DNA of 63,827 nucleotides, the filler included, from Stramenopiles sp. TOSAG23-6 (taxonomy: Eukaryota), in NCBI GenBank assembly GCA_900128565.1. It is 3 parts of 3 records of this genome, joined end to end, with 100 filler letters (N's around TTAATTAATTAA, not from the genome) between each part and the next. Parts side by side here need not be neighbours in the genome. Positions count along the whole stretch, not along the records: positions 22,283 to 44,382 come from LT636019.1; positions 44,483 to 63,827 come from LT636050.1; 1 more part is not named here. One strand, written 5' to 3'. Each line of letters starts with the position of its first letter. Positions within the stretch are counted from its first letter, which is position 1. Below are positions 1 to 63,827 of this stretch, in pieces. Both the position numbers and the translations under genes were made by a program. Below the pieces are notes generated by a model. The model ran no database searches. It was not told the origin of the DNA and was given only the letters and a program-made list of their open reading frames with translations.

Positions 1-86
1 AATATTTCAAAAAAAAAACTAAAATTTGTTAGGTACAAAATTTCGTACGAAAAAAAAATTGGAATTTTAAAAAAAATAAAACATAC
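1..86 (-). mobile_element. Repeat-family non-canonical intron, truncated by window start
   Basis: Minus strand AT|GTATGTTTTATTT..TTCGTACGAAATTTTGTACCTAAC..TTGAAATATT. Confidence 0.8.
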
Positions 87-1395
87 ATACCTGTAAACCC
101 AACAAATAATTTACAACATCAATCGTATTATGGTAACATGTGTTTGAAGCAATAATCAAGGCAGATGCACCATCATCATTTCTTGCATCTAAATTTGCTA
201 TAGAATGAGTCTTAATAGTAATACCAACCTTCTCTGAACTTTTTTTAATATATTCCTTTGAATGTTCTATCCATTCAACAATTTCTTGTATAATATCTAA
301 ATGGCATTCATAACAAGCTTCTAATAGTGCTGTATTACCATTTTTTCCCACTGCATTGATATTGACACCATGAAGAAGGAGAATTGAAACAAGATCGTCG
401 CGGTTATTTCGTGCAGCAAGAATGAGGGGCAAATTTCCGTAATTATCACAAACCTCATAATTAGCCCCATATTCAATCAATGTATTTATACAACGATCAG
501 ATGAATATTCATTGTTACAAGCCAGAAGTAGAGGAGTTTTACCACTATAATCGCGACTTTCAATAAATGCACCAATTTTTAGTAATGCTATAATACTATC
601 AGTAGCGTCATGTAACACTGCAATCATTAGAGCAGTCTTGCCCTTTCGATTGCGAGTTTCGATATCTGATATTGACAATTTGTTACAGTTTTTAAGTGGT
701 GGTGTTGGTGGTGTTTTTGTTGAAGATGTTGTTTTAGTAGTGTTGCTATTATGTTTTATAGGCGCAAGTGCATAAATGACTGAAATATGGGAATACATTG
801 AAGCATACATTAAAGGAGTATGTCCACTATTATCTACAACATTCAAATTATGGTGATATTTTGCGAGTTTTAGTACGACTGTTGCATGACCATAAGACGC
901 GGCAGCATGAAGTGGAGTAAATCCAAACTTATTTCGTCTTTTTGTGTCTGCGCCTTTTGATAGAAGATATTGAACGACTTGAGCATGGCCACCAAATGAT
1001 GCCATAATTAGCGACGTATTTCCACACTCACGATCATGTACATTAACTGATACCATTAATTTACCTTCAGAATTTCTCAATATTAAAAGACGCTCGAGGT
1101 CTTTTTTCATCCCTAATCCAGCCAAGCATACTAAACAATCCGAGAGTAACTGCCGTTTTTCTAATTCCTTTAATTTTACGTTTGAATGACTGTTCTCCAA
1201 CTGTACAGAATTTTGCGCCTTCTTACTACGTTGATTATCCCGAAACTTCACTTCGTGTTCAATACTTTGAAACCATTGATGAAGTCTAGTTCTAGCTACA
1301 TCTTTTGAAAAACCTGCAATCAAAGTCTTTGGGTGTACTTTAGGTGATATCAACCTAGCTTTAGGGTTATTATGTACATGTGAAGTATTTATCAT
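87..1395 (-). CDS. Ankyrin-repeat protein, 5' part; continues past the window start after a repeat-family intron
   Basis: Many ankyrin motifs (GNTSLIMAS.GH..VV.YLL, GFTPLHAAA, GHTPLMYAS, GKTALMIAV, GKTPLLLAC). First ATG taken at 1395. Confidence 0.85.
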
Positions 1396-1700
1396 GTCTC
1401 TATTTTTTTTGTCGCCATTTGGTACAGAATACTTTATAAAAAAAGTTTTGGTTCGTGTGTTATATATAGTTGACTTGAACGTTAATGAAAAAAGTGAGAA
1501 ATAACCGTCAATTTTACTCAATTTTTTTTACTCAAAACCGAGATGGATTAGGGTTAGGGCTTGTATGTTGGGAAAATTGAATAGAGAAAAAAAATAAGTA
1601 CATTGTTTAATTAATGCTCTACAAAAAAGTAACTCTTCGAAATTATACTCAACCTCTTGGAGTTTTCTCAAAGTAAAGTAACTTCATGGTGAAGCTAAGA

Positions 1701-2276
1701 TTATACTAAGGAAGCGCGTTCTTGCATTTCAATTTCTGAAGGTAATGTGACTTTTCGTTTTTTTTTATATTTACTTGAAGGCGTTTGAATTTTTCTATCA
1801 TGATCATGTGTAGGAGAAAGCGTAAATATATCTTCAATACGAATATCCTGCATTTCCATATTCATACAGAGCCATTCACCAACGACATCCATCAACGTCG
1901 CAGCTAAAACCGTCACTAACCATGACTGCCAATCGCGAGGGAAGGAACGTTTATATGCAATAGAGAAAATCATGTGTATAAAGTAGAAAGTCACAGTGAA
2001 GTCAAGACACTTTTTTACTCGCTCAACAATACGATATACACAGACGCCCCCGAATAATCCAGAAATAAGCCATAATATTGAGTTTGCTGTTGCTTGGCCA
2101 TCCCGAAACGTCAGTCGATCGAAATCAAATAAATGACCTAGGCCAACACTTTCACCATATATACCATGTGATATTACACCAAGTAGAATCCCAAATACAC
2201 AATATATTGAGCTTTGGAGACATATGATTTGCCAAGTAATGAAGGTAGGATCAAATGCCTCGTTTCCATACAACAT
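1701..2276 (-). CDS. SYS1: SYS1-family Golgi membrane protein
   Basis: FDP..I..QII.LQ..Y N-terminus, VER.K.CLDF..T....H, W......GEWLCM..EM.DI; four hydrophobic segments. Confidence 0.85.
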   Translation of the reverse strand: MLYGNEAFDPTFITWQIICLQSSIYCVFGILLGVISHGIYGESVGLGHLFDFDRLTFRDGQATANSILWLISGLFGGVCVYRIVERVKKCLDFTVTFYFIHMIFSIAYKRSFPRDWQSWLVTVLAATLMDVVGEWLCMNMEMQDIRIEDIFTLSPTHDHDRKIQTPSSKYKKKRKVTLPSEIEMQERASLV

Positions 2277-2664
2277 GACTCAAAAAGTTTCTTGAGGCTG
2301 ACGACGAAAAAGGAATATTATAAAGAACACATTACTAGTCCTACACTGGGGCAAGAAAATTTAATATATACTGCATTCCTATGGCACAACTAACGACTGA
2401 TATCTCAAATGAATGAATGGAAAGTTATTGAAGAATTCAGAATTTCCACTATTTGAGTATCTACGATGAGTCTTCTTCTTCTCTCTGTTCTCTTCTCTCT
2501 CCACTACTCCGAAATTCGAATGAATGGACCGATGTCAAGACTGACCAAGGATATCCTTGGACTGACAACCAAACTGACGCGACGTTTTACGACGTCACGA
2601 CAGAAACAGGTTTGTTACGTGCTGTAGTTGACTGTAGTTGACTGTCGAAAAGCAACCTAATACC

Positions 2665-3591
2665 ATGTCAAAACTTGCACAAGATGCCATAAATGTGACT
2701 CGCATATGGCTTATGAAAAAAGCGCGTGGAGTTGAATCGATGCGCGAAATGAATGATATTCTTCGTGACTGTCACACTGCAAGAATAGATAGACTTGGTG
2801 AAGGCATCAAGCGACAAATTACTTTTGGTGATACAGAAAATACACAAGTTACAATACAGGTATTTGAACGACCCGGTGATGCAATTGGAACAGTAGTGTG
2901 GCAAAGTGCAAATGTAATGTGCACTGAATTTGCAAATGCTGGTCGTTCAATATTTTCTGGAAAAAAAGTTATCGAAATAGGAGGTGGAACTGGCGTTTGT
3001 GGAATTGTTGCGGCAATGTTAGGTGCAAATGTTACAATTACTGACCGTTCGGATGTACTAAGTCTTATCGAATCTAATGTAAAAATGAATATAGATGAAA
3101 TAGAAATTGGTGGAGGTTCTTGTAATGTGAAGCCTTTTGACTGGGAAAACGTATCATCCTTAAAACTCTTAACTTTAGAAACAAAATTTGATATCATAAT
3201 TGGCTCAGATATTATTTATCAAAAAGCTTCTTTTAAGCCACTTTCTAATGCGTTATCATATTTATGCCCAAGGTGTGCAGTAAATGACAACATTTCAAAC
3301 ACTGCAGCTATAATACTTGCATATAGAAAAAGAAATATTGATTGTGAAGATATATTTTTCCAAAACATACAAAAGATCGGTTTTTCACTGAAAATACTTC
3401 CCAAAAATGGCAATTGTTTGAATGATGATGATGATGAATCGCATATATTTAATAGTAAGAATGATCCATATTTATATTCTTTGACTGATGATAAAAAATG
3501 TGGCGATCTTGGGGTTTCATTTACGTCAGAAGTTGATAAAATTAATCTTTTCCTTTTACGTAATAATGGTAATAAAACGTCTTGTGATTGA
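2665..3591 (+). CDS. METTL21/Family-16 lysine methyltransferase
   Basis: IGTVVWQSA, VIEIGGGTG.CGI, V.ITD, FDW, DIIIGSDIIY motifs. Start codon uncertain. Confidence 0.85.
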   Translation: MSKLAQDAINVTRIWLMKKARGVESMREMNDILRDCHTARIDRLGEGIKRQITFGDTENTQVTIQVFERPGDAIGTVVWQSANVMCTEFANAGRSIFSGKKVIEIGGGTGVCGIVAAMLGANVTITDRSDVLSLIESNVKMNIDEIEIGGGSCNVKPFDWENVSSLKLLTLETKFDIIIGSDIIYQKASFKPLSNALSYLCPRCAVNDNISNTAAIILAYRKRNIDCEDIFFQNIQKIGFSLKILPKNGNCLNDDDDESHIFNSKNDPYLYSLTDDKKCGDLGVSFTSEVDKINLFLLRNNGNKTSCD

Positions 3592-3767
3592 AAAAACTTA
3601 TCGAAATTTGTTGGTACCGGGTATAAATAATCGTGTAACTGTAACGCGTGTTGATGTTGTCAAACTGATACTTTTATGCTTGTCAATAAAAACAAAATGG
3701 ATCATCTTTTCTTTTCATTGATGCTTCAATGAAGTTCGTATCGTTTCTTTGTAAAACTGCTGGATAA

Positions 3768-6700
3768 ATGGATGATGATATTGCAGAAACCAATGCGCAA
3801 AGGAGAATTCGACGTTTAGAAGCTCAATTAATAGCCACTCGTCGTGAACGTAATGACCTTGTTCAAAGGCAACTTCTAACAGATGTTGATATGGCTGGAT
3901 CTTCAGCTCGAATCATTATGTTTGATCAAGGTCGCAGAGCTGCGGAAAGTTATGAAATACAACGTAATCGGTCATATAAACGAAAAAGACGTCGAGAGAA
4001 TTCAAATAGATCAAGTTCTTTGCCTGAAATACTAAGTAAACAATCACGAAATAATACTACTAACTATCCACTAAGTAAACAATCACGAAATAATACTACT
4101 AACTATCCACGTCCTTTTTTAAAAAGAAACAATATTTATAGAGTCCCAGTACGATTCCAGAGATTTATCAAGATGCGAGATATGCTTCTACCGCATCAAT
4201 TTATTCGCCGCCAAATGCTTCTTGCTGGATTGAGTGTAGAGGACACTGAAATTTTTTTCAATGATAATTTTTTCACAGAGGAAACGCAAGCGTTTGATGA
4301 AAGTGTTGGAAATATGACTGAAAATTTTGAAATGACGCCAAGAAGATACCACGTATATACATCCGATATATCTGATAATGATAGTATGTTTTCTAAAGGT
4401 GGATATTCCAGAAAGTTGCAAAACGATACTACTCAAACTGTACGTCATCATAGTAAATACAGTAAAGATTTCTATGATTTGGAGTCTAGAAATGAGAGAG
4501 AAGGCTCATGCCTACCAAGAGATTTTGATAGTGATTACACATATGAAGAATATAACTCTTTAACAAGTGCTGCTCAAAGCCGCGCAACATCAACAAATCC
4601 AAAATTTTCACGAGTGAAAAATAAAACGATTGATGATCTTTCTGAAAGTAATTCAAGAATTAAGGAAGAAAAAAGATATAAACAGATTGAAAATGTTTCA
4701 AGAAAATGCGAGCAACAGAAAAGTTCGATAAAGTCTATTCAAAAAAGTGATGATAAAAAGTATAAAGCACAAACATATTTGTTGTGGGAACAATTATCTT
4801 TAAAACAAGAATCTTCTAGAAGTATTAAGAGTTATTTGAAACCTGAATTTTCTCATTATAGTCAAGAGAATCGTAGCTATTCTGGTCACTCAAAAGCGAA
4901 GAAATTAAATAAAAAACTTAATGTAACGCGAACATTGGAACAACGGCAACGCGAAAAAGTTGGCAAAGAATTACAAGTTTTGAGAGAAACATTTTTAGTA
5001 AAAGTAGTTTGTCAGTATCTTTCACGTTTAGCTAATCGTTGGAAATTTGAGCAAATGGCTCTTTTTTTACGTCGATGGCAACGAAATGTTCGGTTAATGA
5101 AACTTGAATCATCTCGTCGCATGAAATGTTTAATTCTCTGTCAACAGCGTATTCGAATATGGATTCAAAAACGAAGAGATTTTCTTGTCAAAGAAGCACA
5201 ACGATATGCAGCTATATCTAGAATACAAGCATGGTTCAGAGGATACCTTACCAAGGTTCTATTTAGCCGTTTATTACTCACTCATAAGACATTATTAATA
5301 CAGAGAGCAGTCCGAGGAATGATTGATAGATGTAAAGTTCGTTTACTGTTGAAAATAGAATTGCGTGACGTTCTACTTGCTCTTGCTACTGCAAATAATG
5401 ATAAAGTTCAAGGACGTATTGGTATTTCTGGAATTGCTAGTTTAGGAGATCTAAGTTCTGAACGACAAAATCATTTGAGGGAAGCACTCGAGCTTATGGC
5501 AAATGGAATTGCACCAATAGATAAATTACGCCTTGCAAAACAGAGAGCATTGCTTGCCACAATTGAAAGAAAAGAAGCGAATAGACTTGCTAAAGAAATG
5601 CACAAGAAAGCAACAAATGAAAATCAACAAAGAGTTAAAGCTGAAATCGAGTGGTATCATCAAAATCAAACAAAAATATATCAAGCAAAACAAACTGAAA
5701 GGCAAAAGATGCTAGATCAAATAATACACAAGCGTAGTGAAGTAGAGCGCATGCGCCGATGCGAAAAACATAAAAAACAAAACGATAAACGTTTTGCTGA
5801 AGCTTCCACCCGACTTGAAATGTTGAAGAAAAGGGCAAACAAGCGATTAAAACAATCTCGACAAAATGTAGAAATTGACACTATTTATAGAGGTACAGTA
5901 AATATAGGTTGGGGAGCTTCAAGTAAATTATGTCTTGTTCGAGCATCTAAAGAAAAAATTGTTCATAAACGCAAGATCTTGCAAATATCTCTGTTCCAAC
6001 CAGAAACTCTAAGTACATTTGCCTTTACTTTGGAAATATATGGAAATATTCCTACAAAATCCTCTGCAATCAAACGTGTTATCCAAAAATATATTAGTGA
6101 ATACTTTAACCGTGATGCTATGATTGCTGAATCCAATGCAATAGAAGAAGAAATTCGAGATCTTTTGCGAATTGAAGAGACTCTACAGTCAAAAGCTAAA
6201 GCAAGAGATATATTTCGTAGAATGGACTCCGATAATTCAGGTGTTTTGGAACGCGCTGAACTTTTAAAACTAATTCAATGGATGTGGTTAGAATTTAAAC
6301 CCGACGGTGAACTTTTGCATGAAAATATTCAAGAAAAACTCACAGCAGATTTACTTAAGAAATTTGACAGTGATGGTGATGGTGAAATGTCATTTGAAGA
6401 ATTTTTAATTTGGTTTGAAAACATTTGTAAGGTAATCTATAGTGAACGTTCGGCAAAGTTGGAAGCATATAAACAAAATAGAGCAATTGCTGCTACAATG
6501 CTACAAAAGCATTCGCGGAGAAATGTACAACGTCAAAAATATCTCAAAAGTCATTTAAATACAATTAAAGTTCAATCATTACTACGAAGATATTTGTGTA
6601 GTTCTAGAATAAGAAAACAGAATGTCCACTGTGTTAAAATCCAAACGTTTTTGCGTTCACGATTATCAAAAATTTATTACTCACGGATGAAAACATCTGC

Positions 6701-9239
6701 TGTCAAAATACAATCTTTTATGAGAGCAGTGCAAATCCGACAAGGTGTAGCAAATGAATACAATGCTGCGACAATTATAGAAGCATTTGAAAGGGGCAGA
6801 CAGGAGCGTATGCGATATCATATACGATTAAAATTAATAATGAAAAAGACAAAAGCTGCTATAAAAATCCAATCTATGGTGAGAGCATTAAAATACCAAA
6901 TATATAAGGGCAAAGTTGAAAGTGCAGCCACGTGTATACAATCCCTCACTCGTGGTTTTATTATACGAGATAAAATTTCTCATTATTTCAAAGTACTTGA
7001 TTTTGCCCAAGCAGCTGCAAAACATGTTTCTCCTATGATAGATTTGAAATTGATGAATGCGCGTTCTGAATTGTTAAATAGCTGGAGACATGCAAAGGAA
7101 CAGTCGTACATTTTACTTGAAAGTTCAAGTGATATTTTCAATCAATTTGACATCGATAAAGATCAAGTTTTGGGCGCAGCTGAAATGCTTGGGTTATCAA
7201 ACTATATATGTCGACAATTAAGACAAAGTAACTCACCAGTATCATTTCAGATACAAACAAAAGAAGCATTGGAAGCATTGGATACACCAAGTGCTAGTAT
7301 TGTTGGATCTTTTGCTGCCAGACTATTGAAAGAATTTGGAACTGCACGAAGTAAAGAAATGTCAGACAGATCTGATTGGGTTGTCCATTTTGATGCTTTT
7401 AATTTATTTTGGACTCAAATCATAGAAATTCTCGAAGAAAACCAGAGAGAATTTTTATATTCGCAGTATAGAGCTCTTCAGATAAAATATGCCGATTTCC
7501 CTCGCCTGTCAAATGAAACTACGATGAAGCACTTTCAGAATTTTAAACCTGGCGTTTATGTTTCAGTTTTTATCAAAGAAATGAGAAAAACAAACGAAGC
7601 AAAATCCATAGATAAGAAGAGTCCTTCAGATGGTGACAGCCTTCCAGATGCAGACAAATTGTTGAAATTTACGGGTAGAATATTTGCTATTGACGCTGAA
7701 TATTTATTCATATACTTTGGTGCATCTCATTCTTACATTGATGGCATTACATCTGAGATACCAGCTGAAATGAAAAGTAAATTTTCAATTAATTCTAAAA
7801 CGGTATGCAGATTCAAAAGAGATTATTCACACATGAGAATCATTGATGGAATCATAGATTACACATACTTTGACACTACTGGGAATACTGTGCAAATAAA
7901 ACGAAAATATCAAGCATCTAGTGTGTGCAATATAAGCCAAAATGCAGTATCAACTGAATACTGGATAGGTCGCAGAGTTTTGATTGATTGGATAAATTAC
8001 GACAAGGATATACCAACAAATTCCAATGAATGTTTGAGAGGAGTGATTATTCATTACAGTAAGAGTGATATCTTGCCAGCTCTAGGACTACAAACTTGTA
8101 CAACTGAAATGAATATGACATCAAATAAAGACTACAATAAAACAGATGAAGAGAGATATGAAAGTCTTTATACTGACGTTGGGAATCGCGTATTGCATTT
8201 TTTTCGAGAACTCAAAACTTGTGGTAATTCGTCGGAAGGGGAAGAAAAGTGTGAGAAACTAAGAGTTAATAATACTTCAAAGTGGCGTGTTGTTTCTATT
8301 GATAACGAAAAAAAGATTACTAAAGAAAAATCATTGATGTTTGCTTCAATTTCACCAGAGATTACAATTGGAACAAAACTCTCAATTTGTCTCTCAAAAA
8401 CTCATGGTCTTTTAACACCTGAATTAAATAAGTTTAACAAATTCGAGAAATCATCAAAATGGATCAACGGTATCGTCACTTTATGCGATGTTAATAATGG
8501 ATATACAATTGAAATGAACAATGCATTATCGAATTTACCAGACTCATCTATGAAGAATTACAATATTCCATCCACTCAAGTTGTATTGCACAGAGATGCC
8601 AATGCTGGATATTCATTTGTGGATTGTAATAGTTGGCCTGTTAAAGTTTTACTACTAGATATGATAAAATTAGAAATCGGGGATGATTCAGGGAATGTCT
8701 TTAATAACTCAGATCTGAAAGAAAATGTATTGCTGAAAGGTACAAAAATTACGAAAGATTCAGTGAATGCTTTCAACACTAAAATAGCTGCGTGCTGGAG
8801 AAATACAAAATTTATGAAATTTCCTCGAGAAAGACAAGTTTTATTTGGTATAATTTTAGATCGAAGAAATTCCAATAATACAAATATTAAAACTTTTGAT
8901 TCTTTTTTTGTCGATGGAAATTTTTCCCCAGACGAAAGTTTATTAAATGAATCAAATGAATTCTCAACTTTTAAAGAGAGAAAACTTGATACAATAGATG
9001 AAGTTGATGAGTGTAAAAATGTGAAAATTCAAGTTGAAAATCAAACTACAAATGAAATTTTGCATGTAGAAATGAATCAAGATGATGATGATGAGTTTAG
9101 TATGTTTCAGTTGTTAGTAGATTTTGGTTGTGCGTGTGATGGACTTCAAAGCTTAGAATGGAAATCAGAAGTTGATGGATTTATTGATTCGTATGGTTGG
9201 ACTTTAGATTTATATTCACTTGAAAAAACATCCAATTAA
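3768..9239 (+). CDS. Large IQ-motif/EF-hand coiled-coil protein, no introns needed
   Basis: Many IQxxxRG motifs; EF-hands DSDNSGVLERAE, DSDGDGEMSFEE, DIDKDQVLGAAE. Confidence 0.8.
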   Translation: MDDDIAETNAQRRIRRLEAQLIATRRERNDLVQRQLLTDVDMAGSSARIIMFDQGRRAAESYEIQRNRSYKRKRRRENSNRSSSLPEILSKQSRNNTTNYPLSKQSRNNTTNYPRPFLKRNNIYRVPVRFQRFIKMRDMLLPHQFIRRQMLLAGLSVEDTEIFFNDNFFTEETQAFDESVGNMTENFEMTPRRYHVYTSDISDNDSMFSKGGYSRKLQNDTTQTVRHHSKYSKDFYDLESRNEREGSCLPRDFDSDYTYEEYNSLTSAAQSRATSTNPKFSRVKNKTIDDLSESNSRIKEEKRYKQIENVSRKCEQQKSSIKSIQKSDDKKYKAQTYLLWEQLSLKQESSRSIKSYLKPEFSHYSQENRSYSGHSKAKKLNKKLNVTRTLEQRQREKVGKELQVLRETFLVKVVCQYLSRLANRWKFEQMALFLRRWQRNVRLMKLESSRRMKCLILCQQRIRIWIQKRRDFLVKEAQRYAAISRIQAWFRGYLTKVLFSRLLLTHKTLLIQRAVRGMIDRCKVRLLLKIELRDVLLALATANNDKVQGRIGISGIASLGDLSSERQNHLREALELMANGIAPIDKLRLAKQRALLATIERKEANRLAKEMHKKATNENQQRVKAEIEWYHQNQTKIYQAKQTERQKMLDQIIHKRSEVERMRRCEKHKKQNDKRFAEASTRLEMLKKRANKRLKQSRQNVEIDTIYRGTVNIGWGASSKLCLVRASKEKIVHKRKILQISLFQPETLSTFAFTLEIYGNIPTKSSAIKRVIQKYISEYFNRDAMIAESNAIEEEIRDLLRIEETLQSKAKARDIFRRMDSDNSGVLERAELLKLIQWMWLEFKPDGELLHENIQEKLTADLLKKFDSDGDGEMSFEEFLIWFENICKVIYSERSAKLEAYKQNRAIAATMLQKHSRRNVQRQKYLKSHLNTIKVQSLLRRYLCSSRIRKQNVHCVKIQTFLRSRLSKIYYSRMKTSAVKIQSFMRAVQIRQGVANEYNAATIIEAFERGRQERMRYHIRLKLIMKKTKAAIKIQSMVRALKYQIYKGKVESAATCIQSLTRGFIIRDKISHYFKVLDFAQAAAKHVSPMIDLKLMNARSELLNSWRHAKEQSYILLESSSDIFNQFDIDKDQVLGAAEMLGLSNYICRQLRQSNSPVSFQIQTKEALEALDTPSASIVGSFAARLLKEFGTARSKEMSDRSDWVVHFDAFNLFWTQIIEILEENQREFLYSQYRALQIKYADFPRLSNETTMKHFQNFKPGVYVSVFIKEMRKTNEAKSIDKKSPSDGDSLPDADKLLKFTGRIFAIDAEYLFIYFGASHSYIDGITSEIPAEMKSKFSINSKTVCRFKRDYSHMRIIDGIIDYTYFDTTGNTVQIKRKYQASSVCNISQNAVSTEYWIGRRVLIDWINYDKDIPTNSNECLRGVIIHYSKSDILPALGLQTCTTEMNMTSNKDYNKTDEERYESLYTDVGNRVLHFFRELKTCGNSSEGEEKCEKLRVNNTSKWRVVSIDNEKKITKEKSLMFASISPEITIGTKLSICLSKTHGLLTPELNKFNKFEKSSKWINGIVTLCDVNNGYTIEMNNALSNLPDSSMKNYNIPSTQVVLHRDANAGYSFVDCNSWPVKVLLLDMIKLEIGDDSGNVFNNSDLKENVLLKGTKITKDSVNAFNTKIAACWRNTKFMKFPRERQVLFGIILDRRNSNNTNIKTFDSFFVDGNFSPDESLLNESNEFSTFKERKLDTIDEVDECKNVKIQVENQTTNEILHVEMNQDDDDEFSMFQLLVDFGCACDGLQSLEWKSEVDGFIDSYGWTLDLYSLEKTSN
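4032..4109 (+). repeat. Perfect 39-bp in-frame tandem duplication (LSKQSRNNTTNYP x2)
   Basis: ctaagtaaacaatcacgaaataatactactaactatcca occurs twice. Confidence 0.9.
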
Positions 9240-9419
9240 ATAAATTCTTGATAATATCATACTTTACTAGGGTTAGGGCTTTAGATTTTAAATTTGAAAC
9301 CTACGTGGTCCTAAAAAAGTTTGACAAAAGTTTACTAATTTCTAGTACTGTATAATATAGGTACTACTGTACTGATGAAAACGACGTTAAGAATTGCACT
9401 TCATTAAATTGTATCTTCC

Positions 9420-10487
9420 ATGCTACAGGACATGTTACGATATACATCTTTTTCTACCCGAGCTCTCTCGAGAATGTCTTTATGTCGCTGTTCGAAAAGA
9501 CATTTTGGAACGAACTCTGGGTCGAAAGGAATCGCCACTCCAGTAAAGCAAGCTTGGAAGGACAAGTTTTCACGCATTCTCTCTCTAGGAAATAGTTCTC
9601 GACGGCGGGATATTGAGCGTTTGGTCCAGAATTTTACTTCCCCAGCTCTTGCATCTGCGTTACGTGATAGAGAAGAGATATTATGTGAATGTGCGAAGCG
9701 TTTACACGCGGGTGAAACTGAACGGTTAGAATCTCTTCTCAAACCATTTCTCAACAAAGATAGTATAGTAAATAGTATCAGTATACGTAGTAATACTGCG
9801 GCAGGCCCTCCTGTACCATCCACGCTATGTAATGATGTTTTAGAGCTCCTAAGAAAACGCTTATCTCGTATGCCTAGACAAATCAGCAATAACACTAGTA
9901 GACGTGCGTCAGTTGTTTTACCACTTTGTGAAGTCAATGGGTTGCCTTCAGTACTATTCACAACCCGTTCTGAAAAGGTCCGAAGATTTAAAGGAGAAGT
10001 ATGTTTTCCTGGAGGTATGGCTGACCCAACAGATAAATCAATTATTGAGGTTGGTTTACGTGAACTTGCGGAAGAAACAGGTGTGTTGGGGAAAGAAACC
10101 AAAGTCTTGGGTGTTCTACGATGTGACTGGTCCGAGTTAGCTTCAATTACTGGGGTAGCAGTAACACCGGTGGTAGCTTATATCGGAGAAATATCATCTG
10201 AACGTCGATTATCAGTAAATAGTGATGAAGTTGCGAATTATTTTACTGTTCCACTTACAGAGCTAGCTAATCCTGAGTCTTGGACTTTTCGCCAGTTTTC
10301 TGCCCCAGTATTTTCAACAGAAAATCATCAAAAAAAATCGTTAGGTACGAAATATGGTACAAAAATAAATAAATTTGAAATTCATGATGAAAATCATCAT
10401 GTTTGGGGACTTACAGGTTATGTTTTATCCAGATTCATGCAAGATGTATTATTTGCTCCTATTGATCATAAAAATGAATATACATAA
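9420..10487 (+). CDS. Nudix hydrolase, CoA-pyrophosphatase (NUDT7/NUDT8-like), possibly mitochondrion-targeted
   Basis: ASVVLPLC, LFTTRS..V..FKGEVCFPGG, Nudix box GLRELAEETG, VTPVV, VWGLT. Confidence 0.88.
   Translation: MLQDMLRYTSFSTRALSRMSLCRCSKRHFGTNSGSKGIATPVKQAWKDKFSRILSLGNSSRRRDIERLVQNFTSPALASALRDREEILCECAKRLHAGETERLESLLKPFLNKDSIVNSISIRSNTAAGPPVPSTLCNDVLELLRKRLSRMPRQISNNTSRRASVVLPLCEVNGLPSVLFTTRSEKVRRFKGEVCFPGGMADPTDKSIIEVGLRELAEETGVLGKETKVLGVLRCDWSELASITGVAVTPVVAYIGEISSERRLSVNSDEVANYFTVPLTELANPESWTFRQFSAPVFSTENHQKKSLGTKYGTKINKFEIHDENHHVWGLTGYVLSRFMQDVLFAPIDHKNEYT
10320..10399 (-). mobile_element. Antisense fragment of the intron repeat family lying in-frame inside the Nudix ORF
   Basis: Minus strand TTTTCATCATGAATTTCAAATTT..TTTCGTACCTAACGATTTTT; flanked by direct repeat gaaaatcatca at 10320 and 10389. 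Confidence 0.7.
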
Positions 10488-10601
10488 TAAAATAGTAAAG
10501 TCTAAAAAGACTAAACATTTATTTTTTGTAATCATGAAAAAAAATATGTATTTCTACATTTTAATAACCCTAACCCTTACTGTGGGTCAAAACACGTTCT
10601 A

Positions 10602-12472
10602 CTATACAAATGCACTTATTAAACCACATGTAAATATAAGAAAGCCGAATAGAATAAATACAACACCAACAACTACATTATATTTGTGTTGAGGACCTAA
10701 TCGACCAAACCAGCATCTACATCTATAAAAAAATCTAGCATACCTTATTCCTAAATATTCTTTATGTATATTCGTATTTTCAACATCATGGGAAGATTGT
10801 CCGATGAATTCATCATCATCACCCCCATCGTTTTTTTCAACATCATGAAATATTTGTGTTTTTGAATCCTCAATGACACAGGAAATTATCATTGCACCAG
10901 GAAATTGATACATAAAAAAAGATGCAAAATTGCCGACAATTTGTATCATTTTATCAATATTTGGAATGTACATTGAAACAAGTGCAACTAAAATACACCA
11001 TATTCCAGTTACAGTCACAAACACAATATTTGAGTGTTGTTTTACATCTTTATTCACTGGTTTGTAGTCCGTATCGTTGATATCATTATTATCTAAAAGG
11101 GGTGAATGAAATTGATGCAGTCTATTCGATTCATTTGTATTTGTATTATTTTCACTTTGATTACTGTTTTTTTTTCTTGCAAAAATTGAACGTGTACAAT
11201 GAAATATTTCAATTTCATTGAGAATAGCTGAACGAGCACAAAAATGAAATACAGCGAATGTAGTCATTACAGCCAATGCTACGGCAACTCGTGCGAAAAT
11301 AATAACAATTTTACCTACATTTCTATTTTCTGAAAAATCAAAATTTGTTAAAATATCAGGTTTCGTGTTTTTTAAAAAGGTCAAATATCCAAAAAATCCG
11401 CTAATATTGTAGATTAAAATACATACAAAGAGCCCAATAAAAACTATTACATGCCATCTAAATGTTGTTCGCGTTTTCAATTCTGCATATAGAGGGACTG
11501 CACTTATATGACCTTGATAAGAAAAACATAATGTATCGTGAAAAAATATTTCAAAAAAAAAAGTTAGGTACAAAATTTCGTACGAAAAAAAATTCGAAAT
11601 TGGTAAAAAATTCATGATGAAAACGTATGCACAGGGAGTGCCTGAAACCAATGAAAGAAAGAATTTCTCCATACAACGACTTCTTCTTCTATATCATCTG
11701 TACTTTTTCTATCATTTGAGTATGAATAATTGATTACAATAACAATCATAACATAAAATAAAGACACAAAACCAACAATAGCAGGCAGTCTTAATGCAGC
11801 AATTTCTCGCACTAAACAAATAAAAAATAGTAAGGTTGTCACTAAAGCAGTTGCTGTATGCTTTGCAGAAAAAACAATTTTAAGCCAATGTAAATCAGTT
11901 GAAAGGAAATTATTTGTAGATATATATATGTTGGTTACAATATGTCAAATTTGAAATTCAAGTTAGGTAGAGAATTTTCTATGAAAAAAATAATAAATTC
12001 GAAATTCGAAAATTAAGTATGAAAAAGTACGTAGCAACCAAGGATGAACCTGATCTACACATACATCTAAATAAACAACAGATGCACCAAATATAAGCAC
12101 AACTAGAATAACTTCACAAAATATTTCTGCCTTGCGACCTAGTAGTTTTAGCATCAAGGCTTGGTAAGTATCAGCACATGCTCGTTCTGTACATTCAGCC
12201 AATATGATTAATCCCTTGGCGACAAATAATACGACAATAGATTGAATAACCATGACATTACCGATACCACTATTAGCAAAAGTACACGGATATGTCAGCA
12301 ATCCACCACCAACGATAGATTGAACAAAAACGCATACACTATAGAAAACACCACCTGAGCCATCTCCGAGTTCTGCTCTGAGCAATTGACGATGATTTGA
12401 TGGACTTAGTATGCTTTGCTGTCTAATTAAGGTAGGTCTGAGTATTCCTGAAGGAGAGTGGTCCTCTGGCAT
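10602..12472 (-). CDS. Amino-acid transporter (Aa_trans/SLC38 family); exons 12472-12031, ~11925-11629, 11530-10602
   Basis: SIVGGGLLTYP.TF, TYQ.LM..LLG, LP.LCFSYQGH, YNISGFFGYLTF; frames join after removing two repeat-family introns. Confidence 0.85.
11531..11628 (-). mobile_element. Repeat-family intron with AT donor (ATACG...CGATACAT)
   Basis: Removal gives WFQALPV-LCFSYQGH; full internal consensus present. Confidence 0.8.
11926..12030 (-). mobile_element. Diverged repeat-family intron; 3' end approximate
   Basis: GTACTTTTTCAT..TACCTAAC..CAACATAT; removal restores the transporter frame. Confidence 0.6.
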
Positions 12473-12895
12473 TAAGAAATTCAAGAGAAGACAAACTGGT
12501 AGCAAATTCAATTGTAGGACAAGTTGTTGAAGAAAGAAATTTATTGGATTTTATTCGAAGTCGTCAGTCAAGTATCGAAGTGTTCTTCTTGAGACGACTT
12601 CAGTCAACAATTTGATTTTTTTTGACAGCACTGACTGACTGCTGAAATCTCAAATCTTGAGATAAAATTTGAAAATTCGTGTAAAAAGTCTGCAAAAGTA
12701 ATCAAAATGCAAAAAATATTATTTTGAATGATTAAAATGGACTCTAAAGTCTACACTTGAAAAAAAGATAGCTATTGAATGAAATAGAAACACGGTTAAA
12801 AAAAAAATTATATTTCCGTCATTTATATATTTACATGAAAAAAAATTATAATTTTATACTAGTATTGTCATATTTTTTGCAGTGTATCTCATCTA

Positions 12896-15800
12896 CTACA
12901 CAGTGACTACAATTTTCATTTTTTTTTGCAGCGTATCTAATCCACAATGACTACAAACCCAACCAGATTTTGATTCCATTTCGTTTTTGTTTTTATATTG
13001 TTTTGTGTCTTTCCAACATTCAGTATGTAACACGGATGGACATTTTGAACACTGAATAATACCACGACCCTTTCCTTTGCGGATATCCAATCCGCATCGA
13101 TGACAAAATCGTTTTGAAATATTATTTTGTTTATTTTTGTTTTTTGACATTTTGATTTTGTTTTGAACTTTTTTATTCGGTGCATTAGGAAGAAATAAAC
13201 CCAACCGAGAGTAAAGGCCAGCCTCCGAAAAAATTGCGAGTTGTGTAGCTAATCTCCATAACGCTGAACTTTTGACATTAAACTTCAAACAATTATTCCA
13301 AACTTGGCGAACATCACACGCAAATTTCGTAACAGCCATAGAATCAATTGTATGACTTTGGCTTCCGATTTGAGAATATCCACAAACATCTTTTTCATCT
13401 GTAATTGCACCATCACTCTCACAAGAAAATCCGTAATAGTTTTCGTTTAATTGTTGACTAATTTTGTTCAAATCCATTGGTTTCTTTATAATTTTTGAAT
13501 ATCCAGGGGCTAGTTCATCTGTGACAGGTGTTTCAAAATACAATGAATAATCGTGTTTTTTTATTGCAGCTATTAACGCAATACATTCCTCCTTTAATCG
13601 ATTTTGTTTATACCAAAACATATCCTCTTGATCATTTTCTATATCATTTCCTATATCACATTCATTCTTATTATTTATACCAGCAGTAACTTCAACAGGC
13701 AAGTTAATACTCACCACAGATGGTCCAACCACCCTCCATTGTTCCGGATGCGCACACCAAGGACAAAAAAAATCTCCTTCAGGAGGTTTTGAAAGACCAA
13801 CACATTTGGTATGATAAACATTAGGACAATTATCACCATCACAACATAACAAATCACCACCTTCTTGACATTTTCCACAGAATTCAAGATCAATAGCAAT
13901 GTCTAGATCTTCAGATTTAGAATTATTTGACGTTTCATGATGTATTTTCTTTTGCCGTTTTCGCTTGCGAGAGATCTCCGGAGCTTTCCCAGTACAAAAT
14001 CTCTGATGAACTCCTCGTGAACGTGTACTAGGAAACATTTGATTACAACCAAAACATTTCACAGGTTTAGAATCAGTAGATTTTGATTCTACTTTAGTAA
14101 TTTTTGATTTTTTTTGAGGTGATGACATTTTTTTTGATGATATTTTTTTTCTAGTTTCAACCCTATTAAGTATTTTGTTTAACCCTGTTATTTCTAATTC
14201 ACGATCAAACCAAGATGTTTCGGTTGATGTACAAGTTTCAACTATATCTATATTCTTTTTGATCGTGATATTCGTATGTTTAACATTTGAAGAGTTTTGT
14301 ACAATATCTGAAATTTTGTCACATTGCAATCCTTTTTTTTTTTTTTTAAGTTTTCGAACACATTTGCTACACGGGCATGTCAGTGCACAGGCTGGGCATT
14401 CCATGAAGCATGTCGGATCATTTTTTATCATTTCCACAGTAATACCAAATCGATGAAGAGCATGCGAAACGCAATATGTATGTGACGATAAATGTTTAGG
14501 ACAGCAACCAATCAAAACTTGTCGAGAGGAATGGCATATATGTAATGTGAAAAATATTTTTGTATATTTTTTGTATATTTAATTGTTTTTGTTAGGTACA
14601 ACATTTCGTAGTAAAAAAAAACTAAAAAAAAAAAAATGAAAACGTACATGACAATACTTATTATGCTCTATATAAGGTTTCACTCGTTCCACTTGGATAC
14701 CTCCATTTTTATGGAGTTCTGCAGCATGTTTTGGTACAGATTTTACTATACATTTCTCCTTTCTTCGATGTTTTGTCTGAACAAAACTTTTTTTAATAAT
14801 ATCAGATTGTATATCTTCTACATCAGCTCCATTTGGAATAAAATTCAAATGTTCACCATGCATCTCCTCAGTATATCTAACTCTATTTTGCGACCATCGA
14901 CATGCCCAAGGATCTCTCACAAATTCATTTAATTGTCGTTTTATACTAAACGTAACAGCAGACACAGCTTCTTTTGATAACTGAAATTCTACTGCGAGTG
15001 ATTGAGCAAAATGTGTAGGACTTAGAATGAAAGGATCAGAAAAATCCCATTCGATAGCATGACGAAAAACTTCTACAAATCCATTTCCTATTATAGGAAG
15101 TTCTATGATTATGACTACTTTTGACGGAATTTTTGGTAATGTGTGTACTTTTGGTGTCTGTATAGCAGGGTGATTTCTCTGTATACTATTTTCTATTCTT
15201 TTTACTATTTTTGTTTTTTGTAACTGATTATTTACATCTAACGCTTCTGTTTGTTTTGATGATAATTGTAATGGTATAGCTTCTGTTTGTTTTGATGATA
15301 ATTGTAATGGTATAGCTGATGATACAATTAGAGATTGATTTGGAAGCATATTTGAATTTCCCGCAGTTAAAGCGGGATCTTGGTTAGAAGTGGTCTCAGG
15401 GTTAGGGCTAAATATTGGAAGTAAATTTTTGACGAATTCAGTACTAGAATCATTCACAGCATGATTAGGGTTAGAATCATTCACAGCATGTTTTGCACTG
15501 AATGCTGTAGATGGTGTGACTATTGGTGTTTGTGTATTTGGCAACTTCTTTTCTTTAAGCTTTCGCATAAAATCCCGTTGTAGTTGTTGAAATAGGAATT
15601 TCTCCAAAATTAGCTTTTGCTGTTGGCAAATTTGTAGTCTGTTTAATACCGCGGTAGGACTCTCCACCATCTCATCCCTACACTGACTTCCCATAGTCAA
15701 ATCGTCTAGTACACCTTTTGGCCATGTGTATCGCCTTAGTCTAAATCTAATATTGTGACCTATAGACTTTGCTACCTTCCTTTCGGCACATATAATCTGT

Positions 15801-16042
15801 TTTACTGAAGCTTCATCCATATCTGCTACAAACACACCACCGACTTCAATAAGACTATCACACATTGAACAAGAAGTAATTGAATTGCATGATGTACCAA
15901 TTAGAGCTTCTATATTATCAACACGACAAAAATATGCACAAGGTGGTTTGGCGGGGTACTGCATAAAAGACAGAATTAAACCACCCGTAGCATGATTCGG
16001 ATCACCTTCGAAGGAAAAATCTTCAAAGGAATTAAGGGACAT
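12896..16042 (-). CDS. Chromatin protein: SNF5-like repeat, Cys-rich zinc finger, PHD, bromodomain, PHD; exons 16042-14648 and 14539-12896
   Basis: IEWDFSDP..SPTHFAQSLAVE (SNF5-like); CHICH..CPACALTCPCSKC; FCGKCQEGGDLLCCD (PHD); FETPV....PGY..IIK.PMDL..V..NC.KFN (bromodomain). Confidence 0.8.
14540..14647 (-). mobile_element. Repeat-family intron GT...AT
   Basis: CAT|GTACG..TACCTAAC..CACATTACAT|ATA; restores the zinc-finger pair YCH-ICH. Confidence 0.85.
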
Positions 16043-16381
16043 AAGAGCGTAAAATTACAGATTTGCACTTCCAGTAATTAAAGAGCTTGTCACTGTATAT
16101 TTGACCGAGATGAAACTCAATTCAAATGGTACAAGATGATATGAATCCCTCGCAAAATCATAAAGTATACGGAGAGCAGAGCACCCCGGGGAGAGAGAGA
16201 CACGATTGTTTGAGTTTGAGTGACTCTCGGAGGAACGAATAATATTGGCGCAAACCTGTTGTGAAAGCGCTTGGNAAAAAAAAAAAAACACAATTGAACA
16301 GCGCTGAACAGAACCGGTCAGGTAGTTCTACCTTTTCTCTTTTGACATACTGTAGAAAGAACAATACACCTAACTTTCACT

Positions 16382-19300
16382 ATGATGCGCACGCTCTTAC
16401 TTCTACTCCTGACAATTGGACTCGGAAGTACCCATGCCACCGGCCGCTCATTTAAAGGCTTTACTGTTGAAAAGGAGTACCGAGCAACGGCTCAAGAAGG
16501 AGACACATTTATAGTTTACATTCGTGTAAGTGAAGATGACGTTTACAAGAGAACACAATCCTACGGTGTGACTACTAAAACCGCACGCATAATTGTTGAA
16601 GAATTAAAGTCGAATGAATTCTCCAAGGAAGTTTTCCCATTGAAACCTGCCAAACATGAGGTGAAACAGAACGAAGGTGGCAACATTTGCTTTCACTCTG
16701 ATTCAACAAGAATTGATTCTTGCCTTCAGAGTGGTTGTAAGTGGTGTAAAATACCTAGTCTTTTGCCCGGAACGGAACGATACAGTCATTGTAATATGAA
16801 AAATGTTGAAGGATACTCGTGCTTTGATGAAGCAGAGTATGAAACTCTCAGCGAATGTGAGAAAAAAGTTAAAGTTTTGGAAGAAAATTTCTTTCAAAAA
16901 TTGGACCAAGGTGAAACGGAGCTTCTTCAATATTTGATTCCAAAGTCTAATTTAGATGATTTTTTGAAGAACGGTTTTTGCGTACAGCATGCCGCAAAAT
17001 ATGGACGTAAACAACAGAAAGCGTTTTTGCGTTTATATGATGTCATGAATTCTTGGATGTCAATCGATGATCTTGAATATACATCAAAAGAGAGAAGAAT
17101 GGTTGTGATTCTATCTTTTGCTCGTGAAGTAAACGCAATTTTTGGAACTCGAGACGTTGGTATCGTTATACAATATGCATACACTACTTTATATAATTTT
17201 CGTGCACTTGATGAATCGGAACCAATTATAATGCGCTACAAGAATGTCATCAAGAATGCTAAAAACCATACTCCAGATGACGTTGTCGGTATTAATGGTA
17301 CGCAGGAAAAAATGGAATCATTTCCATGTCAACACTGTAACTTGAGTGGGGGATTTCCTGATATGGATGTGTTGAACATGAAAGATGCAATCATAATTGA
17401 CCTAAGTGATAACCACATGTCTGGAACAATCCCACAAGATATCGGCGAATTGACTGAATTACGATTTTTAAACCTCTCTAACAATAATTTTCATGGCGAA
17501 ATACCGATTGAAATTTGTAAGTTGAAAAATCTTATTAAATTGGATCTATCGCGTAATAAGTTGAGTGGAAAAATTCCTGCCTGTCTATCTGAGATGAAGT
17601 TGGATATGGATGTGCTAAGAGCTATAAAAGAGGAATCAGATAAACAGAAGGAATTAGAAAAAAATGTCAACCAATTAGACGAAATAAAAAAAGAGATGGA
17701 TGTGCTAAGAGCTATAAAAGAGGAATCAGATAAACAGAAGGAAGTAGAAAAAAATGTCGACGATTTAAACAGCTTGTCGTCGGCCGAGGACGAGGACGGC
17801 TTCTACTCGGCAGAAGAAGTCGAAGGAGCGGTGGCAGCGGTGGCTTCAGCACGCCGAGAAGTAAAAAAAGAGATTTCGAAACTGCAAAGCGAACCTGATG
17901 AGGATTATGTTGCACTCGAAAAAGAAAGATTTGAAGCAAATAAAGCGCTCTCAGATTTTCTAAAAACTGTTCGATTCAGTCCTGTTTTGAAGGAATATGT
18001 TCTTCAAGAAATTGTTTATTCTCCCAGTTTTTGGCAGCTTGAAAAATTCAAGGTAACAATTAATCTCTCCATGAATGAATTGAATGGTGAAGTTTCAAAT
18101 GCATTATTTGAAAATGTGAGATTTGGTGCATATGGGAATAAAGAATTGACGATAGAAGGGTTAGATGGGAAACAATTTCGAGAAGTTGAAGTCACGGAAT
18201 CTATTTTAAAAAACCAGGATTTATCTGATATTCAAATGAGCAAGCGTACAGAAATGTTTTTCAAATTCTGTAGAGATTTTGAGTCTTGTACATTATATGA
18301 GTAAGTTTCAAACCACCTCAAAAATAATTTTACCCTTTCTTCTTTATTATTGTTTATTGACTCTTTATAGCTTGTTGCTTTATTTCACTCATAACAGGAC
18401 CATGAGTTTATCTGGTGGACTTCATTATTATCCAAAACATCAACATTATGTAGCAGGGTATAGTGTTGGTCGCCCACAGTCTTTACGTTTATCAAACACA
18501 TCTTTTGAGCGGGAAAAGAAGAGCAATACACTCGAATTGTATACGTCTAGTCAGATGGACCACAGTGCAGCTTTGTCATATGACACAGATATGTATGAGA
18601 GTGATCATCTCGTGACGGAAACACGGAAATGCTTTAAGGAAAAATCTGACGAGTACATTATCTTGGGTAAGTTGATCTCCAATCTACTTTTGAGCTTCAC
18701 TCAACGTTGAGCGCACTCTTCTTCTTTTTTCTTTAAATGTTTTTTGTATTTTTTTTATTAATTATACACCTTTAATGAATTTCTTTTCACAATCATAGGG
18801 GCGTCTGAGATAAAGGATGGTGTCGAAAAGATAATATCCCAACCGCATGATAAGTATGATACCTTTGTCATGACAGGGCATGGTTCGCAATATGGTATCA
18901 CCCTTAGTGACAACTTCCATCCGACCGTTGGGGATGATCGAGATGTAGGTCTATGGAAAGACATCTCTAGCATGGTGACACCTTTTGGCTCCGTTTTCCT
19001 CATTGGTTGTAAAAATGCACGTTTTTCTAAAGGAAGAGAAGATGCAGAGCAAAGATGGACTAAAGCATATCTAAAGGAATGGTCACAAATGCAAGAAAGA
19101 CAAAATGCAGCAGCTGTTGTAATTCAAACAGCTGTTCGTCGCAAGCAAGAAAGACAAAATGCAGCAGCTGTTGTAATTCAAACAGCTGTTCGTCACAAGC
19201 AAGCTAAACAAGTCGGAGAGGTCGAAAGCAAAGCAATGGGAGATGATATCAGCTCTGATATAGAAACTAAAGTTATTGNTCCTCTTGACACAACACCAAG

Positions 19301-20156
19301 TATTCGTTTTATTATCGAGTTATTTGTTAAAGGTGGCGTCAACTATAAAAGGGATTTCTTTACTTGTGTCCGAGATTACTACCTTCCAGGTCGCGTAATA
19401 CATGGTAGTATTGAAAGTGTTCAAGGACATTTTACGGAATTGAATGCAGACTGTTCGTATAAAACAAATTCAGTTCAATCAGCCGGAATTTCAAATTGTT
19501 CTGATTTGCAAAATGTATCTATGTCAACAGGAATTTGTTGGAGTGATGAAGAAAATCATTCATGCCCTGATGATACAATTCCGACAAATATTGGTATTGC
19601 ATATTCCGAAACTCGTTGGAAGCAATTGTGTTTGTTTGCAGAAACTGCCGAAGCTGAACTTTTGAAAAAGCTTTTCACAGAGAAGCTTAAGACGGAGGCT
19701 ACACTTGATTTCGACGAACGTAGCGTAATTTACACATTTGTTCCACCAACAAGAGACTCATTCGAGCGTGAGATACCTGAAAGTGAACGTCAAACTCGAT
19801 GCGGACCAGGAAGATTCACATCAGAAGAACTCGAGCAAATTGCAGCACATTTTGGCAGCGACGAATCATCCAAAACAAATGTAGTTTCAGAAGAAGAAGC
19901 AAAATCAGTTTCAGAAGAAGCAAAATCAGTTTCAGAAGAAGCAAAATCAGTTTCAGAAGAAAATAAAGAGGTTGTCGTTGGGACATCTGTAGAAGAGAAG
20001 GCACAAATTCAAGATGTAGAAGAGAAGGCACAAATTCAAGATCAGCATACTCAAAACCTTGAAGAACAATTACGAAATACTCAACGTGCGTTGTTTGCAG
20101 TTGTTTCCGTAGCAGTTGCTGTGGTTTTGTTTCAGCAATGGAGGTTATACTCCTGA
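16382..20156 (+). CDS. Signal-peptide LRR protein with C-terminal transmembrane anchor; exons 16382-18300, 18398-18666, 18799-20156
   Basis: Hydrophobic N-terminus; LRRs of the LSNNNFHGEIP type; two canonical GTAAG..YAG introns join three ORFs in frame; C-terminal hydrophobic helix. Confidence 0.7.
18301..18397 (+). other. Canonical GT-AG intron
   Basis: TATGA|GTAAGT...ATAACAG|GACC gives YE-TMSL in frame. Confidence 0.65.
18667..18798 (+). other. Canonical GT-AG intron
   Basis: TTGG|GTAAGT...CATAG|GG gives ILG-ASEIKD, in frame with ORF 18870. Confidence 0.75.
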
Positions 20157-20521
20157 AATGAAACTAAATGAAAAAATTTCAATTCATGGTTATCCTCAGA
20201 GAAACTAAATGAAAAGTTAAAGGGGAAAGAGAGAGGAAGATGTGGAGTGTGAATCGTGTAAATGTGAAAGAATGTATTGTATACAAAACTTGTACATAAT
20301 AGTATACAACTGTACATAGAATAAAAAAAATAAAGAGCTTACTCATGTTTTTTTGTTAGGTACGAAATTGTCTATGAAAAAAAAACTAAATTCGGCATTG
20401 AAAAAGTTAAAGTTTTTTTCTCTTTTGTATATCAAAAATGTTAATGTAATGATTTTTTTTATCTTCGCTGTGTCAAATATAATTAATATGAATGGGACTT
20501 TATTACATTTTAACGCAAAAT

Positions 20522-20926
20522 TTACTCAGTTTTCCATTCGGGATATGCAAATGCATTCCTATATTCTTCTTTGTCACTATCACTGGGATCACCTGAGCGA
20601 ATGAGTGTCTGTGTGAGTTCTGTAACCCCACGTGGTGACCGTTTCCCTCCCGGATTAACACGCAGAACATGCACTACTTTCCAATAATAAAGTGAAACGA
20701 GAAAAAGAGCTAGATATAGGGCCGCTGATAACCAACACTGTGTGGCAAGTTTACGAGAATAATCGCCTTTGGGATATTTTTCAGGATTCTTATAAACCAC
20801 ATCTGGAATAAACTGTGGTTGAGCCGTGAAAAAAATACCGAAAATTGTTATATTTACAGCTGCGATGAGAGAAAATATAGAACATACTATGGAACACGGT
20901 CGACTATTCCAGATACATGCACCCAT
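20522..20926 (-). CDS. Two-TM RNASEK-like protein (V-ATPase subunit f family)
   Basis: CS..C.IFS......IFG.FF...P and A.QCW.SAALY pattern of the RNase kappa family. Confidence 0.55.
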   Translation of the reverse strand: MGACIWNSRPCSIVCSIFSLIAAVNITIFGIFFTAQPQFIPDVVYKNPEKYPKGDYSRKLATQCWLSAALYLALFLVSLYYWKVVHVLRVNPGGKRSPRGVTELTQTLIRSGDPSDSDKEEYRNAFAYPEWKTE

Positions 20927-21212
20927 ACATGTGTGCCCTCCTAGATTTGCAGAGTCTCCAAATCTCAATCTAATTAAAGTCGTAGTCGTTCCTATAAATT
21001 GATGTTTGGTCGGCATCGCGCGCCAGTCAGCGTCGACTCAAGTCAATTTCGTCAATTTTGAAATTGAAAAGGTCAAAAAACCGAAAACAGGTGACCACGT
21101 GGCTCGGAGTTCTTCTAAATACTACTAAAACACTATTCGACTTTGGCTCTCGACAAAGGCAATTACCTTACCGGTGTACACTATTGCCAAGCCATTACTT
21201 TTTTCTTTTCTC

Positions 21213-22031
21213 ATGCCGGAACCTACAAAAAAGCGTCCCAAGACGTCAGCTGAACAAGAATATACTAATGAAGAACAAAAAAAAATTTACGAAATCCAAG
21301 AAGGAATGAAAGTCCTTGAGGCTATTAAAGATCCAGAGACTCTTGTTGAGCAGCTTGAGCTGGATGATGAAAGACTTGATTGTTTGGCGGCTTTTCTGAA
21401 GCTACCACTACGTGATGGTTTTTTACACGAGAGTCGTAATTCGTATGAAATGCAATTTAGAGGAATTTGTTGTCAAATAGCAATGATAATTGACGGACTT
21501 AGAAAATGCTGGGTTGCTTATCGAAAGGGTGCAGATTCTGTGAAAAGAATCATTAGTGTACTGGAAGAAGCACTACCCCAAACGATTAGCTTTCTTGAGC
21601 AGTTTCCTAAAGCCGGTCTTTTACTTAGTAATTTTATGTTTGACGGCAGTACGTTATATGATGAACCTGAAAATAGCGATGATTGTGATACTACCGTCGA
21701 ATCTGTGGAGAATGATATTCAGAAGTGTCTTATTTGGTTTCAAATATTCGGTAGCTTAAAACAGGAGAAACCTGAAAATAGAACCTTTCCAACTTTCATG
21801 AGAAGCTTTTTATATTCGGATTTACTAAGCGAATTCGATGATAAGAAAATCTATAGTATGTATGAACTGTTCCAGACTTTAAACCAAGAGAACCAACCCG
21901 TGGATAGAACTTTTACTACTTTCTTGAAATACGTAATGTGTATGTCCAATGTAACATTCGATGAATGCTGCGACGATATCCTGGCAATTGATTGTAGCGA
22001 GTCTCGCAGACATACTGCATCAATACGTCAT
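21213..22031 (+). CDS. Hypothetical protein, 5' exon; truncated at intron and gap
   Basis: Long ORF with NLS-like KKRPK, ending at a repeat-family donor CAT|GTATG. Confidence 0.6.
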
Positions 22032-22182
22032 GTATGTTTTATTTTTTTTCAAATTCGAATTTATTTTTTCATAGGGAATTTTGTACCTAACGATTTTTTT
22101 TGAAATATTTTTTTTTTTCAAATTCGATTTTTTTTCGTACGAAATTTTGTACCTAACAAATTTTAGTTTTTTTTTTTTGAAA
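22032..22182 (+). mobile_element. Repeat-family intron with doubled core running into the assembly gap
   Basis: Two TTTTGTACCTAAC cores; probably collapsed copies at a contig end. Confidence 0.7.
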
Positions 22183-22282
22183 NNNNNNNNNNNNNNNNNN
22201 NNNNNNNNNNNNNNNNNNNNNNNNNNTTAATTAATTAANNNNNNNNNNNNNNNNNNNNNNNNNNNNNNNNNNNNNNNNNNNN
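22183..22282. other. Assembly linker (N-run with TTAATTAATTAA six-frame stop spacer)
   Basis: N44-ttaattaattaa-N44. Confidence 0.95.
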
Positions 22283-22307
22283 CTACAAAAAATGCTATTT
22301 ATCATAC

Positions 22308-24116
22308 ATGGGTACAATGGGATTCGTACCAACGACATTATCACCAATAGCTGGTTCACCATCACATAATGCCGGGGATAATGGAAATTTCTTTGGAGTA
22401 GCTATGCAAATGCAGATGCAACAGGCTGCATTACAACAGGCAGCCATTAAACACGCCGCGATGCAACAGGCAGCGATGCAACAGGCAGCAATACAGCAAC
22501 AGATTATGCAAAATAGTATGGTGATGCAACAAATGCCTCACATGCAACAAATGCCTCACATGCAACAAATGCCTCATATGCACAATTATCACCAGCTCCA
22601 ACAACAGCAGTTTCAACACCAGTTAATGGAAAATAATCCTGGAGGTCTAGAAATGCCACAAAATATGTATCATAGTAGTCAATACAACTCTATCCCTAGT
22701 GGCAGGAGTTATAGTTCATATCAGCATCCCAACGGAAGTAGTACCAATAGAAGTGCAGGCTATGATAATGGTTTTGATTCATCGGCGTCTGGGCGGAGTA
22801 ATAGTAATAGAGGCAGTGTATTTCAACCGTATAACGCACCACCTAGTTTTAGATCAAGTAATGGTAGTTATACCAATTCATATAATACAAATATTCGGGA
22901 TACAGAAAGTGTAGGTGGCACAACTAGAGATAGAAGGCATAGTGGTAGAAGAAGTAACAATAGATCGAGAGCATCTCGTGGTTCATTTTCATCAACTGGA
23001 TCTATGCCTAATAGAAGATCTGGAGGTGTAGGTAGCGATCGTCATCAGTCTGGAAGTGCTCGCTTATTACCCAAGCATATTCAAGTTAGATTCTGTGAAT
23101 CTTTGCGATCTTTTTACATTAGATATGACCCAGAGGTATTGCAAGAGCCGGGTAGATTACCAAGTATTCTACGTAGTTATAGAGGGCGAGAAATGTATTT
23201 AGTTGCTGATATTGAACGACAGTTTGGATCTAGTCCAGAATCAAGAGCAATAGCGGCTGCTTTACAGACAAATAGAGGACCTCGATCAGTAAGTAGGGGT
23301 GTTGGATGGATAGGTAATAGTTCAAGTAATTCCTCAAGTGCTGCTGCAACAGCAGCGAGTGCGTCCGCAAGGCGTCTAAAATCGCCAAGAGCCCAAGGAT
23401 TGTTTGACAACTTAAAAAATGGCCCATCAGGAGCAAAAACAAGTCGACCTAATACTCGTGTATCAAAGCGAGAGGATGATCAAGGTTCGATGTCAGAAAG
23501 ATCAAAATCGAAAGATAGATATCCAGTATTACTTAGTCCATTGCCAAAGACCAAAACAAATGCACCTTTAAGTAGAACATTGAGTGAATCTTCGATTAGT
23601 TCATCGGAATTATCTTCTAGCACAAAGCCAATAAGTTTTGCACTTCAAGAAGCTGCAGCGAATATCAATGATGACTTTCCTGAACTTGTTAACATAAATT
23701 CTAGTGAAGTTACAAGTGATGGATCTCCTACTAATCAACGACCAAGATTAAATCCACTTTCAGCAGGCGAAGCATCAACAATCTCTAATCCAGATAGAAT
23801 ACACGACGTTGATGTTGGAAAATTTTATAAGAAGAAAAAAAAGAAAAAGAAAAAATCACCAAAAGGGCATAAAAAAAACAAACTGAATACCCCCAAAAAG
23901 CAAAGACTTGAACGAGAAGCTGCTCTGAGATTACTAAAAAAAAATACAATAAATGTGAGACCAAAAGTTGCAGCTCCAAGACGAGCCCCCCCTTCGGGAC
24001 CCCCACCAAAACCTTCAGGGCCTCCAGTGATAAGGTCGGCAATACATTCATCTAGGTCAAGATCTTCAAGGAGTGACTTAAGTGGGCGGAGAAATGCAGT
24101 AGATAATGAATATTAA
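22308..24116 (+). CDS. Low-complexity Q/S/R/K-rich protein, possibly 5'-truncated by the gap
   Basis: 602-aa ORF with MQQMPH repeats and a small LRSFYIRYDPE..IL.SYRGRE..L domain. Confidence 0.65.
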   Translation: MGTMGFVPTTLSPIAGSPSHNAGDNGNFFGVAMQMQMQQAALQQAAIKHAAMQQAAMQQAAIQQQIMQNSMVMQQMPHMQQMPHMQQMPHMHNYHQLQQQQFQHQLMENNPGGLEMPQNMYHSSQYNSIPSGRSYSSYQHPNGSSTNRSAGYDNGFDSSASGRSNSNRGSVFQPYNAPPSFRSSNGSYTNSYNTNIRDTESVGGTTRDRRHSGRRSNNRSRASRGSFSSTGSMPNRRSGGVGSDRHQSGSARLLPKHIQVRFCESLRSFYIRYDPEVLQEPGRLPSILRSYRGREMYLVADIERQFGSSPESRAIAAALQTNRGPRSVSRGVGWIGNSSSNSSSAAATAASASARRLKSPRAQGLFDNLKNGPSGAKTSRPNTRVSKREDDQGSMSERSKSKDRYPVLLSPLPKTKTNAPLSRTLSESSISSSELSSSTKPISFALQEAAANINDDFPELVNINSSEVTSDGSPTNQRPRLNPLSAGEASTISNPDRIHDVDVGKFYKKKKKKKKKSPKGHKKNKLNTPKKQRLEREAALRLLKKNTINVRPKVAAPRRAPPSGPPPKPSGPPVIRSAIHSSRSRSSRSDLSGRRNAVDNEY

Positions 24117-24506
24117 AAAATATTTAACAAATAAAATTTAATTTTGGTGAAAATTTTATGAATTAATATATTTTTAGGGGTATGGGCAATGAATACGAAG
24201 ATATAGATAAAATTTCATTTCTAGATTTATTTTCATTGTGTATTGGATCAAACAAACACCAAAAGAAGAATCACTAGTAAATATTCGAATTATTTGTGAT
24301 GTCTACGTATTCCGGTCTACAGCCGTTTTTTTGACCGTTAAAAGTTATCAGATACTAGGTGTAGTATCCTATACACGATACCCAAGCATATAATACATAG
24401 CTGTGCCTAAATATGAACTAGGAAATATTCTTACTATGATTATCCTTCAAAGAGTATATATGTTTTCATGTAGATATACTAAATAGAAAAATGCTATAAC
24501 ACCGCA

Positions 24507-26645
24507 ATGCTACGAGATAAAACAGATGTAGCGCACTGGCGCCATCGGCGATTTGCTCTAGGAAGTGAGTGGCGTGATGGAAGTCTAGTGAGAAAAGTTG
24601 ATTCTGTGTATATTACCAACAAATTTGGTTTAATGGTATCCCAGAGGAATTCAGTTAAATCACGTGAAAAAACAGGTCGTAAAAGGCAATATAGTGTACA
24701 AAGCCATTTACTCAAAGATTGTTCAAGAAGTCAAACAGAACAAAATCGTTCAACCAAACTACAGACCACACAGGAATCAAACACAAAGAAAGGTGCAGAA
24801 TCCCTTCAAAAGAAGAACAAGAAAATCGCATGTATTTTCCCTTTGAATAAAAAGTTCAGTACACCGCCATCAATTCCAGAAACACTTGGCATTGCACTTC
24901 CTGGACAGTGGGGTTCGGTACACGTCAAGCCTTCATCAACCACTTCTATACTAGATAGTCCAGTAGAACTCAAAAAAATAAAGGAATTGTCACCGAGGCA
25001 TTGCAAATCTTCTAGAAAAGAAGTGAATAGCTTTGGAGTTGTTGCGAATTGTGATGAAAATGAGGGTGTGGAATTCCAAAATAGAATAAAAGAATTAAAA
25101 ATAAAAAAATATCAAATACTAGATGAACGGGTACATTTCGAACAAAGTCTAAATAAGGTTAATATTACACTTGCTGATTTTCAAAAGCGGATAGACGATT
25201 GTAAAAACAAAATAGAAAAGGAAAAGCTACAGCTGATAAATATGAAACACAATATAAAGGAAACAGAAAAAGGTATTTGCGCCACCAAGGAAGAAAATAT
25301 CACTTATAAAGAAGATATAGAGACTTTATCTAAAGATGAACAAGCTATTGTTATTGACCGAGGTGTGGCATCCGCTACCTTGTACCTTGAAGATTTAAAG
25401 CAATCGGTTGTTGACATGGAAGAAAAGATAAAAATACATCAACGTACGATCAAAGATTTACACAACGCACATCATGAAGAACATAAAGCAAAGAAAAAGA
25501 TGGATAAAAAAATTAGACGTTCAAAATCTGCAGAAAATAAAATAATCAAAAAGTTACAGGAATTAAATGATTTAGCAGAAACCCATGCTATTGCAGTGGC
25601 GTCTGCTTTAGAGTCACGTCGACTCAAAGAAAGAAAAAAAGAAAAGGAAGCAAAACAAACTGAAGTGGAGGCTAGAAGAATTGAAGAGCAGAACAAAGAA
25701 AGGAAAAGAAGAGAAAATTTAGGATTGAAGTACACACCATCGAAATCATCTTTAGGTCTAAAAGTAATCCTAAATAAGCAAAATAGTACAAAACAAAATA
25801 CAAAGACATTGCATGGGGTACAGTGTATACCTTGTGGGAAGAAATTTATTCTTCAACGTGATTATGAAGCACATTGCAAAAGTGGTAAGCACCTTCGCAT
25901 AATGCATCGACACAATAAAAAACAGATGCAACGGATGCAAGATGATTTTGGCATTGATGTTGGAGCATTACTAAATTATCAAGCCATGGAAAATAAAGTA
26001 AACCATCCTGTGGAAAAGAAGCGAACTCTCCCACCACTAACTAGAGAGAGACTTTTAGAACAATGGCTTGGACGAGGTTGCCATCGTAATACAATTAATA
26101 GAAAAACACGACAACAGGGTCAAAATATTGGAATAGATAATTCACATCTCCAACAAAACTTGAAAGGGTTTCGCACACTATATGAGAAGTACGAAAATAT
26201 AACACAGTGTAAAGCAAGGAAAAAGGAAAAACAGAATCAAATACGCCGAATTAAAAAACACCGACAATCTGGAGGTCGTCGTACATTAGACAAGAAAAAA
26301 CCATACCTTCCAAAACTTTGCTTGTATACAGCCAAATTATATAGCAGCGCAGATGCAAGCCATTTCGATGTGAAGCAAAAAAGAGACATTTTGCCTCCTT
26401 TTCAGAGAAATATTCGCGATCTACCAATAAATCATAAGCGAAAGTTGGAACTTCTTTTACCAACACGAAATCTTCATATTAAAGAGCGTGCATTACTTTG
26501 TCACTTGGCAGAAACAGAAGCTATACCAGATGTACCAAAGTGGAAAGCAAATGACAATGAAGTTCTGCGAGGTATTACAGATGCATCAGCTGTAATGCAT
26601 GATCTCTATAAAACAGCTTGTGTTAGAGCAATTGAAAATAACTAA
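24507..26645 (+). CDS. Coiled-coil protein with a C2H2 (matrin/U1-type) zinc finger
   Basis: CIPCGKKF....DYEAHCKSGKH; long K/E-rich heptads. Confidence 0.7.
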   Translation: MLRDKTDVAHWRHRRFALGSEWRDGSLVRKVDSVYITNKFGLMVSQRNSVKSREKTGRKRQYSVQSHLLKDCSRSQTEQNRSTKLQTTQESNTKKGAESLQKKNKKIACIFPLNKKFSTPPSIPETLGIALPGQWGSVHVKPSSTTSILDSPVELKKIKELSPRHCKSSRKEVNSFGVVANCDENEGVEFQNRIKELKIKKYQILDERVHFEQSLNKVNITLADFQKRIDDCKNKIEKEKLQLINMKHNIKETEKGICATKEENITYKEDIETLSKDEQAIVIDRGVASATLYLEDLKQSVVDMEEKIKIHQRTIKDLHNAHHEEHKAKKKMDKKIRRSKSAENKIIKKLQELNDLAETHAIAVASALESRRLKERKKEKEAKQTEVEARRIEEQNKERKRRENLGLKYTPSKSSLGLKVILNKQNSTKQNTKTLHGVQCIPCGKKFILQRDYEAHCKSGKHLRIMHRHNKKQMQRMQDDFGIDVGALLNYQAMENKVNHPVEKKRTLPPLTRERLLEQWLGRGCHRNTINRKTRQQGQNIGIDNSHLQQNLKGFRTLYEKYENITQCKARKKEKQNQIRRIKKHRQSGGRRTLDKKKPYLPKLCLYTAKLYSSADASHFDVKQKRDILPPFQRNIRDLPINHKRKLELLLPTRNLHIKERALLCHLAETEAIPDVPKWKANDNEVLRGITDASAVMHDLYKTACVRAIENN

Positions 26646-26899
26646 TAATATGTTAATATTTTCAACTGAAAAACAACACGTGGAATATAGAGTTGAAAAT
26701 GATAAAAAGTATCACTTTTATTTTTTTAAGATTATGGGACTATTTTTTGAGTAAAACATAGCTTCTGTGATATTGTATACAATGTCTTCAATTATAGAAG
26801 AAATTGGTCAAAATATTTTTCAAGAAAGGCTACAGTTTTTTTGGACTTGCTGTGAAATTTAATGAATCTTTACCAAAGGACGACGATAAAAATTGTGAG

Positions 26900-27562
26900 T
26901 TAGGAACAACACTTTTGCGATATACCCAATCGGTTTTGTGCAAAGTTAATTTTACTGGTAGATGAAGTGTTCCGTGCATTGCCAACAGAAGTATCTTTTT
27001 GGGCTTGATCGTAGGTCTTCATAATGAGTTTCTTGAAGGCTTTATCAATATTTTCTCCAGTCATGGCAGAAGTTCGCATACTCATCAGACCCTCTTTGCG
27101 ACAAAAATCTTCGTGCTCTTCACGAGACACACAACTCGACGAATCATTTGCATTCTGTAATAAATCAATCTTATTACCTACAAGCATTATGCAATTTTGT
27201 ACACCACTTTCTTCATCTGCAGAATCGCGAAGCTCTTTCAACCACGTAACTTTTGCATCCTCAAAGGATTTTACACTAGTGACATCATACACAACTAAGG
27301 CACCAGCGGCACGCCTATAATGCGCACTAGTAATTGCACGGTATCGCTCTTGGCCAGCAGTATCCCAAATTTGTGCTTTAATACTCTGTCCACTCGGTGT
27401 CTCAACCACCTTGGTCCCAAATTCCACACCAATTGTAGGCTTGGACGCACTAGGTTCATATGGACCAGTTGAAGGGCGCGTATAATATCCCAACATTTGA
27501 GTTTTACCTACACCTGCATTACCTATCAGTACAACTTTGTACACATCAGCATTAGAAGCCAT
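26900..27562 (-). CDS. Rab GTPase, Rab11-like (divergent)
   Basis: [47 protein letters not shown]-terminal CCS. Confidence 0.92.
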   Translation of the reverse strand: MASNADVYKVVLIGNAGVGKTQMLGYYTRPSTGPYEPSASKPTIGVEFGTKVVETPSGQSIKAQIWDTAGQERYRAITSAHYRRAAGALVVYDVTSVKSFEDAKVTWLKELRDSADEESGVQNCIMLVGNKIDLLQNANDSSSCVSREEHEDFCRKEGLMSMRTSAMTGENIDKAFKKLIMKTYDQAQKDTSVGNARNTSSTSKINFAQNRLGISQKCCS

Positions 27563-28033
27563 TTGCAGATGAAATCTATCCTATTGTTGTATAAAACCGG
27601 AAAGACAATTTGAAATTCAAAAGGAGTTTGTTTTCGAGAGAGGGAGATGCTCTCGAGATAGATGCTCCTAAAAAAAACGAAGATTGCGGAAACCCTAACC
27701 CTAATCGTAACGGATTTTTTATGATATTTCTTCTTTGTGTCAAAGGACGTTTAACTTTTATAAAACAATTCTGTCTATCTGTTGTCGGTATATCCTTGGC
27801 ATGCCACAGACTGGTACATTGCGTGGTTGAATCAGTTGTAGAAATAAACAAAAGGCTCATAAATAGAATGATACGCTTATGGGGGAAACCGTGGCAGTTT
27901 CTCGCTAGAATTCCATTATCTACACAAGGTGTTTGATCTCCTTGTAGCATATTTCAAAGACTACTACGGAGGTGAACACTTTATATAGTAAGTATTGGAA
28001 ATACTACAAAGGAACGAGATTTGCTGTAAAAAC

Positions 28034-28904
28034 ATGCTTCTGATGTTGTATACAATACTAGTCGTGGTAGTTTGTATTTTGTTTTTACTTTTACCTTCTT
28101 GGAGTATTTTACAATTTGTTCTTTTCCTAAGTTTTGTTTTGGGTGTTTTGTATGTTACACCAACGACATCCTTGTTTACGCAGCTGCGTTCCTCTCAAAA
28201 CCGTGCCATATGTAAAAAGAATAGTGTAGAGCTCAATTTGAATAATAGCAATATTATCTCTTTTAACGGAAAACAATGGGTCAAAATTGGACACACTGAT
28301 ATTTTTGACAAGAAAACTTCCATATTAATATCGAAACAAAATAATTTTCTGTGGTCTTCCCTTCAACTTCCACCAGTAGCTTTATTTCGGTTTGGTAGGG
28401 ATTCTCCTATATATGCAATACAAGATGAATGCCCCCACGTTGCAATTGGTTCGTTGGCAGAAGGAGAAGCTGCCTCTCTCGAAGATATTGAAGACTTTTC
28501 TGATGCGACGTGTAATGCAGCTGTTTCGTGCCCGATACATAGCTTTACTTTTGATCTTTCCACGGGTCAGTGCATTTCTAGAGATTCGTGTACTTTTTTT
28601 TTTTTTATCATTTTCAAATTCATTTTTTTTTAGTAAATAATCTTATCATTATAACATAGCTAACGATTTTCAAATTAGATGTATTTTCTTACTTATATGT
28701 GATGATGCTACTATTTATGAAACAATAATAAGTGAAGAGTTGTTTCCTTCTACTTGTGTGAAAAATAATGAAACGGGTTATATATGGCTATGCACGAAAC
28801 CTAAAAAAAGACGTGATGATGAAAAGTTTCTTATTTCGAATGTTGAAGGCGACAAAGTTCAGATGCACTTGGTGAAATTAGCTCTACAGAGAAAATATGG
28901 TTAG
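28034..28904 (+). CDS. Membrane-anchored Rieske [2Fe-2S] protein; exons 28034-28589 and 28699-28904
   Basis: YAIQDECPH and CPIHSFTFDLSTGQC Rieske boxes; second exon is open after removing a diverged repeat intron. Confidence 0.8.
28590..28698 (+). mobile_element. Diverged repeat-family intron GT...AT
   Basis: GTACTTTT..TTTCAAATTC..GCTAACG..TTACTTATAT; gives RDSC-DDATIYE. Confidence 0.7.
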
Positions 28905-29056
28905 GAAGTACAAAGGTTGAAGGAGATCAATTTTGTTAGATACGAAATTATATACGAAAAAAGAATCTTCCATTGGTGAACAAAACGAATTAAATTACAT
29001 AGGACAAACAATAATCAATTAATATTTANTATAATATAATANAATATAATAGTAAA

Positions 29057-30265
29057 CTAAGCCCAAAGCTGTTTTTCATCTGGTCGAATATTTCTTGTTT
29101 TTTCTATTATGGCATATAAGTTATCACAAGCATCAGTGTCGTTAATATTTGATGTATTTGTATTTGTTCCATCAGTGTCGTTCATTTTTGTATTTGTTTC
29201 TTGACTTTTCTGATTAGGGTGATGGTCGCTATTCTTTGATATGCTATTCTTTTGTCTCATACTGCACAAATCATCCACATTTTGTTTTTGTATTTCATCA
29301 GTACGTTTCCCCCCTCTTCTTAATAAGACATTTTCAGTCGCTTTTTTTTCCGCACGCATTTGAGAATTTCTTAATATTTCAAAAAATTTAACTTCCTGTT
29401 GAGTCAAATCTGGATGCCATATATCAAATATCAAATTGATACGACTCTCTGATGTATCATTCCATGCTTCATGTTCAAATGAATCATCAAAAACTATAAC
29501 TTTACCTTCAATAAAGTTTCTACTTTCTGAACCTACACGAATTCTGCACTTTCCCGCATTTTTAGGAATCACTAACGGAAAGTGAATCCGTAGTTTCTTG
29601 TTTGTAGGTCCATTATGTTTTACAATATGAGTGTGTGGTGCCATAGCCGAGAAGAAAGCATGTCCATATGATCGACCAAAACTTTTAAGTAATTCTACAG
29701 TTTGTGGGCACCTCGAACGATTTGCCTCAAAATCAACGTTATGAAGGCAGAGATAAAAAACGTTCCACTCGCCAGCATCATGCGCAGGTGCCCCAACACA
29801 AGGATCCTCTTGTATTTTGGAATCTACTTGACTTGACCAAGTGGGGGAACGATATGGTTGAAAACCACTGGTCGTATGAGCACAAGTTGCTTTTAAAGCT
29901 AATAGTTCGCTTTTGATTATTGAAAAATTGGCTTCCAGTTGAGAAATCCAGGGAAGAGCAGCAAACAATGTATCACCTTCCCAAAAAGCGTGCGATCTTA
30001 ACTTTGGTATTCGCTGAGGACACCCCATTTGCCATTGACTAAATCCTTGTGTGTGCGCTTTTGCACCAAGACCGGAAACCTGCTGCAAAACATATCCAAG
30101 AGCGCGAACATTATTTTTATCCCCAGCCATTTTGCGGATACGAAATAATGCTGCCTTTTTAGCAAAAGGAGATAGATGAAATTCATCCAGAAAAACTCCT
30201 ATTTTATTCATTATTTCATTTTCCCTATCGCACGAAGAGGTGGAATTATCGGATGAAGAATTCAT
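29057..30265 (-). CDS. Aspartyl/asparaginyl beta-hydroxylase domain protein
   Basis: W....L, CP.T..LL, FS.M.P.T.I..H.GPTN.KLR.H..L, FDDSFEHEAWN, R..LI.D.WHPDL. Confidence 0.9.
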   Translation of the reverse strand: MNSSSDNSTSSCDRENEIMNKIGVFLDEFHLSPFAKKAALFRIRKMAGDKNNVRALGYVLQQVSGLGAKAHTQGFSQWQMGCPQRIPKLRSHAFWEGDTLFAALPWISQLEANFSIIKSELLALKATCAHTTSGFQPYRSPTWSSQVDSKIQEDPCVGAPAHDAGEWNVFYLCLHNVDFEANRSRCPQTVELLKSFGRSYGHAFFSAMAPHTHIVKHNGPTNKKLRIHFPLVIPKNAGKCRIRVGSESRNFIEGKVIVFDDSFEHEAWNDTSESRINLIFDIWHPDLTQQEVKFFEILRNSQMRAEKKATENVLLRRGGKRTDEIQKQNVDDLCSMRQKNSISKNSDHHPNQKSQETNTKMNDTDGTNTNTSNINDTDACDNLYAIIEKTRNIRPDEKQLWA

Positions 30266-30364
30266 CTTCTTTTTCCTCAAGATGAAATTTGGATTTTGAT
30301 CTTAATTCTATCTCGAATCTCGAATTTAGATACATTTAGATATTTGAATTGAAGGCGTACTAGC

Positions 30365-30418
30365 TAGGGTTGGGGGTTAGGGTTGGGGGTTAGGGTTGGG
30401 GGTTAGGGTTGGGGGTTA
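30365..30418 (+). repeat. Tandem 12-mer (TTAGGGTTGGGG)x~4.5, telomere-like, in a divergent promoter
   Basis: tagggttgggggttagggttgggggttagggttgggggttagggttgggggtta. Confidence 0.9.
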
Positions 30419-30504
30419 TGTTGTGTACAAAACGACTTCGAGGAACTGGACTGGATCTTCGAGATCTCTTTTGCTGCTAGTCTGTCTACCACACGACAGC
30501 AACT

Positions 30505-32558
30505 ATGGATTCTGAGCATATATTCAATGGCATTGCTCAACAAGGGGCTCGAAAAGAGGGTGGAAGAGGCCGTGGAAGAGGTCATGGAAGTGGTCGTGGA
30601 AGAGGTCGTGGAAGAGGTCGCCGTGGAAGAGGTCGCGGTCGCCGTCACCATGCACAAAATGAAGTAAAACGTCACAATAGTGGTCACAAAAGAATTCGTG
30701 AGAGAAGTTACAGTTCATCCAGTCGTCAGGGTAGTCGTGATGCTCCGCGTACTGTAAAAGATCTGGAACAGCAGCTTTTTTCGCAAAATGTGCCGCAAGC
30801 ACGCAAAAAGAATAATAAAAAACGGAGGAAAAAAAAGAAAAATTCGTTGAATATTAATGTAAATTCTGCGAATAGTTCACAAAACAATGGCGTTCGGCGT
30901 TCACCTAGAGTAATTGCAAAAACTTTTCAGAACGATACTGAGATGCCGGATTTCACACCAACTATAAGTTCCGGAAAGAAAAAAGATTTTATGACTTCTT
31001 CTACTTTTGCTTCTTTGGACATTGACACGCGTCTAAAAAGAGGTCTGGCTGAAGTAATGAAATATGTCACAATGACACGTGTCCAAGAACAAACACTTCC
31101 AACTGCTCTAAGTGGAGTTGATTTACTTGCACAAGCTAAAACAGGGACGGGGAAGACTTTGGGATTTCTCATCCCTTCGATAGACAACGTCTTACGCTGT
31201 CGACAGCGTTTGAGTGGTGTTTCCATCATTGCAATTTCACCGACCAGAGAATTAGCTAACCAAATATGTACAGAAGCATCAAAGTTATTATATTTTCATC
31301 CTAATTTTAAGACGTGTTCAATGGTGGGTGGAACAAATAAAAAAACTGATATCAAACGTATCAAAAGTGGCATCGATCTTCTCGTAGCAACTCCTGGCAG
31401 GTTGATAGATCACTTGCAGTCAACTCCAGGATTTCGTGAGCAGTGTGCTAGTGTAAAAGTTTTGATTCTCGATGAAGCCGATCAAATGCTAGAGATGGGT
31501 TTCAGACCTGATCTTACACGAATTATTAGTTATTTACCAAAGGATAGGCAAAGTTTATTATTTTCTGCAACAATGCCTAAAAGTTTGATGGATGTGTGTA
31601 AAATTGCAGTTAAACATGATTATAAATATATCAATACAATACCAAAAGATCAGCAGCAGACTCACAAAAAAGTTCCACAAGCTGTTGTCGTTGCACCAGT
31701 GGATCAAATTACAAATATGGTTATGAAAGAAATCTCTATAGAGATGCAAAGGCATCCAAATAATTTTAAAGTCATGATATTTTTTGTGACTGCTCGTTTG
31801 ACCGGATTTATGGCAACTTTATGTCGAAAAGCTCGTATACCTACTATAGAAATGCATTCAAGAAAAAGTCAATCATACCGCACAAAAGCAGCCAAACAAT
31901 TCCGTGATGGAACAAAACTGGTATTGTTTACGTCTGATGTATCCGCGAGAGGTGTTGATTACCCTGATGTGACGCTTGTCATGCAAGTTGGTATGACTGA
32001 ACGAGAGCCTTACATGTATGTTTTATTTTTTTTCAAATTCGATTTTTTTTTCATACGAAATTTTGTACCTAACGAATTTTTTTTTGAAATATTTTTCTAA
32101 AATACATTCATCGTCTTGGTCGAACTGCTCGTGCAGCAAGTGGAGTAGAAGGTCGAGGAAAGCTAGTATTAGCCCCATTTGAGTCAAAATTTTGTCTTTC
32201 ATTACTTACTGAGTTACCTATACAATTTGAGACGTATGTGCCTTGCAAAGATACTCATCCAGAAGTTTTTACTCATGTGACTCGGATGCTGAATGATATA
32301 AAAAAAGATCCGGAAATGAGAAAAGCAGCTGCACAAGCGTATCAAGCATGGATTGGATTCTATAATGGTTACTTGCGAAAATTACGTTGGAACAAACCTG
32401 AACTCGTTCGCATGGGGACGGAATTTGCAAGGTCTATCAATGCATTGGACGTACAAGGAAACCCTCCAGCTCTTCTTCGACGAACTGTTGGGAAAATGGG
32501 ACTGAAAGGAATTCGTGGTCTTACGATTGTGAACTCACCAAATGATTTAGTCTACTAA
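30505..32558 (+). CDS. DEAD-box RNA helicase (Mss116/RH31-like) with RG-rich N-terminus; exons 30505-32015 and 32108-32558
   Basis: AKTGTGKT, PTRELA, TPGRL, DEAD, SAT, SARGVD; motif VI YIHRLGRTARA formed only after intron removal. Confidence 0.92.
32016..32107 (+). mobile_element. Repeat-family intron GT...AT (92 nt), close to consensus
   Basis: TAC AT|GTATG..TACCTAAC..AAAATACAT|T CAT CGT. Confidence 0.92.
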
Positions 32559-32784
32559 ATTTCTAAATTATTTAGAAAATGAAAAATATGTCGAATTTGA
32601 AAAAAACAAAAGTCAAAAAAAAGATCAAAAAAATGCTTGTGAGATACCTTACTTACTATATAGTTCAATCAAAATTAATGAAAGTTTTATATATAATATA
32701 TTATTCTTATAAATACACATATATCATTTTGTTTTTCAAGTCATTCTCGATATACCCATATCATAATCGATCCAGCAATTTTGT

Positions 32785-34440
32785 TCATCTCATTGTGTCT
32801 ACCACACACAAATTCGCTTTATAATCACAACTTTTACAATCGTCCAAATCCATACCAATGCCCTGCTGATCGGGACCAGCCGTCACCCCCTCTGAAAAAT
32901 CACAACCACCAAGGACGTAACAATCATCCAGATTACAGCTTTGACATTCCTCTGCGCCATCTGTAGTGCAGCCTGATAGAGTGGCGGTTTGATTTGCCTG
33001 TGTATGTGCGTTGAACCATGTGACTGTTGTATCAGACGTTGACCTTGGTGTACCGTTTGAACATGTGCATACATTTGCGGAGCAAGAAGACCCGTTCAAG
33101 TGATAATAGTTGTCGCATGAGCTGCAGATTTCCAAGCCAGAGTCACCGCAACTATCACCTGTTGCAGCTGTACCATTTGAGCAAGTGCAATCTCCTCCTG
33201 GAGTAGGTGCTGGTGTAGGTGCAGAAGTAGGAATATTTTCTGTCTCGGTCACTGTTCCACGCATTGCCGTACACCCGTACATAGATTCTGATGTAATAGG
33301 GTTGACAGTTGTGCCGTACATCTGACGACAAGTTTTACAAAGGTCCAGATCCGAACCGATGTACTGAGCGTCAGGACCATAACCTCCGGCTCCATTTGAG
33401 TAGTCACAACCACCAAGGACATAACAATTAGTGGTGTCACAGCTTTGACATTCCTCTTCGCCATGCGTAGTGCAGCCTGATAGAGTGGCAGTGGCTGTTC
33501 CGCCCGTTGGGATTATATCATACGTGATTGTCATAGTATAGACTGATCTTGGTGTACCGTTTGAACATGTGCATACATTTGCGGCGCAAGAGGATCCATC
33601 CAAGTGATAATAGTTGTCGCATGAGCTGCAGCTTTCTGCGCCATCACTTGTGCAGCTGCTACCTGATGCTGCTGTACCATTTGAACAAGTACACGCATAT
33701 GCATTTGCAGCACAAGACAATGATCCGTTTAAGGTATAGCCGCTGTTACANGAGCTGCANATTTCGGTGCCATCAGTTGTGCAGGCACTACCTGANGCAG
33801 CTGTACCATTTGAGCAAGTACATGATGCTGTAGTAGTGACAATGTCGCAGTCTAAATAGGTAGCGTCGTTCATCGTAGTAGTGTCGTCCTCACCATCAAA
33901 GCAAGTACCATCAAATGCGGTTTGCGAGACATCTGTCAGTCCACCAGCAAAGACCATATTCTCAAGCCCAGTGTTTTTGAATGCATTGTTCTTGATCTTC
34001 TTAAGATTTGGGCATCCTGAAAGGTCAAGACTTACAAGATTTGAGCAACCTTTGAAAGCCTTTGCTTTAATTTTTTTGAGGGTAGTAGAGACAATTGTCA
34101 AAGTCTTGATATTATCACAATTTTTGACTGCATTCGCCTCAATCGAAGTCACTGAACTTAAGTTAAAGGTAAGATGAGTGTCAGCGGATGATGGACATGG
34201 ATCGAGTACTAAATCCCAATCATTTTTAGTGTCATAATTATCACCATCTCCTGAAGTGAATTCGACGACACTTTGGAGATGACGGCGAGACGAAGTTTCG
34301 ACGGACTGCGAATTCAACTGAAAAGTTACTGCGATAAGCCCAAAGATTGCAAGAACGATACTTGCACGGAAAATGCCACTGGATCGAGACTTCTTCTCGT
34401 TCATCATAGACATATCCATGTCAACTTTGATAATCTCCAT
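32785..34440 (-). CDS. Surface-type protein: N-terminal TM, BspA-type LRRs, Cys-rich tandem repeats
   Basis: VTSIEANA/LKKIKAKAFKGCSNL LRRs; repeated CTCSNGT..G..C...G.E.C.SC units. Confidence 0.75.
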   Translation of the reverse strand: MEIIKVDMDMSMMNEKKSRSSGIFRASIVLAIFGLIAVTFQLNSQSVETSSRRHLQSVVEFTSGDGDNYDTKNDWDLVLDPCPSSADTHLTFNLSSVTSIEANAVKNCDNIKTLTIVSTTLKKIKAKAFKGCSNLVSLDLSGCPNLKKIKNNAFKNTGLENMVFAGGLTDVSQTAFDGTCFDGEDDTTTMNDATYLDCDIVTTTASCTCSNGTAXSGSACTTDGTEXCSXCNSGYTLNGSLSCAANAYACTCSNGTAASGSSCTSDGAESCSSCDNYYHLDGSSCAANVCTCSNGTPRSVYTMTITYDIIPTGGTATATLSGCTTHGEEECQSCDTTNCYVLGGCDYSNGAGGYGPDAQYIGSDLDLCKTCRQMYGTTVNPITSESMYGCTAMRGTVTETENIPTSAPTPAPTPGGDCTCSNGTAATGDSCGDSGLEICSSCDNYYHLNGSSCSANVCTCSNGTPRSTSDTTVTWFNAHTQANQTATLSGCTTDGAEECQSCNLDDCYVLGGCDFSEGVTAGPDQQGIGMDLDDCKSCDYKANLCVVDTMR

Positions 34441-34678
34441 TGTCTTTTTCTCAGCAAGATTTTTAAAGTTATCCGCGGGGATACAAGGAAGGATACAGTC
34501 CCTTGGATACAGAGAGCGAGTTTAAATCGTTTGGAGGGGCTTTTAATAGCATGTTTGTTCCATCAACCGTATAAGTCAAAAGTGTAGATCAAAAGGTACC
34601 ATGAACAATGTATTAAAATGATTTAAATTTTATTTTGGATGAAATCAATACACTTTATTTTCATCCTGAAAATCAAAT

Positions 34679-36466
34679 TTATGTAACTAACATTTTTTTA
34701 GCAAATGTGCTCATACAACAACCAAATGCCTGTATAGGTGAAAATGGGTATTTAAAATCTAGAGAATATACATTCCTTCTCACTTTCCCAAAACGAAGCT
34801 GTTCTGTATCAATCCCAAATTCACTTTCTAGATGACATGTGTTGTAAAAAAATATTTTAAAAATTTGAAATTCGTTAGGTATGGTATTTGGTACGAAAAG
34901 AATAAATTTGAAATTCATGATAAAAACGTACATGAACTTTCCACCTCAAGTAGAAAATTTTTTTTTGACGCTTTCTTTACACGACCATCAAAATTGAGAG
35001 TCCACGCATTCAAATCTTTATTCCATTTATTGTAAAAAAATATAAAAAAAAAATCGTTAGGTACAAAAGTTTCTATGAAAAAAAAAAAAAAAAAAGTCGA
35101 TATTATTTTGAAAACGTACACGATGGCTGTTTTGTACGAAATTGTAATAATTGAGACTGTTCTTGAACGCCCAAAGATGCATATTCATTTCTAATAACCT
35201 CCTTCTCACCTCCGGTAGGTTTCTCCTTTGTAATTCGATTTTTTTGTTCCATATCAAATCGGTCACAAAGACTCATAAAATTAGCTTTCAATGCATCTTC
35301 ATCATCATGACGTGGTAGTATCACTTTCATGTATTTTGGAAAAATATTTGAAAAAAAAATTGTTCGGTACAAAATTTCGTATGAAAAAATAAATTCGAAA
35401 TAAAAAAAAAATAAAACATACATCGAGTTTGGCACTCGGGCTAAGATATTAGTCTCAAAACGAATATGGATTAAATCGTGAGCAGCATATATTTTCAAAA
35501 ATACTTTACATTTTGATGTTTCTTTGTTAGGTACAAAATTTGGTATGAAAAAGATATTTATTCAATTTTGAAAAAAACGTACATGACTACTTTTCACCTT
35601 TAATTGAGGATTTCGTGCTCTATAATCAAAAAGAGAAAACTGCTTTCCAGTCATATTACTTATCATACACCCTAAATATACTGGACTTGACTCAGATGTT
35701 GGTATACTATCTATAGTTGTTAGCCTAAAAGTGTTATTAATTGTACTAAATATACAGAGACCCTTGTGCGTACTATTCATACTAGCAGCCATGTNTTCGT
35801 GAAAAAATATTTTTTTTTTGTCAAAAAGCTTGTTAGGTACAAAATTGTGTATGAAAAAAAATATATATTCATGATGAAAACATACATCATAAATTCGCCC
35901 GATTGTTTGTGAAAATGCCAAGCAGTAACAAACGCACCGACGTATCGACGAATATATCCTAAACACCATATATCAGACACGGAATCAGTTACAGGAGATA
36001 AAAATGTTGCCTTTTGTCCGTGCATTAGTTGGTGCAGACGCTGACCTTCTGGAACCTCAGCAAAGTCCGTTGTTGGTTTCTCTTTAAATATTCCTCGGAG
36101 CTTATTTGGATTATCTTTTATTGGTTCGCTTATTAAAGCATTACCCGTAGAGAGATCAAAGAGTTCATCTCCACTAGCAGAATACTCTTCGTAGGACTCT
36201 TCGTCGTCAGAAACATTATTTGAGCCTTCTTGAGAACTGTTATCCGAGTCTTTCTTAGAATCCTCAACATCTACAGTCACAAGTTCTGCCTGTATGTTGC
36301 TTTCTTTTACAGTGGGCGTACTTAATTTATTCACGTCTGTGCTGATTGGCTCACTTAGAATACCCTTCTCTACATTTGATTCAGTCTCTAAGGGAGCTGC
36401 GTTTAAATTAGTTTCGGCTACATCACCGAAAATATCCCAAACGTCATCGAACTTTTGATCTCCCAT
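34679..36466 (-). CDS. Tubby-domain protein with five repeat-family introns
   Basis: YLG...SN..G..F.LFD, FETNIL...P..M.V.LP, K.P.WN..L.AW.LNF.GRV..AS.KNF, FGKV....Y.LDF.YPFS..QAF.C. Confidence 0.9.
34837..34931 (-). mobile_element. Repeat-family intron GT...AT
   Basis: TCAT|GTACG..CAACACAT|GT; gives VESSC-HLESE. Confidence 0.85.
35025..35119 (-). mobile_element. Repeat-family intron GT...AT
   Basis: TCG T|GTACG..CAATAAAT|GG; restores the tubby motif KQPSWN. Confidence 0.88.
35329..35421 (-). mobile_element. Repeat-family intron GT...AT
   Basis: TCG AT|GTATG..AAAATACAT|G; gives PNSMKVILP. Confidence 0.88.
35487..35582 (-). mobile_element. Repeat-family intron GT...AT
   Basis: CAT|GTACG..AAAATATAT|GCT; gives KSSH-AAHDL. 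Confidence 0.8.
35791..35885 (-). mobile_element. Repeat-family intron GT...AT
   Basis: ATG AT|GTATG..ACAT|G; gives GEFMMAAS. Confidence 0.85.
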
Positions 36467-36894
36467 ATTCAGTGTAGTTCCAATTCTTTTGTAGGCTTAA
36501 ATAATGATCGTAATTTCAACTCTAATATTTTGCAAAACTTGAGCTCAGGTTTCAGATTAATCGTAAATCTCCTCAAAATAATCAAGTTTCTACAAGGAAC
36601 GAGATACGTAGCCTTCCTTTGAAGTTTGAACTGCCTGAAAGGAGGAGGAGGCTCTCTCGAGGATAATTTAACCAATTTAACCGTCGCAAAATTCACTAAA
36701 AAAAAATTAAAACTTATCAAAATAAACCGTTATTTCGATTTCGCGCTAGACGAAGATAGTACGTTCAACAGTATCGTTCAAGATACTCTCAAGATACGCT
36801 CAAAATATCGTAAGGCGCACACACCTAGCAAGGCCTACGTAATTGTACACTTCATTTTTAAAGCCCTTTCCTCCCTTTATATTCTAAACGCATT

Positions 36895-37752
36895 ATGAAA
36901 TCAGACGTTCCAGTGTCACACGCACAACCAGTATACGTAGCGGCACCGACGCAGCCAGTATACGTCATGGCGTCACCCACGCACCAAACACCACTTTTGA
37001 AGCAGAATCAAAAAACACAAAAAGTTCACAACAAATTCGCATACATAACAATGGTTGTACTTTTCATTGCATTTGGACTTCAAATTGGTGCACTGGGTTG
37101 GGATACGTACGGTGAAATTAAAGGTGGAATTAAAATAAAAAATTTCACAGTGAAAGGTAAGTTTGATTTGGGTTGGAAAAAATGCAAAAGAAGTGTTTCC
37201 GTGTCGAGTCTGAAAGATACTGTTTCCGCGTCATACAAGAGTATGAAAGAGGATGGCGTCGATTACGTTGACGATATAATCTTTGCAGGAAAATTCATCT
37301 TCGGAGGCTTAATTACCTCTTTACTGCTGAATGTTATCGCCACGGCTCTAATTTTGTTGCACCAAAAGAATCTAGCTGTAATTGTTGTCAGTCTTGCTAT
37401 TGTTTCCGGAGTAACTGCTATTTGCGTATGGAAGTTTGAGGGTGAAAAGTCCGTGAAAAATTTCATAAAAGAGTGGCGTACGAGTGAACCGGCTTGGCTA
37501 AAGAAGGGGGTAAGCACCCTTCATGGGCGTCAAAAGTTTGACTATCCAAGCTTTGACTGGGACAATGAAGGGACCAATGAAGGGACCAATGAAGGGAGCT
37601 TTGACTGGCCTGACTGGACCTTTGACCATCCCGTTCACCATCCCGTGAAAATGGAATCTTCTTTTAATATGTTTGTGAAATCTACAATTTTGGGCGCGGT
37701 AGCTAATATCTTAATGTTTTGTACTTCAATTACTTATGCATGTGCAGCCTAA
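36895..37752 (+). CDS. Four-TM membrane protein (claudin/amastin-like topology)
   Basis: Four hydrophobic segments; loop with GW..C. Confidence 0.55.
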   Translation: MKSDVPVSHAQPVYVAAPTQPVYVMASPTHQTPLLKQNQKTQKVHNKFAYITMVVLFIAFGLQIGALGWDTYGEIKGGIKIKNFTVKGKFDLGWKKCKRSVSVSSLKDTVSASYKSMKEDGVDYVDDIIFAGKFIFGGLITSLLLNVIATALILLHQKNLAVIVVSLAIVSGVTAICVWKFEGEKSVKNFIKEWRTSEPAWLKKGVSTLHGRQKFDYPSFDWDNEGTNEGTNEGSFDWPDWTFDHPVHHPVKMESSFNMFVKSTILGAVANILMFCTSITYACAA

Positions 37753-37851
37753 GGGGAAAATACGAAACACTTAAATGCGCAATGAATTTTATTTGTTTAA
37801 TTTTCAAGTCAGCACAATAAAAAGAAGACAGTGTTACTCAAAATATTATAA

Positions 37852-39339
37852 TCACGCTGTTGTAGGTATTGTTGAACTAGTATTACTGATAGTGAAAGAT
37901 TTCACAGAAGAGCCACCAGTTTGCTTCATATTTGCAGTATTTGCAGCTTCATTTTCATTTTCCATTTCTTCATCGATAAACCTTCGCGATGCGTCAAACC
38001 AAGCATTCGGATGATTTCCAACATCATTTGCATCAGCACCTTTATGTGTTACTTCAAAATGCTTTCTACATGCAATTTGAAAATGGCCATTCTTTGCAGC
38101 ATCAATAATATTATTGATATCACTACCACTGACTTTGAGCTTAGATAATCGTGCTCGAAGATGAGTGTCATCCCAATGACGAAACGGGCAACCGTGACTT
38201 TGCCCTGCAGCTGGCGCAGGTCCCATTATAATTTTCATGCACCCATGTGGTGTATAGTTAGCGCGTTTACCTTCCTTACCATAACTATGGCGTATATTGT
38301 AGGCATATTTTTTGTCAAAGTCATCGGAAGACATCTTCTTTGTAAATGTATTTTTCCAAAAGGTCATGGCGTCTTCAAGTGAAAGCCCAATCCCTTTTAA
38401 GAAAAGTCCATACTGTTGTCGACCTTCATATTTCAAATGATGTTGCTGGCGCATAGCTGTGTGTAGATTATTCATACACATAGGCATTGAGGAACGAGAG
38501 AGAGAATCAATCATTGCAGGAGTAACCTTATCAAGAATCTTCACGTCGGCACTATAATCTTTACCCAAATATTGTCTGCTAATATTTTTCAAAAGTGGTG
38601 TCAAACGGTTGTCAGATAAAACGCGCACCATAGACTTTGCAGCCAATGCTAGAGATTTGGATAAATGTTCACGAAAACGACGCTGTAGAAGATTGATTAG
38701 ATGCTCTCGTGGTACAAACGCAAAACCATCATTGACAAAAACTTGACGTCTTTGAACTAGCTCAAGAGCTTGTTCGAATGGAACACGAAAATAGTTAATT
38801 TCTAGTTGTTCAGTTTTATTGCCATATGCATTTGCCGCGTGCACCTGTCGCAATTGTCGGGAGAAAAGTTCTCGGTCACTCGCAGATATTTGCTCATAGT
38901 TGAGTTTGTATATCCTCATAAACGCATCGACATCCTTCGGACTCTCCTCTTTAAAACGATGACGAAATAATGCGCACTCATTCGATAAAAACCAGCGACG
39001 CAGTTCCTCTGTTTGACAATACGCCAAACGAAGAATATAATGCGATATGGTATCTTTTCTTTCGTCGCCTTTAAAACGTAAACGAAGTACTCGGTCGTGT
39101 ATTTTCTTCACAGCTGCACTAAACTCCTCCCCCTTCAGACCCTGATCCTGAGCTGTTGCAATTGCTTGCAAAACCTGTAAACGATCATATGCAAATGACT
39201 CAAACTCATCAAGAGAAACATCTTGTGATGGTGGTATTGTATACAGTGATAACCGCGTCTCCAAAGGACGGCGCCCATCACGTCCTTGTCTGCCTGTTCC
39301 AGGGGTAGTAGTTCGTTTAGATGTCGACAAGATTTCCAT
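37852..39339 (-). CDS. PRIM2: DNA primase large subunit
   Basis: SL.EFE.FA.DRL, RKD.ISH.ILRLAYC, PMCM..LH, HLKY.GR.Q.GLFLKGIG, YNIRH.YG.EGKR, HGCPF, HPN.WF. Confidence 0.97.
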   Translation of the reverse strand: MEILSTSKRTTTPGTGRQGRDGRRPLETRLSLYTIPPSQDVSLDEFESFAYDRLQVLQAIATAQDQGLKGEEFSAAVKKIHDRVLRLRFKGDERKDTISHYILRLAYCQTEELRRWFLSNECALFRHRFKEESPKDVDAFMRIYKLNYEQISASDRELFSRQLRQVHAANAYGNKTEQLEINYFRVPFEQALELVQRRQVFVNDGFAFVPREHLINLLQRRFREHLSKSLALAAKSMVRVLSDNRLTPLLKNISRQYLGKDYSADVKILDKVTPAMIDSLSRSSMPMCMNNLHTAMRQQHHLKYEGRQQYGLFLKGIGLSLEDAMTFWKNTFTKKMSSDDFDKKYAYNIRHSYGKEGKRANYTPHGCMKIIMGPAPAAGQSHGCPFRHWDDTHLRARLSKLKVSGSDINNIIDAAKNGHFQIACRKHFEVTHKGADANDVGNHPNAWFDASRRFIDEEMENENEAANTANMKQTGGSSVKSFTISNTSSTIPTTA

Positions 39340-39750
39340 ACTGAAACTCTAGTTTGTGCTTAAAGGCTTATCTTAGACACCTAAAGATAGACAAAGACTG
39401 AATAATCTACTGGTATGGCAGAGATACCAATACACGTATCGCCTTATGTACAATCAAATTGAAATTAGGCGGCTCGTTTAGTCTATATTGTCCTGGAAAA
39501 CCTCTCTCTTTTATCCAAGTGTCCGTCAAATTTAGTGAAACATCCCGAAACATCAACGTTGAAAAAATTTATTTTGCGCGCGCGGTCAACTTTTTGGAAG
39601 TCTTCTACTAAAGCACCACGACTCCAAGTATATATAGAGAATATTAATAGATTCCACGCTCTTTGAGTATTGTAATTATATATCAAACTCCACGATCCTA
39701 GCTACGTATTCGACAAACGTTATAAGTCATCTTCTAGATAATCCTGCAAA

Positions 39751-40943
39751 ATGCCAAAGCGCTGGAAGCGGCGACTCCGAACTCAAATGCGGTTGGCTCA
39801 CGAAGCCAATGCATTACGTGTTCCGAATTCTTCATTGAATAACTCAAAAGTGGTTGAATCAAAGCAGCCCCAGGAATATTTCCCACTTGACGAAAAAGGT
39901 GCTGCTCGTTTTCTTAATGTAGAAGCGATGTCGAAGTCAGATTCCCCTACTGATCTGACGTATCATAGTGCTGGATTACCCATATTATATGGTAGTTTAA
40001 TTGATCTTCCTATTCCTATTCAGGAAGGAAGTGCTGATCTCAAAATAAAGTTAGTCGCCACTGGGGGAGAAATACAGTATTCTGTATCTTGGGAGTCTCT
40101 CTGCCCAGTAAAGCATTTAGGTGTATCCCCTTCGAAAGTTCAGAAATACATTGAAAGTGAGACATCGCTTAAAAATTCTAATGAAAATTCTACAATACCT
40201 CCGAGTATTTTTGAAAAAGAAGAGTCACTAGAATTATTGCCCTTAACTAATCTGAAAGGTTCGGACAACATTTCCCTGTTTATTCCTAAAGCTGGTGTTG
40301 TTACATTACATGTGCAAAATAGTAGTACTACCTGGCCCGTAAAGGATGTACATTTTCAAAATTGAATTTCGAATTTTTTTTTTTCATAGAAAATTTTGTA
40401 CCTAACGATTTCTTTTTTTATCTACACTTTTTTTCACAATACATGATGATGTAGTATTACACTACGTTGTCTCTTTAGAACACATTTGTCCTTTGGTAAC
40501 GAAACGAAATATCATGTATTCACTTAAAAAGCAGTGTAACGATTTAAATTCGATATATCGTGATAGTCTTAGAGTTGTTGAAGAAAGTAGTCAAAATTTA
40601 GAAACACTTAGAAAGAAATTATGTATGTTTTATTTTTTTTTTTACAAAAAAATCGAATTTATTTTTTTTGAAAAATTTTGTACCTAACAAATTTAAGGTT
40701 TTTTTTTTNAAANATTTTTNCNAAANACATAACGCTGCTGAGATAGAACATGCTACGCTGGTGAATCGACTTACATTAGAGAAAGAAAGCATCGAATTAG
40801 TTCAAAGTAAACGAAATATAGCGTTGCTTGCAGGAATTGATATTAGAGATAAATTACTAGTTTTGCAGTACTTAACTACACGCGAAGAAAAGGTATGGAA
40901 TTGTGTATGTACAGATTGGCGATCTTATTGGTTCATGAAATAG
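39751..40943 (+). CDS. Hypothetical protein in three exons; second junction ambiguous
   Basis: ORFs 39751 and 40493 join exactly after removing 40348-40444; third ORF follows an n-containing intron. Confidence 0.55.
40348..40444 (+). mobile_element. Repeat-family intron GT...AT
   Basis: GAT|GTACA..TACCTAAC..CACAATACAT|GAT. Confidence 0.85.
40623..40730 (+). mobile_element. Repeat-family intron; 3' end contains ambiguous bases
   Basis: T|GTATG..TACCTAAC..cnaaanacat; frame is kept only if it ends at 40728 (AC). Confidence 0.6.
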
Positions 40944-41092
40944 TTGTATTTATAAATAAGTTCTCATATTTTTTTTATTTTTATAAAAAAAATCGTTAGG
41001 TACAAAATTATCTACGAAAAAAAATGTACAAAAAAAAATATATATATATTTTTATTGGTACAAATAAGATTATTCACTCACAGTAAGTGTTC

Positions 41093-41174
41093 TCAGTGTA
41101 TAATACTTATTGTGGACAATTACATGTTAGGGTTAGGGTCATCAGTGTATAATACTTATTGTGGACGATTACAT
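41093..41174. repeat. 33-bp direct duplication flanking a telomeric insert GTTAGGGTTAGGG
   Basis: tcagtgtataatacttattgtggac(a/g)attacat at 41093-41125 and 41142-41174. Confidence 0.9.
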
Positions 41175-43787
41175 ATTCTGCTTGTTTAGTTGGATTTCCA
41201 ATGCTTCACATTTTTCAGTCAAAATTTTATTTTGTTTCTGAAGTAAATTACGCCTTGAATTATATTCACATCTCGAACGTTCCATTCCCGTTTTGATCAT
41301 TTTTAGCATTTGAATTTGTTTTTTGCGTTCCTTACGTAATTTATTGACATCTTCCACAGCCGATTTTAATTGTTCCTTCATGTTAAATGCCTCTGTTTCA
41401 GCATTTTTGACCAATTTATATTGTTCATTTAATTTTTCTTCATAATATCTCTCTAATGCTTCTACACCATTTTGAACGCATTGAGACCCTCTCGTAGGTA
41501 ATGGCGATGTCACGGGAAATACCTCTTTTGGTCCATCTTTCCAGTTTGAAAAACATTCCGTTTTGTTTGTTGGCGTGTGCGCACAAAACGGACTTGTCGC
41601 TGTTTCTGTCATGTCTGGAAAATTTTGTTCTATACAGCCATTTCTTGATATTTCTCTCTTGGAAAGATGAGTACACACTTGAGACTGATTATTTATCCAA
41701 CGCATATATGAAGTTGCTTTTGTTCGCATACTATCCATAACCTGCGGTGGAACAGTATATATATATTGTGAAAAAATATTTTTTTTGTTTTTGTTTTTTG
41801 TTTTTTGTTTTTTGTTTAGGTACAAAATTTCGTGATAAAAAAAATGTAGATAAAAATTGAAAAAAAAAACATACACTCTGTTCGTTGACTCTATTAACTT
41901 GACTTTGTATGTATCATAACTACTACTATTGTTTCTATCTACGCAGCATATATTATAATATTCAATGACTGATGCTTCAAGAGTTACCATAATAGTACTA
42001 ACATTTTTTAGAGATTCTTCTAAGTTGGTGTTGCAACGTCTCACCTGCTTATTTACAAAAGTTTGTAGTTGCTCTTCCCGTAGCTTCAATAATGCACTAT
42101 TTGTGACTTCCTTAACGGCCAAAAGAAGTTCAATTATTGCGTTTAGTGTCGCTCGTGTAGTACTATTCATACATTTTGGAAAAATATTTGAAAAACAAAA
42201 CTTAAATTTGTTAGGTATAAAATTTCGTACGAAAAATAAATTCGAAATTGAAAAAAAATAAAACATACATTGACCAACGAGGATCACGGATATACGCATT
42301 TGTATCTTCCAACATATCATGCATACCTGGACGTATAAAGAATGAGATAATATTTTTTTTTCGACTTCTTAGAGTTTGTATTTTTGTTCCCAACTTTGAT
42401 AGAGATTTGGATAAAGCAATTTGGCAGTGTCTCAATTTTGGCTTTTCGGTTCGTCTGCCTTCTTCGTCCAACTGCAATTGTAAAAGAGGTAAAATTGCAT
42501 CAAAACCACGTGACGCATCACACATAGACATTGTTGGGTCTCCATTATTAGAATCTGTTTGTTGATTTTCTTTATTCAAGTCAATATATGTTGTATCAGT
42601 AGATAGATTATCTCCATAAGCAGCACCGACCCATGATGCTACAGTTACATGAAATTGGGATAATTTACTAAAATGTTCTGCAAGTGCTTCAGACACCCTT
42701 TGTGCAATAAAACGCCATTTATCGCGCAAAACATCCACAGTTTTACCAACAGCAGTATCAGAATTTGTGCTATCCTTCAAATTCGTACCGCCAAGATCTG
42801 TGCCTAAATGACGCTCTAACTGTATTTTTTCACGCCACAAGTGAACAAATTTAAACAATGTTTCACCAGCTGCAGTAAATACTTTAGCAACTTTCATAGC
42901 ATGAACCATTCTCAGTTGTCGTCCAGTTTCGTCAAATCTTGTGAAAAATATTTCAACAGTTTGATATTCGTTCAATATGAAATTTTTATGGTAAAAAAAA
43001 TTAAAATTAGGGTTCATGTATGATGAAAACTTACATGTTGAGGAAGGTTCCAGCAGGAGTGTCCTTGGTTCACAGAATCATCAAATGGAAGACGTTGCTT
43101 GACACGCAAGCGCTCGTGTGCCATCATATTTGTCATATGTTTGTTAATATTCTTCATATTTAATTCATTTAGCTCAAATTTTTCTTTAGTGTTTTGAAAC
43201 TCCTCGCTTTGGTCACTGATGCTTCGTTCAAGATTTTCTTTAGTACGTAAAAGTTTTTCGATAAGTTTTTGTTTCTCGACGATATCGGTCGCCATATTTT
43301 GGATGTCTTGAGCATTTCTTTCGTTTTGAGTTCGTGCTACTCGGCTTGCCTCATCAGCAAGTTTTTGGATATCAAATATCTTCATATGGCACCGTTCGTT
43401 TTCGTCAATCTTCAGTTTTAACTCTTCTAATACAACGGCCATTTCGTCTTTTAGTGTTTTTATAGTTGTAGCTTCCCCTGTAACTGAGGAAACAACACCT
43501 CCAAACCACGATGATTCTCCTTGCTTACGAAATTTGTCATTTTCATCCTGTAGTTTTTTTATTTTTCTCGTTAAGTTATCTTGATTTGTAGACAAGCGAT
43601 TAATTTCTTCAATGGACGCACAGAGCTCATTGTCTTTTTCGCGAAGTTCAACTTCCAAATCACCACTTCTTTCCTGTTCACGAAGCACAGCTTTCTTTAA
43701 CACAGAATGCTTTGATTTCACTCTATTATACTCACGCTTCAAGTCCAGATCAACAAGATGCTTACTTTTAGCATATGCTTTTGACAT
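41169..43787 (-). CDS. PPP1R21/KLRAQ-like coiled-coil protein with three repeat-family introns
   Basis: EYNRVKSKHSVLKKAVLREQ (KLRAQ-like), EELKLKIDENE..H, LPFDDS......WNLP.H. Confidence 0.75.
41761..41874 (-). mobile_element. Repeat-family intron GT...AT, 114 nt (3n, stop-free)
   Basis: AGA GT|GTATG..CACAATATAT|A TAT; read through by the ORF track as an F/K-rich insert. Confidence 0.8.
42169..42268 (-). mobile_element. Repeat-family intron GT...AT
   Basis: TCA AT|GTATG..AAAATGTAT|G; gives PRWSMNST. Confidence 0.85.
42934..43034 (-). mobile_element. Diverged repeat-family intron GT...TT
   Basis: CAT|GTAAG..CACAAGATTT|GAC; the nearby AG gives an immediate stop. Confidence 0.75.
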
Positions 43788-43945
43788 TGTCTTTTTCGAA
43801 TCTGTTTCTGTGTTGAGGAGGATGTTGAGAGAAAAAAAGAGAGGAGCGAGAAAATTCAAAAAAAAGGATCAAAAATTGTGGCACAAAACTGCTTTGTATG
43901 TTTTTTTTTTATAGATTTCTAAGATTAGATTGCCTTAAGATTAGA

Positions 43946-44330
43946 TTATAGAAATAGTCTAAAAAAGGTGTAAAAAAATAAAATGATTGAAAAGACTAAA
44001 ATCGCTATAGGATAACATTTTTTAGAATATGGCGACTGATGAATATTGTTCACATTAGTCAAGTCCAATTCATTGACTACACTTCTAGCTTCAATCACCA
44101 ATAACGACGGAATTATATATTGAGAAAATATATTTTTGAAATTTGTTTTCAAAATTTTTGTTAGGTACAAAATGTACTAAGAAAAAAAAAATCGATATTG
44201 GTAAAAACTTCAATTATGAAAACGTACACAAACATTACTACAAGACCGGCAAATGCACCAGTAAACTTTGTTACATCTTGAACATTTCCGTCTACAAAAA
44301 AAACAAAGCACGAAATTAAGATAGGTCCAC
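43946..44330 (-). CDS. 3' exons of an amino-acid-transporter-like membrane protein (TMEM104-like), truncated by gap
   Basis: GPILISCF...NVQDVTKFTGAFAGLVVMFV-IPSLLV after intron removal. Confidence 0.55.
44115..44227 (-). mobile_element. Repeat-family intron GT...AT
   Basis: TTT GT|GTACG..TCAATATAT|A ATT. Confidence 0.8.
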
Positions 44331-44382
44331 ATGTATTTTGGAAAAATATTTCAAAAAAAAAAAACTAAAATTTGTTAGGTAC
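44331..44382 (-). mobile_element. 3' half of a repeat-family intron at a contig end
   Basis: GTACCTAAC..TTGAAATATTTTTCCAAAATACAT. Confidence 0.8.
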
Positions 44383-44482
44383 NNNNNNNNNNNNNNNNNN
44401 NNNNNNNNNNNNNNNNNNNNNNNNNNTTAATTAATTAANNNNNNNNNNNNNNNNNNNNNNNNNNNNNNNNNNNNNNNNNNNN
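44383..44482. other. Assembly linker
   Basis: N44-ttaattaattaa-N44. Confidence 0.95.
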
Positions 44483-44534
44483 TACGAAATTTTGTACCTA
44501 ACAAATTTCGAATTTAATTTTTTTTACAATATAT
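44483..44534 (+). mobile_element. 3' half of a repeat-family intron at a contig start
   Basis: TACGAAATTTTGTACCTAAC..TTACAATATAT. Confidence 0.75.
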
Positions 44535-45709
44535 GTAAATCCACCTTTATATGCAATTACTTTTGCAAATAGCGTAGAACATTTTGACAATGTACAAAAA
44601 TTTACGTCGTCTGGTGAAATCAAAGGAAATCAGTCTCCAACAAATCTTACATCCTATCCTAACAACAAAAATTCAAAATCGAGAAAAAGTTTATTATCAA
44701 AGTTACCGAGTTTGGTAAAATTGACCAATACATCAATTAATTTTAAAGAAGCTTCAATTTGTTCAATTTGTAACACGAGTTTTAATATATTTAATAGAAG
44801 ACACCATTGTCGTTTGTGTTATAATAGTTTGTGTGATAAATGTAGTAATAGTAGATTGACATTGTCCTCAAGTAAAGTTATGAAAAACACGAAAAACACA
44901 AATGAAGTAAGTCGAAATATTGGTGATATAAATGACGAGAAAGAATTATTACGTGCGTGTGATCATTGTGTCTACGCTTTAGTAAATCAACAAACGCAAA
45001 TTATGGAACAAAAGCAGAAAATCGAAACATTACAGTCAAAAAATACAAAGCAAAGTAAAATTCACACTGATGAAAAAAAACAATTAGACATTCAAATTGC
45101 TGATCTGGAGGGAAAACTCTCATTAGAACATGATGAATTATTAAGATGCAAACGTGCTATTCGACAGTACGAAGTTGATTCATCAAATATGCGAAAAATA
45201 ATCACTCATAAAAATGAAGAAATTAACAAATTGTGTAAAAAGAACCAAGAATCATTATTGAAAACTTTGACATCAAAACATAAAATAAAAAAAGAAGAAA
45301 AACAAACACAAAAAGAAATAGAACGTAGTAGAAATGTTTCTTTTGCAGATAGTGTACGTTTTCATTTCAATTTCGAATTTATTGTTTTTATACGAAATTT
45401 TGTACCTAACAAAAAACAATTTTGAAATATTTTTTCACAATACGTGTTGATATAATTGAGACAAAAGATACAAATGTATTTGTGAATTCATCAAATGATA
45501 AAATAAATGATTTGTTTCCAGATGATGAAATTGTGAATTCCCAACGAGACTTGGGACGCAATAGAATGTGTGTTTTATTTTTTCAAATATGAATTTTTTT
45601 TCGTACGAAATGTTGTACCTAACGAGTTTTTTTTTGAAATATTTTTCCAAAATACATAGGAGCTAGAAATGCTGAAAACAATGATGCTTGTCAGTGTATT
45701 ATTTCTTAG
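44535..45709 (+). CDS. FYVE-finger coiled-coil protein with C-terminal CaaX (5'-truncated); exons 44535-45353, 45446-45567, 45658-45709
   Basis: CSIC..SF..FNRRHHCRLC...LC..CS, RACDHC; spliced C-terminus ends CQCIIS*. Confidence 0.8.
45354..45445 (+). mobile_element. Repeat-family intron GT...GT
   Basis: AGT|GTACG..CACAATACGT|GTT; exon dinucleotide GT duplicated. Confidence 0.82.
45568..45657 (+). mobile_element. Repeat-family intron GT...AT
   Basis: AGA AT|GTGTG..AAAATACAT|A GGA; yields the CaaX terminus. Confidence 0.82.
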
Positions 45710-45823
45710 TGAAAAAACTCAGCGCGAATTTCGGTGACACATTTGTTAAAAAATTATATTTTTTCAGTGAATGTTTCAATAAAATATTTTAATAATAAAA
45801 ATTAGGCTTACATTTATCCTCCT

Positions 45824-46699
45824 TCAAGGATTAACCCATTGTGCAAAATAACCACCAAATATACTAGTCATACCCGCAGAGATCAAATTTACCTGAGTAT
45901 TACTAAGAAAGTCTGTGCCACATATTAAGTCACAATTCGGACCTGGAGAAGAAAAAACACATTTTTTTTCTTTTGAAAAGTAAGATACTTGAAATAACTG
46001 CCCCAGGATGGAATCGACAGCTGACCCGAAAAGACCACATATTGCCCCAATTACTGTGAGACTACACAGCTGCATGGCATCACCACCTACAAAGCAATGT
46101 CCACAAAATGCGTAAACAATACCAATAAACGCACCCCCGATTATACTTGCTATAGTCCCCACTAAAGAAACAGCTCCATTAGTTCCACGAGGAACAACTC
46201 TACACCCTAAAATTAAGCGGGGTTTAGTCATAGTTTCACCCCAATATGATGTCAAAACACCAACTTCAGATGCAAAAGTATCACCACAACAGCAAGCATA
46301 ATGGCCTAGATAGGCTGCGAGAAACCAACTAGCATTAGGAGAATCTGAAAAATTAAGAGCAATGTCATTTCCAAAGATAATGGAATATGCCAAACCTATG
46401 ATACAACCAATAATACTACAGCACAACACTTGCATTGGACCTCTAGCAGACTCCTTTTCAAAGTTAATATCGCAAGCGCGTTTTTCCTTACTACCAAATT
46501 TCGTCAAACAAGAACCAGATATGTAAAATAAGATAAGAGTTATCCCAAATCGATAAGATGCAACAAAAGAAGAGAGTCCAACAAAAAATGCGGCCTGAGC
46601 TCCATGAACGTTGAGACTCTTTCTACGTAAACCATGTAAACTAAGCACCACAGAAATAATTAATGCCAGAAAAATCCGAAAAGTAATAGCTTCAGTCAT
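45824..46699 (-). CDS. TMEM19: TMEM19/DUF92 membrane protein
   Basis: KSL...GA.AAF.VG, R...QVLC, GDT.ASE.G, VP.GTNGAVS..G, DS.LG, N..VN. Confidence 0.92.
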   Translation of the reverse strand: MTEAITFRIFLALIISVVLSLHGLRRKSLNVHGAQAAFFVGLSSFVASYRFGITLILFYISGSCLTKFGSKEKRACDINFEKESARGPMQVLCCSIIGCIIGLAYSIIFGNDIALNFSDSPNASWFLAAYLGHYACCCGDTFASEVGVLTSYWGETMTKPRLILGCRVVPRGTNGAVSLVGTIASIIGGAFIGIVYAFCGHCFVGGDAMQLCSLTVIGAICGLFGSAVDSILGQLFQVSYFSKEKKCVFSSPGPNCDLICGTDFLSNTQVNLISAGMTSIFGGYFAQWVNP

Positions 46700-47803
46700 T
46701 ATAAATAAAGCTAATTTTCCAAAAGGTAGGTAATAGAAAAATAAATTTATTGAATAAGAAACCAATAAGAGTGAATCCGCGCGAGGTTCTTGACCATTGC
46801 GAAACACGAAATACGTACTACAAAAAAATATCTCGTTACTCCCTCTCTTCAATGAAAAACAGACTGGACAAAATTAAATATATCAATCAGAGATTGAATA
46901 TATAAAATAATGCAGACCCAGTCAGAAAAAAAAATCCAAAATAAAAAAAAAACACGAGATTATTACAGTGACTACATATGAGTTCTAAAATTCAATATAA
47001 ATATTGAAAGTTAGAGATATGTAATATATAATAACTTCTGTTATTAGAAGATCCTACTTCAGTGACTACAATGTAATATGTAATAGCGTCAGAAAAAAAA
47101 GAATTGTCAAATTACTATCCAGTTGTGAAGGTTGGTGCCCACAATAATGAAAAGAAAAAAAAGAAAAATAAGAGAATCCGGTTCTAAGGATCGGTGCCTA
47201 TTCAGGGGTCGGTGTCCCCTGTCCAGTTTCTAAGGGTTTGGTGCCCATCCAGTTTCTAAGGGTTGGTGCCCATCCAATAATCGGGAAGACCTTTTGACCA
47301 GTTTTTCAATATTGACCGCGCAAAAACGCAAACCTGCTAGAGTTGACTATAGTATACAGTATACTGTATACTTAGTTAGTCTTAGTATACCTAGTCTTAC
47401 TAATACTATTTTTAATTTTTTTATGAAAGATACGTTGAACCCCACATTTGTTTTTTATTGTTTCTTTAACTATTACAAATGCACAAACCTGGTTTCAAGT
47501 AACAATGGATGAATCCTATTTGATAGATCAAGGTGATTATACTAGAAGTGTTTGGCGATGTATTCAATCATTGTAACAATGGTGGGTAAAGTCAAAGGCG
47601 CGGTACTGTGCGTACGATGAGATGTGGAGATTTATCTCTTGATGAATAATTTAATTGCTGAGCAAAGATAACCAACAGAAAATCATACATCTCTTACCGT
47701 ATTTTTATAATAGAAAGAAAATGAAAGAAATCGCAAAAACTTTTTTTAAGAAAGTATTATTTTTCATATGAAGCATATTAGCTAATATACCAGCTCATCA
47801 CGT

Positions 47804-48658
47804 CTATCTCCTAAATCGGAAAGACTCGTTTTTGCTCGATGGACTTGTTTGACTCGCATTCTTTGTCGGTTGATTCTTTTCGTTTTCCTTTTCTTTTTTG
47901 GCGACTTCCTTTTGTACAGTCGGTTGTGTATTTTCGTTTTCTTTTTCTTTTTTGGCGACAGGTTGATTCTTTTCGTTTTCTTTTTCTTTTTCTTCTTCCT
48001 GTTTGGCGACATTGACTACTTCCTTTTGTACAGCAACCTCATCACTTGCCTGTACCTTGTGGCTTTCTTCAATCTCGGCATTGTTTTTTACTGAAACGTC
48101 GTTTAGACGTTTGTCAGTTTGGGTAGCACTCGCCAAAGCTCCATCCGTCGTTGTAGAAGCCGAGTGTAAGTTCTCGGCAGCTGCGTTCCTCTCCTGATTT
48201 TTTTGCAATACGTTACCAGCGGCCATAGTTAGTACCTTTTGTCTTTGAGCATTAGCAGTGTTTTCAGATTTTTTTCTTTGCTTTTCAGTTTTATCTTTTT
48301 CAGCATTGAGCTTTTGAGTGGATTTTTTTTCTTCTTGTTCCTTGTCATTTTCAATCTTCTGGCTCGCCTCTTTTTTTTTTTTCGCTTTTTCAATTGCTCC
48401 TTGTACCTCATTTTCGTTTTCTTTTGTCTTAAGCTCATCTTTGACACTTTTAACTGCGTTTTCTTTACTCAAAGCTGTCGATGACGGCGCGGTATTCGAC
48501 CCTTCCGTTGTGGTTGCCGCTTGTTGTTCTTTCGGCCCTTTCGACTGGGGTTTCGCTTGTTGGGTTTGTTCAACCTGGGTTTCCTTTGCATTTTCCATTG
48601 ATAAAGAGCTTGACACAAGAAAAGCAAAAATAACTGGAACAATGAATAAGCTTTTCAT
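47804..48658 (-). CDS. Secreted K/E/Q-rich low-complexity protein
   Basis: Signal-peptide-like N-terminus; VAKKEKENEKNQP repeats. Confidence 0.65.
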   Translation of the reverse strand: MKSLFIVPVIFAFLVSSSLSMENAKETQVEQTQQAKPQSKGPKEQQAATTTEGSNTAPSSTALSKENAVKSVKDELKTKENENEVQGAIEKAKKKKEASQKIENDKEQEEKKSTQKLNAEKDKTEKQRKKSENTANAQRQKVLTMAAGNVLQKNQERNAAAENLHSASTTTDGALASATQTDKRLNDVSVKNNAEIEESHKVQASDEVAVQKEVVNVAKQEEEKEKENEKNQPVAKKEKENENTQPTVQKEVAKKEKENEKNQPTKNASQTSPSSKNESFRFRR

Positions 48659-49255
48659 TTTGTAAAATGTAAGAGTTTGATCTCTTTTATGAAAGTAGGT
48701 ATGGGTAGTTTCACTAATTGCGAATTCAGAACGTATCTTGGATGGATCCGATCTAGATCAGTCTCAAACGAGAAAAAGGCAAAAAAAAAGTCCTTCATTA
48801 AATTTTTGCGCAAACCTGTCACATCGACATCATCGAAATTCGAAAATTTCGAAATAATAATTTTGAATTTGAAATTTGAAATTTTGAAAAAAGAGGGAAA
48901 AAAGAGAGGATCTGAGTCGTCTACTCCCAGTAATCAGCAGTTGCAAGTTTGTACCAAAACGTGTTGCTTGTTCAGACCACTCCATTGGAGACAATATAAT
49001 GAACATGTCTTGTTGGATAAGGATATAATACAATACGATGTACTGATTCAACCTTTTAGAAGTAAAAATTTTGTATTTCGTGTCATTTTTGTATTACATA
49101 CGAAATTTTCTACTAAAAAACATCTTTATTTCGTGTGAATTATCTGATGAGAAGAACTCCAAAAGAAGTCAGTAGGAACTTCGAGGAACGCGAAAAACTC
49201 AAGCGAACTCAAGTGACGAATTTAGTGATCATTTATTGTTTTACTGCATCTTATA

Positions 49256-51028
49256 ATGGAAACAATGAAAAGTCTTTGTGTCATCATCCTTTTGCTCGGG
49301 TTTGTCACAACGAATGCAAAATTCATCGATTTTGAGTATGAGCTGTCGAAGCAAGACCCTACTTTTTACAAAGAGATCGACTGGTCAAACAGAATACTTG
49401 AGCACGAGGATGTGAAAGAAAGATGGACGAGAGAAGCGACTATCATGAGTGGATTTGGAAGACTTGAGTACGAACATAATAATTTTGCGTCAAAAGTTTA
49501 TGGTGGGTGTAACACAAAGAAACAAATCAAATTTGTTCCTAAGAAAGTAAAAGATTTTCAAAAGTTATCCTTTCATCACGACGGTTTGCGTGCGTTTGAT
49601 GAGGTATTTACGTTTAACGGGAATGCAAAGCAATTGAAAAAAAATGGAACTCTTCCTCAGACCCAAGAGAAATTATGGAAACAAATCAAAACTTCATTGG
49701 AGAAGAAAATGCCAAAATGTTTACCTCGACCTGGATATTGTGGCAAGTGTGAAGATCATCAAACAAAGAACGAATGTGAGGCCAAGGTAGACTCTACTAC
49801 TAATGAAAAACAAGGTTGTTCTTGGCATGAGAATTTGCACATCCACAAGATCAGCGAAGTATATCCTGCTCGTGAACATTTATGTACGTTTTCATCATTA
49901 ATGTAAGATTAATTTGCTTTGTACCAAATTTCCTTCCTAACAAATTTCAAATTTGATATATTTTTTTAGAATACATCCTCTGCAGAAGAAACATTCTGGA
50001 ATAAAATAAAGAATGAAGAAAAAATACAATATTCTAATGGGATAACCTGGAAAAAATATGCGGAAACACTTGCCTCGTTACATCGAGTGAGTAAATATAA
50101 TTTGCCTACTGTATTTTCAAAAACATCAAAGTACCAAGTTTTTGAAAAGCTTAATGAAAACGTTTCGATTCAAGACACATGTCCTGATATCAATATTATA
50201 GGAGGAATATCAGCGTTACCTAAAGTTCACGTTGATTACGTTGATGTATTTTTGGCCTATATGTATGAATCTGCAATTGGAGGAAGTTCAAAACCTGAAG
50301 ACAGACTTGCGTCTATTGATGAGAATAATAATCTTCGAACTCCGAACCTATATTTCACGGAAATGTACAACATATGGTCACCTTTACTTTCGCTTAAGAC
50401 TGATCCTCTTGCTTTCCGTGTTGAAGATAGTATTAACAAACCTGCGATTGAACTCAAAGAAGGACGACAAACATGCGACACTGTAAAAGATAAAAAATTT
50501 TGGTTTACCGAAGACTTAAATATTGGCCAAGGTCTCGTTTTCAAAACGAATAAAGTGCAACATACGTCAACGAATTCTATGGGGATTATGGATGAAGATA
50601 TCTCTGCAAAAACAAATTGTCGTATATCAAGTGAAAACCGTTTTTGGGTGTTAGTGGAGGAAGCACCGCGACCATATCCGGATCCTAATGATCCAGATGA
50701 GAAAGATCATGTGGCGGGTACTTGCAACGACGACTTGCCATTTATTCAAAGACAGGGAAAAAATCCATACTCGAAAAAAAAATCATGGTGGACACCAATT
50801 ATAATATATATAGTTGTTGTAACATGTGTATTAATTTTGGCAGCTATTATAATTATTTATATTATAAGAAGAAGAAAAAATGAAAAATCTACAACAGCTG
50901 ACAGTTCAGCAGCACCAACTCAACTAAGCAAAGGACCAGTTCAAAGGTCAAATACCCCAATGAATAATGTCCAAGTAATACCAGTTAAAGGGTTAAATAC
51001 CCCAATGAATATCGAAGTAATAGGGTAA
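49256..51028 (+). CDS. Type I membrane protein of unknown function; exons 49256-49883 and 49977-51028
   Basis: Signal peptide; TM followed by RRRK; two ORFs join after intron removal. Confidence 0.7.
49884..49976 (+). mobile_element. Repeat-family intron GT...AT
   Basis: TTA T|GTACG..TCCTAAC..AGAATACAT|CC; the AG 7 nt upstream would create TAA. Confidence 0.8.
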
Positions 51029-51257
51029 AGCATCGTTTCTTTTAGGCTGGGAATTTGAAAGTTTTTACGATAGTTTCATACGATAGCTTCATTTTATCTA
51101 CTCTATTTTTTGTATGTTATGAAAGACATAAGATGTAGATTAAAACATTTATCTGAACTATGGTCTTGTTGAAAATATATGGTACATACTTTTTTTATAA
51201 TAAAAAATATATCTTACGTGATACCTACTACATACTACTCCATACATCTTAGACAAA

Positions 51258-53653
51258 CTACAAAGGTATCTTCATTCTAGCAACAGAAACAGCATGATCC
51301 AGTAGAGTGCAATCTACATGATTAGGCAGTGTTACTTTTAATCTTGGCGTTCGTTTCATTTCACGTTTTATCGCATCTTCAGCATTATTATTTTTAGCCC
51401 ATGATCTACGAGAAATTCCATTGTTTACATCCCAGAGTAAGACACTCTTTGCACGTTCGGCAGCCTCTAACGTTCCATCCAATACAAGTCCAAATCCACC
51501 GTTAATAACCTCACCCCATCCGCAACCACCACCATTATGCAAAGCTACCCAAGTACATCCTCTAATAGCATCTCCGACAAAGTTTTGAACGGCCATATCA
51601 GCACAAAAATGAGAACCATCTTCAATATTACTTGTTTCTCTATATGGAGAATCTGTACCACTTACATCATGATGATCACGTGATAAAATTACAGGACCTT
51701 TCAACTTTCCCGATGCTATCGCTTCATTAAATGCCAATGCAATTTTTGTTCTACCCTCACAGTCCGCATAAAGTATTCGAGCTTCAGAGCCAACGACAAG
51801 GTTGTTACTTTCAGCATTTTCAATCCACATAATATTATCATTGAGCTGTGCAATTACTTTCGCAGGTGCAAGTTCCTTTTGCTCTGTCATTACTTGAGCA
51901 GCAATTGTATCAGTCATTTTCAAATCATCATGATTTAGACTTGTACATATATTGTAAAGAAATATTTTTTTTGTAAAATTTGTTAGGTACGAAATTTCGT
52001 ATCAAAAAAAAAATAAAATTGAAATAGATGATGAAAACGTACAAACCCATCGAAAAGGTCCAAAACCCAAAGAAAATATATCACCCATTATATCTTGAAC
52101 ATAAGAGGGATAACGAAAATTAATATTTGAATTATTTTCTTCAGCAGCATTACATTTCGTGTTTGTATTAACTTCTTCAGAGGAAACAATAGATACATCA
52201 GCACCAGCAGCAGCAGCTTCCTTTAAAAATGCATTTCCATAATCCCAAAAAAAAACTCCTTTTGAAGCTAAATTATTTATTGCATTCACCTGACGACGAA
52301 GAGATTTTTGGACGCACTCTTTAAACAATTTTGGATTTTTCACCATGAGTTCGTTCGATTCTTCTACAGATAAATCTACGGGGTAATAACCACCGGCCCA
52401 AGGGTTGTGGAGAGACGTTTGGTCTGAACCTAAATCAATCAGGACTTCTCCAGTTTTATCAGCAATAGAAGAAAATTTTTCCCAGACATCAACAATATTT
52501 CCATGGAAACCAATTGAAATAGATTCCTTTTTTGCTTTTGCTTCTCTCGTACGATGAATTAATTCATCAATATCAGTAATTTTTTCCAAGACCCATCCTT
52601 GCTCGTGTCTTTTATTTAAAGCATCTTCATTAACCTCACATAATATACCTACAGCACCACACACAACAGCAGCTTTGGCTTGTGCACCACTCATTCCACC
52701 AAGGCCAGAGGATAAATAAACTTTCCCTGATAAGTTGGATGACCCAAGATATTTACGACCAGCATTCAAAATGGTAATGGTGGTACCATGTATTTTGGAA
52801 AAATATTTCACAAAAAAATCGTTAGGTACAAAATTTCGTACGAAAAAACAATCGAAATTGAAAAAAAATAAAACATACATGAACTATACCTTGAGGACCA
52901 ATATAGCAATAAGAACCTGCTGTCATTTGACCATACATGGAGACACCCATACATTGTGAAAAATATTTCAAAAACTTGAAATTCGTTAGGAACAATATTT
53001 TTTTTGTACAAAAAAATAAACACAAAAGTCATGAAGATAACGTATAGAGCAAACATTTTCTCATAATCTTGTTTTGAACTATGATTTGGAATAACCATAC
53101 CATTCGTTAAGACACATCGAGGGGCACCAGAATGAGATGGATATATCCCTTGTGGGTGCCCAGAAGCCATAACAAGAGTTTGCTTATTATCCATTTGGCA
53201 TAAATAGTACATGAGTAAGTGATACTGTGCCCAGTTGCTAAGGACTTGACCATTACCACCATACGTAACAAGTTCATGCGGATATTGTGCAACACGATAG
53301 TCAAGATTGTTCATAACCATTAATATTATAGAAGCTGCTTGGTTACTCTCACATGGATATGTATCAAGTGGATAAGCTTTCATTTCATATTCTGTTGGTC
53401 GGAAGCGATACATGTATATATGACCATAATTTCGAAGTTCCTCCGCAAACTCTGGAGCAAGCTCAGCATGGAATTGAGACGGGAAATAACGGAGCGCGTT
53501 CGCAATAGCCTGCGATGTCTCTGATTTCGATAAGTTAGGCCGACGTTTGGGAGCGTGAGGCACTGATGAATCTCGTGACACAGGTGGTGGAAGAGGCGAT
53601 AATGGAATACCTGCAGGTAGAAGTTTTTTAAGAACAGAAGCAACGCAACTCAT
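51258..53653 (-). CDS. UROC1: Urocanate hydratase, eukaryotic type, with three repeat-family introns
   Basis: NNLD..VAQ.P.ELVTYGGNGQ, YGQMTAGSYCYIGPQGIVHGT, GLGGMSGAQ, DQTS.HN, DYGN, GFGPFRWVC, SRDHHDVSG, HNGGG. Confidence 0.97.
51947..52042 (-). mobile_element. Repeat-family intron GT...AT
   Basis: GTT T|GTACG..ACAATATAT|GT; restores GPFRWVCTS. Confidence 0.9.
52788..52878 (-). mobile_element. Repeat-family intron GT...AT
   Basis: CAT|GTATG..AAAATACAT|GGT; restores PQGIVHGTT. Confidence 0.92.
52949..53045 (-). mobile_element. Repeat-family intron with AT donor (AT...AT)
   Basis: GCT CT|ATACG..CACAATGTAT|G GGT; restores MFALGVSMYGQ. Confidence 0.85.
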
Positions 53654-54102
53654 CTTTAACTAATATTAAATATGGTTTCTATTCAATATCAAGATGGTAG
53701 AATAGTAATCAACCAAAAGACCAATTTTTAGAATCTCAACAGATTAGATTGAGATTGTTTTTTTTAGTAGGAACACATAAATGATGTCAACATAAAAACA
53801 CTATTCGATTTGAGATTGAGATTTCGTGATTTCCACGGTTTCGTGTAATTTCGCAAACAATTCTCACGTGTAATCTATTGTGTTAATTCTGTTTACCTAT
53901 GTTTTGTTTTTATCGGTTTTGATGTATTTACTTTGTTGTATTATGCATGTTTATTACTTATAAATAAAAATTGGCTTGCTAAAAATTTGTTTCACTCATA
54001 CAAATTCCATAGCTAATACCATTCAAAATAATCGGAGACTTTTACCAAAATTTCGATTTTTTTGGAGACTTTTACCAAAATTTCGATTTTTTTTTTCTTA
54101 CT

Positions 54103-55172
54103 TTAGCTAAATGGACTAGAAAAGTTATAGGCATCCGGGTCAACAATAGTGACTATATCACCTTTCGATTGTTTAATTTCAGATCCTGTGTCGCTCCACA
54201 TGTATAGTAAAAAATATTTGGAATTTAAATTTTTGTTAGGTACAAAATTTTCATACAAAAAAAAATTTTAATTTAAAATTTCGAAACGTACATCCATTTT
54301 TGACAAACTTCATTATATTCCCACACTCCAGAATGTGAATAATTTTTAAATTTTCGAGATATAGAAGGGGTAAATTTTCTTGGTTTGTATGAAAAATCAT
54401 CTTCTTGGCTATTCGGTGTTGAAACTCTTTGAGTAATAGGAGCACCCCATTTATCTCTTACAATAGTTTGTTGTTTTAATGAATTAGCAACTAAATTTTC
54501 ACGACGAACTTTTTGCAACTTTCTAAATTGCTGCTGAGGACTCAAATATTGTTTCTGTCTTGACATTTGTTTGTTGTTTTTAATTGTTCTTCTCTTTCGA
54601 TGTTTTTCAAATAATTCCATTTGTTTTCTTTTCTCAGTTTCTGTAAAGGATACACAATTATTCCATATTGTCTTTTTTAAAAGTTTAGGGTGATTTGGCA
54701 TTTCACCACCCCAGTGCTGTCTCTGAGGTTGCTTCGCTACTGAATCAAATAGACTTTGATCCAACTCAAATTTTGATGCTTTTGGCCTAAATTTCAGATT
54801 TTTGCGAGGTAAAACTTCAGCTCTGAAATTATATTTCATACCTTGCAAGGGAGGGTCGTTTGCCTTTTGTTGATTAGAACTATTAAAACATCTCTCATTT
54901 TGATTTCGTGTTGTTGTTGAATTCCAAAGTTTCCGTCGAACTTGCAAAATATCTTTTCGTTTTGATTGAAGGACATACTCTTTTGCTAATCGTGCTTTCT
55001 CAGGAATATCAGAGATATGAAAAACACTTTCATTCTTAGGGTAGTGGATTCTATCTCCACGACAACTTCCAATCTGAAACTTGGCCCGGGTAAAATCGTG
55101 AGTGCTTGAAGTAGAAACTTTCTTTTTAATAGGAGTTCCTCCGCTCAGACTTTCAATACTCCGACGAGACAT
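54103..55172 (-). CDS. Hypothetical basic protein; exons 55172-54292 and 54199-54103
   Basis: ORF continues HSGVWEYN..WM-WSDTGS..GD..T after intron removal. Confidence 0.7.
54200..54291 (-). mobile_element. Repeat-family intron GT...AT
   Basis: TGG AT|GTACG..TACTATACAT|G TGG. Confidence 0.85.
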
Positions 55173-55509
55173 TATTATTAATACTAGTAATTGATTCTTA
55201 TTCAAAAAATACTAGAAGCGTATCTTAATATTGTATAAAAGGAAAAATAGCGGGAAAGTAGATATAATATTGAAGGACTACTAAGTATTAAATTTTGTAA
55301 CCGTGACTGCCCTTGACTGGCTAAATAAATTTGAAATTCAACTGGAAATCGCGCGACTCGAGCGCGAGCGAGAGACCTTCAATCGTCGTCGTCGTCGCAA
55401 AAAAAAATTATCAAAGTCGAAGAGAGACTGCATAACAAACAAGAGTTTATAGTTGTTTCGCAAATTAGTAAAAGCGGCATATTATCGACTAATAGTTTGG
55501 CCATACACA

Positions 55510-56484
<975 letters not shown>

Positions 56485-56806
56485 TAATTTTTATTCACTT
56501 GGTGAAGTTTTGATTTTATATGTAATAATAATAATAATATTGCGTTTATTTTGTACGATTTCTTTTGTTTTTCTTTCTTATTTTTTTTTCCCAAAAATGG
56601 CACAAAGCTGTTAATGAAAAAAAAGAAAAAAAAAACGGAAATTTATAGAAAACGTATCATAAATACAGCAACAGCAACAAGTTCTCTCTTCGCCAGTACT
56701 TACACAAAGAAGAAGAATACAAAAGATTGTCACCAGTATTTATACAAAGAAGAAGAATACAAAAAAATCTCTCGGTTTTGAAAAAGTTGGCAACAACTTC
56801 AACTAA

Positions 56807-59455
56807 ATGCCTCGTATAACCGTAATCAAAACCGATGGTGTGATTGGTGATCCACTACAATCAATGGTTACATTATCTGAGCCTAGTATTCATAACTACA
56901 AACTAGCTGATAAAAACGCGGAGTCAGTCGAATTTCAGCAAATGGAAAATATGGTTCGCGGAAAGTATCTTGGTAGTCCTGTTTCGAAGAAAGCTTGGGG
57001 CGTATCACCACCAACGCATGCAGCTAGAGTTCGAAGTGCTTGGTCTAACCCAAAACCTCATAATAATCCGCAAAGTCCAAGGTCAAGGACTTTAAAAGTA
57101 GATAATTCTATTGATACTTTGGATTATAAGCACCCTTCTGTTTCAGCGCAACAAAGTCCGAGATTTCGTAAGAACAAAAATACAAACACCGACTTACTTC
57201 AAAATGAAAATGATATATCAGACCAACAAAATAAAAAACGAATGCGTAAGCCAATCACACGCAACGCGTGGGAGAATAAAACTTTTGAGCTTTCAACTAA
57301 ACAAACAATTTCAGAAAAAGTCAATGCTCTACAAGATATGTTGAAATCTCTTCAAAATGAACAAGAAGAAAATGAGCGACGCCAGCGAGAAACACTTATT
57401 CACTCTAGCGTTGAAGAAAAAGAATCTTTTGGAAATAGTGATCTATTAGAATCCAAGAATGAAATCTCTGATGAGGATATTAACCTTGACGCCTCTGAAG
57501 CGATAACAAATCCTCTGACTCAAATGAGTATAGGAGATAGAGAAAAAGATGCTGTATTTCAAGTATTACAAGCCACACTAAAACGTCACAGTCGTATCGT
57601 TGATATGATAATAGATGATTTAGAGTCTGCACTATCTGTATTAGATCCAGAAAAATCAGGTTATATTCCTGCTGAAATATTCAAAGAGCAACTTTTTGAT
57701 GTAGGTGTAGGTCTAGAAAAATCACAGTGCAATGATATATCTATACTTTTATCAGTAAAAGAGTCTTCGATAAATAAGATAAATGAAATATTACCTGAAA
57801 ATGATGTAATGTATGTGCATTACGAACCATTTATTAAATGTTTGCGTGATGAATATATTCGAATTGACCGGGAGAAACGTGCACGAAAAAAAACACAACT
57901 CATCAACAAAAATATGGCCGATATTAAAGACGACACAGAGTCTTCCACTTGGGCCTCGAAGATGCGTACCTGTTGGACGGATGATGAAAGTAAGAGATGC
58001 GATTTGTTCAAAGATGAGCAGAGGAAAATGAAGAAAAGAAATAGAAGTCATCGAATTACAATCCCGAAACCTTTCAGTTTTTGTCAACGAGACGATAAAG
58101 CCGAGGAAAGATGGATGGCACGAAAAGAAGAAATTTTTCAAGAAAGAGAAGAAAAACTACATAACGAAATTAGTGCAAATGGTGGGGTATTTCACGCAAG
58201 GTCTATTCCAAGAACAACAACAGATGCGTTGTATGAGAGAATCAAAGAAGATCAAGATAATNTGAGAAAAGAAAATATTCGAGCTAGAATTCAGTATCAT
58301 CAGAATCAAATCTCTGGATTTCCTGGAATGATTCTTCGTGATGAGACCATTGCTCAACGTAAAGCAAAACGGGAAAAAAAACGAAACGAACAAAAGCGTA
58401 AAGATAATACAAAAACAAAACAAATAGTAGCAAGACCTGCTCCTCAACGACCTGAACTATCCTTCGAAGAATTACAAGAGCAGAAAGAAGAAAGCAGAAG
58501 ACTTCGAATAGAACGCAGAGCACAAATTATGTTACATACATCTAAACTTCCACCGCGTATGCAATTACATGCGGATAAGATGAAATTAAAAATGGAAGAA
58601 GAAGAGTTAGATATTAAATCTAAACTAGACTCACATATACCAAAAACACGGAATATACCAAATTTTAGTCAACTTCATTCGCAGTGGGATGCAAAGAGGG
58701 CATCTCGTCGAAAGAATCACAAAGTAACAAAACCTAAACCTTTTTCATTTGAAAATGAAAAATCACGACGAAAGATTGAAGAGAAAAAGCGAAAGACACG
58801 AAGACATGAGCGTCTTAAAAGACAGGCGGAAAATACAACAAATACAAATAAAAGAGATTCATCAAAACCAAATCAAAACTCTGTAGATTCAGAGAGTTCA
58901 ATATCGTCTCCATTTTCATCTCATGTGCAAAATGTTCATCCAAATGTTTCAATGACAAGATCAATGGAATTACGAATGAACAAAACACATGAGCTTCTTC
59001 GAAAGCGCCAGAATGATATTGAAAGAGAAAAGAGAGACCAACAAGTAAGGAAGAAACGCGAAGAAGAGGCGAGGAAACGTATTACACCTATCATTAATGC
59101 GATGGAGTATAGAAGAACTCATCGAAGAGGTCACGTTACTCTTGAAATTGCAGAAAAAAAAGCAAGAGCAAAAGCTTTAAACTTTAAAGCAACAGCAAAG
59201 AAACAAATGGAAGATTTGAAAAAGCGCTTGGAAGAGAAGATTGCCCAGAGACCATTACTATTCGAGCGGGAAATGATTTCTGCACAAAAGCAAAAGGCTC
59301 GGATGGGAGCATTATCGTCAGCAGCAAATGCTATATATGGTAGAGATGTCGGTACTGCTGGTATTGATAGATCTTCGTCTTCTGATAAATTTGGAATTTT
59401 TGAAGAGGAAGAAAGAGAAATTCTAGGTGACCAAAGTGATAGCGATGAAGAGTAA
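56807..59455 (+). CDS. FAM161-like (UPF0564) centriole/cilium protein
   Basis: ITIPKPFSF, FHARSIP, RA..ML..S.LPPRM, P.F..LH, TKPKPFSF, RPLLFER. Confidence 0.7.
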   Translation: MPRITVIKTDGVIGDPLQSMVTLSEPSIHNYKLADKNAESVEFQQMENMVRGKYLGSPVSKKAWGVSPPTHAARVRSAWSNPKPHNNPQSPRSRTLKVDNSIDTLDYKHPSVSAQQSPRFRKNKNTNTDLLQNENDISDQQNKKRMRKPITRNAWENKTFELSTKQTISEKVNALQDMLKSLQNEQEENERRQRETLIHSSVEEKESFGNSDLLESKNEISDEDINLDASEAITNPLTQMSIGDREKDAVFQVLQATLKRHSRIVDMIIDDLESALSVLDPEKSGYIPAEIFKEQLFDVGVGLEKSQCNDISILLSVKESSINKINEILPENDVMYVHYEPFIKCLRDEYIRIDREKRARKKTQLINKNMADIKDDTESSTWASKMRTCWTDDESKRCDLFKDEQRKMKKRNRSHRITIPKPFSFCQRDDKAEERWMARKEEIFQEREEKLHNEISANGGVFHARSIPRTTTDALYERIKEDQDNXRKENIRARIQYHQNQISGFPGMILRDETIAQRKAKREKKRNEQKRKDNTKTKQIVARPAPQRPELSFEELQEQKEESRRLRIERRAQIMLHTSKLPPRMQLHADKMKLKMEEEELDIKSKLDSHIPKTRNIPNFSQLHSQWDAKRASRRKNHKVTKPKPFSFENEKSRRKIEEKKRKTRRHERLKRQAENTTNTNKRDSSKPNQNSVDSESSISSPFSSHVQNVHPNVSMTRSMELRMNKTHELLRKRQNDIEREKRDQQVRKKREEEARKRITPIINAMEYRRTHRRGHVTLEIAEKKARAKALNFKATAKKQMEDLKKRLEEKIAQRPLLFEREMISAQKQKARMGALSSAANAIYGRDVGTAGIDRSSSSDKFGIFEEEEREILGDQSDSDEE

Positions 59456-59564
59456 ATGATGATATGGGAGTTTTATTGTAAAATGTTCCAAATATAAAAC
59501 ATATTAATTACTAAAATATATTATAACATATATTTTAGTTTGTAATTCGTCTATTTTTGAATAT

Positions 59565-61922
59565 CTAATTTGTACTATTTACAGATTGATTCGATTTAAT
59601 ATGACTGCGTAAGCTGAACGTTTCCATTTTTCCAGTTACATGTTTCACCTGCATAGAGGAAAAACATTTCAATAACTCAGGAACATATGTTCTGTGTGTC
59701 AATTTTGAAGATACATTTTTACACTGTGGTACAGCAACAAAAAGTGTTGAAACCGACGTCAACCGATTTCTCAAAGTCTCAAATGCAGAACTTTGAGGTA
59801 AAATCATTAAAAGGCCGTACATAGATTTCATTAAATAAACATGTTGCATGCCACTACCATTGAGTAATTGTAGACGTAACTGTAAGAAAATAGGCGACTC
59901 TAAAAGTTGTACTAATTTGTCAATTTGCATTAAAAATCCAAGAGTAACATCCACTTGAGCAAATTCATTGATTAACTCAGAGGCTAAATGGTAATTTTGT
60001 GACAGCAAGCATAAACTAAATAAAGAAACAGGATTGTGACAAAACGACATATATAAGGTACGAAATATGGGGTATCCATCACCTTTCTCCCCTTTCTCAC
60101 AACTATGGCGTAATCGTTGACGAAGTTCAACTAATTCATCTGATGTGAGAAGAATTAAACTAAGACTTTGAATAATAATTCGTGCAAATGGGAGGTCATT
60201 TTCGTGTAAAAGAATCTTAGCTATTGTTGTATATATTTTCTCACTGTTCAGATGTAGACATAAATTTCTTATAATAAGCGATCCACGCTGTTCTAATAAA
60301 TTTCTATTTGTACGAAATAAACGAATTAAATCGGTTAAAACACGTTCAAAATGATCATCGCTCGATGCAATACGAGAAAGCATGCATTGTGAAAAATATA
60401 TTTTTTTTACTGTAAAACAATTCGTTAGGTACAAAATGTTTTACCAAAAAGAAAAAAAAAATGAAAGTAATGATGAGGGTTAGGGTACACTTCAAGATCT
60501 AACAAAACAACTTCATCTGAAGCATCCATCAAAATTTCATCTGTAAATATTGGAAACAATTCATCAATCATAATAAGAACTTGAGCTGAGTCTTTTTCAA
60601 GTAACATAGACACCCAAACATTGTGAAAAAATACATCAAATTTGAAAGACGTTAATAAACATTTCATTGGATATAAAACAATTTGATATACAAATAAAAA
60701 AAAATCAAATTCAAATGTGAAGTACAACTTAATGAAGCCATTCTTGTCATTTCAACAGGACTACTAAGAAAAGACTTGAGATGAAGCAATAATGGTTTAA
60801 AATTTAATACAGTTTCACTTTCCTTTACCAAGAGTAACAAATCTTCATTAGTTTGTTCAGCATTTTCACGAATTTCACGTTCTTCATCTGCCAGAAGTTG
60901 AGCAACTGCGTTCAATAATGTCGCGTACAACTTTTTTAGTCTTTCACCACCCAAGTGAATAATATCACGAATCCATTGTATTGCAGTCAAGTATTGTGAA
61001 AAAATATTTCAAAAAAAATCATTAAGTACAAAATTTCGTACGAAAAAATAAATAAATTCGAAATTAAAATGAAAACGTACAATCTGTTAAATCTCGCACG
61101 ACTAGAATTACATTGTTCCACAAGTATTTCAACTATTGGTGAAAGCTCAAGTGTTGATACATCACTTTGTTTGATTTCTTGAAGAAATTCACAAAGGGCT
61201 TGGTCTGCTTGTTGTCGAATTTCTCGAATATCATCACTAAGCATATTAAATAATCCTTCCAAGAAATTTGGTAAAAAATCCAACATATTTATAAATGGTA
61301 CAGAATCCAGTAGAACGACCCATCCAACTAAAAGTTGCCGGATATAAGGATTACGAGTTTTAAGCTTTCTTTGTAAAAGAGGAATAAAATGTTCAACTGC
61401 AAATGTGTCTGATTCTGTGACAATTTCTTTTATGAAACGATCAAGTAACTGTGCGCCATTCTTTACGTCGACATCAACATCAGAATATAACTCACAAAGA
61501 CCAGCAAATATTTCATTGAAATGACCAAGAATTCGTTGGCGAGCGACTTTGGCGATATTAAACAAAGCCTCACATGCGTAGTAACGAACTCGTGTTTCGG
61601 GGTCCTGAAAACAGTGAATTACTGGATTTAGTAATAAAGGTAAATACATATATATATCTTTCATTAAACCAATTGCAACCGCAGCTAACCCTATAAGCCC
61701 CCCCTTACGATGATTTGCACTAGCAGAACGCGTAAATTGATCACTTAATAGCTTTATTACACCTTCAATCTCTTTGGTCTTACATTCATTTGTTAGACTT
61801 TTTATTGTCGTCTCTACCGTTAAAGCCGCAGATTTGCGACGGTCATAAGAACGATCACCCAACATTCGCTGAACCTGCTCCGGAATAAGATCATATGATC
61901 TAGAATTCGCTGCGTCGACCAT
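59565..61922 (-). CDS. VAC14: VAC14 scaffold of the PIKfyve complex with three repeat-family introns
   Basis: L.DR.YD.RK.AAL, RKGGLIGLAA, RVRYYACEAL.NI.KVAR, V.NGA.LLDR, LLE.RGSLIIR.LC, QIDKLVQLLESPIF..LRLQLL. Confidence 0.97.
60382..60488 (-). mobile_element. Repeat-family intron GT...AT
   Basis: GAA GT|GTACC..CACAATGCAT|G CTT; restores DLEVLSRI. Confidence 0.88.
60616..60725 (-). mobile_element. Diverged repeat-family intron GT...TT
   Basis: AGT T|GTACT..CACAATGTTT|GG; restores RMASLSWV. Confidence 0.82.
60989..61080 (-). mobile_element. Repeat-family intron GT...TT
   Basis: AGA TT|GTACG..CACAATACTT|G ACT; restores NRLTAIQWI. Confidence 0.88.
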
Positions 61923-62244
61923 GGAATTAGTATTAACACTAGCGAATGAACTATGAAACAAGTAACTAACTACTTACAACGTATGCAACAGTTAGTACAC
62001 TATTATTTTAACTTCAATGATAAATAGGGTCTCTTGGGAGATTAGATCATAGTGGCCAAGCTCGACCGTATTGATTGACTACTTCTTCTACAGTCTTCTT
62101 GACAGTCTTCTTGACCATTCGCTCCAATAAATGAGGGTTAGGGTTTTAGATGGATGAATTTGAAAATTTCAAAATTCAATTTCCAAGGTTAGAATAAATA
62201 GCTTGAGCACGTAGGAGTTGATTTTGAAAAAATTATCAATAAAA

Positions 62245-63761
62245 ATGTTCCAAAGTAGTTTCACTTTTGGACCCGAACCTATTAACACATCAAAAGCAAA
62301 GCCAAATGTGCATGCTGATTACTACCTTGACAAAAAGTTGGGTTCTGGTACATATGGTTCAGTGTACCTCGCAAAGCGTAAAAAAGATGGATTACTGTTT
62401 GCTTGCAAAGAACTTCCAATAGGAAGGGTAAACAGTCTTGCAAGTCTCAATCATGAAATCAGTATAATGAAATTGTTGGACCATGAAAATATATGCTCCC
62501 TTATAGATCACTACCAATCTCGGTTATATGTTCATATTATTTTAGAATTGTGCAGTGGTGGTGAAATTTTCCAGAAGGTTGTTGAACAAGGAAGTCTTTC
62601 TGAATTTCACGCAATGTTTGTAGCACAACAGACTCTCCAAGCGCTTGAGCATTGTCACTCTAAAAATGTTGTTCATCGTGATTTAAAGCCTCAAAATCTT
62701 CTTTTATACGAAAAGGCAGAAAACATTGAAAATGCGACAATAAAAATTGTAGATTTTGGTGTTTCTAAATGTCTTCGAGATCGAACACTTTTACGAGAGG
62801 TAATTGGAACTGTGAGTTACATGGCTCCAGAAATATTCAGTAAAAGAGGTTATGGCCCAGCTGTAGATTTATGGAGTATGGGAGTTATATTATATCAGAT
62901 GCTTACTGGGGAAAAACCTTTTAGTAACAAAAGAGATATCATGGTAAATGTACGTTTTTATCATGAATTTCGAATTTAGTTTTTTTTCATACAAAATTTT
63001 GTACCTAACGAAATTTTTTTATGAAAAAAATTTACAATACATACCGTGGATTTCGATAAGCCTATTTTTAGAGTTCTATCACCCGACTGTCGTAATTTTC
63101 TCATGTGTCTTTTACAGAAAGATCCATCAAAAAGGCCTTCTGCCAGTGGTGCACTGCACCACCGTTGGTTTCAAATTCATTCAAATGAATTACCAATTCT
63201 TCCAAATTCGATCCTGGAAAGTTTGAAAGCTTATACAGCTCAGACTAGTTTTCAAAAACATTTAGTCCAAGTATTATCTGAAAAATTGTGTCTACGAATA
63301 CTTTATATTTTTTACAAAAGAATTATACAATATTCATTTTTTTTTTTAACCCTTTTTTTTAATCATTTGTATTATAATTGATACATTAAACACATTCTAT
63401 GGTAGTGATAAAATACATAATCAATTTAAACAAATGGATACTAATGGCGATGGTTTTATTGATATGCACGTACGTTTTTATCTTTCATTTTAAAAAAATC
63501 TTTTTTTTTTCATACGAAATTTCGTACCTAACAATGAATTTCAAATTTGACATATTTTCTACTCTACACGAATTACAAAACGCTTTATTGAACTCTAAAA
63601 ATGAAGAAACTGCAAATGAAGTATCTGTTCTCTTAGCAAGTGCTGACTTCAATTTAGATCACCGAATTTCTTATCGAGAATTAATGATGTCAGTCATGTC
63701 ACGTGCTTTATATTTACATTCTGATCGTCTAAGTGTACTGAGTGATAAAATCATGATAGAT
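62245..63761 (+). CDS. Calcium-dependent protein kinase (kinase plus EF-hands), 3'-truncated by window end
   Basis: LGSGTYG, ACK, ELCSGGE, HRDLKPQN, DFG, YMAPE; EF-hands DTNGDGFIDMHE and DFNLDHRISYRE. Confidence 0.9.
62950..63042 (+). mobile_element. Repeat-family intron GT...AT
   Basis: AAT|GTACG..ACAATACAT|ACC GTG GAT. Confidence 0.85.
63290..63386 (+). mobile_element. Highly diverged intron, probably the same family; boundaries approximate
   Basis: T-rich ~97-nt interruption ending GATACAT; needed to join the kinase tail to the EF-hands. Confidence 0.45.
63470..63569 (+). mobile_element. Repeat-family intron GT...AC
   Basis: CAC|GTACG..ACTCTACAC|GAA; restores a 12-residue EF-hand loop; AC duplicated. 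Confidence 0.88.
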
Positions 63762-63827
63762 GCAGGTTTAATTTTTTTTTCAATTTCGAATTTATTTTTC
63801 GTACGAAAATTTGTACCTAACGATTTT
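63762..63827 (+). mobile_element. Repeat-family intron truncated by window end; possible GC donor
   Basis: GAT|GCAGGTTTAATTTTTTTTTCAATTTCG..TTCGTACGAAAATTTGTACCTAAC aligns to the consensus. Confidence 0.65.

Follow-up and report, generated by a model that had tools for sequence, protein, structure and literature searches.

The window, by which we mean the whole 63,827-nucleotide stretch of DNA analysed from the marine protist Stramenopiles sp. TOSAG23-6, contains genes for a DEAD-box helicase, urocanase, Rab2, Vac14, a Tub-family protein, an amino-acid transporter, and KLRAQ-, FYVE-, and EF-hand-domain proteins that are interrupted by copies of one repeat family.

A repeat family inside genes

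When a profile HMM of the element was built and its copies were counted, as the original prediction had suggested, nhmmer returned 37 copies at E≤0.01 in the 63.8-kb window, hosted by about 16 genes; the predicted family of repeated insertions is thus real. The nhmmer matches comprise 26 full-length copies with both ends defined by the profile, one further full-length copy (60382-60488) whose 5' end was read by eye, six hits that represent five copies truncated by the window ends or the two N gaps (22027-22112 and 22116-22166 are two hits to a single copy), and four short remnants. Two diverged copies (60616-60725 and 63290-63386) were recognised by eye. Six profile-projected ends were moved by eye to the GTAYG or ...AYAC+2 motif (45354, 61080, 63042, 14540, 44115, and 11914), of which the one at 11914 is not independent because the reading frame was in view when it was placed. 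In the following list, "frame test" means that removal of the copy joins reading frames that are free of stops over 30 codons or more on both sides.

32016-32107, plus strand: DEAD-box helicase intron, GT..AT, 92 nt, flanked AT/AT (alignment to 9ptu_C)
52949-53045, minus: urocanase intron 1, AT..AT, starts ATACGT, 97 nt (6uek_A alignment; DNA contig)
52788-52878, minus: urocanase intron 2, GT..AT, 91 nt (6uek_A alignment; RNA contig)
51947-52042, minus: urocanase intron 3, GT..AT, 96 nt, flanked TT/AT (6uek_A alignment; RNA contig)
56281-56379, plus: Rab2 element intron, GT..AT, 99 nt (six homologues; RNA contig)
55808-55926, plus: canonical GT-AG intron of Rab2, GTACGT...TGTAG (KLQ/IWDTAGQ collinear with homologues)
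34837-34931, minus: Tub-family gene intron 5, GT..AT (frame test; flanking exons match Pfam Tub 185-211 and 222-255)
35025-35119, minus: Tub-family gene intron 4, GT..AT, flanked GT/AT (frame test; next exon begins at Tub profile position 185)
35329-35421, minus: Tub-family gene intron 3 (frame test)
35487-35582, minus: Tub-family gene intron 2 (frame test)
35791-35885, minus: Tub-family gene intron 1 (frame test)
11531-11628, minus: amino-acid transporter intron, AT..AT, starts ATACGT (268/309 open codons; Pfam Aa_trans either side)
11914-12030, minus: diverged element intron of the transporter gene, GT..AA (3' end by eye; the least certain boundary)
14540-14647, minus: intron joining a SNF5-domain ORF to a PHD/bromodomain ORF (469/547 open codons)
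40348-40444, plus: element intron, GT..AT (frame test)
40623-40730, plus: element intron in a stretch with several N (fails the frame test, 7/70 codons)
41761-41874, minus: KLRAQ-domain gene intron (frame test)
42169-42268, minus: KLRAQ-domain gene intron (frame test)
42934-43034, minus: diverged element intron of the KLRAQ-domain gene, GT..TT (278/516 codons)
44115-44227, minus: element intron, GT..AT (frame test; 3' end adjusted by eye)
45354-45445, plus: FYVE gene intron, GT..GT, flanked GT/GT (frame test)
45568-45657, plus: FYVE gene intron near the gene end (17 open codons downstream; fails the 30-codon test)
49884-49976, plus: element intron with an in-frame AG 9 nt downstream as alternative (frame test; DNA contig X2 record 2 bridges the 5' boundary)
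54200-54291, minus: element intron (frame test)
60989-61080, minus: Vac14 intron, GT..TT, flanked TT/TT (frame test)
60616-60725, minus: diverged Vac14 intron, GT..TT, flanked TT/TT (by eye; weak profile match; frame test)
60382-60488, minus: Vac14 intron, 5' end GTACCC, GT..AT (5' end by eye; frame test)
62950-63042, plus: intron in a kinase plus EF-hand gene (frame test)
63470-63569, plus: intron within an EF-hand loop, GT..AC, flanked AC/AC (frame test)
63290-63386, plus: strongly diverged copy missed by nhmmer, GTCTAC...GATACAT (by eye; GT..AT removal is frame-consistent)
1-86, minus: copy truncated by the window start (nhmmer)
22032-22182, plus: copy with internal partial duplication, running into an N gap (nhmmer)
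44331-44382, minus: 3' part of a copy adjoining an N gap (nhmmer)
44483-44534, plus: 3' part of a copy on the other side of that gap (nhmmer)
63762-63827, plus: copy truncated by the window end, starts GCAGGT (nhmmer)
10335-10393, minus: remnant antisense to a NUDIX ORF that is open throughout (nhmmer)
20349-20404, minus: short intergenic remnant (nhmmer)
28929-28987, minus: short remnant 3' of a minus-strand gene (nhmmer)
40989-41027, minus: short remnant 3' of a minus-strand gene (nhmmer)

The element is about 90-117 nt long (typically ~95 bases), and identity between copies reaches 93% in the most similar pair, with a pairwise median of 60%. With ≤3 mismatches allowed, its core motif TTCGTACGAAATTTTGTACCTAAC is matched 21 times, compared with 0 in 100 shuffles. 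All 28 full-length copies with fixed ends lie in sense orientation inside ORFs, so the claim that insertions are always in sense holds for these, but not for the remnant antisense to the NUDIX ORF. Columns conserved at ≥90% are G1, T2, A3, G5, and T6, the motif TACCTAAC, and a 3' A.A.ATTTTT motif; the first five supply the 5' splice-site consensus of major (U2-type) introns, and in diverged copies the conserved signals are the spliceosomal ones. The donors of the 26 profile-defined copies are GTACGT (12), GTATGT (8), and other GTNNNT (4), and two Vac14 copies brought in by visual inspection have GTACTT and GTACCC. CTAAC, a putative branch motif judged by its sequence, occurs in 23/28 copies at 32-52 nt before the end. 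Since both a 5' splice site (GTAYGT) and a branch-type motif come with it, the element qualifies as an introner.

The complementarity between the element's ends is limited to GTA..TAC (3-4 bp), terminal inverted repeats that are weak for a cut-and-paste transposon, and no transposase was seen in the window; among introners, some families have terminal inverted repeats. Assembly breaks fall in copies, namely at both window ends and at both scaffold gaps.

Exact removal without a terminal AG

The 28 full-length copies begin with GT (26) or AT (2) and end with AT (22), TT (3), AA, GT, or AC (1 each); none ends with AG, as had been claimed. The dinucleotide upstream of the copy is identical to the terminal one in 19/28 (permutation p=0.0006) and, among the non-AT termini, in 4/6 (p=0.0004). 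The variable final dinucleotide is an insertion-specific 2-bp target-site duplication, and GT-AT, GT-TT, GT-GT, and GT-AC introns therefore form one class rather than several.

When all copies are excised by one positional rule, 26 of the 28 junctions pass the frame test, the two failures lying in N-rich sequence and near a gene end; if the 3' end is shifted by 1 or 2 nt in either direction, only 4-5 of the 28 pass. The copy lengths modulo 3 (11/5/12) show that the copies are not in-frame inserts. No AG is present between branch motif and end in 19/28 copies, and the first AG at least 10 nt beyond the branch A is in frame in 10/28, which is the chance level, these ten being copies in which frame alone cannot separate such a downstream AG from the positional end.

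Five junctions (three in urocanase, one in Rab2, and one in DEAD-box motif VI) are exactly collinear with homologues, and here the conserved motifs that were predicted to reappear upon removal do so. In the DEAD-box helicase, YIHRLGRTAR is restored: the residue that follows the intron is where motif VI begins, residue 230 of exon 1 pairs with residue 353 of 9ptu_C, and residue 1 of exon 2 (HRLGRTAR) with residue 364. The urocanase exons, across which GIVH/GT and FRWV-C-T are restored, align with 6uek_A residues 7-201, 226-456, and 458-671, and the gaps between them are exactly filled by 24 and 1 predicted residues: exon 1 ends at residue 201, the 24 residues correspond to 202-225, exon 3 starts at 226 and ends at 456, and residue 3 of exon 4 matches 460. 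The Rab2 junction EGVY/DVTNE, which restores GVY/DVTNE, is collinear with six homologues; the aligned stretch ends with GGC, one codon short, the frame itself ends with GGCC and a stop, and the homologues end in C-C or CGC. The EF-hand sequence DTNGDGFIDMH/E was read directly from the joined sequence. For the tubby motif PS-W-N, Pfam Tub is matched by the exons that follow this intron (32 and 44 bits), and the motif itself was read by eye only.

Transcripts agree with these junctions. At 52788-52878 and 56281-56379, where a transcript check had been proposed, and at 51947-52042, two studies supply three poly(A) RNA contigs, each of which breaks precisely where its joint had been predicted, judged from the end points of the first contig pieces after allowing letters that fit both sides. 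In Rab2, X7 record 22 leaves the genome at 56277, as predicted; in urocanase, X8 record 27 does so at 52786 (intron 2), again as predicted, and X8 record 26 at 51942 (intron 3), an end that fits GT..AT only and neither the GT-AG alternative nor a shift by -2. The insertions are nevertheless kept in DNA: three contigs of an independent metagenome bridge four exon-element boundaries at a depth of 6.7-8.8, which equals that of the single-copy unique flanks, and X2 record 6 spans the entire element of urocanase intron 1. These contigs show an element that is retained in DNA and removed, exactly and without an AG, from RNA.

The proposal that most introns are AG-independent holds for the window, where about 29 element introns face at least four canonical ones (two in Rab2, 18301-18370, and 18667-18798). 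Both types coexist in one gene, and a canonical Rab2 intron shares the GTACGT donor with the element. The public gene model P0121, which uses AG sites, has wrong junctions at all three urocanase introns; compared with four homologues and 6uek_A, its choices add 10 residues, lose 19 conserved residues with two others changed, and lose one conserved residue.

Insertion, excision, and competing explanations

The reading that we consider likely is that of an introner derived from a transposon, in which the 5' splice site is normal, a putative branch motif is present, and the 3' cut is made by position and not at an AG. A short non-autonomous mobile element would insert into DNA and duplicate 2 bp of its target, for the most part the AT of (C)AT|G; it would bring along GTAYGT and, at 32-52 nt before its own end, the branch-type motif TACCTAAC. 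The transcript would be cut before the G of GTAYGT and then two bases past the conserved ...AAATATTTTTYMCAATAC end, so that the element and one of the two duplicated dinucleotides leave together, which brings back the original reading frame. With such an excision, the 3' cut would be set by position relative to the terminal motif, and the final two intron bases would be whatever the target site supplied. The cutting enzyme would presumably be the major spliceosome with a relaxed or re-targeted second step.

The alternative that survives best, although we regard it as improbable, is the same spliceosomal removal with both cuts placed two bases further 5', so that the intron consists of duplication plus element and mostly reads AT..AC. 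AT-AC is a classical pairing of first and last intron bases that both spliceosomes tolerate, AT precedes 16/28 copies, and the last two bases are preceded by ATAC in 11 and by another NNAC in 6 of the 26 profile-defined copies. The 19 of 28 copies with a perfect duplication would give identical mRNA under both readings. Cuts shifted in this way would produce 5' ends of AT, GT, TT, AC, GC, or CT, yet the GTAYGT behind them is conserved, and in the one intron that decides between the two (51947-52042, flanked by TT versus AT) the RNA end at 51942 agrees with GT..AT but not with the shifted cut, which is a single data point.

Somewhat less probable still is a dedicated non-spliceosomal excision, in which an endonuclease would act on the paired ends of the element and a ligase would seal the exons together, in the manner of tRNA or HAC1/XBP1-type splicing. 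With an AT duplication, folds pair the ends as AUGUA/UACAU with cuts staggered by 2 nt across the helix, and a 3' cut that ignores base identity would suit such an enzyme. This helix, however, measures only 3-6 bp and is impossible with TT or AC duplications, where the frames nonetheless hold; RNAalifold gave no consensus structure in 26 copies, with single-copy fold z-scores from +0.76 to -3.05, and the conserved GTAYGT and CTAAC would be left unexplained.

Processing by the minor (U12-type) spliceosome, or a transformed version of it, appears unlikely. The minor spliceosome tolerates varied 3' terminal dinucleotides, GT-AT included, and the element resembles U12-type introns with non-AG ends in that its terminal dinucleotide is not strictly read. 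Its branch-type motif TACCTAAC is one indel away from the U12 branch consensus TCCTTAAC, and GTATGTTTT shares 7/9 bases with the U12 5' splice-site sequence GTATCCTTT. U12-type introns start with RTATCCTT and carry the branch motif about 10-26 nt before the end, whereas the element has no ATCC core, 12/26 profile-defined copies start with GTACGT, a donor that is also used by a GT-AG intron of Rab2, and the distance from branch motif to end is 32-52 nt.

Conventional GT-AG splicing at AGs close by, with proteins that bear small insertions or deletions, is very unlikely. P0121 takes AG sites in all three urocanase introns and the first AG is in frame in 10/28 copies, but such in-frame AGs occur at chance level only, the choices in urocanase add or lose residues against the homologues, the alternative in Rab2 loses the C-terminal cysteines, and none of the three RNA contig ends is compatible with an AG alternative. 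For four introns, nearby-AG splicing is largely refuted.

The least probable explanation, elimination of the DNA in an expressed nucleus as with the internal eliminated sequences of ciliates, RNA merely mirroring the result, would account for exact excision and a short flanking direct repeat, and duplications of 2 bp typify some eliminated sequences that derive from transposons, but it conflicts with the inserts in the window's own assembly and, at the depth of unique flanks, in metagenome contigs of another study, where the element is not absent from bulk DNA as the ciliate model has it, with the 5' splice site and branch motif that the element keeps, and with window proteins that place the host among stramenopile flagellates, from which no nuclear dualism is known.

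Known introns and significance

Introner elements of Micromonas and Aureococcus were reportedly described by Huff et al. in 2016. That the element is an introner, as predicted, follows from similar copies in unrelated genes, frame restoration, an insertion-specific duplication, and removal from RNA but not from DNA; it departs from the GY-AG pattern in its 3' ends, as 5' GT is found in 26/28 and 3' AG in 0/28. According to Gozashti et al. (2022, PMC9860276), described introner families have GY-AG ends with rare GC and GA 5' sites and duplications of 3-9 bp. Like the introners of Micromonas, Aureococcus, and other marine protists in that account, the present element is short, non-autonomous, and present in many copies, inserts into genes with a target-site duplication, leaves mRNA length unchanged after splicing, and carries one or both splice signals; such introners are frequent in marine plankton. 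Unlike them, it never ends with AG, its duplication is 2 bp long, and this duplication forms the last two intron bases.

The non-canonical introners of Amoebophrya, as presented by Farhat et al. (2021, PMC7789003), are likewise repeated introns without GT-AG ends whose direct repeats overlap the boundaries, were suggested to be MITE-like, and defeat standard gene predictors. They comprise many families without an end consensus, with 3-5 nt direct repeats and 8-20 nt inverted repeats that form hairpins, whereas a single family is present here, whose GTAYGT and branch motif are conserved, whose direct repeat measures 2 nt, whose ends are complementary over 3-4 bp, and which shows no consensus fold. 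An escape from the AG rule is genome-wide in Fritillaria borealis and related tunicates, where, according to Soo et al. (2026, PMC13326754), divergent U2AF paralogues recognise non-canonical 3' ends while the core spliceosome is kept. In that animal lineage both ends are non-canonical in 95% of introns, while the element has a canonical 5' end and freedom at the 3' end only; by analogy, U2AF divergence may offer a concrete model for the latter. The nonconventional introns of euglenids also have variable non-canonical borders, are removed exactly, and occur alongside conventional introns, but in the published account (PMC4770533) a stable structure joins their ends and a 5' consensus is lacking, in contrast to the strong 5' consensus of the element, for which no conserved structure was found.

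The comparison with published introner and non-canonical intron sets, proposed at the outset, found no earlier description of such an AG-less introner in the main texts of the literature searched, within which this would be the first introner family to make AG-less introns while keeping the other signals. We give about even chances to a broader view, namely that this lineage, instead of reading an AG, measures its second cut against a terminal motif that the intron itself bears and places it two bases beyond ...AATAC, so that any dinucleotide can end an intron, and that a mobile element with this signal seeded thousands of introns. If this is true, 3' splice-site or second-step factors (U2AF-like proteins, Slu7, Prp18, or Prp8) would have changed, or an element-specific adaptor would exist. 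Standard gene finders mis-model genes with such introns, and gene counts in the group may therefore be biased, as may "pseudogene" calls and scores of completeness. The intron-terminal AG is among the most constant signals of eukaryotic gene expression, and a free-living protist would offer a natural experiment on 3' splice-site choice if most introns in 64 kb of its DNA combined a normal 5' site and branch motif with a target-site duplication as their end.

The repeat family and its ends

The insertions that interrupt genes along this AT-rich window (G+C 31-41%), where genes are dense and long ORFs follow the standard code, form a repeat family, as the original prediction had proposed. A profile made from 12 copies found 37 copies in the window, and the predicted core motif gave 21 matches at three or fewer mismatches against 0 in 100 shuffles. 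Identity among the copies ranges from 93% down to less than 60%, an ORF of the same strand ends at each full-length copy, and further diverged copies were found by reading (two within Vac14 and one within the kinase gene). Both ends were defined by projecting two profile positions on every match, namely the first base of GTAYGT and the base two positions past ...AYAC; six projected ends were shifted by eye to the same motifs, and the end at 11914 was picked with the frame in view. The 28 copies with both ends defined are 90-117 nt long, begin with GT (26) or AT (2), and end with AT (22), TT (3), AA, GT, or AC (one each). None has the 3′ AG whose absence had been claimed, and in 19 of the 28 no AG occurs anywhere from the branch-type motif to the 3′ terminus.

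The last two bases of a copy are a target-site duplication. The dinucleotide preceding the copy is identical to the last one in 19/28 (permutation p=0.0006), and among the six copies not ending in AT, four match their upstream dinucleotide (GT/GT, TT/TT twice, and AC/AC; p=0.0004). The restored target reads (C)AT|G, with A at −2 in 18/26, T at −1 in 23/26, and G at +1 in 16/26. The GT-AT, GT-TT, GT-GT, and GT-AC termini of the original prediction were all recovered, but since the terminal dinucleotide is duplicated target, these four types are not separate classes and collapse into one.

Three blocks are at least 90% conserved: G1 T2 A3 G5 T6-9 at the start; a T run with AAAT.T..TACCTAAC; and A.A.ATTTTT close to the end, together with A-6, A-4, and T-1. 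The first resembles a 5′ splice site and the second a branch site. The window's canonical introns (four, chosen by eye from a noisy heuristic GT-AG intron finder) start with GTACGT, GTAAGT, or GTAATA and end with YAG. A consensus fold contained no base pairs across 26 copies, six single-copy folds were inconsistent (z from +0.76 to −3.05), and the element ends pair over 3-6 bp only. Small perfect palindromes occur within the element (TTCGTACGAA in the core, for example at 32050-32059; TTCGAA upstream; and AAATATTT close to its 3′ terminus).

Single loci in the window with features of their own are as follows:
63762-63827 (+), copy cut by the window end, with the 5′ start GCAGGT in place of GTAYGT
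10335-10393 (-), element remnant lying antisense within a NUDIX ORF at 10281-10484 (+), whose frame is open throughout and reads ...FSAPVFSTENHQKKSLGTKYGTKINKFEIHDENHHVWGLTGYVL...
18667-18798 (+), canonical GT-AG intron ending TTTTCACAATCATAG, sharing the 10 bases TTTTCACAAT with the 3′ motif of the element and otherwise unlike it
12899-16054 (-), region in which removal of the copy 14540-14647 joins an SNF5-domain ORF and a PHD/bromodomain ORF in one frame of more than 1000 codons

The GCAGGT start possibly represents a GC-type 5′ site. For the NUDIX remnant, exonisation of a piece of the element and an antisense intron that keeps the frame are both possible readings; the reverse complement of the element's ...ATAC end is GTAT. 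The shared TTTTCACAAT may be coincidental, may come from an old copy that has acquired an AG, or may represent a host-wide 3′ signal.

Abundance and host

Element copies enclose both window ends (1-86 and 63762-63827) as well as both N gaps (22183-22282 and 44383-44482), each of which has a TTAATTAATTAA linker. A very abundant repeat breaks assemblies in this way, and contiguity appears to be limited by the element. In DNA, the summed depth of element-rich bins is about 1000-fold that of unique bins, which, being a summed bin depth and no copy number, hints at very many copies. RNA depth is also high in element-containing bins of 44540-63827 (685-1794 vs about 1 in the RNA run X5, and 65-95 vs 1-5 in the poly(A) run X7), a signal that could come from intron retention, from introns that stay stable after excision, or from DNA carry-over. 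Searched with a 24-base element core, JGI metagenome contigs, IMG/VR, and GTDB genome contigs gave 0 matches. The 7 loci found in public collections with a 19-base pattern were discarded as chance matches confined to the core. No Rfam family was found across the whole window, and the spacing of copies, judged by eye, had no clear nucleosome-linker period.

The stretch is present in seawater metagenome and metatranscriptome runs. The best named match of its single-exon primase gene is a EukProt CDS labelled GSMAST32... (96% identity), followed by matches at 52-53% and by named stramenopiles at 44-48%. By that label and the seawater occurrence, the host would be a marine heterotrophic stramenopile.

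Evidence for exact removal from host transcripts

When all copies were removed by the rule, 26 of the 28 junctions lay within ORFs that had 30 or more open codons on each side, in line with the exact removal that had been claimed; the two failures concern a copy located where the sequence has several N and a copy 17 codons from a stop. Only 4-5 of 28 junctions passed when the 3′ end was moved by ±1 or ±2 nt. Copy lengths modulo 3 are spread over all three classes (0, 1, and 2 in 11, 5, and 12 copies), and the copies are therefore not in-frame inserts. Homologues were compared as well, because the frame test is blind to 3-nt shifts, in genes that include:
51258-53659 (-), urocanase gene
34837-35885 (-), span of the five copies in the Tub-family gene

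The urocanase exons align with residues 7-201, 226-456, and 460-671 (the last from query residue 3) of the solved structure 6uek_A. The rule fills the gaps exactly, predicting 24 residues between blocks one and two and a single split codon between blocks two and three, and alignment with four homologues has 0 gaps at all three joints. In Rab2, the 16-residue junction stretch aligns collinearly with six homologues; as printed, the translation ends GGC, one codon short, the frame as read ends GGCC before the stop, and homologues end C-C or CGC. No transcript-derived Rab2 protein of the host species was found at 90% identity or above (best 87%, among proteins of 64-207 residues). The DEAD-box exon after the copy starts HRLGRTAR, aligned to DDX18 residue 364, while residue 230 of the preceding exon corresponds to DDX18 residue 353, leaving eight residues and a split codon; a one-residue length difference lies in a loop upstream, away from the joint. 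By reading, the first codon past the copy at 63470-63569 is the invariant last Glu of the EF-hand loop. The five-copy gene belongs to the Tub family, as predicted, with exons 5 and 6 scoring 32 and 44 bits; its PSWN motif was seen by reading only, and a PDB search with two of its exons gave no significant match.

Contigs from one DNA run and three RNA runs were compared with the window. In the DNA run X2, record 6 contains the copy 52949-53045 in full together with the sequence on either side of it, records 4 and 2 reach 43 and 82 letters into copies, and the bridging contigs have the depth of the unique flanks (6.7-8.8). In three poly(A) RNA contigs from two studies, the exon match stops at 56277, 51942, and 52786, beyond which the contigs carry a further 99, 134, and 84 letters, other than those adjoining the exon in the window. 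With allowed end points computed for each model, counting letters that fit both sides, the exon-matching first pieces end in all three cases at the leftmost place allowed by the rule. No direct exon-exon joint was present among the joints listed, which are repeat-induced. The canonical Rab2 joint is present in RNA (X7 record 21), and the library therefore includes host mRNA.

Conventional splicing was weighed against these ends. P0121, the public urocanase gene model, has exons identical to those here and uses GT-AG pairs at the element junctions instead, adding 10 residues at the first copy, deleting 19 conserved residues and altering two more at the second, and losing one conserved Ser at the third. 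Its acceptor for intron 2 is incompatible with the RNA contig end at 52786, as is the GT-AG pair at intron 3 with the end at 51942. Compared with homologues, the model is also short of three other conserved stretches, of 23, 22, and 16 residues, which seem to have been taken out as spurious GT-AG introns. If splicing used the first AG that lies 10 nt or more beyond the branch A, the frame would be kept in 10/28 copies, which is the chance level; in Rab2, first-AG splicing gives a tail unrelated to homologues and is incompatible with the end at 56277. A cut shifted by −2 at urocanase intron 3 is incompatible with the end at 51942.

Probable AG-independent splicing, and known introners

The observation of repeated AG-less introns is confirmed and the proposed interpretation supported: removal is probably spliceosomal, with a 3′ site that is defined by position and independent of AG. 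The 3′ cut falls two bases beyond the element's own end, irrespective of base identity, and it is the mechanism of this cut that we infer.

Many marine protists have introners whose target-site duplication leaves the mRNA restored after splicing, but with GY-AG ends (PMC9860276). Amoebophrya has non-canonical repeated introns with direct repeats of 3-5 nt, inverted repeats of 8-20 nt, and no terminal consensus (PMC7789003), and Fritillaria has mostly non-canonical introns recognised by divergent U2AF paralogues (PMC13326754). In the element here only the 3′ end is freed, with a canonical 5′ site retained alongside the branch motif. Literature searches on marine non-canonical introners, on non-canonical stramenopile introns, and on MAST-3 and Incisomonas introns found no description of such a family, and the main texts examined of single-cell genome papers on the host's group make no mention of such introns. 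MAST goes unmentioned in the main texts of the introner surveys consulted, which rest on annotated introns, and in one of them stramenopiles go unmentioned too.

Low gene counts have been reported for MAST-3 single-cell assemblies, one of which was also described as showing 'advanced pseudogenization' among its dynein heavy-chain genes (PMC5778133). It may be speculated that, if AG-less introns are common in MAST-3, such low gene counts and pseudogene calls may need rechecking.

What the first reader, a model, noticed from the sequence alone, without database searches (positions are those of the whole stretch)
42934..49976. Available AGs next to the 3' end are apparently skipped
Seen: at 45568-45657 an AG lies 2 nt downstream; using it gives M-S-stop, while the AT end gives a CaaX terminus (CQCIIS*). 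At 49884-49976 a TAG 7 nt upstream would create TAA. At 42934-43034 an AAG 4 nt upstream gives ATT-TGA. In the helicase, the first downstream AG would delete motif VI. Inference: the acceptor is set by the ATATTTTTCMCAATAC motif or by structure, not by scanning for AG from the branch point.
Basis: partly seen in the sequence, partly recalled or inferred. Interest (0 to 1): 0.75.

Follow-up and report, generated by a model that had tools for sequence, protein, structure and literature searches.

The report
Non-AG introner introns in a stramenopile
This marine protist DNA is peppered with about 95-base repeated introns that begin like ordinary introns but do not end in the near-universal AG, so gene models that assume AG are wrong and the way the 3' cut is chosen is an open question.

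Summary
The "introns" at 42934-43034, 45568-45657 and 49884-49976 belong to one repeated family of 90-114 nt. A profile finds 37 copies in 63.8 kb.

Each copy has the same parts:
- a 5' end [G/A]TAYGTTTT;
- a near-invariant TTTTGTACCTAAC branch-like box;
- a T-run;
- a 3' motif TTTYCACAATAY plus two more bases.

Cutting before GTAYGT and 2 nt after the motif restores the reading frame in 25 of 25 analysed copies. It gives gap-free alignment to homologues at 8 junctions: urocanase x3, Vac14 x3, the DEAD-box motif VI and a KLRAQ protein. The last two intron bases are AT in 22 copies, TT in 3, GT in 1 and AC in 1, and AG in 0 of 27. Using the first AG after the branch box works in only 8 of 25, which is the chance level. 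Public gene models of the same genes carry insertions or deletions exactly at these sites.

The two terminal bases usually repeat the two exon bases before the intron, including 4 of the 5 non-AT ends. This looks like a 2-bp target-site duplication.

My best reading is transposon-derived "introner" introns whose 3' cut is fixed by an internal motif, not by AG. I saw no direct junction or lariat reads, and the splicing machinery could not be examined.

The parts
45568..45657 (+). Element intron named in the finding, GTGTGT...AAAATACAT (GT..AT), in a FYVE-domain gene with a C-terminal CQCIIS.
   Evidence: The frame is open only with the non-AG end.
45354..45445 (+). Element intron in the same FYVE gene, GTACGT...CACAATACGT. 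It ends in GT and the 5' flank is also GT.
   Evidence: It is in frame with 284 codons upstream and 48 downstream.
49884..49976 (+). Element intron named in the finding, GTACGT...AGAATACAT. An internal TAG 7 nt before the cut is skipped.
42934..43034 (-). Diverged element intron named in the finding, GTAAGT...CACAAGATTT (GT..TT), in a KLRAQ-domain gene. An AAG 4 nt before the cut is skipped.
   Evidence: The junction QH|DE matches homologue P0387.
42169..42268 (-). Element intron in the KLRAQ gene, GTATGT...AAAATGTAT. An in-frame AG 6 nt downstream cannot be excluded here.
41761..41874 (-). Element intron in the KLRAQ gene, 114 nt, with a long A-rich spacer between the branch box and the 3' motif.
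32016..32107 (+). Element intron in a DEAD-box helicase gene. The following exon starts at motif VI (HRLGRTAR).
52949..53045 (-). Urocanase intron 1, ATACGT...CACAATGTAT. The first base is A, not G, and it ends in AT.
   Evidence: The junction KMFAL|GVSMYGQ is gap-free against 9 homologues.
52788..52878 (-). Urocanase intron 2, GTATGT...AAAATACAT.
   Evidence: junction GPQGIVH|GTTITIL is gap-free; a polyA RNA contig stops at 52786 and continues for 84 more letters.
51947..52042 (-). Urocanase intron 3, GTACGT...ACAATATAT. The 5' flank is TT, so an AT-AC reading is impossible.
   Evidence: RWVCT|SLNHDDL is gap-free; two polyA RNA contigs from two studies stop at 51942 and continue for 134 and 38 more letters.
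60989..61080 (-). Vac14 intron 1, GTACGT...CACAATACTT (GT..TT, 5' flank TT).
   Evidence: NRL|TAIQW is gap-free against 11 homologues.
60616..60725 (-). Vac14 intron 2, a diverged copy, GTACTT...CACAATGTTT (GT..TT, 5' flank TT). Its branch-like box is TTATTAAC.
   Evidence: MASLS|WVSMLLEK is gap-free, and the invariant W is the junction codon.
60382..60488 (-). Vac14 intron 3, GTACCC...CACAATGCAT (GT..AT, 5' flank GT). This copy decides the register of the cut.
   Evidence: LDLEV|LSRIA: the V is invariant in 11 of 11 homologues. A cut shifted 2 nt upstream would give M.
40348..40444 (+). Element intron.
40623..40730 (+). Element copy containing N bases. Its length is uncertain, so it was left out of the counts.
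56281..56379 (+). Element intron ending ATAATATAT. The downstream frame is ambiguous: 34 codons with the rule against 78 in another frame.
62950..63042 (+). Element intron inside the protein-kinase domain.
63470..63569 (+). Element intron ending CTCTACAC (AC), with 5' flank AC.
   Evidence: The upstream exon has a frame change that I did not resolve.
54200..54291 (-). Element intron.
44115..44227 (-). Element intron, 113 nt, lying next to an assembly gap.
34837..35885 (-). Five element introns in one gene region: 34837-34931, 35025-35119, 35329-35421, 35487-35582 and 35791-35885.
11531..12030 (-). Two element introns in an amino-acid transporter gene: 11531-11628 (ATACGT..., first base A) and 11926-12030.
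14540..14647 (-). Element intron between the SNF5-like ORF and the bromodomain/PHD ORF.
   Evidence: It has 469 and 547 open codons on its two sides.
10308..10414 (-). Degenerate copy outside any minus-strand ORF. It lies downstream of the transporter gene and antisense to the tail of a plus-strand NUDIX ORF.
22032..22165 (+). One and a half element copies in tandem, running into an N gap.

Best explanation
The window comes from a gene-dense, AT-rich marine stramenopile. Its closest public protein models carry a MAST-3 name. Its genes are interrupted by copies of one short non-autonomous mobile element that behaves as an intron, that is, an "introner".

Each copy brings its own splicing signals:
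- a yeast-like 5' splice site, GUAYGU;
- a CURAY-type branch box, UACCUAAC;
- a U-run;
- a conserved 3' terminal motif, UUUYCACAAUAY.

Removal takes out the element plus the two bases that follow it. Those two bases are a second copy of the 2 bp that precede the element. This is most simply a target-site duplication, usually AT. Because that copy is removed too, excision restores the pre-insertion coding sequence exactly.

The 3' cut therefore falls after AU, UU, GU or AC and never after AG, always 2 nt past the motif. AGs between the branch box and the cut, or just downstream of it, are ignored.

What is shown:
- the repeat family;
- the exact borders, from frames and homology;
- the absence of AG;
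- the fixed offset from the motif;
- the direct repeat;
- presence of the elements in DNA of an independent metagenome.

What is inferred:
- removal is by the (major-type) spliceosome, using GUAYGU and the CUAAC branch;
- the 3' site is positioned by recognition of the motif, through a protein or RNA factor acting as a ruler, rather than by AG;
- the elements spread as DNA transposons.
For: Repeat family:
- A profile built from 22 copies finds 37 hits with E < 1e-4 in 63.8 kb. Fifteen of these were not used to build it.
- Mean pairwise identity is 0.71, with a range of 0.55-0.95.
- Copies sit at assembly gaps and window ends.
- In a DNA metagenome, contigs laid on element-bearing bins sum to 790-10,360 in word depth, against 3-46 on other bins.

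Borders:
- 20 of 26 copies agree with a cut 2 nt after the motif when the longest flanking frames are used (P = 7e-6).
- 25 of 25 give at least 16 open codons on both sides.
- Eight junctions are exact against homologues.
- The public models P0002 and P0237 have a 10-aa insertion, a 19-aa deletion, a 1-aa deletion, a 27-aa insertion and an intron read-through exactly at these sites.

Register of the cut:
- At Vac14 intron 3, cutting before GTACCC gives the V that is invariant in 11 of 11 homologues. A cut 2 nt upstream, which would make the intron end in AC (an AT-AC-style reading), gives M.

No AG:
- 0 of 27 copies end in AG.
- The first-AG model is viable in 8 of 25.

Motif conservation at the 3' end:
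- -1 is T in 24 of 25.
- -2 is A in 22 of 25.
- -3 is Y in 24 of 25.
- -4 is A in 23, -5 is T in 21, -6 is A in 23, -7 is A in 22 and -9 is A in 22, each of 25.

Spacing:
- The distance from the branch box to the cut is 32-55 nt.

Old copies:
- The diverged copies 42934-43034 and 60616-60725 keep the 3' motif while their 5' site and branch box have drifted.

Direct repeat:
- 18 of 27 copies have identical dinucleotides at the two borders.
- 4 of the 5 non-AT ends equal their own 5' flank. Only 61 of 100,000 permutations reach this.

DNA against RNA:
- DNA contigs of run X2 run from the exon 10-30 nt into the elements (records 4 and 5).
- PolyA RNA contigs of X6 and X7 stop at the predicted exon edges 51942 and 52786 and then continue with 38-134 other letters.

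Phases:
- The 25 copies fall in phases 0, 1 and 2 as 9, 6 and 10. This fits recent insertion.
Against: - I saw no junction-spanning read or contig directly. The joint table was filled with element-to-element cross joints, and the second halves of the RNA contigs were not listed.
- There is no lariat or branch-point evidence.
- No genome was held, so the snRNAs, U2AF35, Slu7, Prp18 and Prp8 could not be examined.
- Terminal inverted repeats are only GTA/TAC. Over 24 nt there are 9.0 matches against 8.1 +/- 0.4 in shuffles. The DNA-transposon origin therefore rests on the 2-nt repeat alone.
- In 9 of 27 copies the repeat is imperfect.
- The last two bases are themselves strongly conserved as AT (22 of 27). 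The sequence at the cut, and not position alone, may therefore matter.
- For 8 of 25 copies an in-frame AG exists. At 42169-42268 the AG 6 nt downstream aligns to the single homologue as well as the rule does.
- All evidence comes from one 64-kb window.
- The element was not found in the viral or metagenome contig collections.
Confidence: 0.6

Rival explanations
1. The elements are removed by a second, minor-type (U12-like) or otherwise specialised spliceosome with its own snRNAs. The major spliceosome handles the ordinary GT-AG introns. This would explain the tolerance of non-AG ends and of A at position +1.
For: - The 5' site and branch box are very strongly conserved, and +1 is R (G in 23, A in 2 of 25).
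- Non-AG 3' ends are tolerated.
- TACCTAAC differs by little from the U12 branch consensus TCCTTAAC (consensus recalled, not from a call).
- Three candidate conventional GT-AG introns lie in the same window.
Against: - The 5' site RTAYGTTTT differs from RTATCCTTT at +5 and +6.
- The branch box lies 32-55 nt from the cut. U12-type introns need roughly 10-20 nt (recalled).
- A clear U-run is present.
- No snRNA of any kind is found in the window, and no genome was available to search.
Confidence: 0.15
2. Excision happens at the RNA level but is not spliceosomal. It would be guided by pairing of the two intron ends, as proposed for euglenid non-conventional introns and for the Amoebophrya non-canonical introner elements.
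For: - The 5' exon end plus intron start (AU|GUAU) is complementary to the intron end (AUACAU) in AT-flanked copies. Pairs +1:-3, +2:-4 and +3:-5 are possible in 23, 25 and 21 of 25 copies.
- A terminal helix appears in some minimum-energy folds.
- Borders overlap a short direct repeat, as in Amoebophrya (passages read in PMC7789003).
Against: - RNAalifold finds 0 conserved pairs.
- Fold z-scores average about -0.5.
- The +4:-6 pair fails in 17 of 25 copies.
- The TT/TT and AC/AC copies lose the exon part of the helix.
- The elements carry a textbook 5' splice site, branch box and U-run, which such a mechanism would not need.
Confidence: 0.1
3. The elements are not removed from RNA at all. The mRNA would come from element-free alleles or DNA-level excision, or the interrupted genes are pseudogenes or amplification and assembly artefacts.
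For: - The assembly is fragmented, with gaps at element copies.
- I saw no direct junction read.
Against: - An independent seawater metagenome (X2) has contigs that join the exons to the elements at the same loci (records 4 and 5).
- 25 of 25 copies leave long open frames on both sides in one fixed register, and conserved enzymes are otherwise intact.
- PolyA contigs leave the genome sequence at the predicted exon edges.
Confidence: 0.04

Closest known systems
Introner elements of Micromonas, Aureococcus and many other protists (surveys read in part: PMC9860276, PMC12130899; the mechanism paper by Huff et al. 2016 is recalled, not read)
   Same: - Many sequence-similar short introns sit at unrelated positions in unrelated genes.
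- The element supplies splice signals.
- One copy of a target-site duplication is removed with the element, so excision is exact.
- There is no phase bias.
- The host is marine plankton.
   Different: - Known introners use GT/GC-AG, with the AG often supplied by the duplication. Here the duplication is 2 bp, usually AT, and the 3' end is never AG.
- Inverted terminal repeats are almost absent (3 nt).
- The 2025 survey states that families with unfamiliar splice sites were discarded unless transcripts confirmed them (passage). That survey would therefore have missed a family like this one.
Non-canonical introns and introner elements of the parasitic dinoflagellate Amoebophrya (PMC7789003, passages read)
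   Same: - Repeated introns lack GT-AG.
- A short direct repeat (3-5 nt there, 2 nt here) overlaps the exon-intron borders.
- A transposon-like origin is suspected, and the splicing mechanism is unknown.
   Different: - Amoebophrya elements have 8-20 nt inverted repeats forming hairpins, no conserved terminal dinucleotides and no clear 5' consensus, and U1 was not found there.
- Here the 5' GTAYGT, a branch box and a U-run are conserved, there is no hairpin, and only the 3' end is non-canonical.
U12-type (minor) introns, including rare GT-AT, AT-AT and AT-AA subtypes (PMC1557818 seen only in a search listing; the rest recalled)
   Same: - The 5' site and branch box are highly conserved.
- R at +1 is accepted.
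- The 3' terminal dinucleotide is not critical.
   Different: - The consensus sequences differ.
- The distance from the branch box to the 3' end is much longer here.
- U12-type introns are rare in a genome, whereas here there are about 0.6 copies per kb.
Giardia and Trichomonas introns with an extended conserved 3' motif that fuses branch point and acceptor (recalled)
   Same: The 3' cut lies at a fixed position inside a long conserved motif.
   Different: Those motifs end in AG and contain the branch point. Here the branch-like box is separate and the motif ends in AY plus two variable bases.
Non-canonical introns of Fritillaria (tunicate), euglenids and diplonemids (PMC13326754 and PMC12621601, abstracts only, from the listing)
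   Same: A genome-wide departure from GT-AG.
   Different: In those organisms the 5' end is also non-canonical or the borders are variable. They are not one repeated element with a fixed 3' motif.

Membership tests
Major (U2-type) spliceosomal intron | 5' splice site GT with a GTRAGT/GTAYGT-like consensus | tested here: met
   +1 is G in 23 of 25 (A in 2). +2 is T in 25 of 25, +3 is A in 24 of 25, +5 is G in 23 of 25 and +6 is T in 25 of 25.
Major (U2-type) spliceosomal intron | CURAY-type branch sequence upstream of a pyrimidine tract | tested here: met
   TACCTAAC or a close variant is present in all 27 copies, followed by a T-run. Actual branching was not observed.
Major (U2-type) spliceosomal intron | 3' terminal AG | tested here: not met
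   0 of 27 copies end in AG: AT 22, TT 3, GT 1, AC 1. Eight junctions are fixed by homology.
Major (U2-type) spliceosomal intron | Removal as a lariat by U1/U2/U4/U5/U6 | not testable with these tools
   No raw RNA reads were available, no genome is held and there is no snRNA in the window.
U12-type (minor) intron | 5' site RTATCCTT | tested here: not met
   The consensus is RTAYGTTTT. Positions +5 and +6 are G and T, not C and C. The family consensus is recalled.
U12-type (minor) intron | Branch box TCCTTAAC within about 10-20 nt of the 3' end and no pyrimidine tract | tested here: not met
   The box is TACCTAAC, it lies 32-55 nt from the cut, and a T-run is present.
Introner element (transposon-derived intron) | Many sequence-similar introns at non-homologous positions in unrelated genes | tested here: met
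   There are 37 profile hits. They lie in urocanase, Vac14, helicase, kinase, transporter, FYVE, KLRAQ and other genes. Mean identity is 0.71.
Introner element (transposon-derived intron) | Target-site duplication at the borders | tested here: met
   A 2-nt direct repeat is identical in 18 of 27 copies. Four of the 5 non-AT ends match their own flank, which only 61 of 100,000 permutations reach. No empty site was seen, so calling it a duplication is an inference.
Introner element (transposon-derived intron) | Terminal inverted repeats or another transposon hallmark | tested here: inconclusive
   Only GTA/TAC is shared by the two ends. Over 24 nt there are 9.0 matches against 8.1 +/- 0.4 in shuffles. 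No autonomous partner was seen.
Introner element (transposon-derived intron) | Canonical splice sites (GT/GC-AG) | tested here: not met
   The 3' end is never AG.
Structure-defined non-conventional introns (euglenid or Amoebophrya type) | Extended base pairing that brings the two ends together | tested here: not met
   RNAalifold finds 0 pairs. Fold z-scores range from -2.1 to +1.0. Only 3-5 bp of terminal complementarity is possible.

The most novel reading that the evidence does not exclude
A mobile element has evolved a self-contained cassette that makes the spliceosome, or a variant of it, ligate exons at a position measured from an internal motif: 2 nt past UUUYCACAAUAY, whatever those two bases are. 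The element plus its target-site duplication would then be removed exactly, from any coding sequence. That would be AG-independent, ruler-type 3' splice-site selection operating on what are probably thousands of introns in a free-living stramenopile, alongside ordinary GT-AG splicing.
Probability: 0.4. Interest if true: 0.9.

Novelty: new variant of a known kind. Interest (0 to 1): 0.8.

Why it matters
1. The terminal AG and its recognition in the second catalytic step are among the most conserved features of splicing. A natural system offers a direct handle on how the 3' site is chosen if it has these properties: many near-identical introns keep a normal 5' site and branch box, and they are cut at a fixed offset from a motif, after AU, UU, GU or AC.

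2. It extends the introner idea. An element that dictates its own 3' cut does not need an AG in its target, so it can spread harmlessly into almost any exon.

3. There is a practical consequence. Pipelines that force GT-AG mis-annotate these genes. The public models of the urocanase and Vac14 genes have insertions, deletions and intron read-through at every such intron. The paper on MAST single-cell genomes that I read (PMC5778133, passages) reports low gene counts for its MAST-3 assemblies and "pseudogenisation" of dynein genes in one of them. If this intron class is general in the group, part of that could be an annotation artefact. I did not test this.

Tried and rejected
- **RNA junctions.** The single read-laying run gave a joint table dominated by cross joints between element copies. 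The intron joints and the second halves of the RNA contigs were not among the rows shown. Depth tables are per contig and cannot rank expression. I use only where contigs stop.
- **Depth arithmetic.** The summed depth of X6 in bin 51578-52222 fits the missing 134 letters of record 18 lying in the same bin. Other contigs could give the same figure, so I do not count this as evidence.
- **Transcript-derived proteins of the same species across urocanase intron 1.** None was found. The best hit was 74% identical.
- **Element searches in public collections.** There were 28 matches in viral contigs and 81 in metagenome contigs. None is a real element by the profile, and the best reaches only E = 1e-4 over part of the model. 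These are chance matches, so there are no extra copies, no empty sites and no relatives.
- **Whole genome.** It is not held. The snRNAs, U2AF35, Slu7, Prp18 and Prp8 could not be inspected.
- **Rfam on the window.** No family was found.
- **Solved structures for Vac14.** There were no matches, so I used the representative library instead.
- **Conserved RNA structure.** Rejected.
- **Long terminal inverted repeats.** Rejected.
- **AT-AC reading (cut 2 nt upstream at both ends).**
  - It is possible only where the flank repeats the intron end.
  - It is rejected at Vac14 intron 3, where it would replace an invariant V by M.
  - It is impossible at 51947-52042, where the flank is TT.
  - The stop positions of the RNA contigs at 51942 fit the GT register, but they would also fit the other register with one mismatch, so I do not count them.
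- **Synonymous-change argument.** By my hand count, 4 of 6 differences between the 5' flank and the intron end are synonymous. This is suggestive only and was not computed in a call.
- **First-AG scanning model.** Rejected (8 of 25).
- **Earlier notes of this scan.** Nothing relevant was found.
- **Literature.** In the searches and the passages read, I found no description of non-AG introns in MAST or other heterotrophic stramenopiles. Supplementary files were not opened.

Full report
**What the window is**

The window is 63.8 kb with about 35% G+C. Under the standard code it has long open frames on both strands. It also has short N runs with a TTAATTAATTAA linker, so it is a set of joined scaffolds.

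Pfam finds ordinary eukaryotic genes: urocanase, Vac14, a DEAD-box helicase, DNA primase large subunit, a protein kinase, and FYVE, NUDIX and KLRAQ proteins.

The closest protein to the urocanase exon is a EukProt model whose source name contains "MAST3". It is 90% identical. Oomycete, amoebozoan and animal urocanases follow at 55-63%.

DNA and RNA runs that hold the stretch are seawater and marine metagenomes and metatranscriptomes. I therefore treat the organism as a marine heterotrophic stramenopile of the MAST-3 group. No whole genome is held.

**The observation**

The three loci of the finding read as described. All of them belong to one repeated element.

A search for the branch-like box shows the same sequence of about 95 nt again and again on both strands:

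(C)AT | GTAYGTTTT(C/A)AT.. TTTCAAATTCGAATTT.. TTTTTTCRTACGAAATTTTGTACCTAAC ..(8-35 nt, T-rich).. GAAATATTTTTCNCAATAY NN | G

A profile built from 22 copies finds 37 hits with E < 1e-4, and 15 of them were not used to build it. A further diverged copy (60616-60725) was recognised only through homology of its host gene.

Mean pairwise identity is 0.71, with a range of 0.55-0.95. Two subfamilies are visible in the 5' half. Copies lie at contig ends beside gaps, as expected for a high-copy repeat.

**Where the borders are**

I fixed the 5' border at the first base of GTAYGT. I then asked which 3' border joins the longest upstream frame to the longest downstream frame.
- In 20 of 26 copies the answer is congruent with a cut 2 nt after the CAATAY motif. 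One third is expected by chance, and P = 7e-6.
- Two of the six exceptions flank a 70-nt exon and fit once that is taken into account.
- With the best phase, 25 of 25 copies give at least 16 open codons on both sides, and most give more than 40. Two copies were dropped from these counts: 40623, which contains N bases, and 60490, whose 5' end I had first misplaced.

Homology then fixes eight junctions to the codon.
- Urocanase, 51258-53659, minus strand. The rule-spliced protein aligns without a gap to nine homologues at KMFAL|GVSMYGQ, GPQGIVH|GTTITIL and RWVCT|SLNHDDL. The public model P0002 has a 10-aa insertion, a 19-aa deletion and a 1-aa deletion at these three places. The last of these corresponds to a forced GT-AG choice.
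- Vac14, 59565-61922, minus strand. The junctions NRL|TAIQW, MASLS|WVSMLLEK and LDLEV|LSRIA are gap-free against eleven homologues. The public model P0237 reads into two of the introns.
- Helicase. The exon after 32016-32107 starts exactly with motif VI, HRLGRTAR, preceded by Y and the junction codon I.
- KLRAQ gene. ...CWNLPQH|DETGRQL matches ...CWNLSQHDERSRRE in the single homologue.

**Which register**

The two exon bases before the element usually equal the last two intron bases. The same product can then be written as GT..AT or as AT..AC. Copies where the repeat is imperfect decide between these.
- At Vac14 intron 3 (flank GT, end AT), cutting before GTACCC gives V, which is invariant in 11 of 11 homologues. 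The shifted register gives M.
- At 51947-52042 the flank is TT, so AT-AC is impossible.
- At 52949-53045 and 11531-11628 the first intron base is A (ATACGT) while the end is still AT.

The introns are therefore [G/A]T...NN, with NN = AT in 22 copies, TT in 3, GT in 1 and AC in 1, and never AG.

**AGs are skipped**
- Ten of 27 copies contain an AG between the branch box and the cut. These lie 4, 7 and 17 nt before the cut in three copies and near the branch box in the others.
- The first AG after the cut lies 2-65 nt downstream.
- Taking the first AG at least 10 nt after the branch box gives a viable product in 8 of 25 copies, which is the chance level.
- For those eight I cannot exclude AG use one by one. 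At 42169-42268 the AG 6 nt downstream fits the only homologue as well as the rule does.

**What fixes the cut**
- The cut is 2 nt after the motif in all eight homology-checked junctions, and is compatible with that in all 27.
- The distance from the CTAAC box varies from 32 to 55 nt.
- The last 14 positions are strongly conserved as TTTYCACAATAYAT. The two old, drifted copies (42934-43034 and 60616-60725) have kept this motif better than their 5' site and branch box.
- No conserved secondary structure exists. RNAalifold finds 0 pairs in 18 copies. The z-scores of eight folds run from -2.1 to +1.0.
- A short complementarity between AU|GUA and UACAU is possible in AT-flanked copies. It is lost in the others.

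**The direct repeat**
- The dinucleotide before the element equals the last intron dinucleotide in 18 of 27 copies.
- The non-AT ends are the informative ones. GT/GT, AC/AC and two TT/TT pairs match, and one pair (AT/TT) does not. Only 61 of 100,000 permutations of the flanks reach 4 of 5.
- This is what a 2-bp target-site duplication would leave. It also explains why the excised piece must be the element plus two bases: only that restores the original coding sequence.
- Where the repeat is imperfect, the intron copy is the one that is still AT in 8 of 9 cases. AT is therefore probably favoured for splicing.
- Terminal inverted repeats are only GTA/TAC, so the kind of transposon is open.
- Intron phases 0, 1 and 2 occur 9, 6 and 10 times.
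- All 27 analysed copies are in the sense orientation of the gene they interrupt.
- One degenerate copy (10308-10414) lies between convergent genes and is antisense to the tail of a NUDIX ORF.

**DNA and RNA**

In an independent seawater metagenome (X2):
- contigs join the urocanase exons to the first 10-30 nt of the flanking elements (records 4 and 5);
- contigs laid on element-bearing bins sum to 790-10,360 in word depth, against 3-46 elsewhere.

The tool warns that these sums are not copy numbers.

In two polyA metatranscriptomes from different studies (X6 and X7):
- contigs stop at 51942 and 52786 and then go on for 38-134 letters that do not lie on the adjacent element;
- these positions are the exon edges predicted by the rule, placed at the leftmost equivalent position.

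This fits splicing. However, the joints themselves were not among the rows shown, so I have no direct junction read.

**Ordinary introns**

A scan for GT..YAG introns that join long frames finds three candidates outside elements: 18301-18370, 18667-18798 and 55866-55939. They are not verified by homology or RNA. If they are real, the organism still uses AG, and the non-AG behaviour belongs to the element class.

**Comparison with known systems**
- The nearest concept is the introner, a transposon that supplies splice signals and is removed together with one copy of its target duplication. Known families use GT/GC-AG. The large surveys I read in part do not mention MAST or stramenopile cases. 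One of them discarded families with unfamiliar splice sites unless transcripts confirmed them.
- The Amoebophrya non-canonical introner elements share the direct repeat at the borders and the lack of AG. They differ in relying on 8-20 nt inverted repeats and in having no conserved 5' site.
- U12-type introns share the tolerance for non-AG ends and for A at +1. Their defining consensus sequences and spacing are not met here.
- The two MAST genome papers I searched mention introns twice and not at all, and say nothing about splice sites.

I therefore rate this a new variant of a known kind. It is real, well supported at the sequence level and mechanistically unexplained.

**Limits**
- Only one window was available, with no genome.
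- I saw no junction or lariat reads.
- The element was not found in the contig collections I could scan.
- Supplementary files of the papers were not opened.

Noticed in passing
51258-53659 (-) and 59565-61922 (-): The public protein models closest to these genes (P0002 and P0237, both 90% identical) carry insertions, deletions or translated intron sequence at every element intron. P0002 also lacks three further stretches of 16-23 residues that are continuous ORF in the window.
   Followed up: partly
18301-18370, 18667-18798, 55866-55939 (+): These are candidate conventional GT-AG introns outside elements. The second ends TTTTCACAATCATAG|G, which resembles the element's 3' motif followed by an AG.
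   Followed up: partly
22183-22282 and 44383-44482: N runs are separated by the 12-mer TTAATTAATTAA, a six-frame stop linker. The window is therefore a concatenation of scaffolds, and gene order across these points is not real. Element copies abut the gaps.
   Followed up: no
22032-22165 (+): One and a half element copies lie in tandem (a full 5' part, then a second branch-box half) before a gap. This may be a nested or tandem insertion, or an assembly collapse.
   Followed up: no
element interior, e.g. 52788-52878 (-): The element contains three short perfect palindromes, read directly from the sequence: AAATTCGAATTT, ATTTCGTACGAAAT and GAAATATTTC. They might be protein-binding sites at the DNA level. 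The 5' arm of the GUAC hairpin next to the branch box is not conserved across copies.
   Followed up: partly
1553 (-), 27699 (+), 60480 (-): The telomere-like string CCCTAACCCTAA(T) occurs three times at internal positions, once inside the 5' part of Vac14 intron 3.
   Followed up: no
4040-4120 (+): A tandem repeat of about 39 nt (...AAACAATCACGAAATAATACTACTAACTATCCAC...) lies inside the 1823-codon EF-hand/IQ ORF.
   Followed up: no
63043-63469 (+): The kinase exon between two element introns changes frame near 63350-63380. There are 112 open codons from its start but only 40 back from its end. This could be a small unrecognised intron or a sequencing error.
   Followed up: no
44483-63827: In the non-polyA metatranscriptome X5, element bins are 60-1800 in summed depth against 0-4 elsewhere, which resembles the DNA run. 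In the polyA runs X6 and X7 the excess is only about 2- to 60-fold. This could reflect DNA carry-over, unspliced RNA or excised intron RNA.
   Followed up: no

Follow-up and report, generated by a model that had tools for sequence, protein, structure and literature searches.

An intron family best read as MITE-like introners that take a non-AG 3' end from the downstream copy of a 2-bp target-site duplication

The stretch of DNA analysed here (the window; 63.8 kb, 35% GC, from a gene-dense eukaryote) raises the question of where introns that do not end in AG obtain their 3' ends, and at which base they are cut. No source of new introns is better documented than introners. The window contains a family of introns of about 90 nt, near-identical copies of which stand at unrelated positions in unrelated genes (urocanase, Vac14, Rab, protein kinase, helicase and others), as is characteristic of introners. 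A census with nhmmer gave 28 complete copies, which were aligned, and about eight further copies that are partial or degenerate. One 20-mer of the family has 26 matches in the window against 0 expected. All 28 counted copies are sense to the host open reading frame (ORF), each being preceded on its strand by at least 40 open codons, and the long ORFs of the window are open under standard stop codons. Two sequences were excluded from the count, 42939..43034, which is diverged with an unclear 3' boundary, and 10308..10398, which has no ORF on its own strand. The family is best read as MITE-like introners with a 2-bp target-site duplication (TSD), the downstream copy of which is the non-AG 3' end of the intron. 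The partial and uncounted copies are as follows:

1..86, - strand, 5' part of a copy, AT flank, truncated at the start of the window
10308..10398, - strand, end-degenerate copy, antisense and in frame within a NUDIX ORF
22032..22182, + strand, copy with AT 5' flank and internal partial duplication, entering an assembly gap
42939..43034, - strand, diverged copy, AT 5' flank
44333..44383, - strand, 3' part of a copy, ending ...TAC AT, after an assembly gap
63762..63827, + strand, partial copy, AT flank, beginning GCAGGT, cut by the window end

Since ordinary GT-AG introns are present in the same genome, the AT end characterises the intron family. Two of them served as comparators:

18667..18798, + strand, GT-AG intron, ORF restored on removal; similar to the family's 3' motif at its 3' end, yet AG-terminated
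55516..55638, + strand, GT-AG intron in the same Rab gene as the family intron 56281..56379; RNA piece X7 record 21 starts here

Neither Rfam at the gathering threshold nor a tRNA search gave any match in the window. Exact scans with the central 20-mer of the family found no match in either viral contigs or JGI metagenome contigs, and no long element bounded by the family ends was found within the window.

The element starts with GTAYGT, the donor being at its first base. It contains TACCTAAC, a yeast-like branch-site motif located about 30-60 nt upstream of the 3' end, and finishes with the conserved 3' block TTTTYCAMAATAC. G occupies intron position +1 in 26 of the 28 copies, the other two beginning with ATACGT. 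The inverted termini GTA/TAC extend over 3 bp only, with a weak subterminal similarity in the consensus, and RNAalifold on 24 copies gave 0 conserved pairs.

A first-pass annotation of this DNA had proposed that the last two bases of the intron copy the last two bases of the preceding exon. In what follows, each pair is given as exon end/intron end. On the exon side, the 28 copies have AT (15), GT (6), TT (3), AC (2), GC (1) or CT (1); on the intron side, they have AT (24), TT (2), GT (1) or AC (1). The two dinucleotides are identical in 19 of the 28 copies, of which four have rare pairs, found where the annotation had placed them:

45354..45445, + strand, GT/GT; exon ...AGT / GTACGT...AATAC GT / GTT; only a cut 2 nt past TAC leaves the frame open (48 codons vs 3 and 1)
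60616..60725, - strand, TT/TT, diverged, Vac14 gene; placed by frame and profile census
60989..61080, - strand, TT/TT, Vac14 gene; placed by frame
63470..63569, + strand, AC/AC, EF-hand gene; placed by frame

All four non-AT intron ends equal their own 5' flank (p = 1.3e-4 in a permutation test where the 3' dinucleotides were shuffled among copies 1,000,000 times and either the 4 rare or the 19 total matches were scored), which bears out the covariation of the rare dinucleotides claimed earlier. None of the 13 non-AT 5' flanks matches its 3' dinucleotide as a reverse complement; the repeat is thus direct, and does not prolong the inverted termini GTA...TAC. A locus-specific, TSD-like repeat is seen on these four copies. 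The other matched copies are AT/AT, the commonest pair, the 'most copies' of the first-pass annotation amounting to 15 of 28:

14540..14647, - strand, AT/AT; frame test
32016..32107, + strand, AT/AT, young subfamily, DEAD-box helicase gene; frame test
34837..34931, - strand, AT/AT; frame test
35329..35421, - strand, AT/AT, young subfamily; frame test
35487..35582, - strand, AT/AT; frame test
35791..35885, - strand, AT/AT; frame test
40348..40444, + strand, AT/AT; frame test
40623..40730, + strand, AT/AT, containing 5 N; frame test unreliable
42169..42268, - strand, AT/AT, young subfamily; frame test
45568..45657, + strand, AT/AT, young subfamily, beginning GTGTGT; frame test
49884..49976, + strand, AT/AT; frame test
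52788..52878, - strand, AT/AT, urocanase gene; junction GIVH/GTT identical in homologues, RNA piece end
54200..54291, - strand, AT/AT; frame test
56281..56379, + strand, AT/AT, Rab gene; a cut 2 nt past TAC gives a C-terminal ...GGCC stop, RNA piece end
62950..63042, + strand, AT/AT, protein kinase gene; frame test

The 15 AT/AT copies are equally well explained by an AT target preference combined with an element-borne AT, or by a palindrome ATGTA...TACAT, and the copies informative for duplication are only the four with rare pairs. The young subfamily is AT/AT in all seven of its complete copies and therefore carries no locus-specific signal, which leaves the comparison of young copies suggested in the first-pass annotation without discriminating power here. 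The remaining nine of the 28 pairs are mismatched:

11531..11628, - strand, GC/AT, beginning ATACGT; a cut 2 nt past TAC leaves 300 codons open vs 9 and 24
11926..12030, - strand, AC/AT, 3' end inside an (AT)n run; boundary set by frame
28590..28698, + strand, GT/AT, diverged, Rieske gene; synonymous TCG/TCA (Ser)
35025..35119, - strand, GT/AT; synonymous TCG/TCA (Ser)
41761..41874, - strand, GT/AT; frame test
44115..44227, - strand, GT/AT; frame test
51947..52042, - strand, TT/AT, urocanase gene; junction FRWV/CTS identical in homologues, RNA piece end; the copy informative for the cut register
52949..53045, - strand, CT/AT, beginning ATACGT (A at intron position 1); junction MFAL/GVSMYGQ gapless
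60382..60488, - strand, GT/AT, Vac14 gene; frame test

As had been noted in the first-pass annotation, the mismatches mostly concern the first base (seven of nine differ there alone), and the synonymous sites at 52042 (GTT/GTA, Val), 35119 and 28590 hold; T as the last exon base in 25 of the 28 copies likewise agrees with the NT target preference put forward there. The mismatches are one-sided, since all nine have the non-AT dinucleotide in the exon and AT in the intron (binomial p = 0.004), which a simple decay of the TSD fails to predict. AT thus appears to be favoured at the intron end in its own right, either by selection for splicing or because it is partly element-borne. Profile scores tend to be lower in mismatched copies (median 35.6 vs 40.2 and 44.0; one-sided p = 0.10).

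Removal of the element together with 2 nt restores both frame and protein. In 22 of the 28 rows of the frame test, the frame is open solely with a cut 2 nt past TAC. Among the six others, three are settled by protein junctions (52788-52878, 56281-56379 and 52949-53045), one lies in the (AT)n run and is still AT-ended, one is full of N and one is a degenerate copy. After splicing, the urocanase is gapless relative to its homologues P0026 and P0048 across all three junctions, and the Rab protein regains its C-terminal GGCC. A search with the urocanase exons gave a best identity of at most 61%, with no transcript-derived protein of this organism among the matches. Splicing was deduced from the points where RNA contig pieces end, in a view covering the first halves of three RNA contigs. 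The three pieces abutting family introns end at the predicted leftmost joints, namely at 56277 (X7 record 22; intron 56281..56379), at 52786 (X8 record 27; intron 52788..52878) and at 51942 (X8 record 26; intron 51947..52042). Moreover, X7 record 21 begins at 55637, the leftmost placement of the GT-AG joint of 55516..55638. Frames, homologue junctions and RNA contig ends therefore agree with the earlier proposal that the element and the downstream 2 nt leave in a protein-neutral manner and with no AG involved. RNA-library contigs containing element ends plus flanks (loose ends) also exist.

On the DNA side, contigs of run X2 (records 4-6) enter elements at a depth equal to that of the unique flanks, and DNA contigs join the 3' end of one element to the 5' start of another with a spacer of 0-4 nt. 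The summed contig depth of X2 is about 1000 times higher in element bins than in unique bins, a ratio that is not a copy number. The element-to-exon depth ratio is lower in the polyA run X7, and is likewise not a measure of copy number.

Taken together, the data make it probable that the family is a non-autonomous, MITE-like introner of about 90 nt, inserted into coding exons with a 2-bp TSD and endowed with a non-AG 3' end. Regarding the length of the duplication, the first base of the downstream exon has to be considered. It is G in 18 of the 28 copies, all four rare pairs included, against a background of 18%. It can be imagined that the duplication is 3 nt long (NNG), that the element is TAYG...TAC and that the upstream TSD copy provides the donor G as its final base, as in Symbiodinium; recruitment of the donor from the TSD is documented for other introners in the passages available from two sources (10.1101/2020.10.14.339549; PMC9860276). 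However, the G is missing in 10 of the 28 copies, including three of the seven complete young-subfamily copies, where an intact TSD is expected, and a G at exon position +1 may also reflect ordinary acceptor context or target preference. Furthermore, the GTA/TAC inverted termini are perfect if the TSD is 2 nt long, whereas none remain if it is 3 nt long. We consider the 3-nt duplication unlikely. Another view would dispense with duplication, AT being carried by an element that spreads as TSD-less DNA or by reverse splicing after AT/NT, and the rare pairs being coincidental. The prevalence of AT at the intron end whatever the 5' flank (24 of 28) and the direction of all nine mismatches speak for this view, as do the strictly genic, sense-strand location of the copies and the shortness of the inverted termini; spread by reverse splicing has been proposed for fungal introners (PMC9860276, in the part of that source bearing on them). 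It has, however, to treat as chance four non-AT ends that each equal their own 5' flank, and in a compact genome with little intergenic space a genic bias is weak evidence. We regard it as quite improbable. A Helitron-like insertion between A and T, with no TSD, was rejected because it cannot yield GT/GT, TT/TT or AC/AC.

The cut register and the molecule from which the element is removed raise two further alternatives. AT-AC is a known pairing of the first and last bases of introns, and U12-type introns have a [AG]TATCCTT donor and a TCCTTAAC branch motif near the 3' end. If the register were shifted by two bases, the introns would read NN-GTA...TAC, mostly of the AT...AC type, and the downstream dinucleotide would be kept in the mRNA. 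Matched pairs give the same mRNA in both registers, and the two copies beginning with ATACGT also fit the shift. Against it, the RNA piece X8 record 26 ends at 51942, as the GT...AT register predicts, and not at 51948, the prediction of the AT...AC register. In addition, GTAYGT is conserved in the manner of a donor, whereas in the shifted register the first two intron bases would vary. U12-type donor or branch motifs were not found in the aligned copies, where the donor is GTAYGT and TACCTAAC lies at a distance from the 3' end. The shifted register is, in our view, very improbable. Finally, the elements could be excised from DNA, like the internal eliminated sequences (IES) of ciliates, rather than from RNA; such excision follows the same logic, an element being removed precisely along with one of two flanking dinucleotide copies, and the contigs linking element ends to element starts could be read in this way. 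However, the counted copies are all sense-strand and carry donor and branch-site motifs, the elements are covered in DNA contigs as deeply as the unique flanks, the flank is AT and not TA, and the long ORFs are open under standard stop codons. The family thus does not fit the TA-bounded, DNA-excised and orientation-independent ciliate sequences, and we give excision from DNA next to no credence. An IES-like TA...TA register was rejected as well, since it would leave 6 extra nt, and the homologues have no 2-residue insertion at GIVH/GTT.

Returning to the introner with a 2-bp TSD, the following scheme can be proposed. Integration would occur through a staggered cut of 2 bp, most often at AT, with NT followed by G as the wider target, and repair would leave the target dinucleotide on both sides of the element. 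The spliceosome would then cut before the G of the element and two bases past its last C. With the downstream TSD copy removed as part of the intron, the mRNA would regain its pre-insertion sequence. The 3' splice site would be non-AG, mostly ...TAC AT/G, with GT, TT and AC tolerated. AT would additionally be favoured at the intron end, such that older copies keep or gain AT while the exon-side dinucleotide drifts at synonymous or conservative positions. With respect to the earlier proposals, the mobile unit with GTA...TAC ends is consistent with the data. The 2-bp TSD is supported by a locus-specific direct repeat; its length is drawn from four informative copies and is qualified by the NNG alternative. 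The use of a TSD copy as acceptor is supported to the extent that non-AT ends are tolerated in four of the 28 copies, and has to be amended in that AT is itself favoured.

It is also possible, albeit doubtful, that the acceptor is set by position, two bases past the TAC block, no dinucleotide being read by the second step of splicing. If this were true, the transposon could strike any target site and still vanish from the message, with a canonical donor and branch site working alongside a free 3' end. There would then be a second mode of acceptor recognition beside that of GT-AG introns in the same genes, relying for instance on a U2AF-like factor that has diverged, as in Fritillaria. In that case, joints with a 0-4-nt spacer in the DNA contigs could be tandem insertions into a regenerated AT, or circular intermediates.

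Several known systems resemble this family, as far as they are described in the passages available from the sources cited here. Introners of Chrysochromulina, Micromonas and Aureococcus have TSDs of 3-9 bp, and the recruited site is the canonical AG (PMC9860276; PMC11282704). Like the present family, they are short non-autonomous elements found in many genes, with one splice site, the donor, borne by the element and the other, the acceptor, supplied by the duplicated target, and the element is spliced out with one TSD copy, leaving the mRNA length unchanged; in the present family, in contrast, the repeated target would span 2 bp (or 3), and AT, GT, TT or AC stands at the intron's 3' end. The introner-like elements of Symbiodinium and Polarella have TSDs of 4-8 nt, the recruited bases always being GH or AG according to the portion of the source available (10.1101/2020.10.14.339549); there too, TSD copies act as splice sites, in any of several possible registers. 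In Fritillaria borealis, MITE-derived introns mostly have AG-AC or AG-AT borders, the TAC lying in the exon, and are removed by the U2-type spliceosome beside rare GT-AG introns (PMC11282704; PMC13326754). They share with the present family a transposon origin and a non-AG 3' end copying the preceding exon bases. However, their donor is non-canonical, whereas here the GTAYGT donor and the branch motif are canonical and the acceptor alone deviates; the borders here are GT...AT with TAC inside the intron, and Fritillaria is an animal, whereas the window has the look of a compact, protist-like genome. Amoebophrya introners are likewise repeated non-canonical introns with short direct repeats (3-5 nt) overlapping the exon/intron boundaries, but have inverted repeats of 8-20 nt forming hairpins and highly variable boundaries (PMC7789003), whereas the present family has 3-bp termini, no conserved pairs and a fixed GT donor. 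The borders of the nonconventional introns of euglenids are also non-canonical, and a short repeat frequently marks both junctions (PMC11282704); these introns need an end-joining stem and lack a canonical donor, unlike the family described here. No description of such an intron family was found in the literature searched, supplements of which may hold one (Dataset S2 of PMC12130899; SI Table 6 of PMC9860276), and the intron passages available from the single-cell stramenopile literature mention nothing of this kind. An orthonectid source, with its 'Spirit' repeats, was considered and dropped, since the figures given there are about 4.9 introns per gene and a median intron length of 57 bp (PMC6543705), unlike this window.

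In the introners compared, within the passages cited, the duplicated target supplied a canonical AG or GY, and only those of Fritillaria and Amoebophrya deviate, at both ends. The present family would instead combine a textbook donor and branch site with an end that copies whatever dinucleotide was struck, thereby separating acceptor recognition from the other splice signals in a natural system. The copy number of the family is probably very large. If the pattern holds genome-wide, it would extend the known range of introner TSDs down to 2 bp, explain how the family colonises coding sequence with almost no target constraint, and offer a tractable test of how strictly a 3' AG is needed. In this abundant marine organism, gene prediction that insists on AG will annotate most genes wrongly.

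The 63,827 bases of the window (G+C 35%, two assembly gaps) hold open reading frames (ORFs), the longest of 1,823 codons, with short spacers between them, and the domains they encode are typically eukaryotic (ankyrin, Rab/Ras, DEAD helicase, primase large subunit, Vac14, FAM161, urocanase and protein kinase). The public runs matching this stretch are seawater metagenomes and metatranscriptomes. A telomere-like GGGTTGGGGGTTA repeat of four tandem units (30370-30420) sits in a spacer of about 180 nt between the divergent genes 29057-30301 (-) and 30481-32100 (+). A low-complexity coding repeat at 47860-48010 (-) lies inside a gene and is not an intron; its part 47924-48006 was skipped as a repeat in read placement. 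The urocanase ORF (- strand) ends with its stop codon at 51258, and a contig of a polyA library (run X8, record 25) aligns from 51247, only 11 nt further on, after 25 letters that do not align; the 3' UTR may thus be very short.

The repeat family comprises 28 complete copies of 88-112 nt and about eight partial or degenerate ones, found by alignment and by nhmmer with a copy profile; four of the partial copies are truncated at a window end or at one of the two assembly gaps. An internal 20-base motif has 26 matches in the window at no more than 3 mismatches, against 0 expected. Every copy opens with a donor-like GTAYGT, save two with ATACGT, and ends with TTTTYCAMAATAC; in between are T-rich tracts and a TACGAAATTTYGTACCTAAC block containing a yeast-like branch motif. 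Two subfamilies are distinguished, a tight, young-looking one (start GTATGTTTTATTTT, end CCAAAATAC) and a more diverse one (start GTACGTTTTCAT, end CACAATAC). Inverted termini are limited to GTA/TAC, and RNAalifold returned 0 conserved pairs in 24 copies. All 28 counted copies are preceded by at least 40 open codons on their own strand.

The two ATACGT copies, at 11531-11628 (-) and 52949-53045 (-), have A at the first intron position and T at the last; both predicted introns sit in genes with intact frames. An end-degenerate copy (10308-10398, -) lies antisense within the NUDIX ORF 9408-10487 (+), where, with 2 flanking bases, it makes 93 nt, or 31 codons, open in the NUDIX frame; this copy may either be translated or undergo splicing in the opposite orientation. 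Family elements flank both assembly gaps (22183-22282 and 44383-44482, N runs around the TTAATTAATTAA linker), which indicates that the assembly breaks in this repeat. The copy at 22032-22182 carries an internal partial duplication.

Element boundaries were set from coordinates and one degenerate 3' motif; three were corrected numerically, and one, in an (AT)n run, was placed from the reading frame. A diverged copy was included manually. Across the 28 copies, the dinucleotide preceding the element is AT (15), GT (6), TT (3), AC (2), GC (1) or CT (1), and the one following it is AT (24), TT (2), GT (1) or AC (1). The first-pass annotation had claimed that a 2-bp target-site duplication (TSD) serves as the acceptor. 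Its four rare pairs (bases before/after the element) are present as described: GT/GT at 45354-45445, TT/TT at 60616-60725 and 60989-61080, and AC/AC at 63470-63569. By shuffling, four such matches have p = 1.3e-4 (a million shuffles). They contradict the absence of any TSD, with AT borne by the element or spread by reverse splicing. Likewise, they could not arise by a Helitron-like insertion between A and T, and this candidate was rejected. Because AT is its own reverse complement, only rare pairs can separate a direct repeat from a longer palindrome, ATGTA...TACAT; none of the 13 non-AT flanks is matched by its reverse complement on the other side of the element, so the repeat is direct. A duplication of three nucleotides (NNG) is possible, since G opens the downstream exon in 18 of the 28 copies, all four rare pairs among them; against it, G is absent from three of the seven young copies.

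Of the nine mismatched pairs, seven differ in their first base alone. The three sites that the first-pass annotation named as synonymous (52042, 35119 and 28590) are so on the exon side, and four further pairs would involve a Val/Ile (two pairs), Val/Met or Leu/Met change. The intron side reads AT in 9/9 mismatches (p = 0.004), a stronger preference for AT than the decay of a TSD would give. Either selection on splicing turns the 3' copy into AT or preserves it there, or drift is unconstrained in the exon copy alone. Profile scores are lower in mismatched copies, as a trend only (p = 0.10). Young copies are AT/AT in 7/7 cases and therefore carry no locus-specific information.

The reading frame indicates what is removed. 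In a test of 28 rows, including the degenerate copy 10308-10398, the upstream frame stays open only with a cut two bases past TAC in 22 rows. Three others were settled separately with the same cut: 52788-52878 gives, in the correct frame, ...GPQGIVH|GTTITILNAG; 56281-56379 gives the Rab tail GGCC, then a stop; and 52949-53045 gives MFAL|GVSMYGQ. The last three comprise one with an end in an (AT)n run (still AT), one full of N, and 10308-10398, which is outside any ORF of its own strand. The four-exon urocanase aligns with its homologues P0026 and P0048 without gaps across all three junctions, so that registers adding or dropping codons are excluded. This also rules out a TA...TA cut, which would leave 6 nt.

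Three of 24 listed RNA pieces adjoin a family intron, with ends at 56277, 51942 and 52786, exactly the leftmost placements computed for the expected joints; splicing is read here from piece ends, further letters of these contigs lying beyond the displayed part. At the mismatched TT/AT copy, cutting after TAC and keeping the 3' dinucleotide predicts 51948, so that the observed 51942 favors a GT...AT intron. The same placement convention is supported by record 21, whose start at 55637 matches the leftmost placement for the GT-AG intron 55516-55638; removal of that intron yields a Rab N-terminus. Two other ordinary introns were found:

18301-18370 (or 18301-18397): GT-AG intron, ORF-restoring
18667-18798 (+): GT-AG intron, ORF-restoring

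Ordinary splicing thus occurs in this host, and the AT end is a property of the family. Intron 18667-18798 ends with TTTTCACAATCATAG, near the family 3' block yet AG-terminated, and was not called as a member in the nhmmer census; an old family copy may have gained AG here, or the resemblance may be accidental.

An AT...AC register is at odds with the conserved G at +1 and with one RNA record. Excision from DNA conflicts with the strand bias and with the DNA contigs: those of run X2 (records 4-6) run into elements at flank depth, indicating that the elements are present in DNA, with X2 possibly non-independent of the assembly. RNA-library contigs carrying element ends also occur, and contig placement is dominated by joints between different family copies. 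In X2, dozens of short contigs fuse an element 3' end (...TAC AT) to an element 5' start (AT GTA...) with 0-4 bases between (for example 45654-45658 to 56277-56279), most commonly, among those listed, as ...TACAT+ATGTA... (16 contigs). These joints are weak, the shorter side being under 30 letters; they could reflect tandem insertions into regenerated AT, micro-exons, or circular or concatenated forms.

The simplest account, based on a single 64-kb window in which four copies are informative, is that the family is a MITE-like introner. The element would supply its own donor and branch site, insertion would double a target of 2 bp, whose downstream copy would leave with the intron. Introners with their own donor and a TSD-derived acceptor share this architecture (PMC9860276; PMC11282704; 10.1101/2020.10.14.339549), but those that carry a donor have TSDs of 3-9 bp supplying AG, whereas here the target is 2 bp and the end AT. 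Fritillaria borealis is described as having introns whose non-AG end repeats the exon bases just before them (AG-AC and AG-AT, with an exonic TAC; PMC11282704; PMC13326754), and Amoebophrya as having direct repeats spanning non-canonical borders (PMC7789003). In both, however, the donor is non-canonical as well, while here it is canonical. A literature search, which for two large surveys covered the main text, returned neither canonical-donor introns with a TSD-derived AT end nor a 2-bp TSD for any introner. The interest of the family is that acceptor choice is separated from otherwise canonical signals, and that target constraint is nearly absent.
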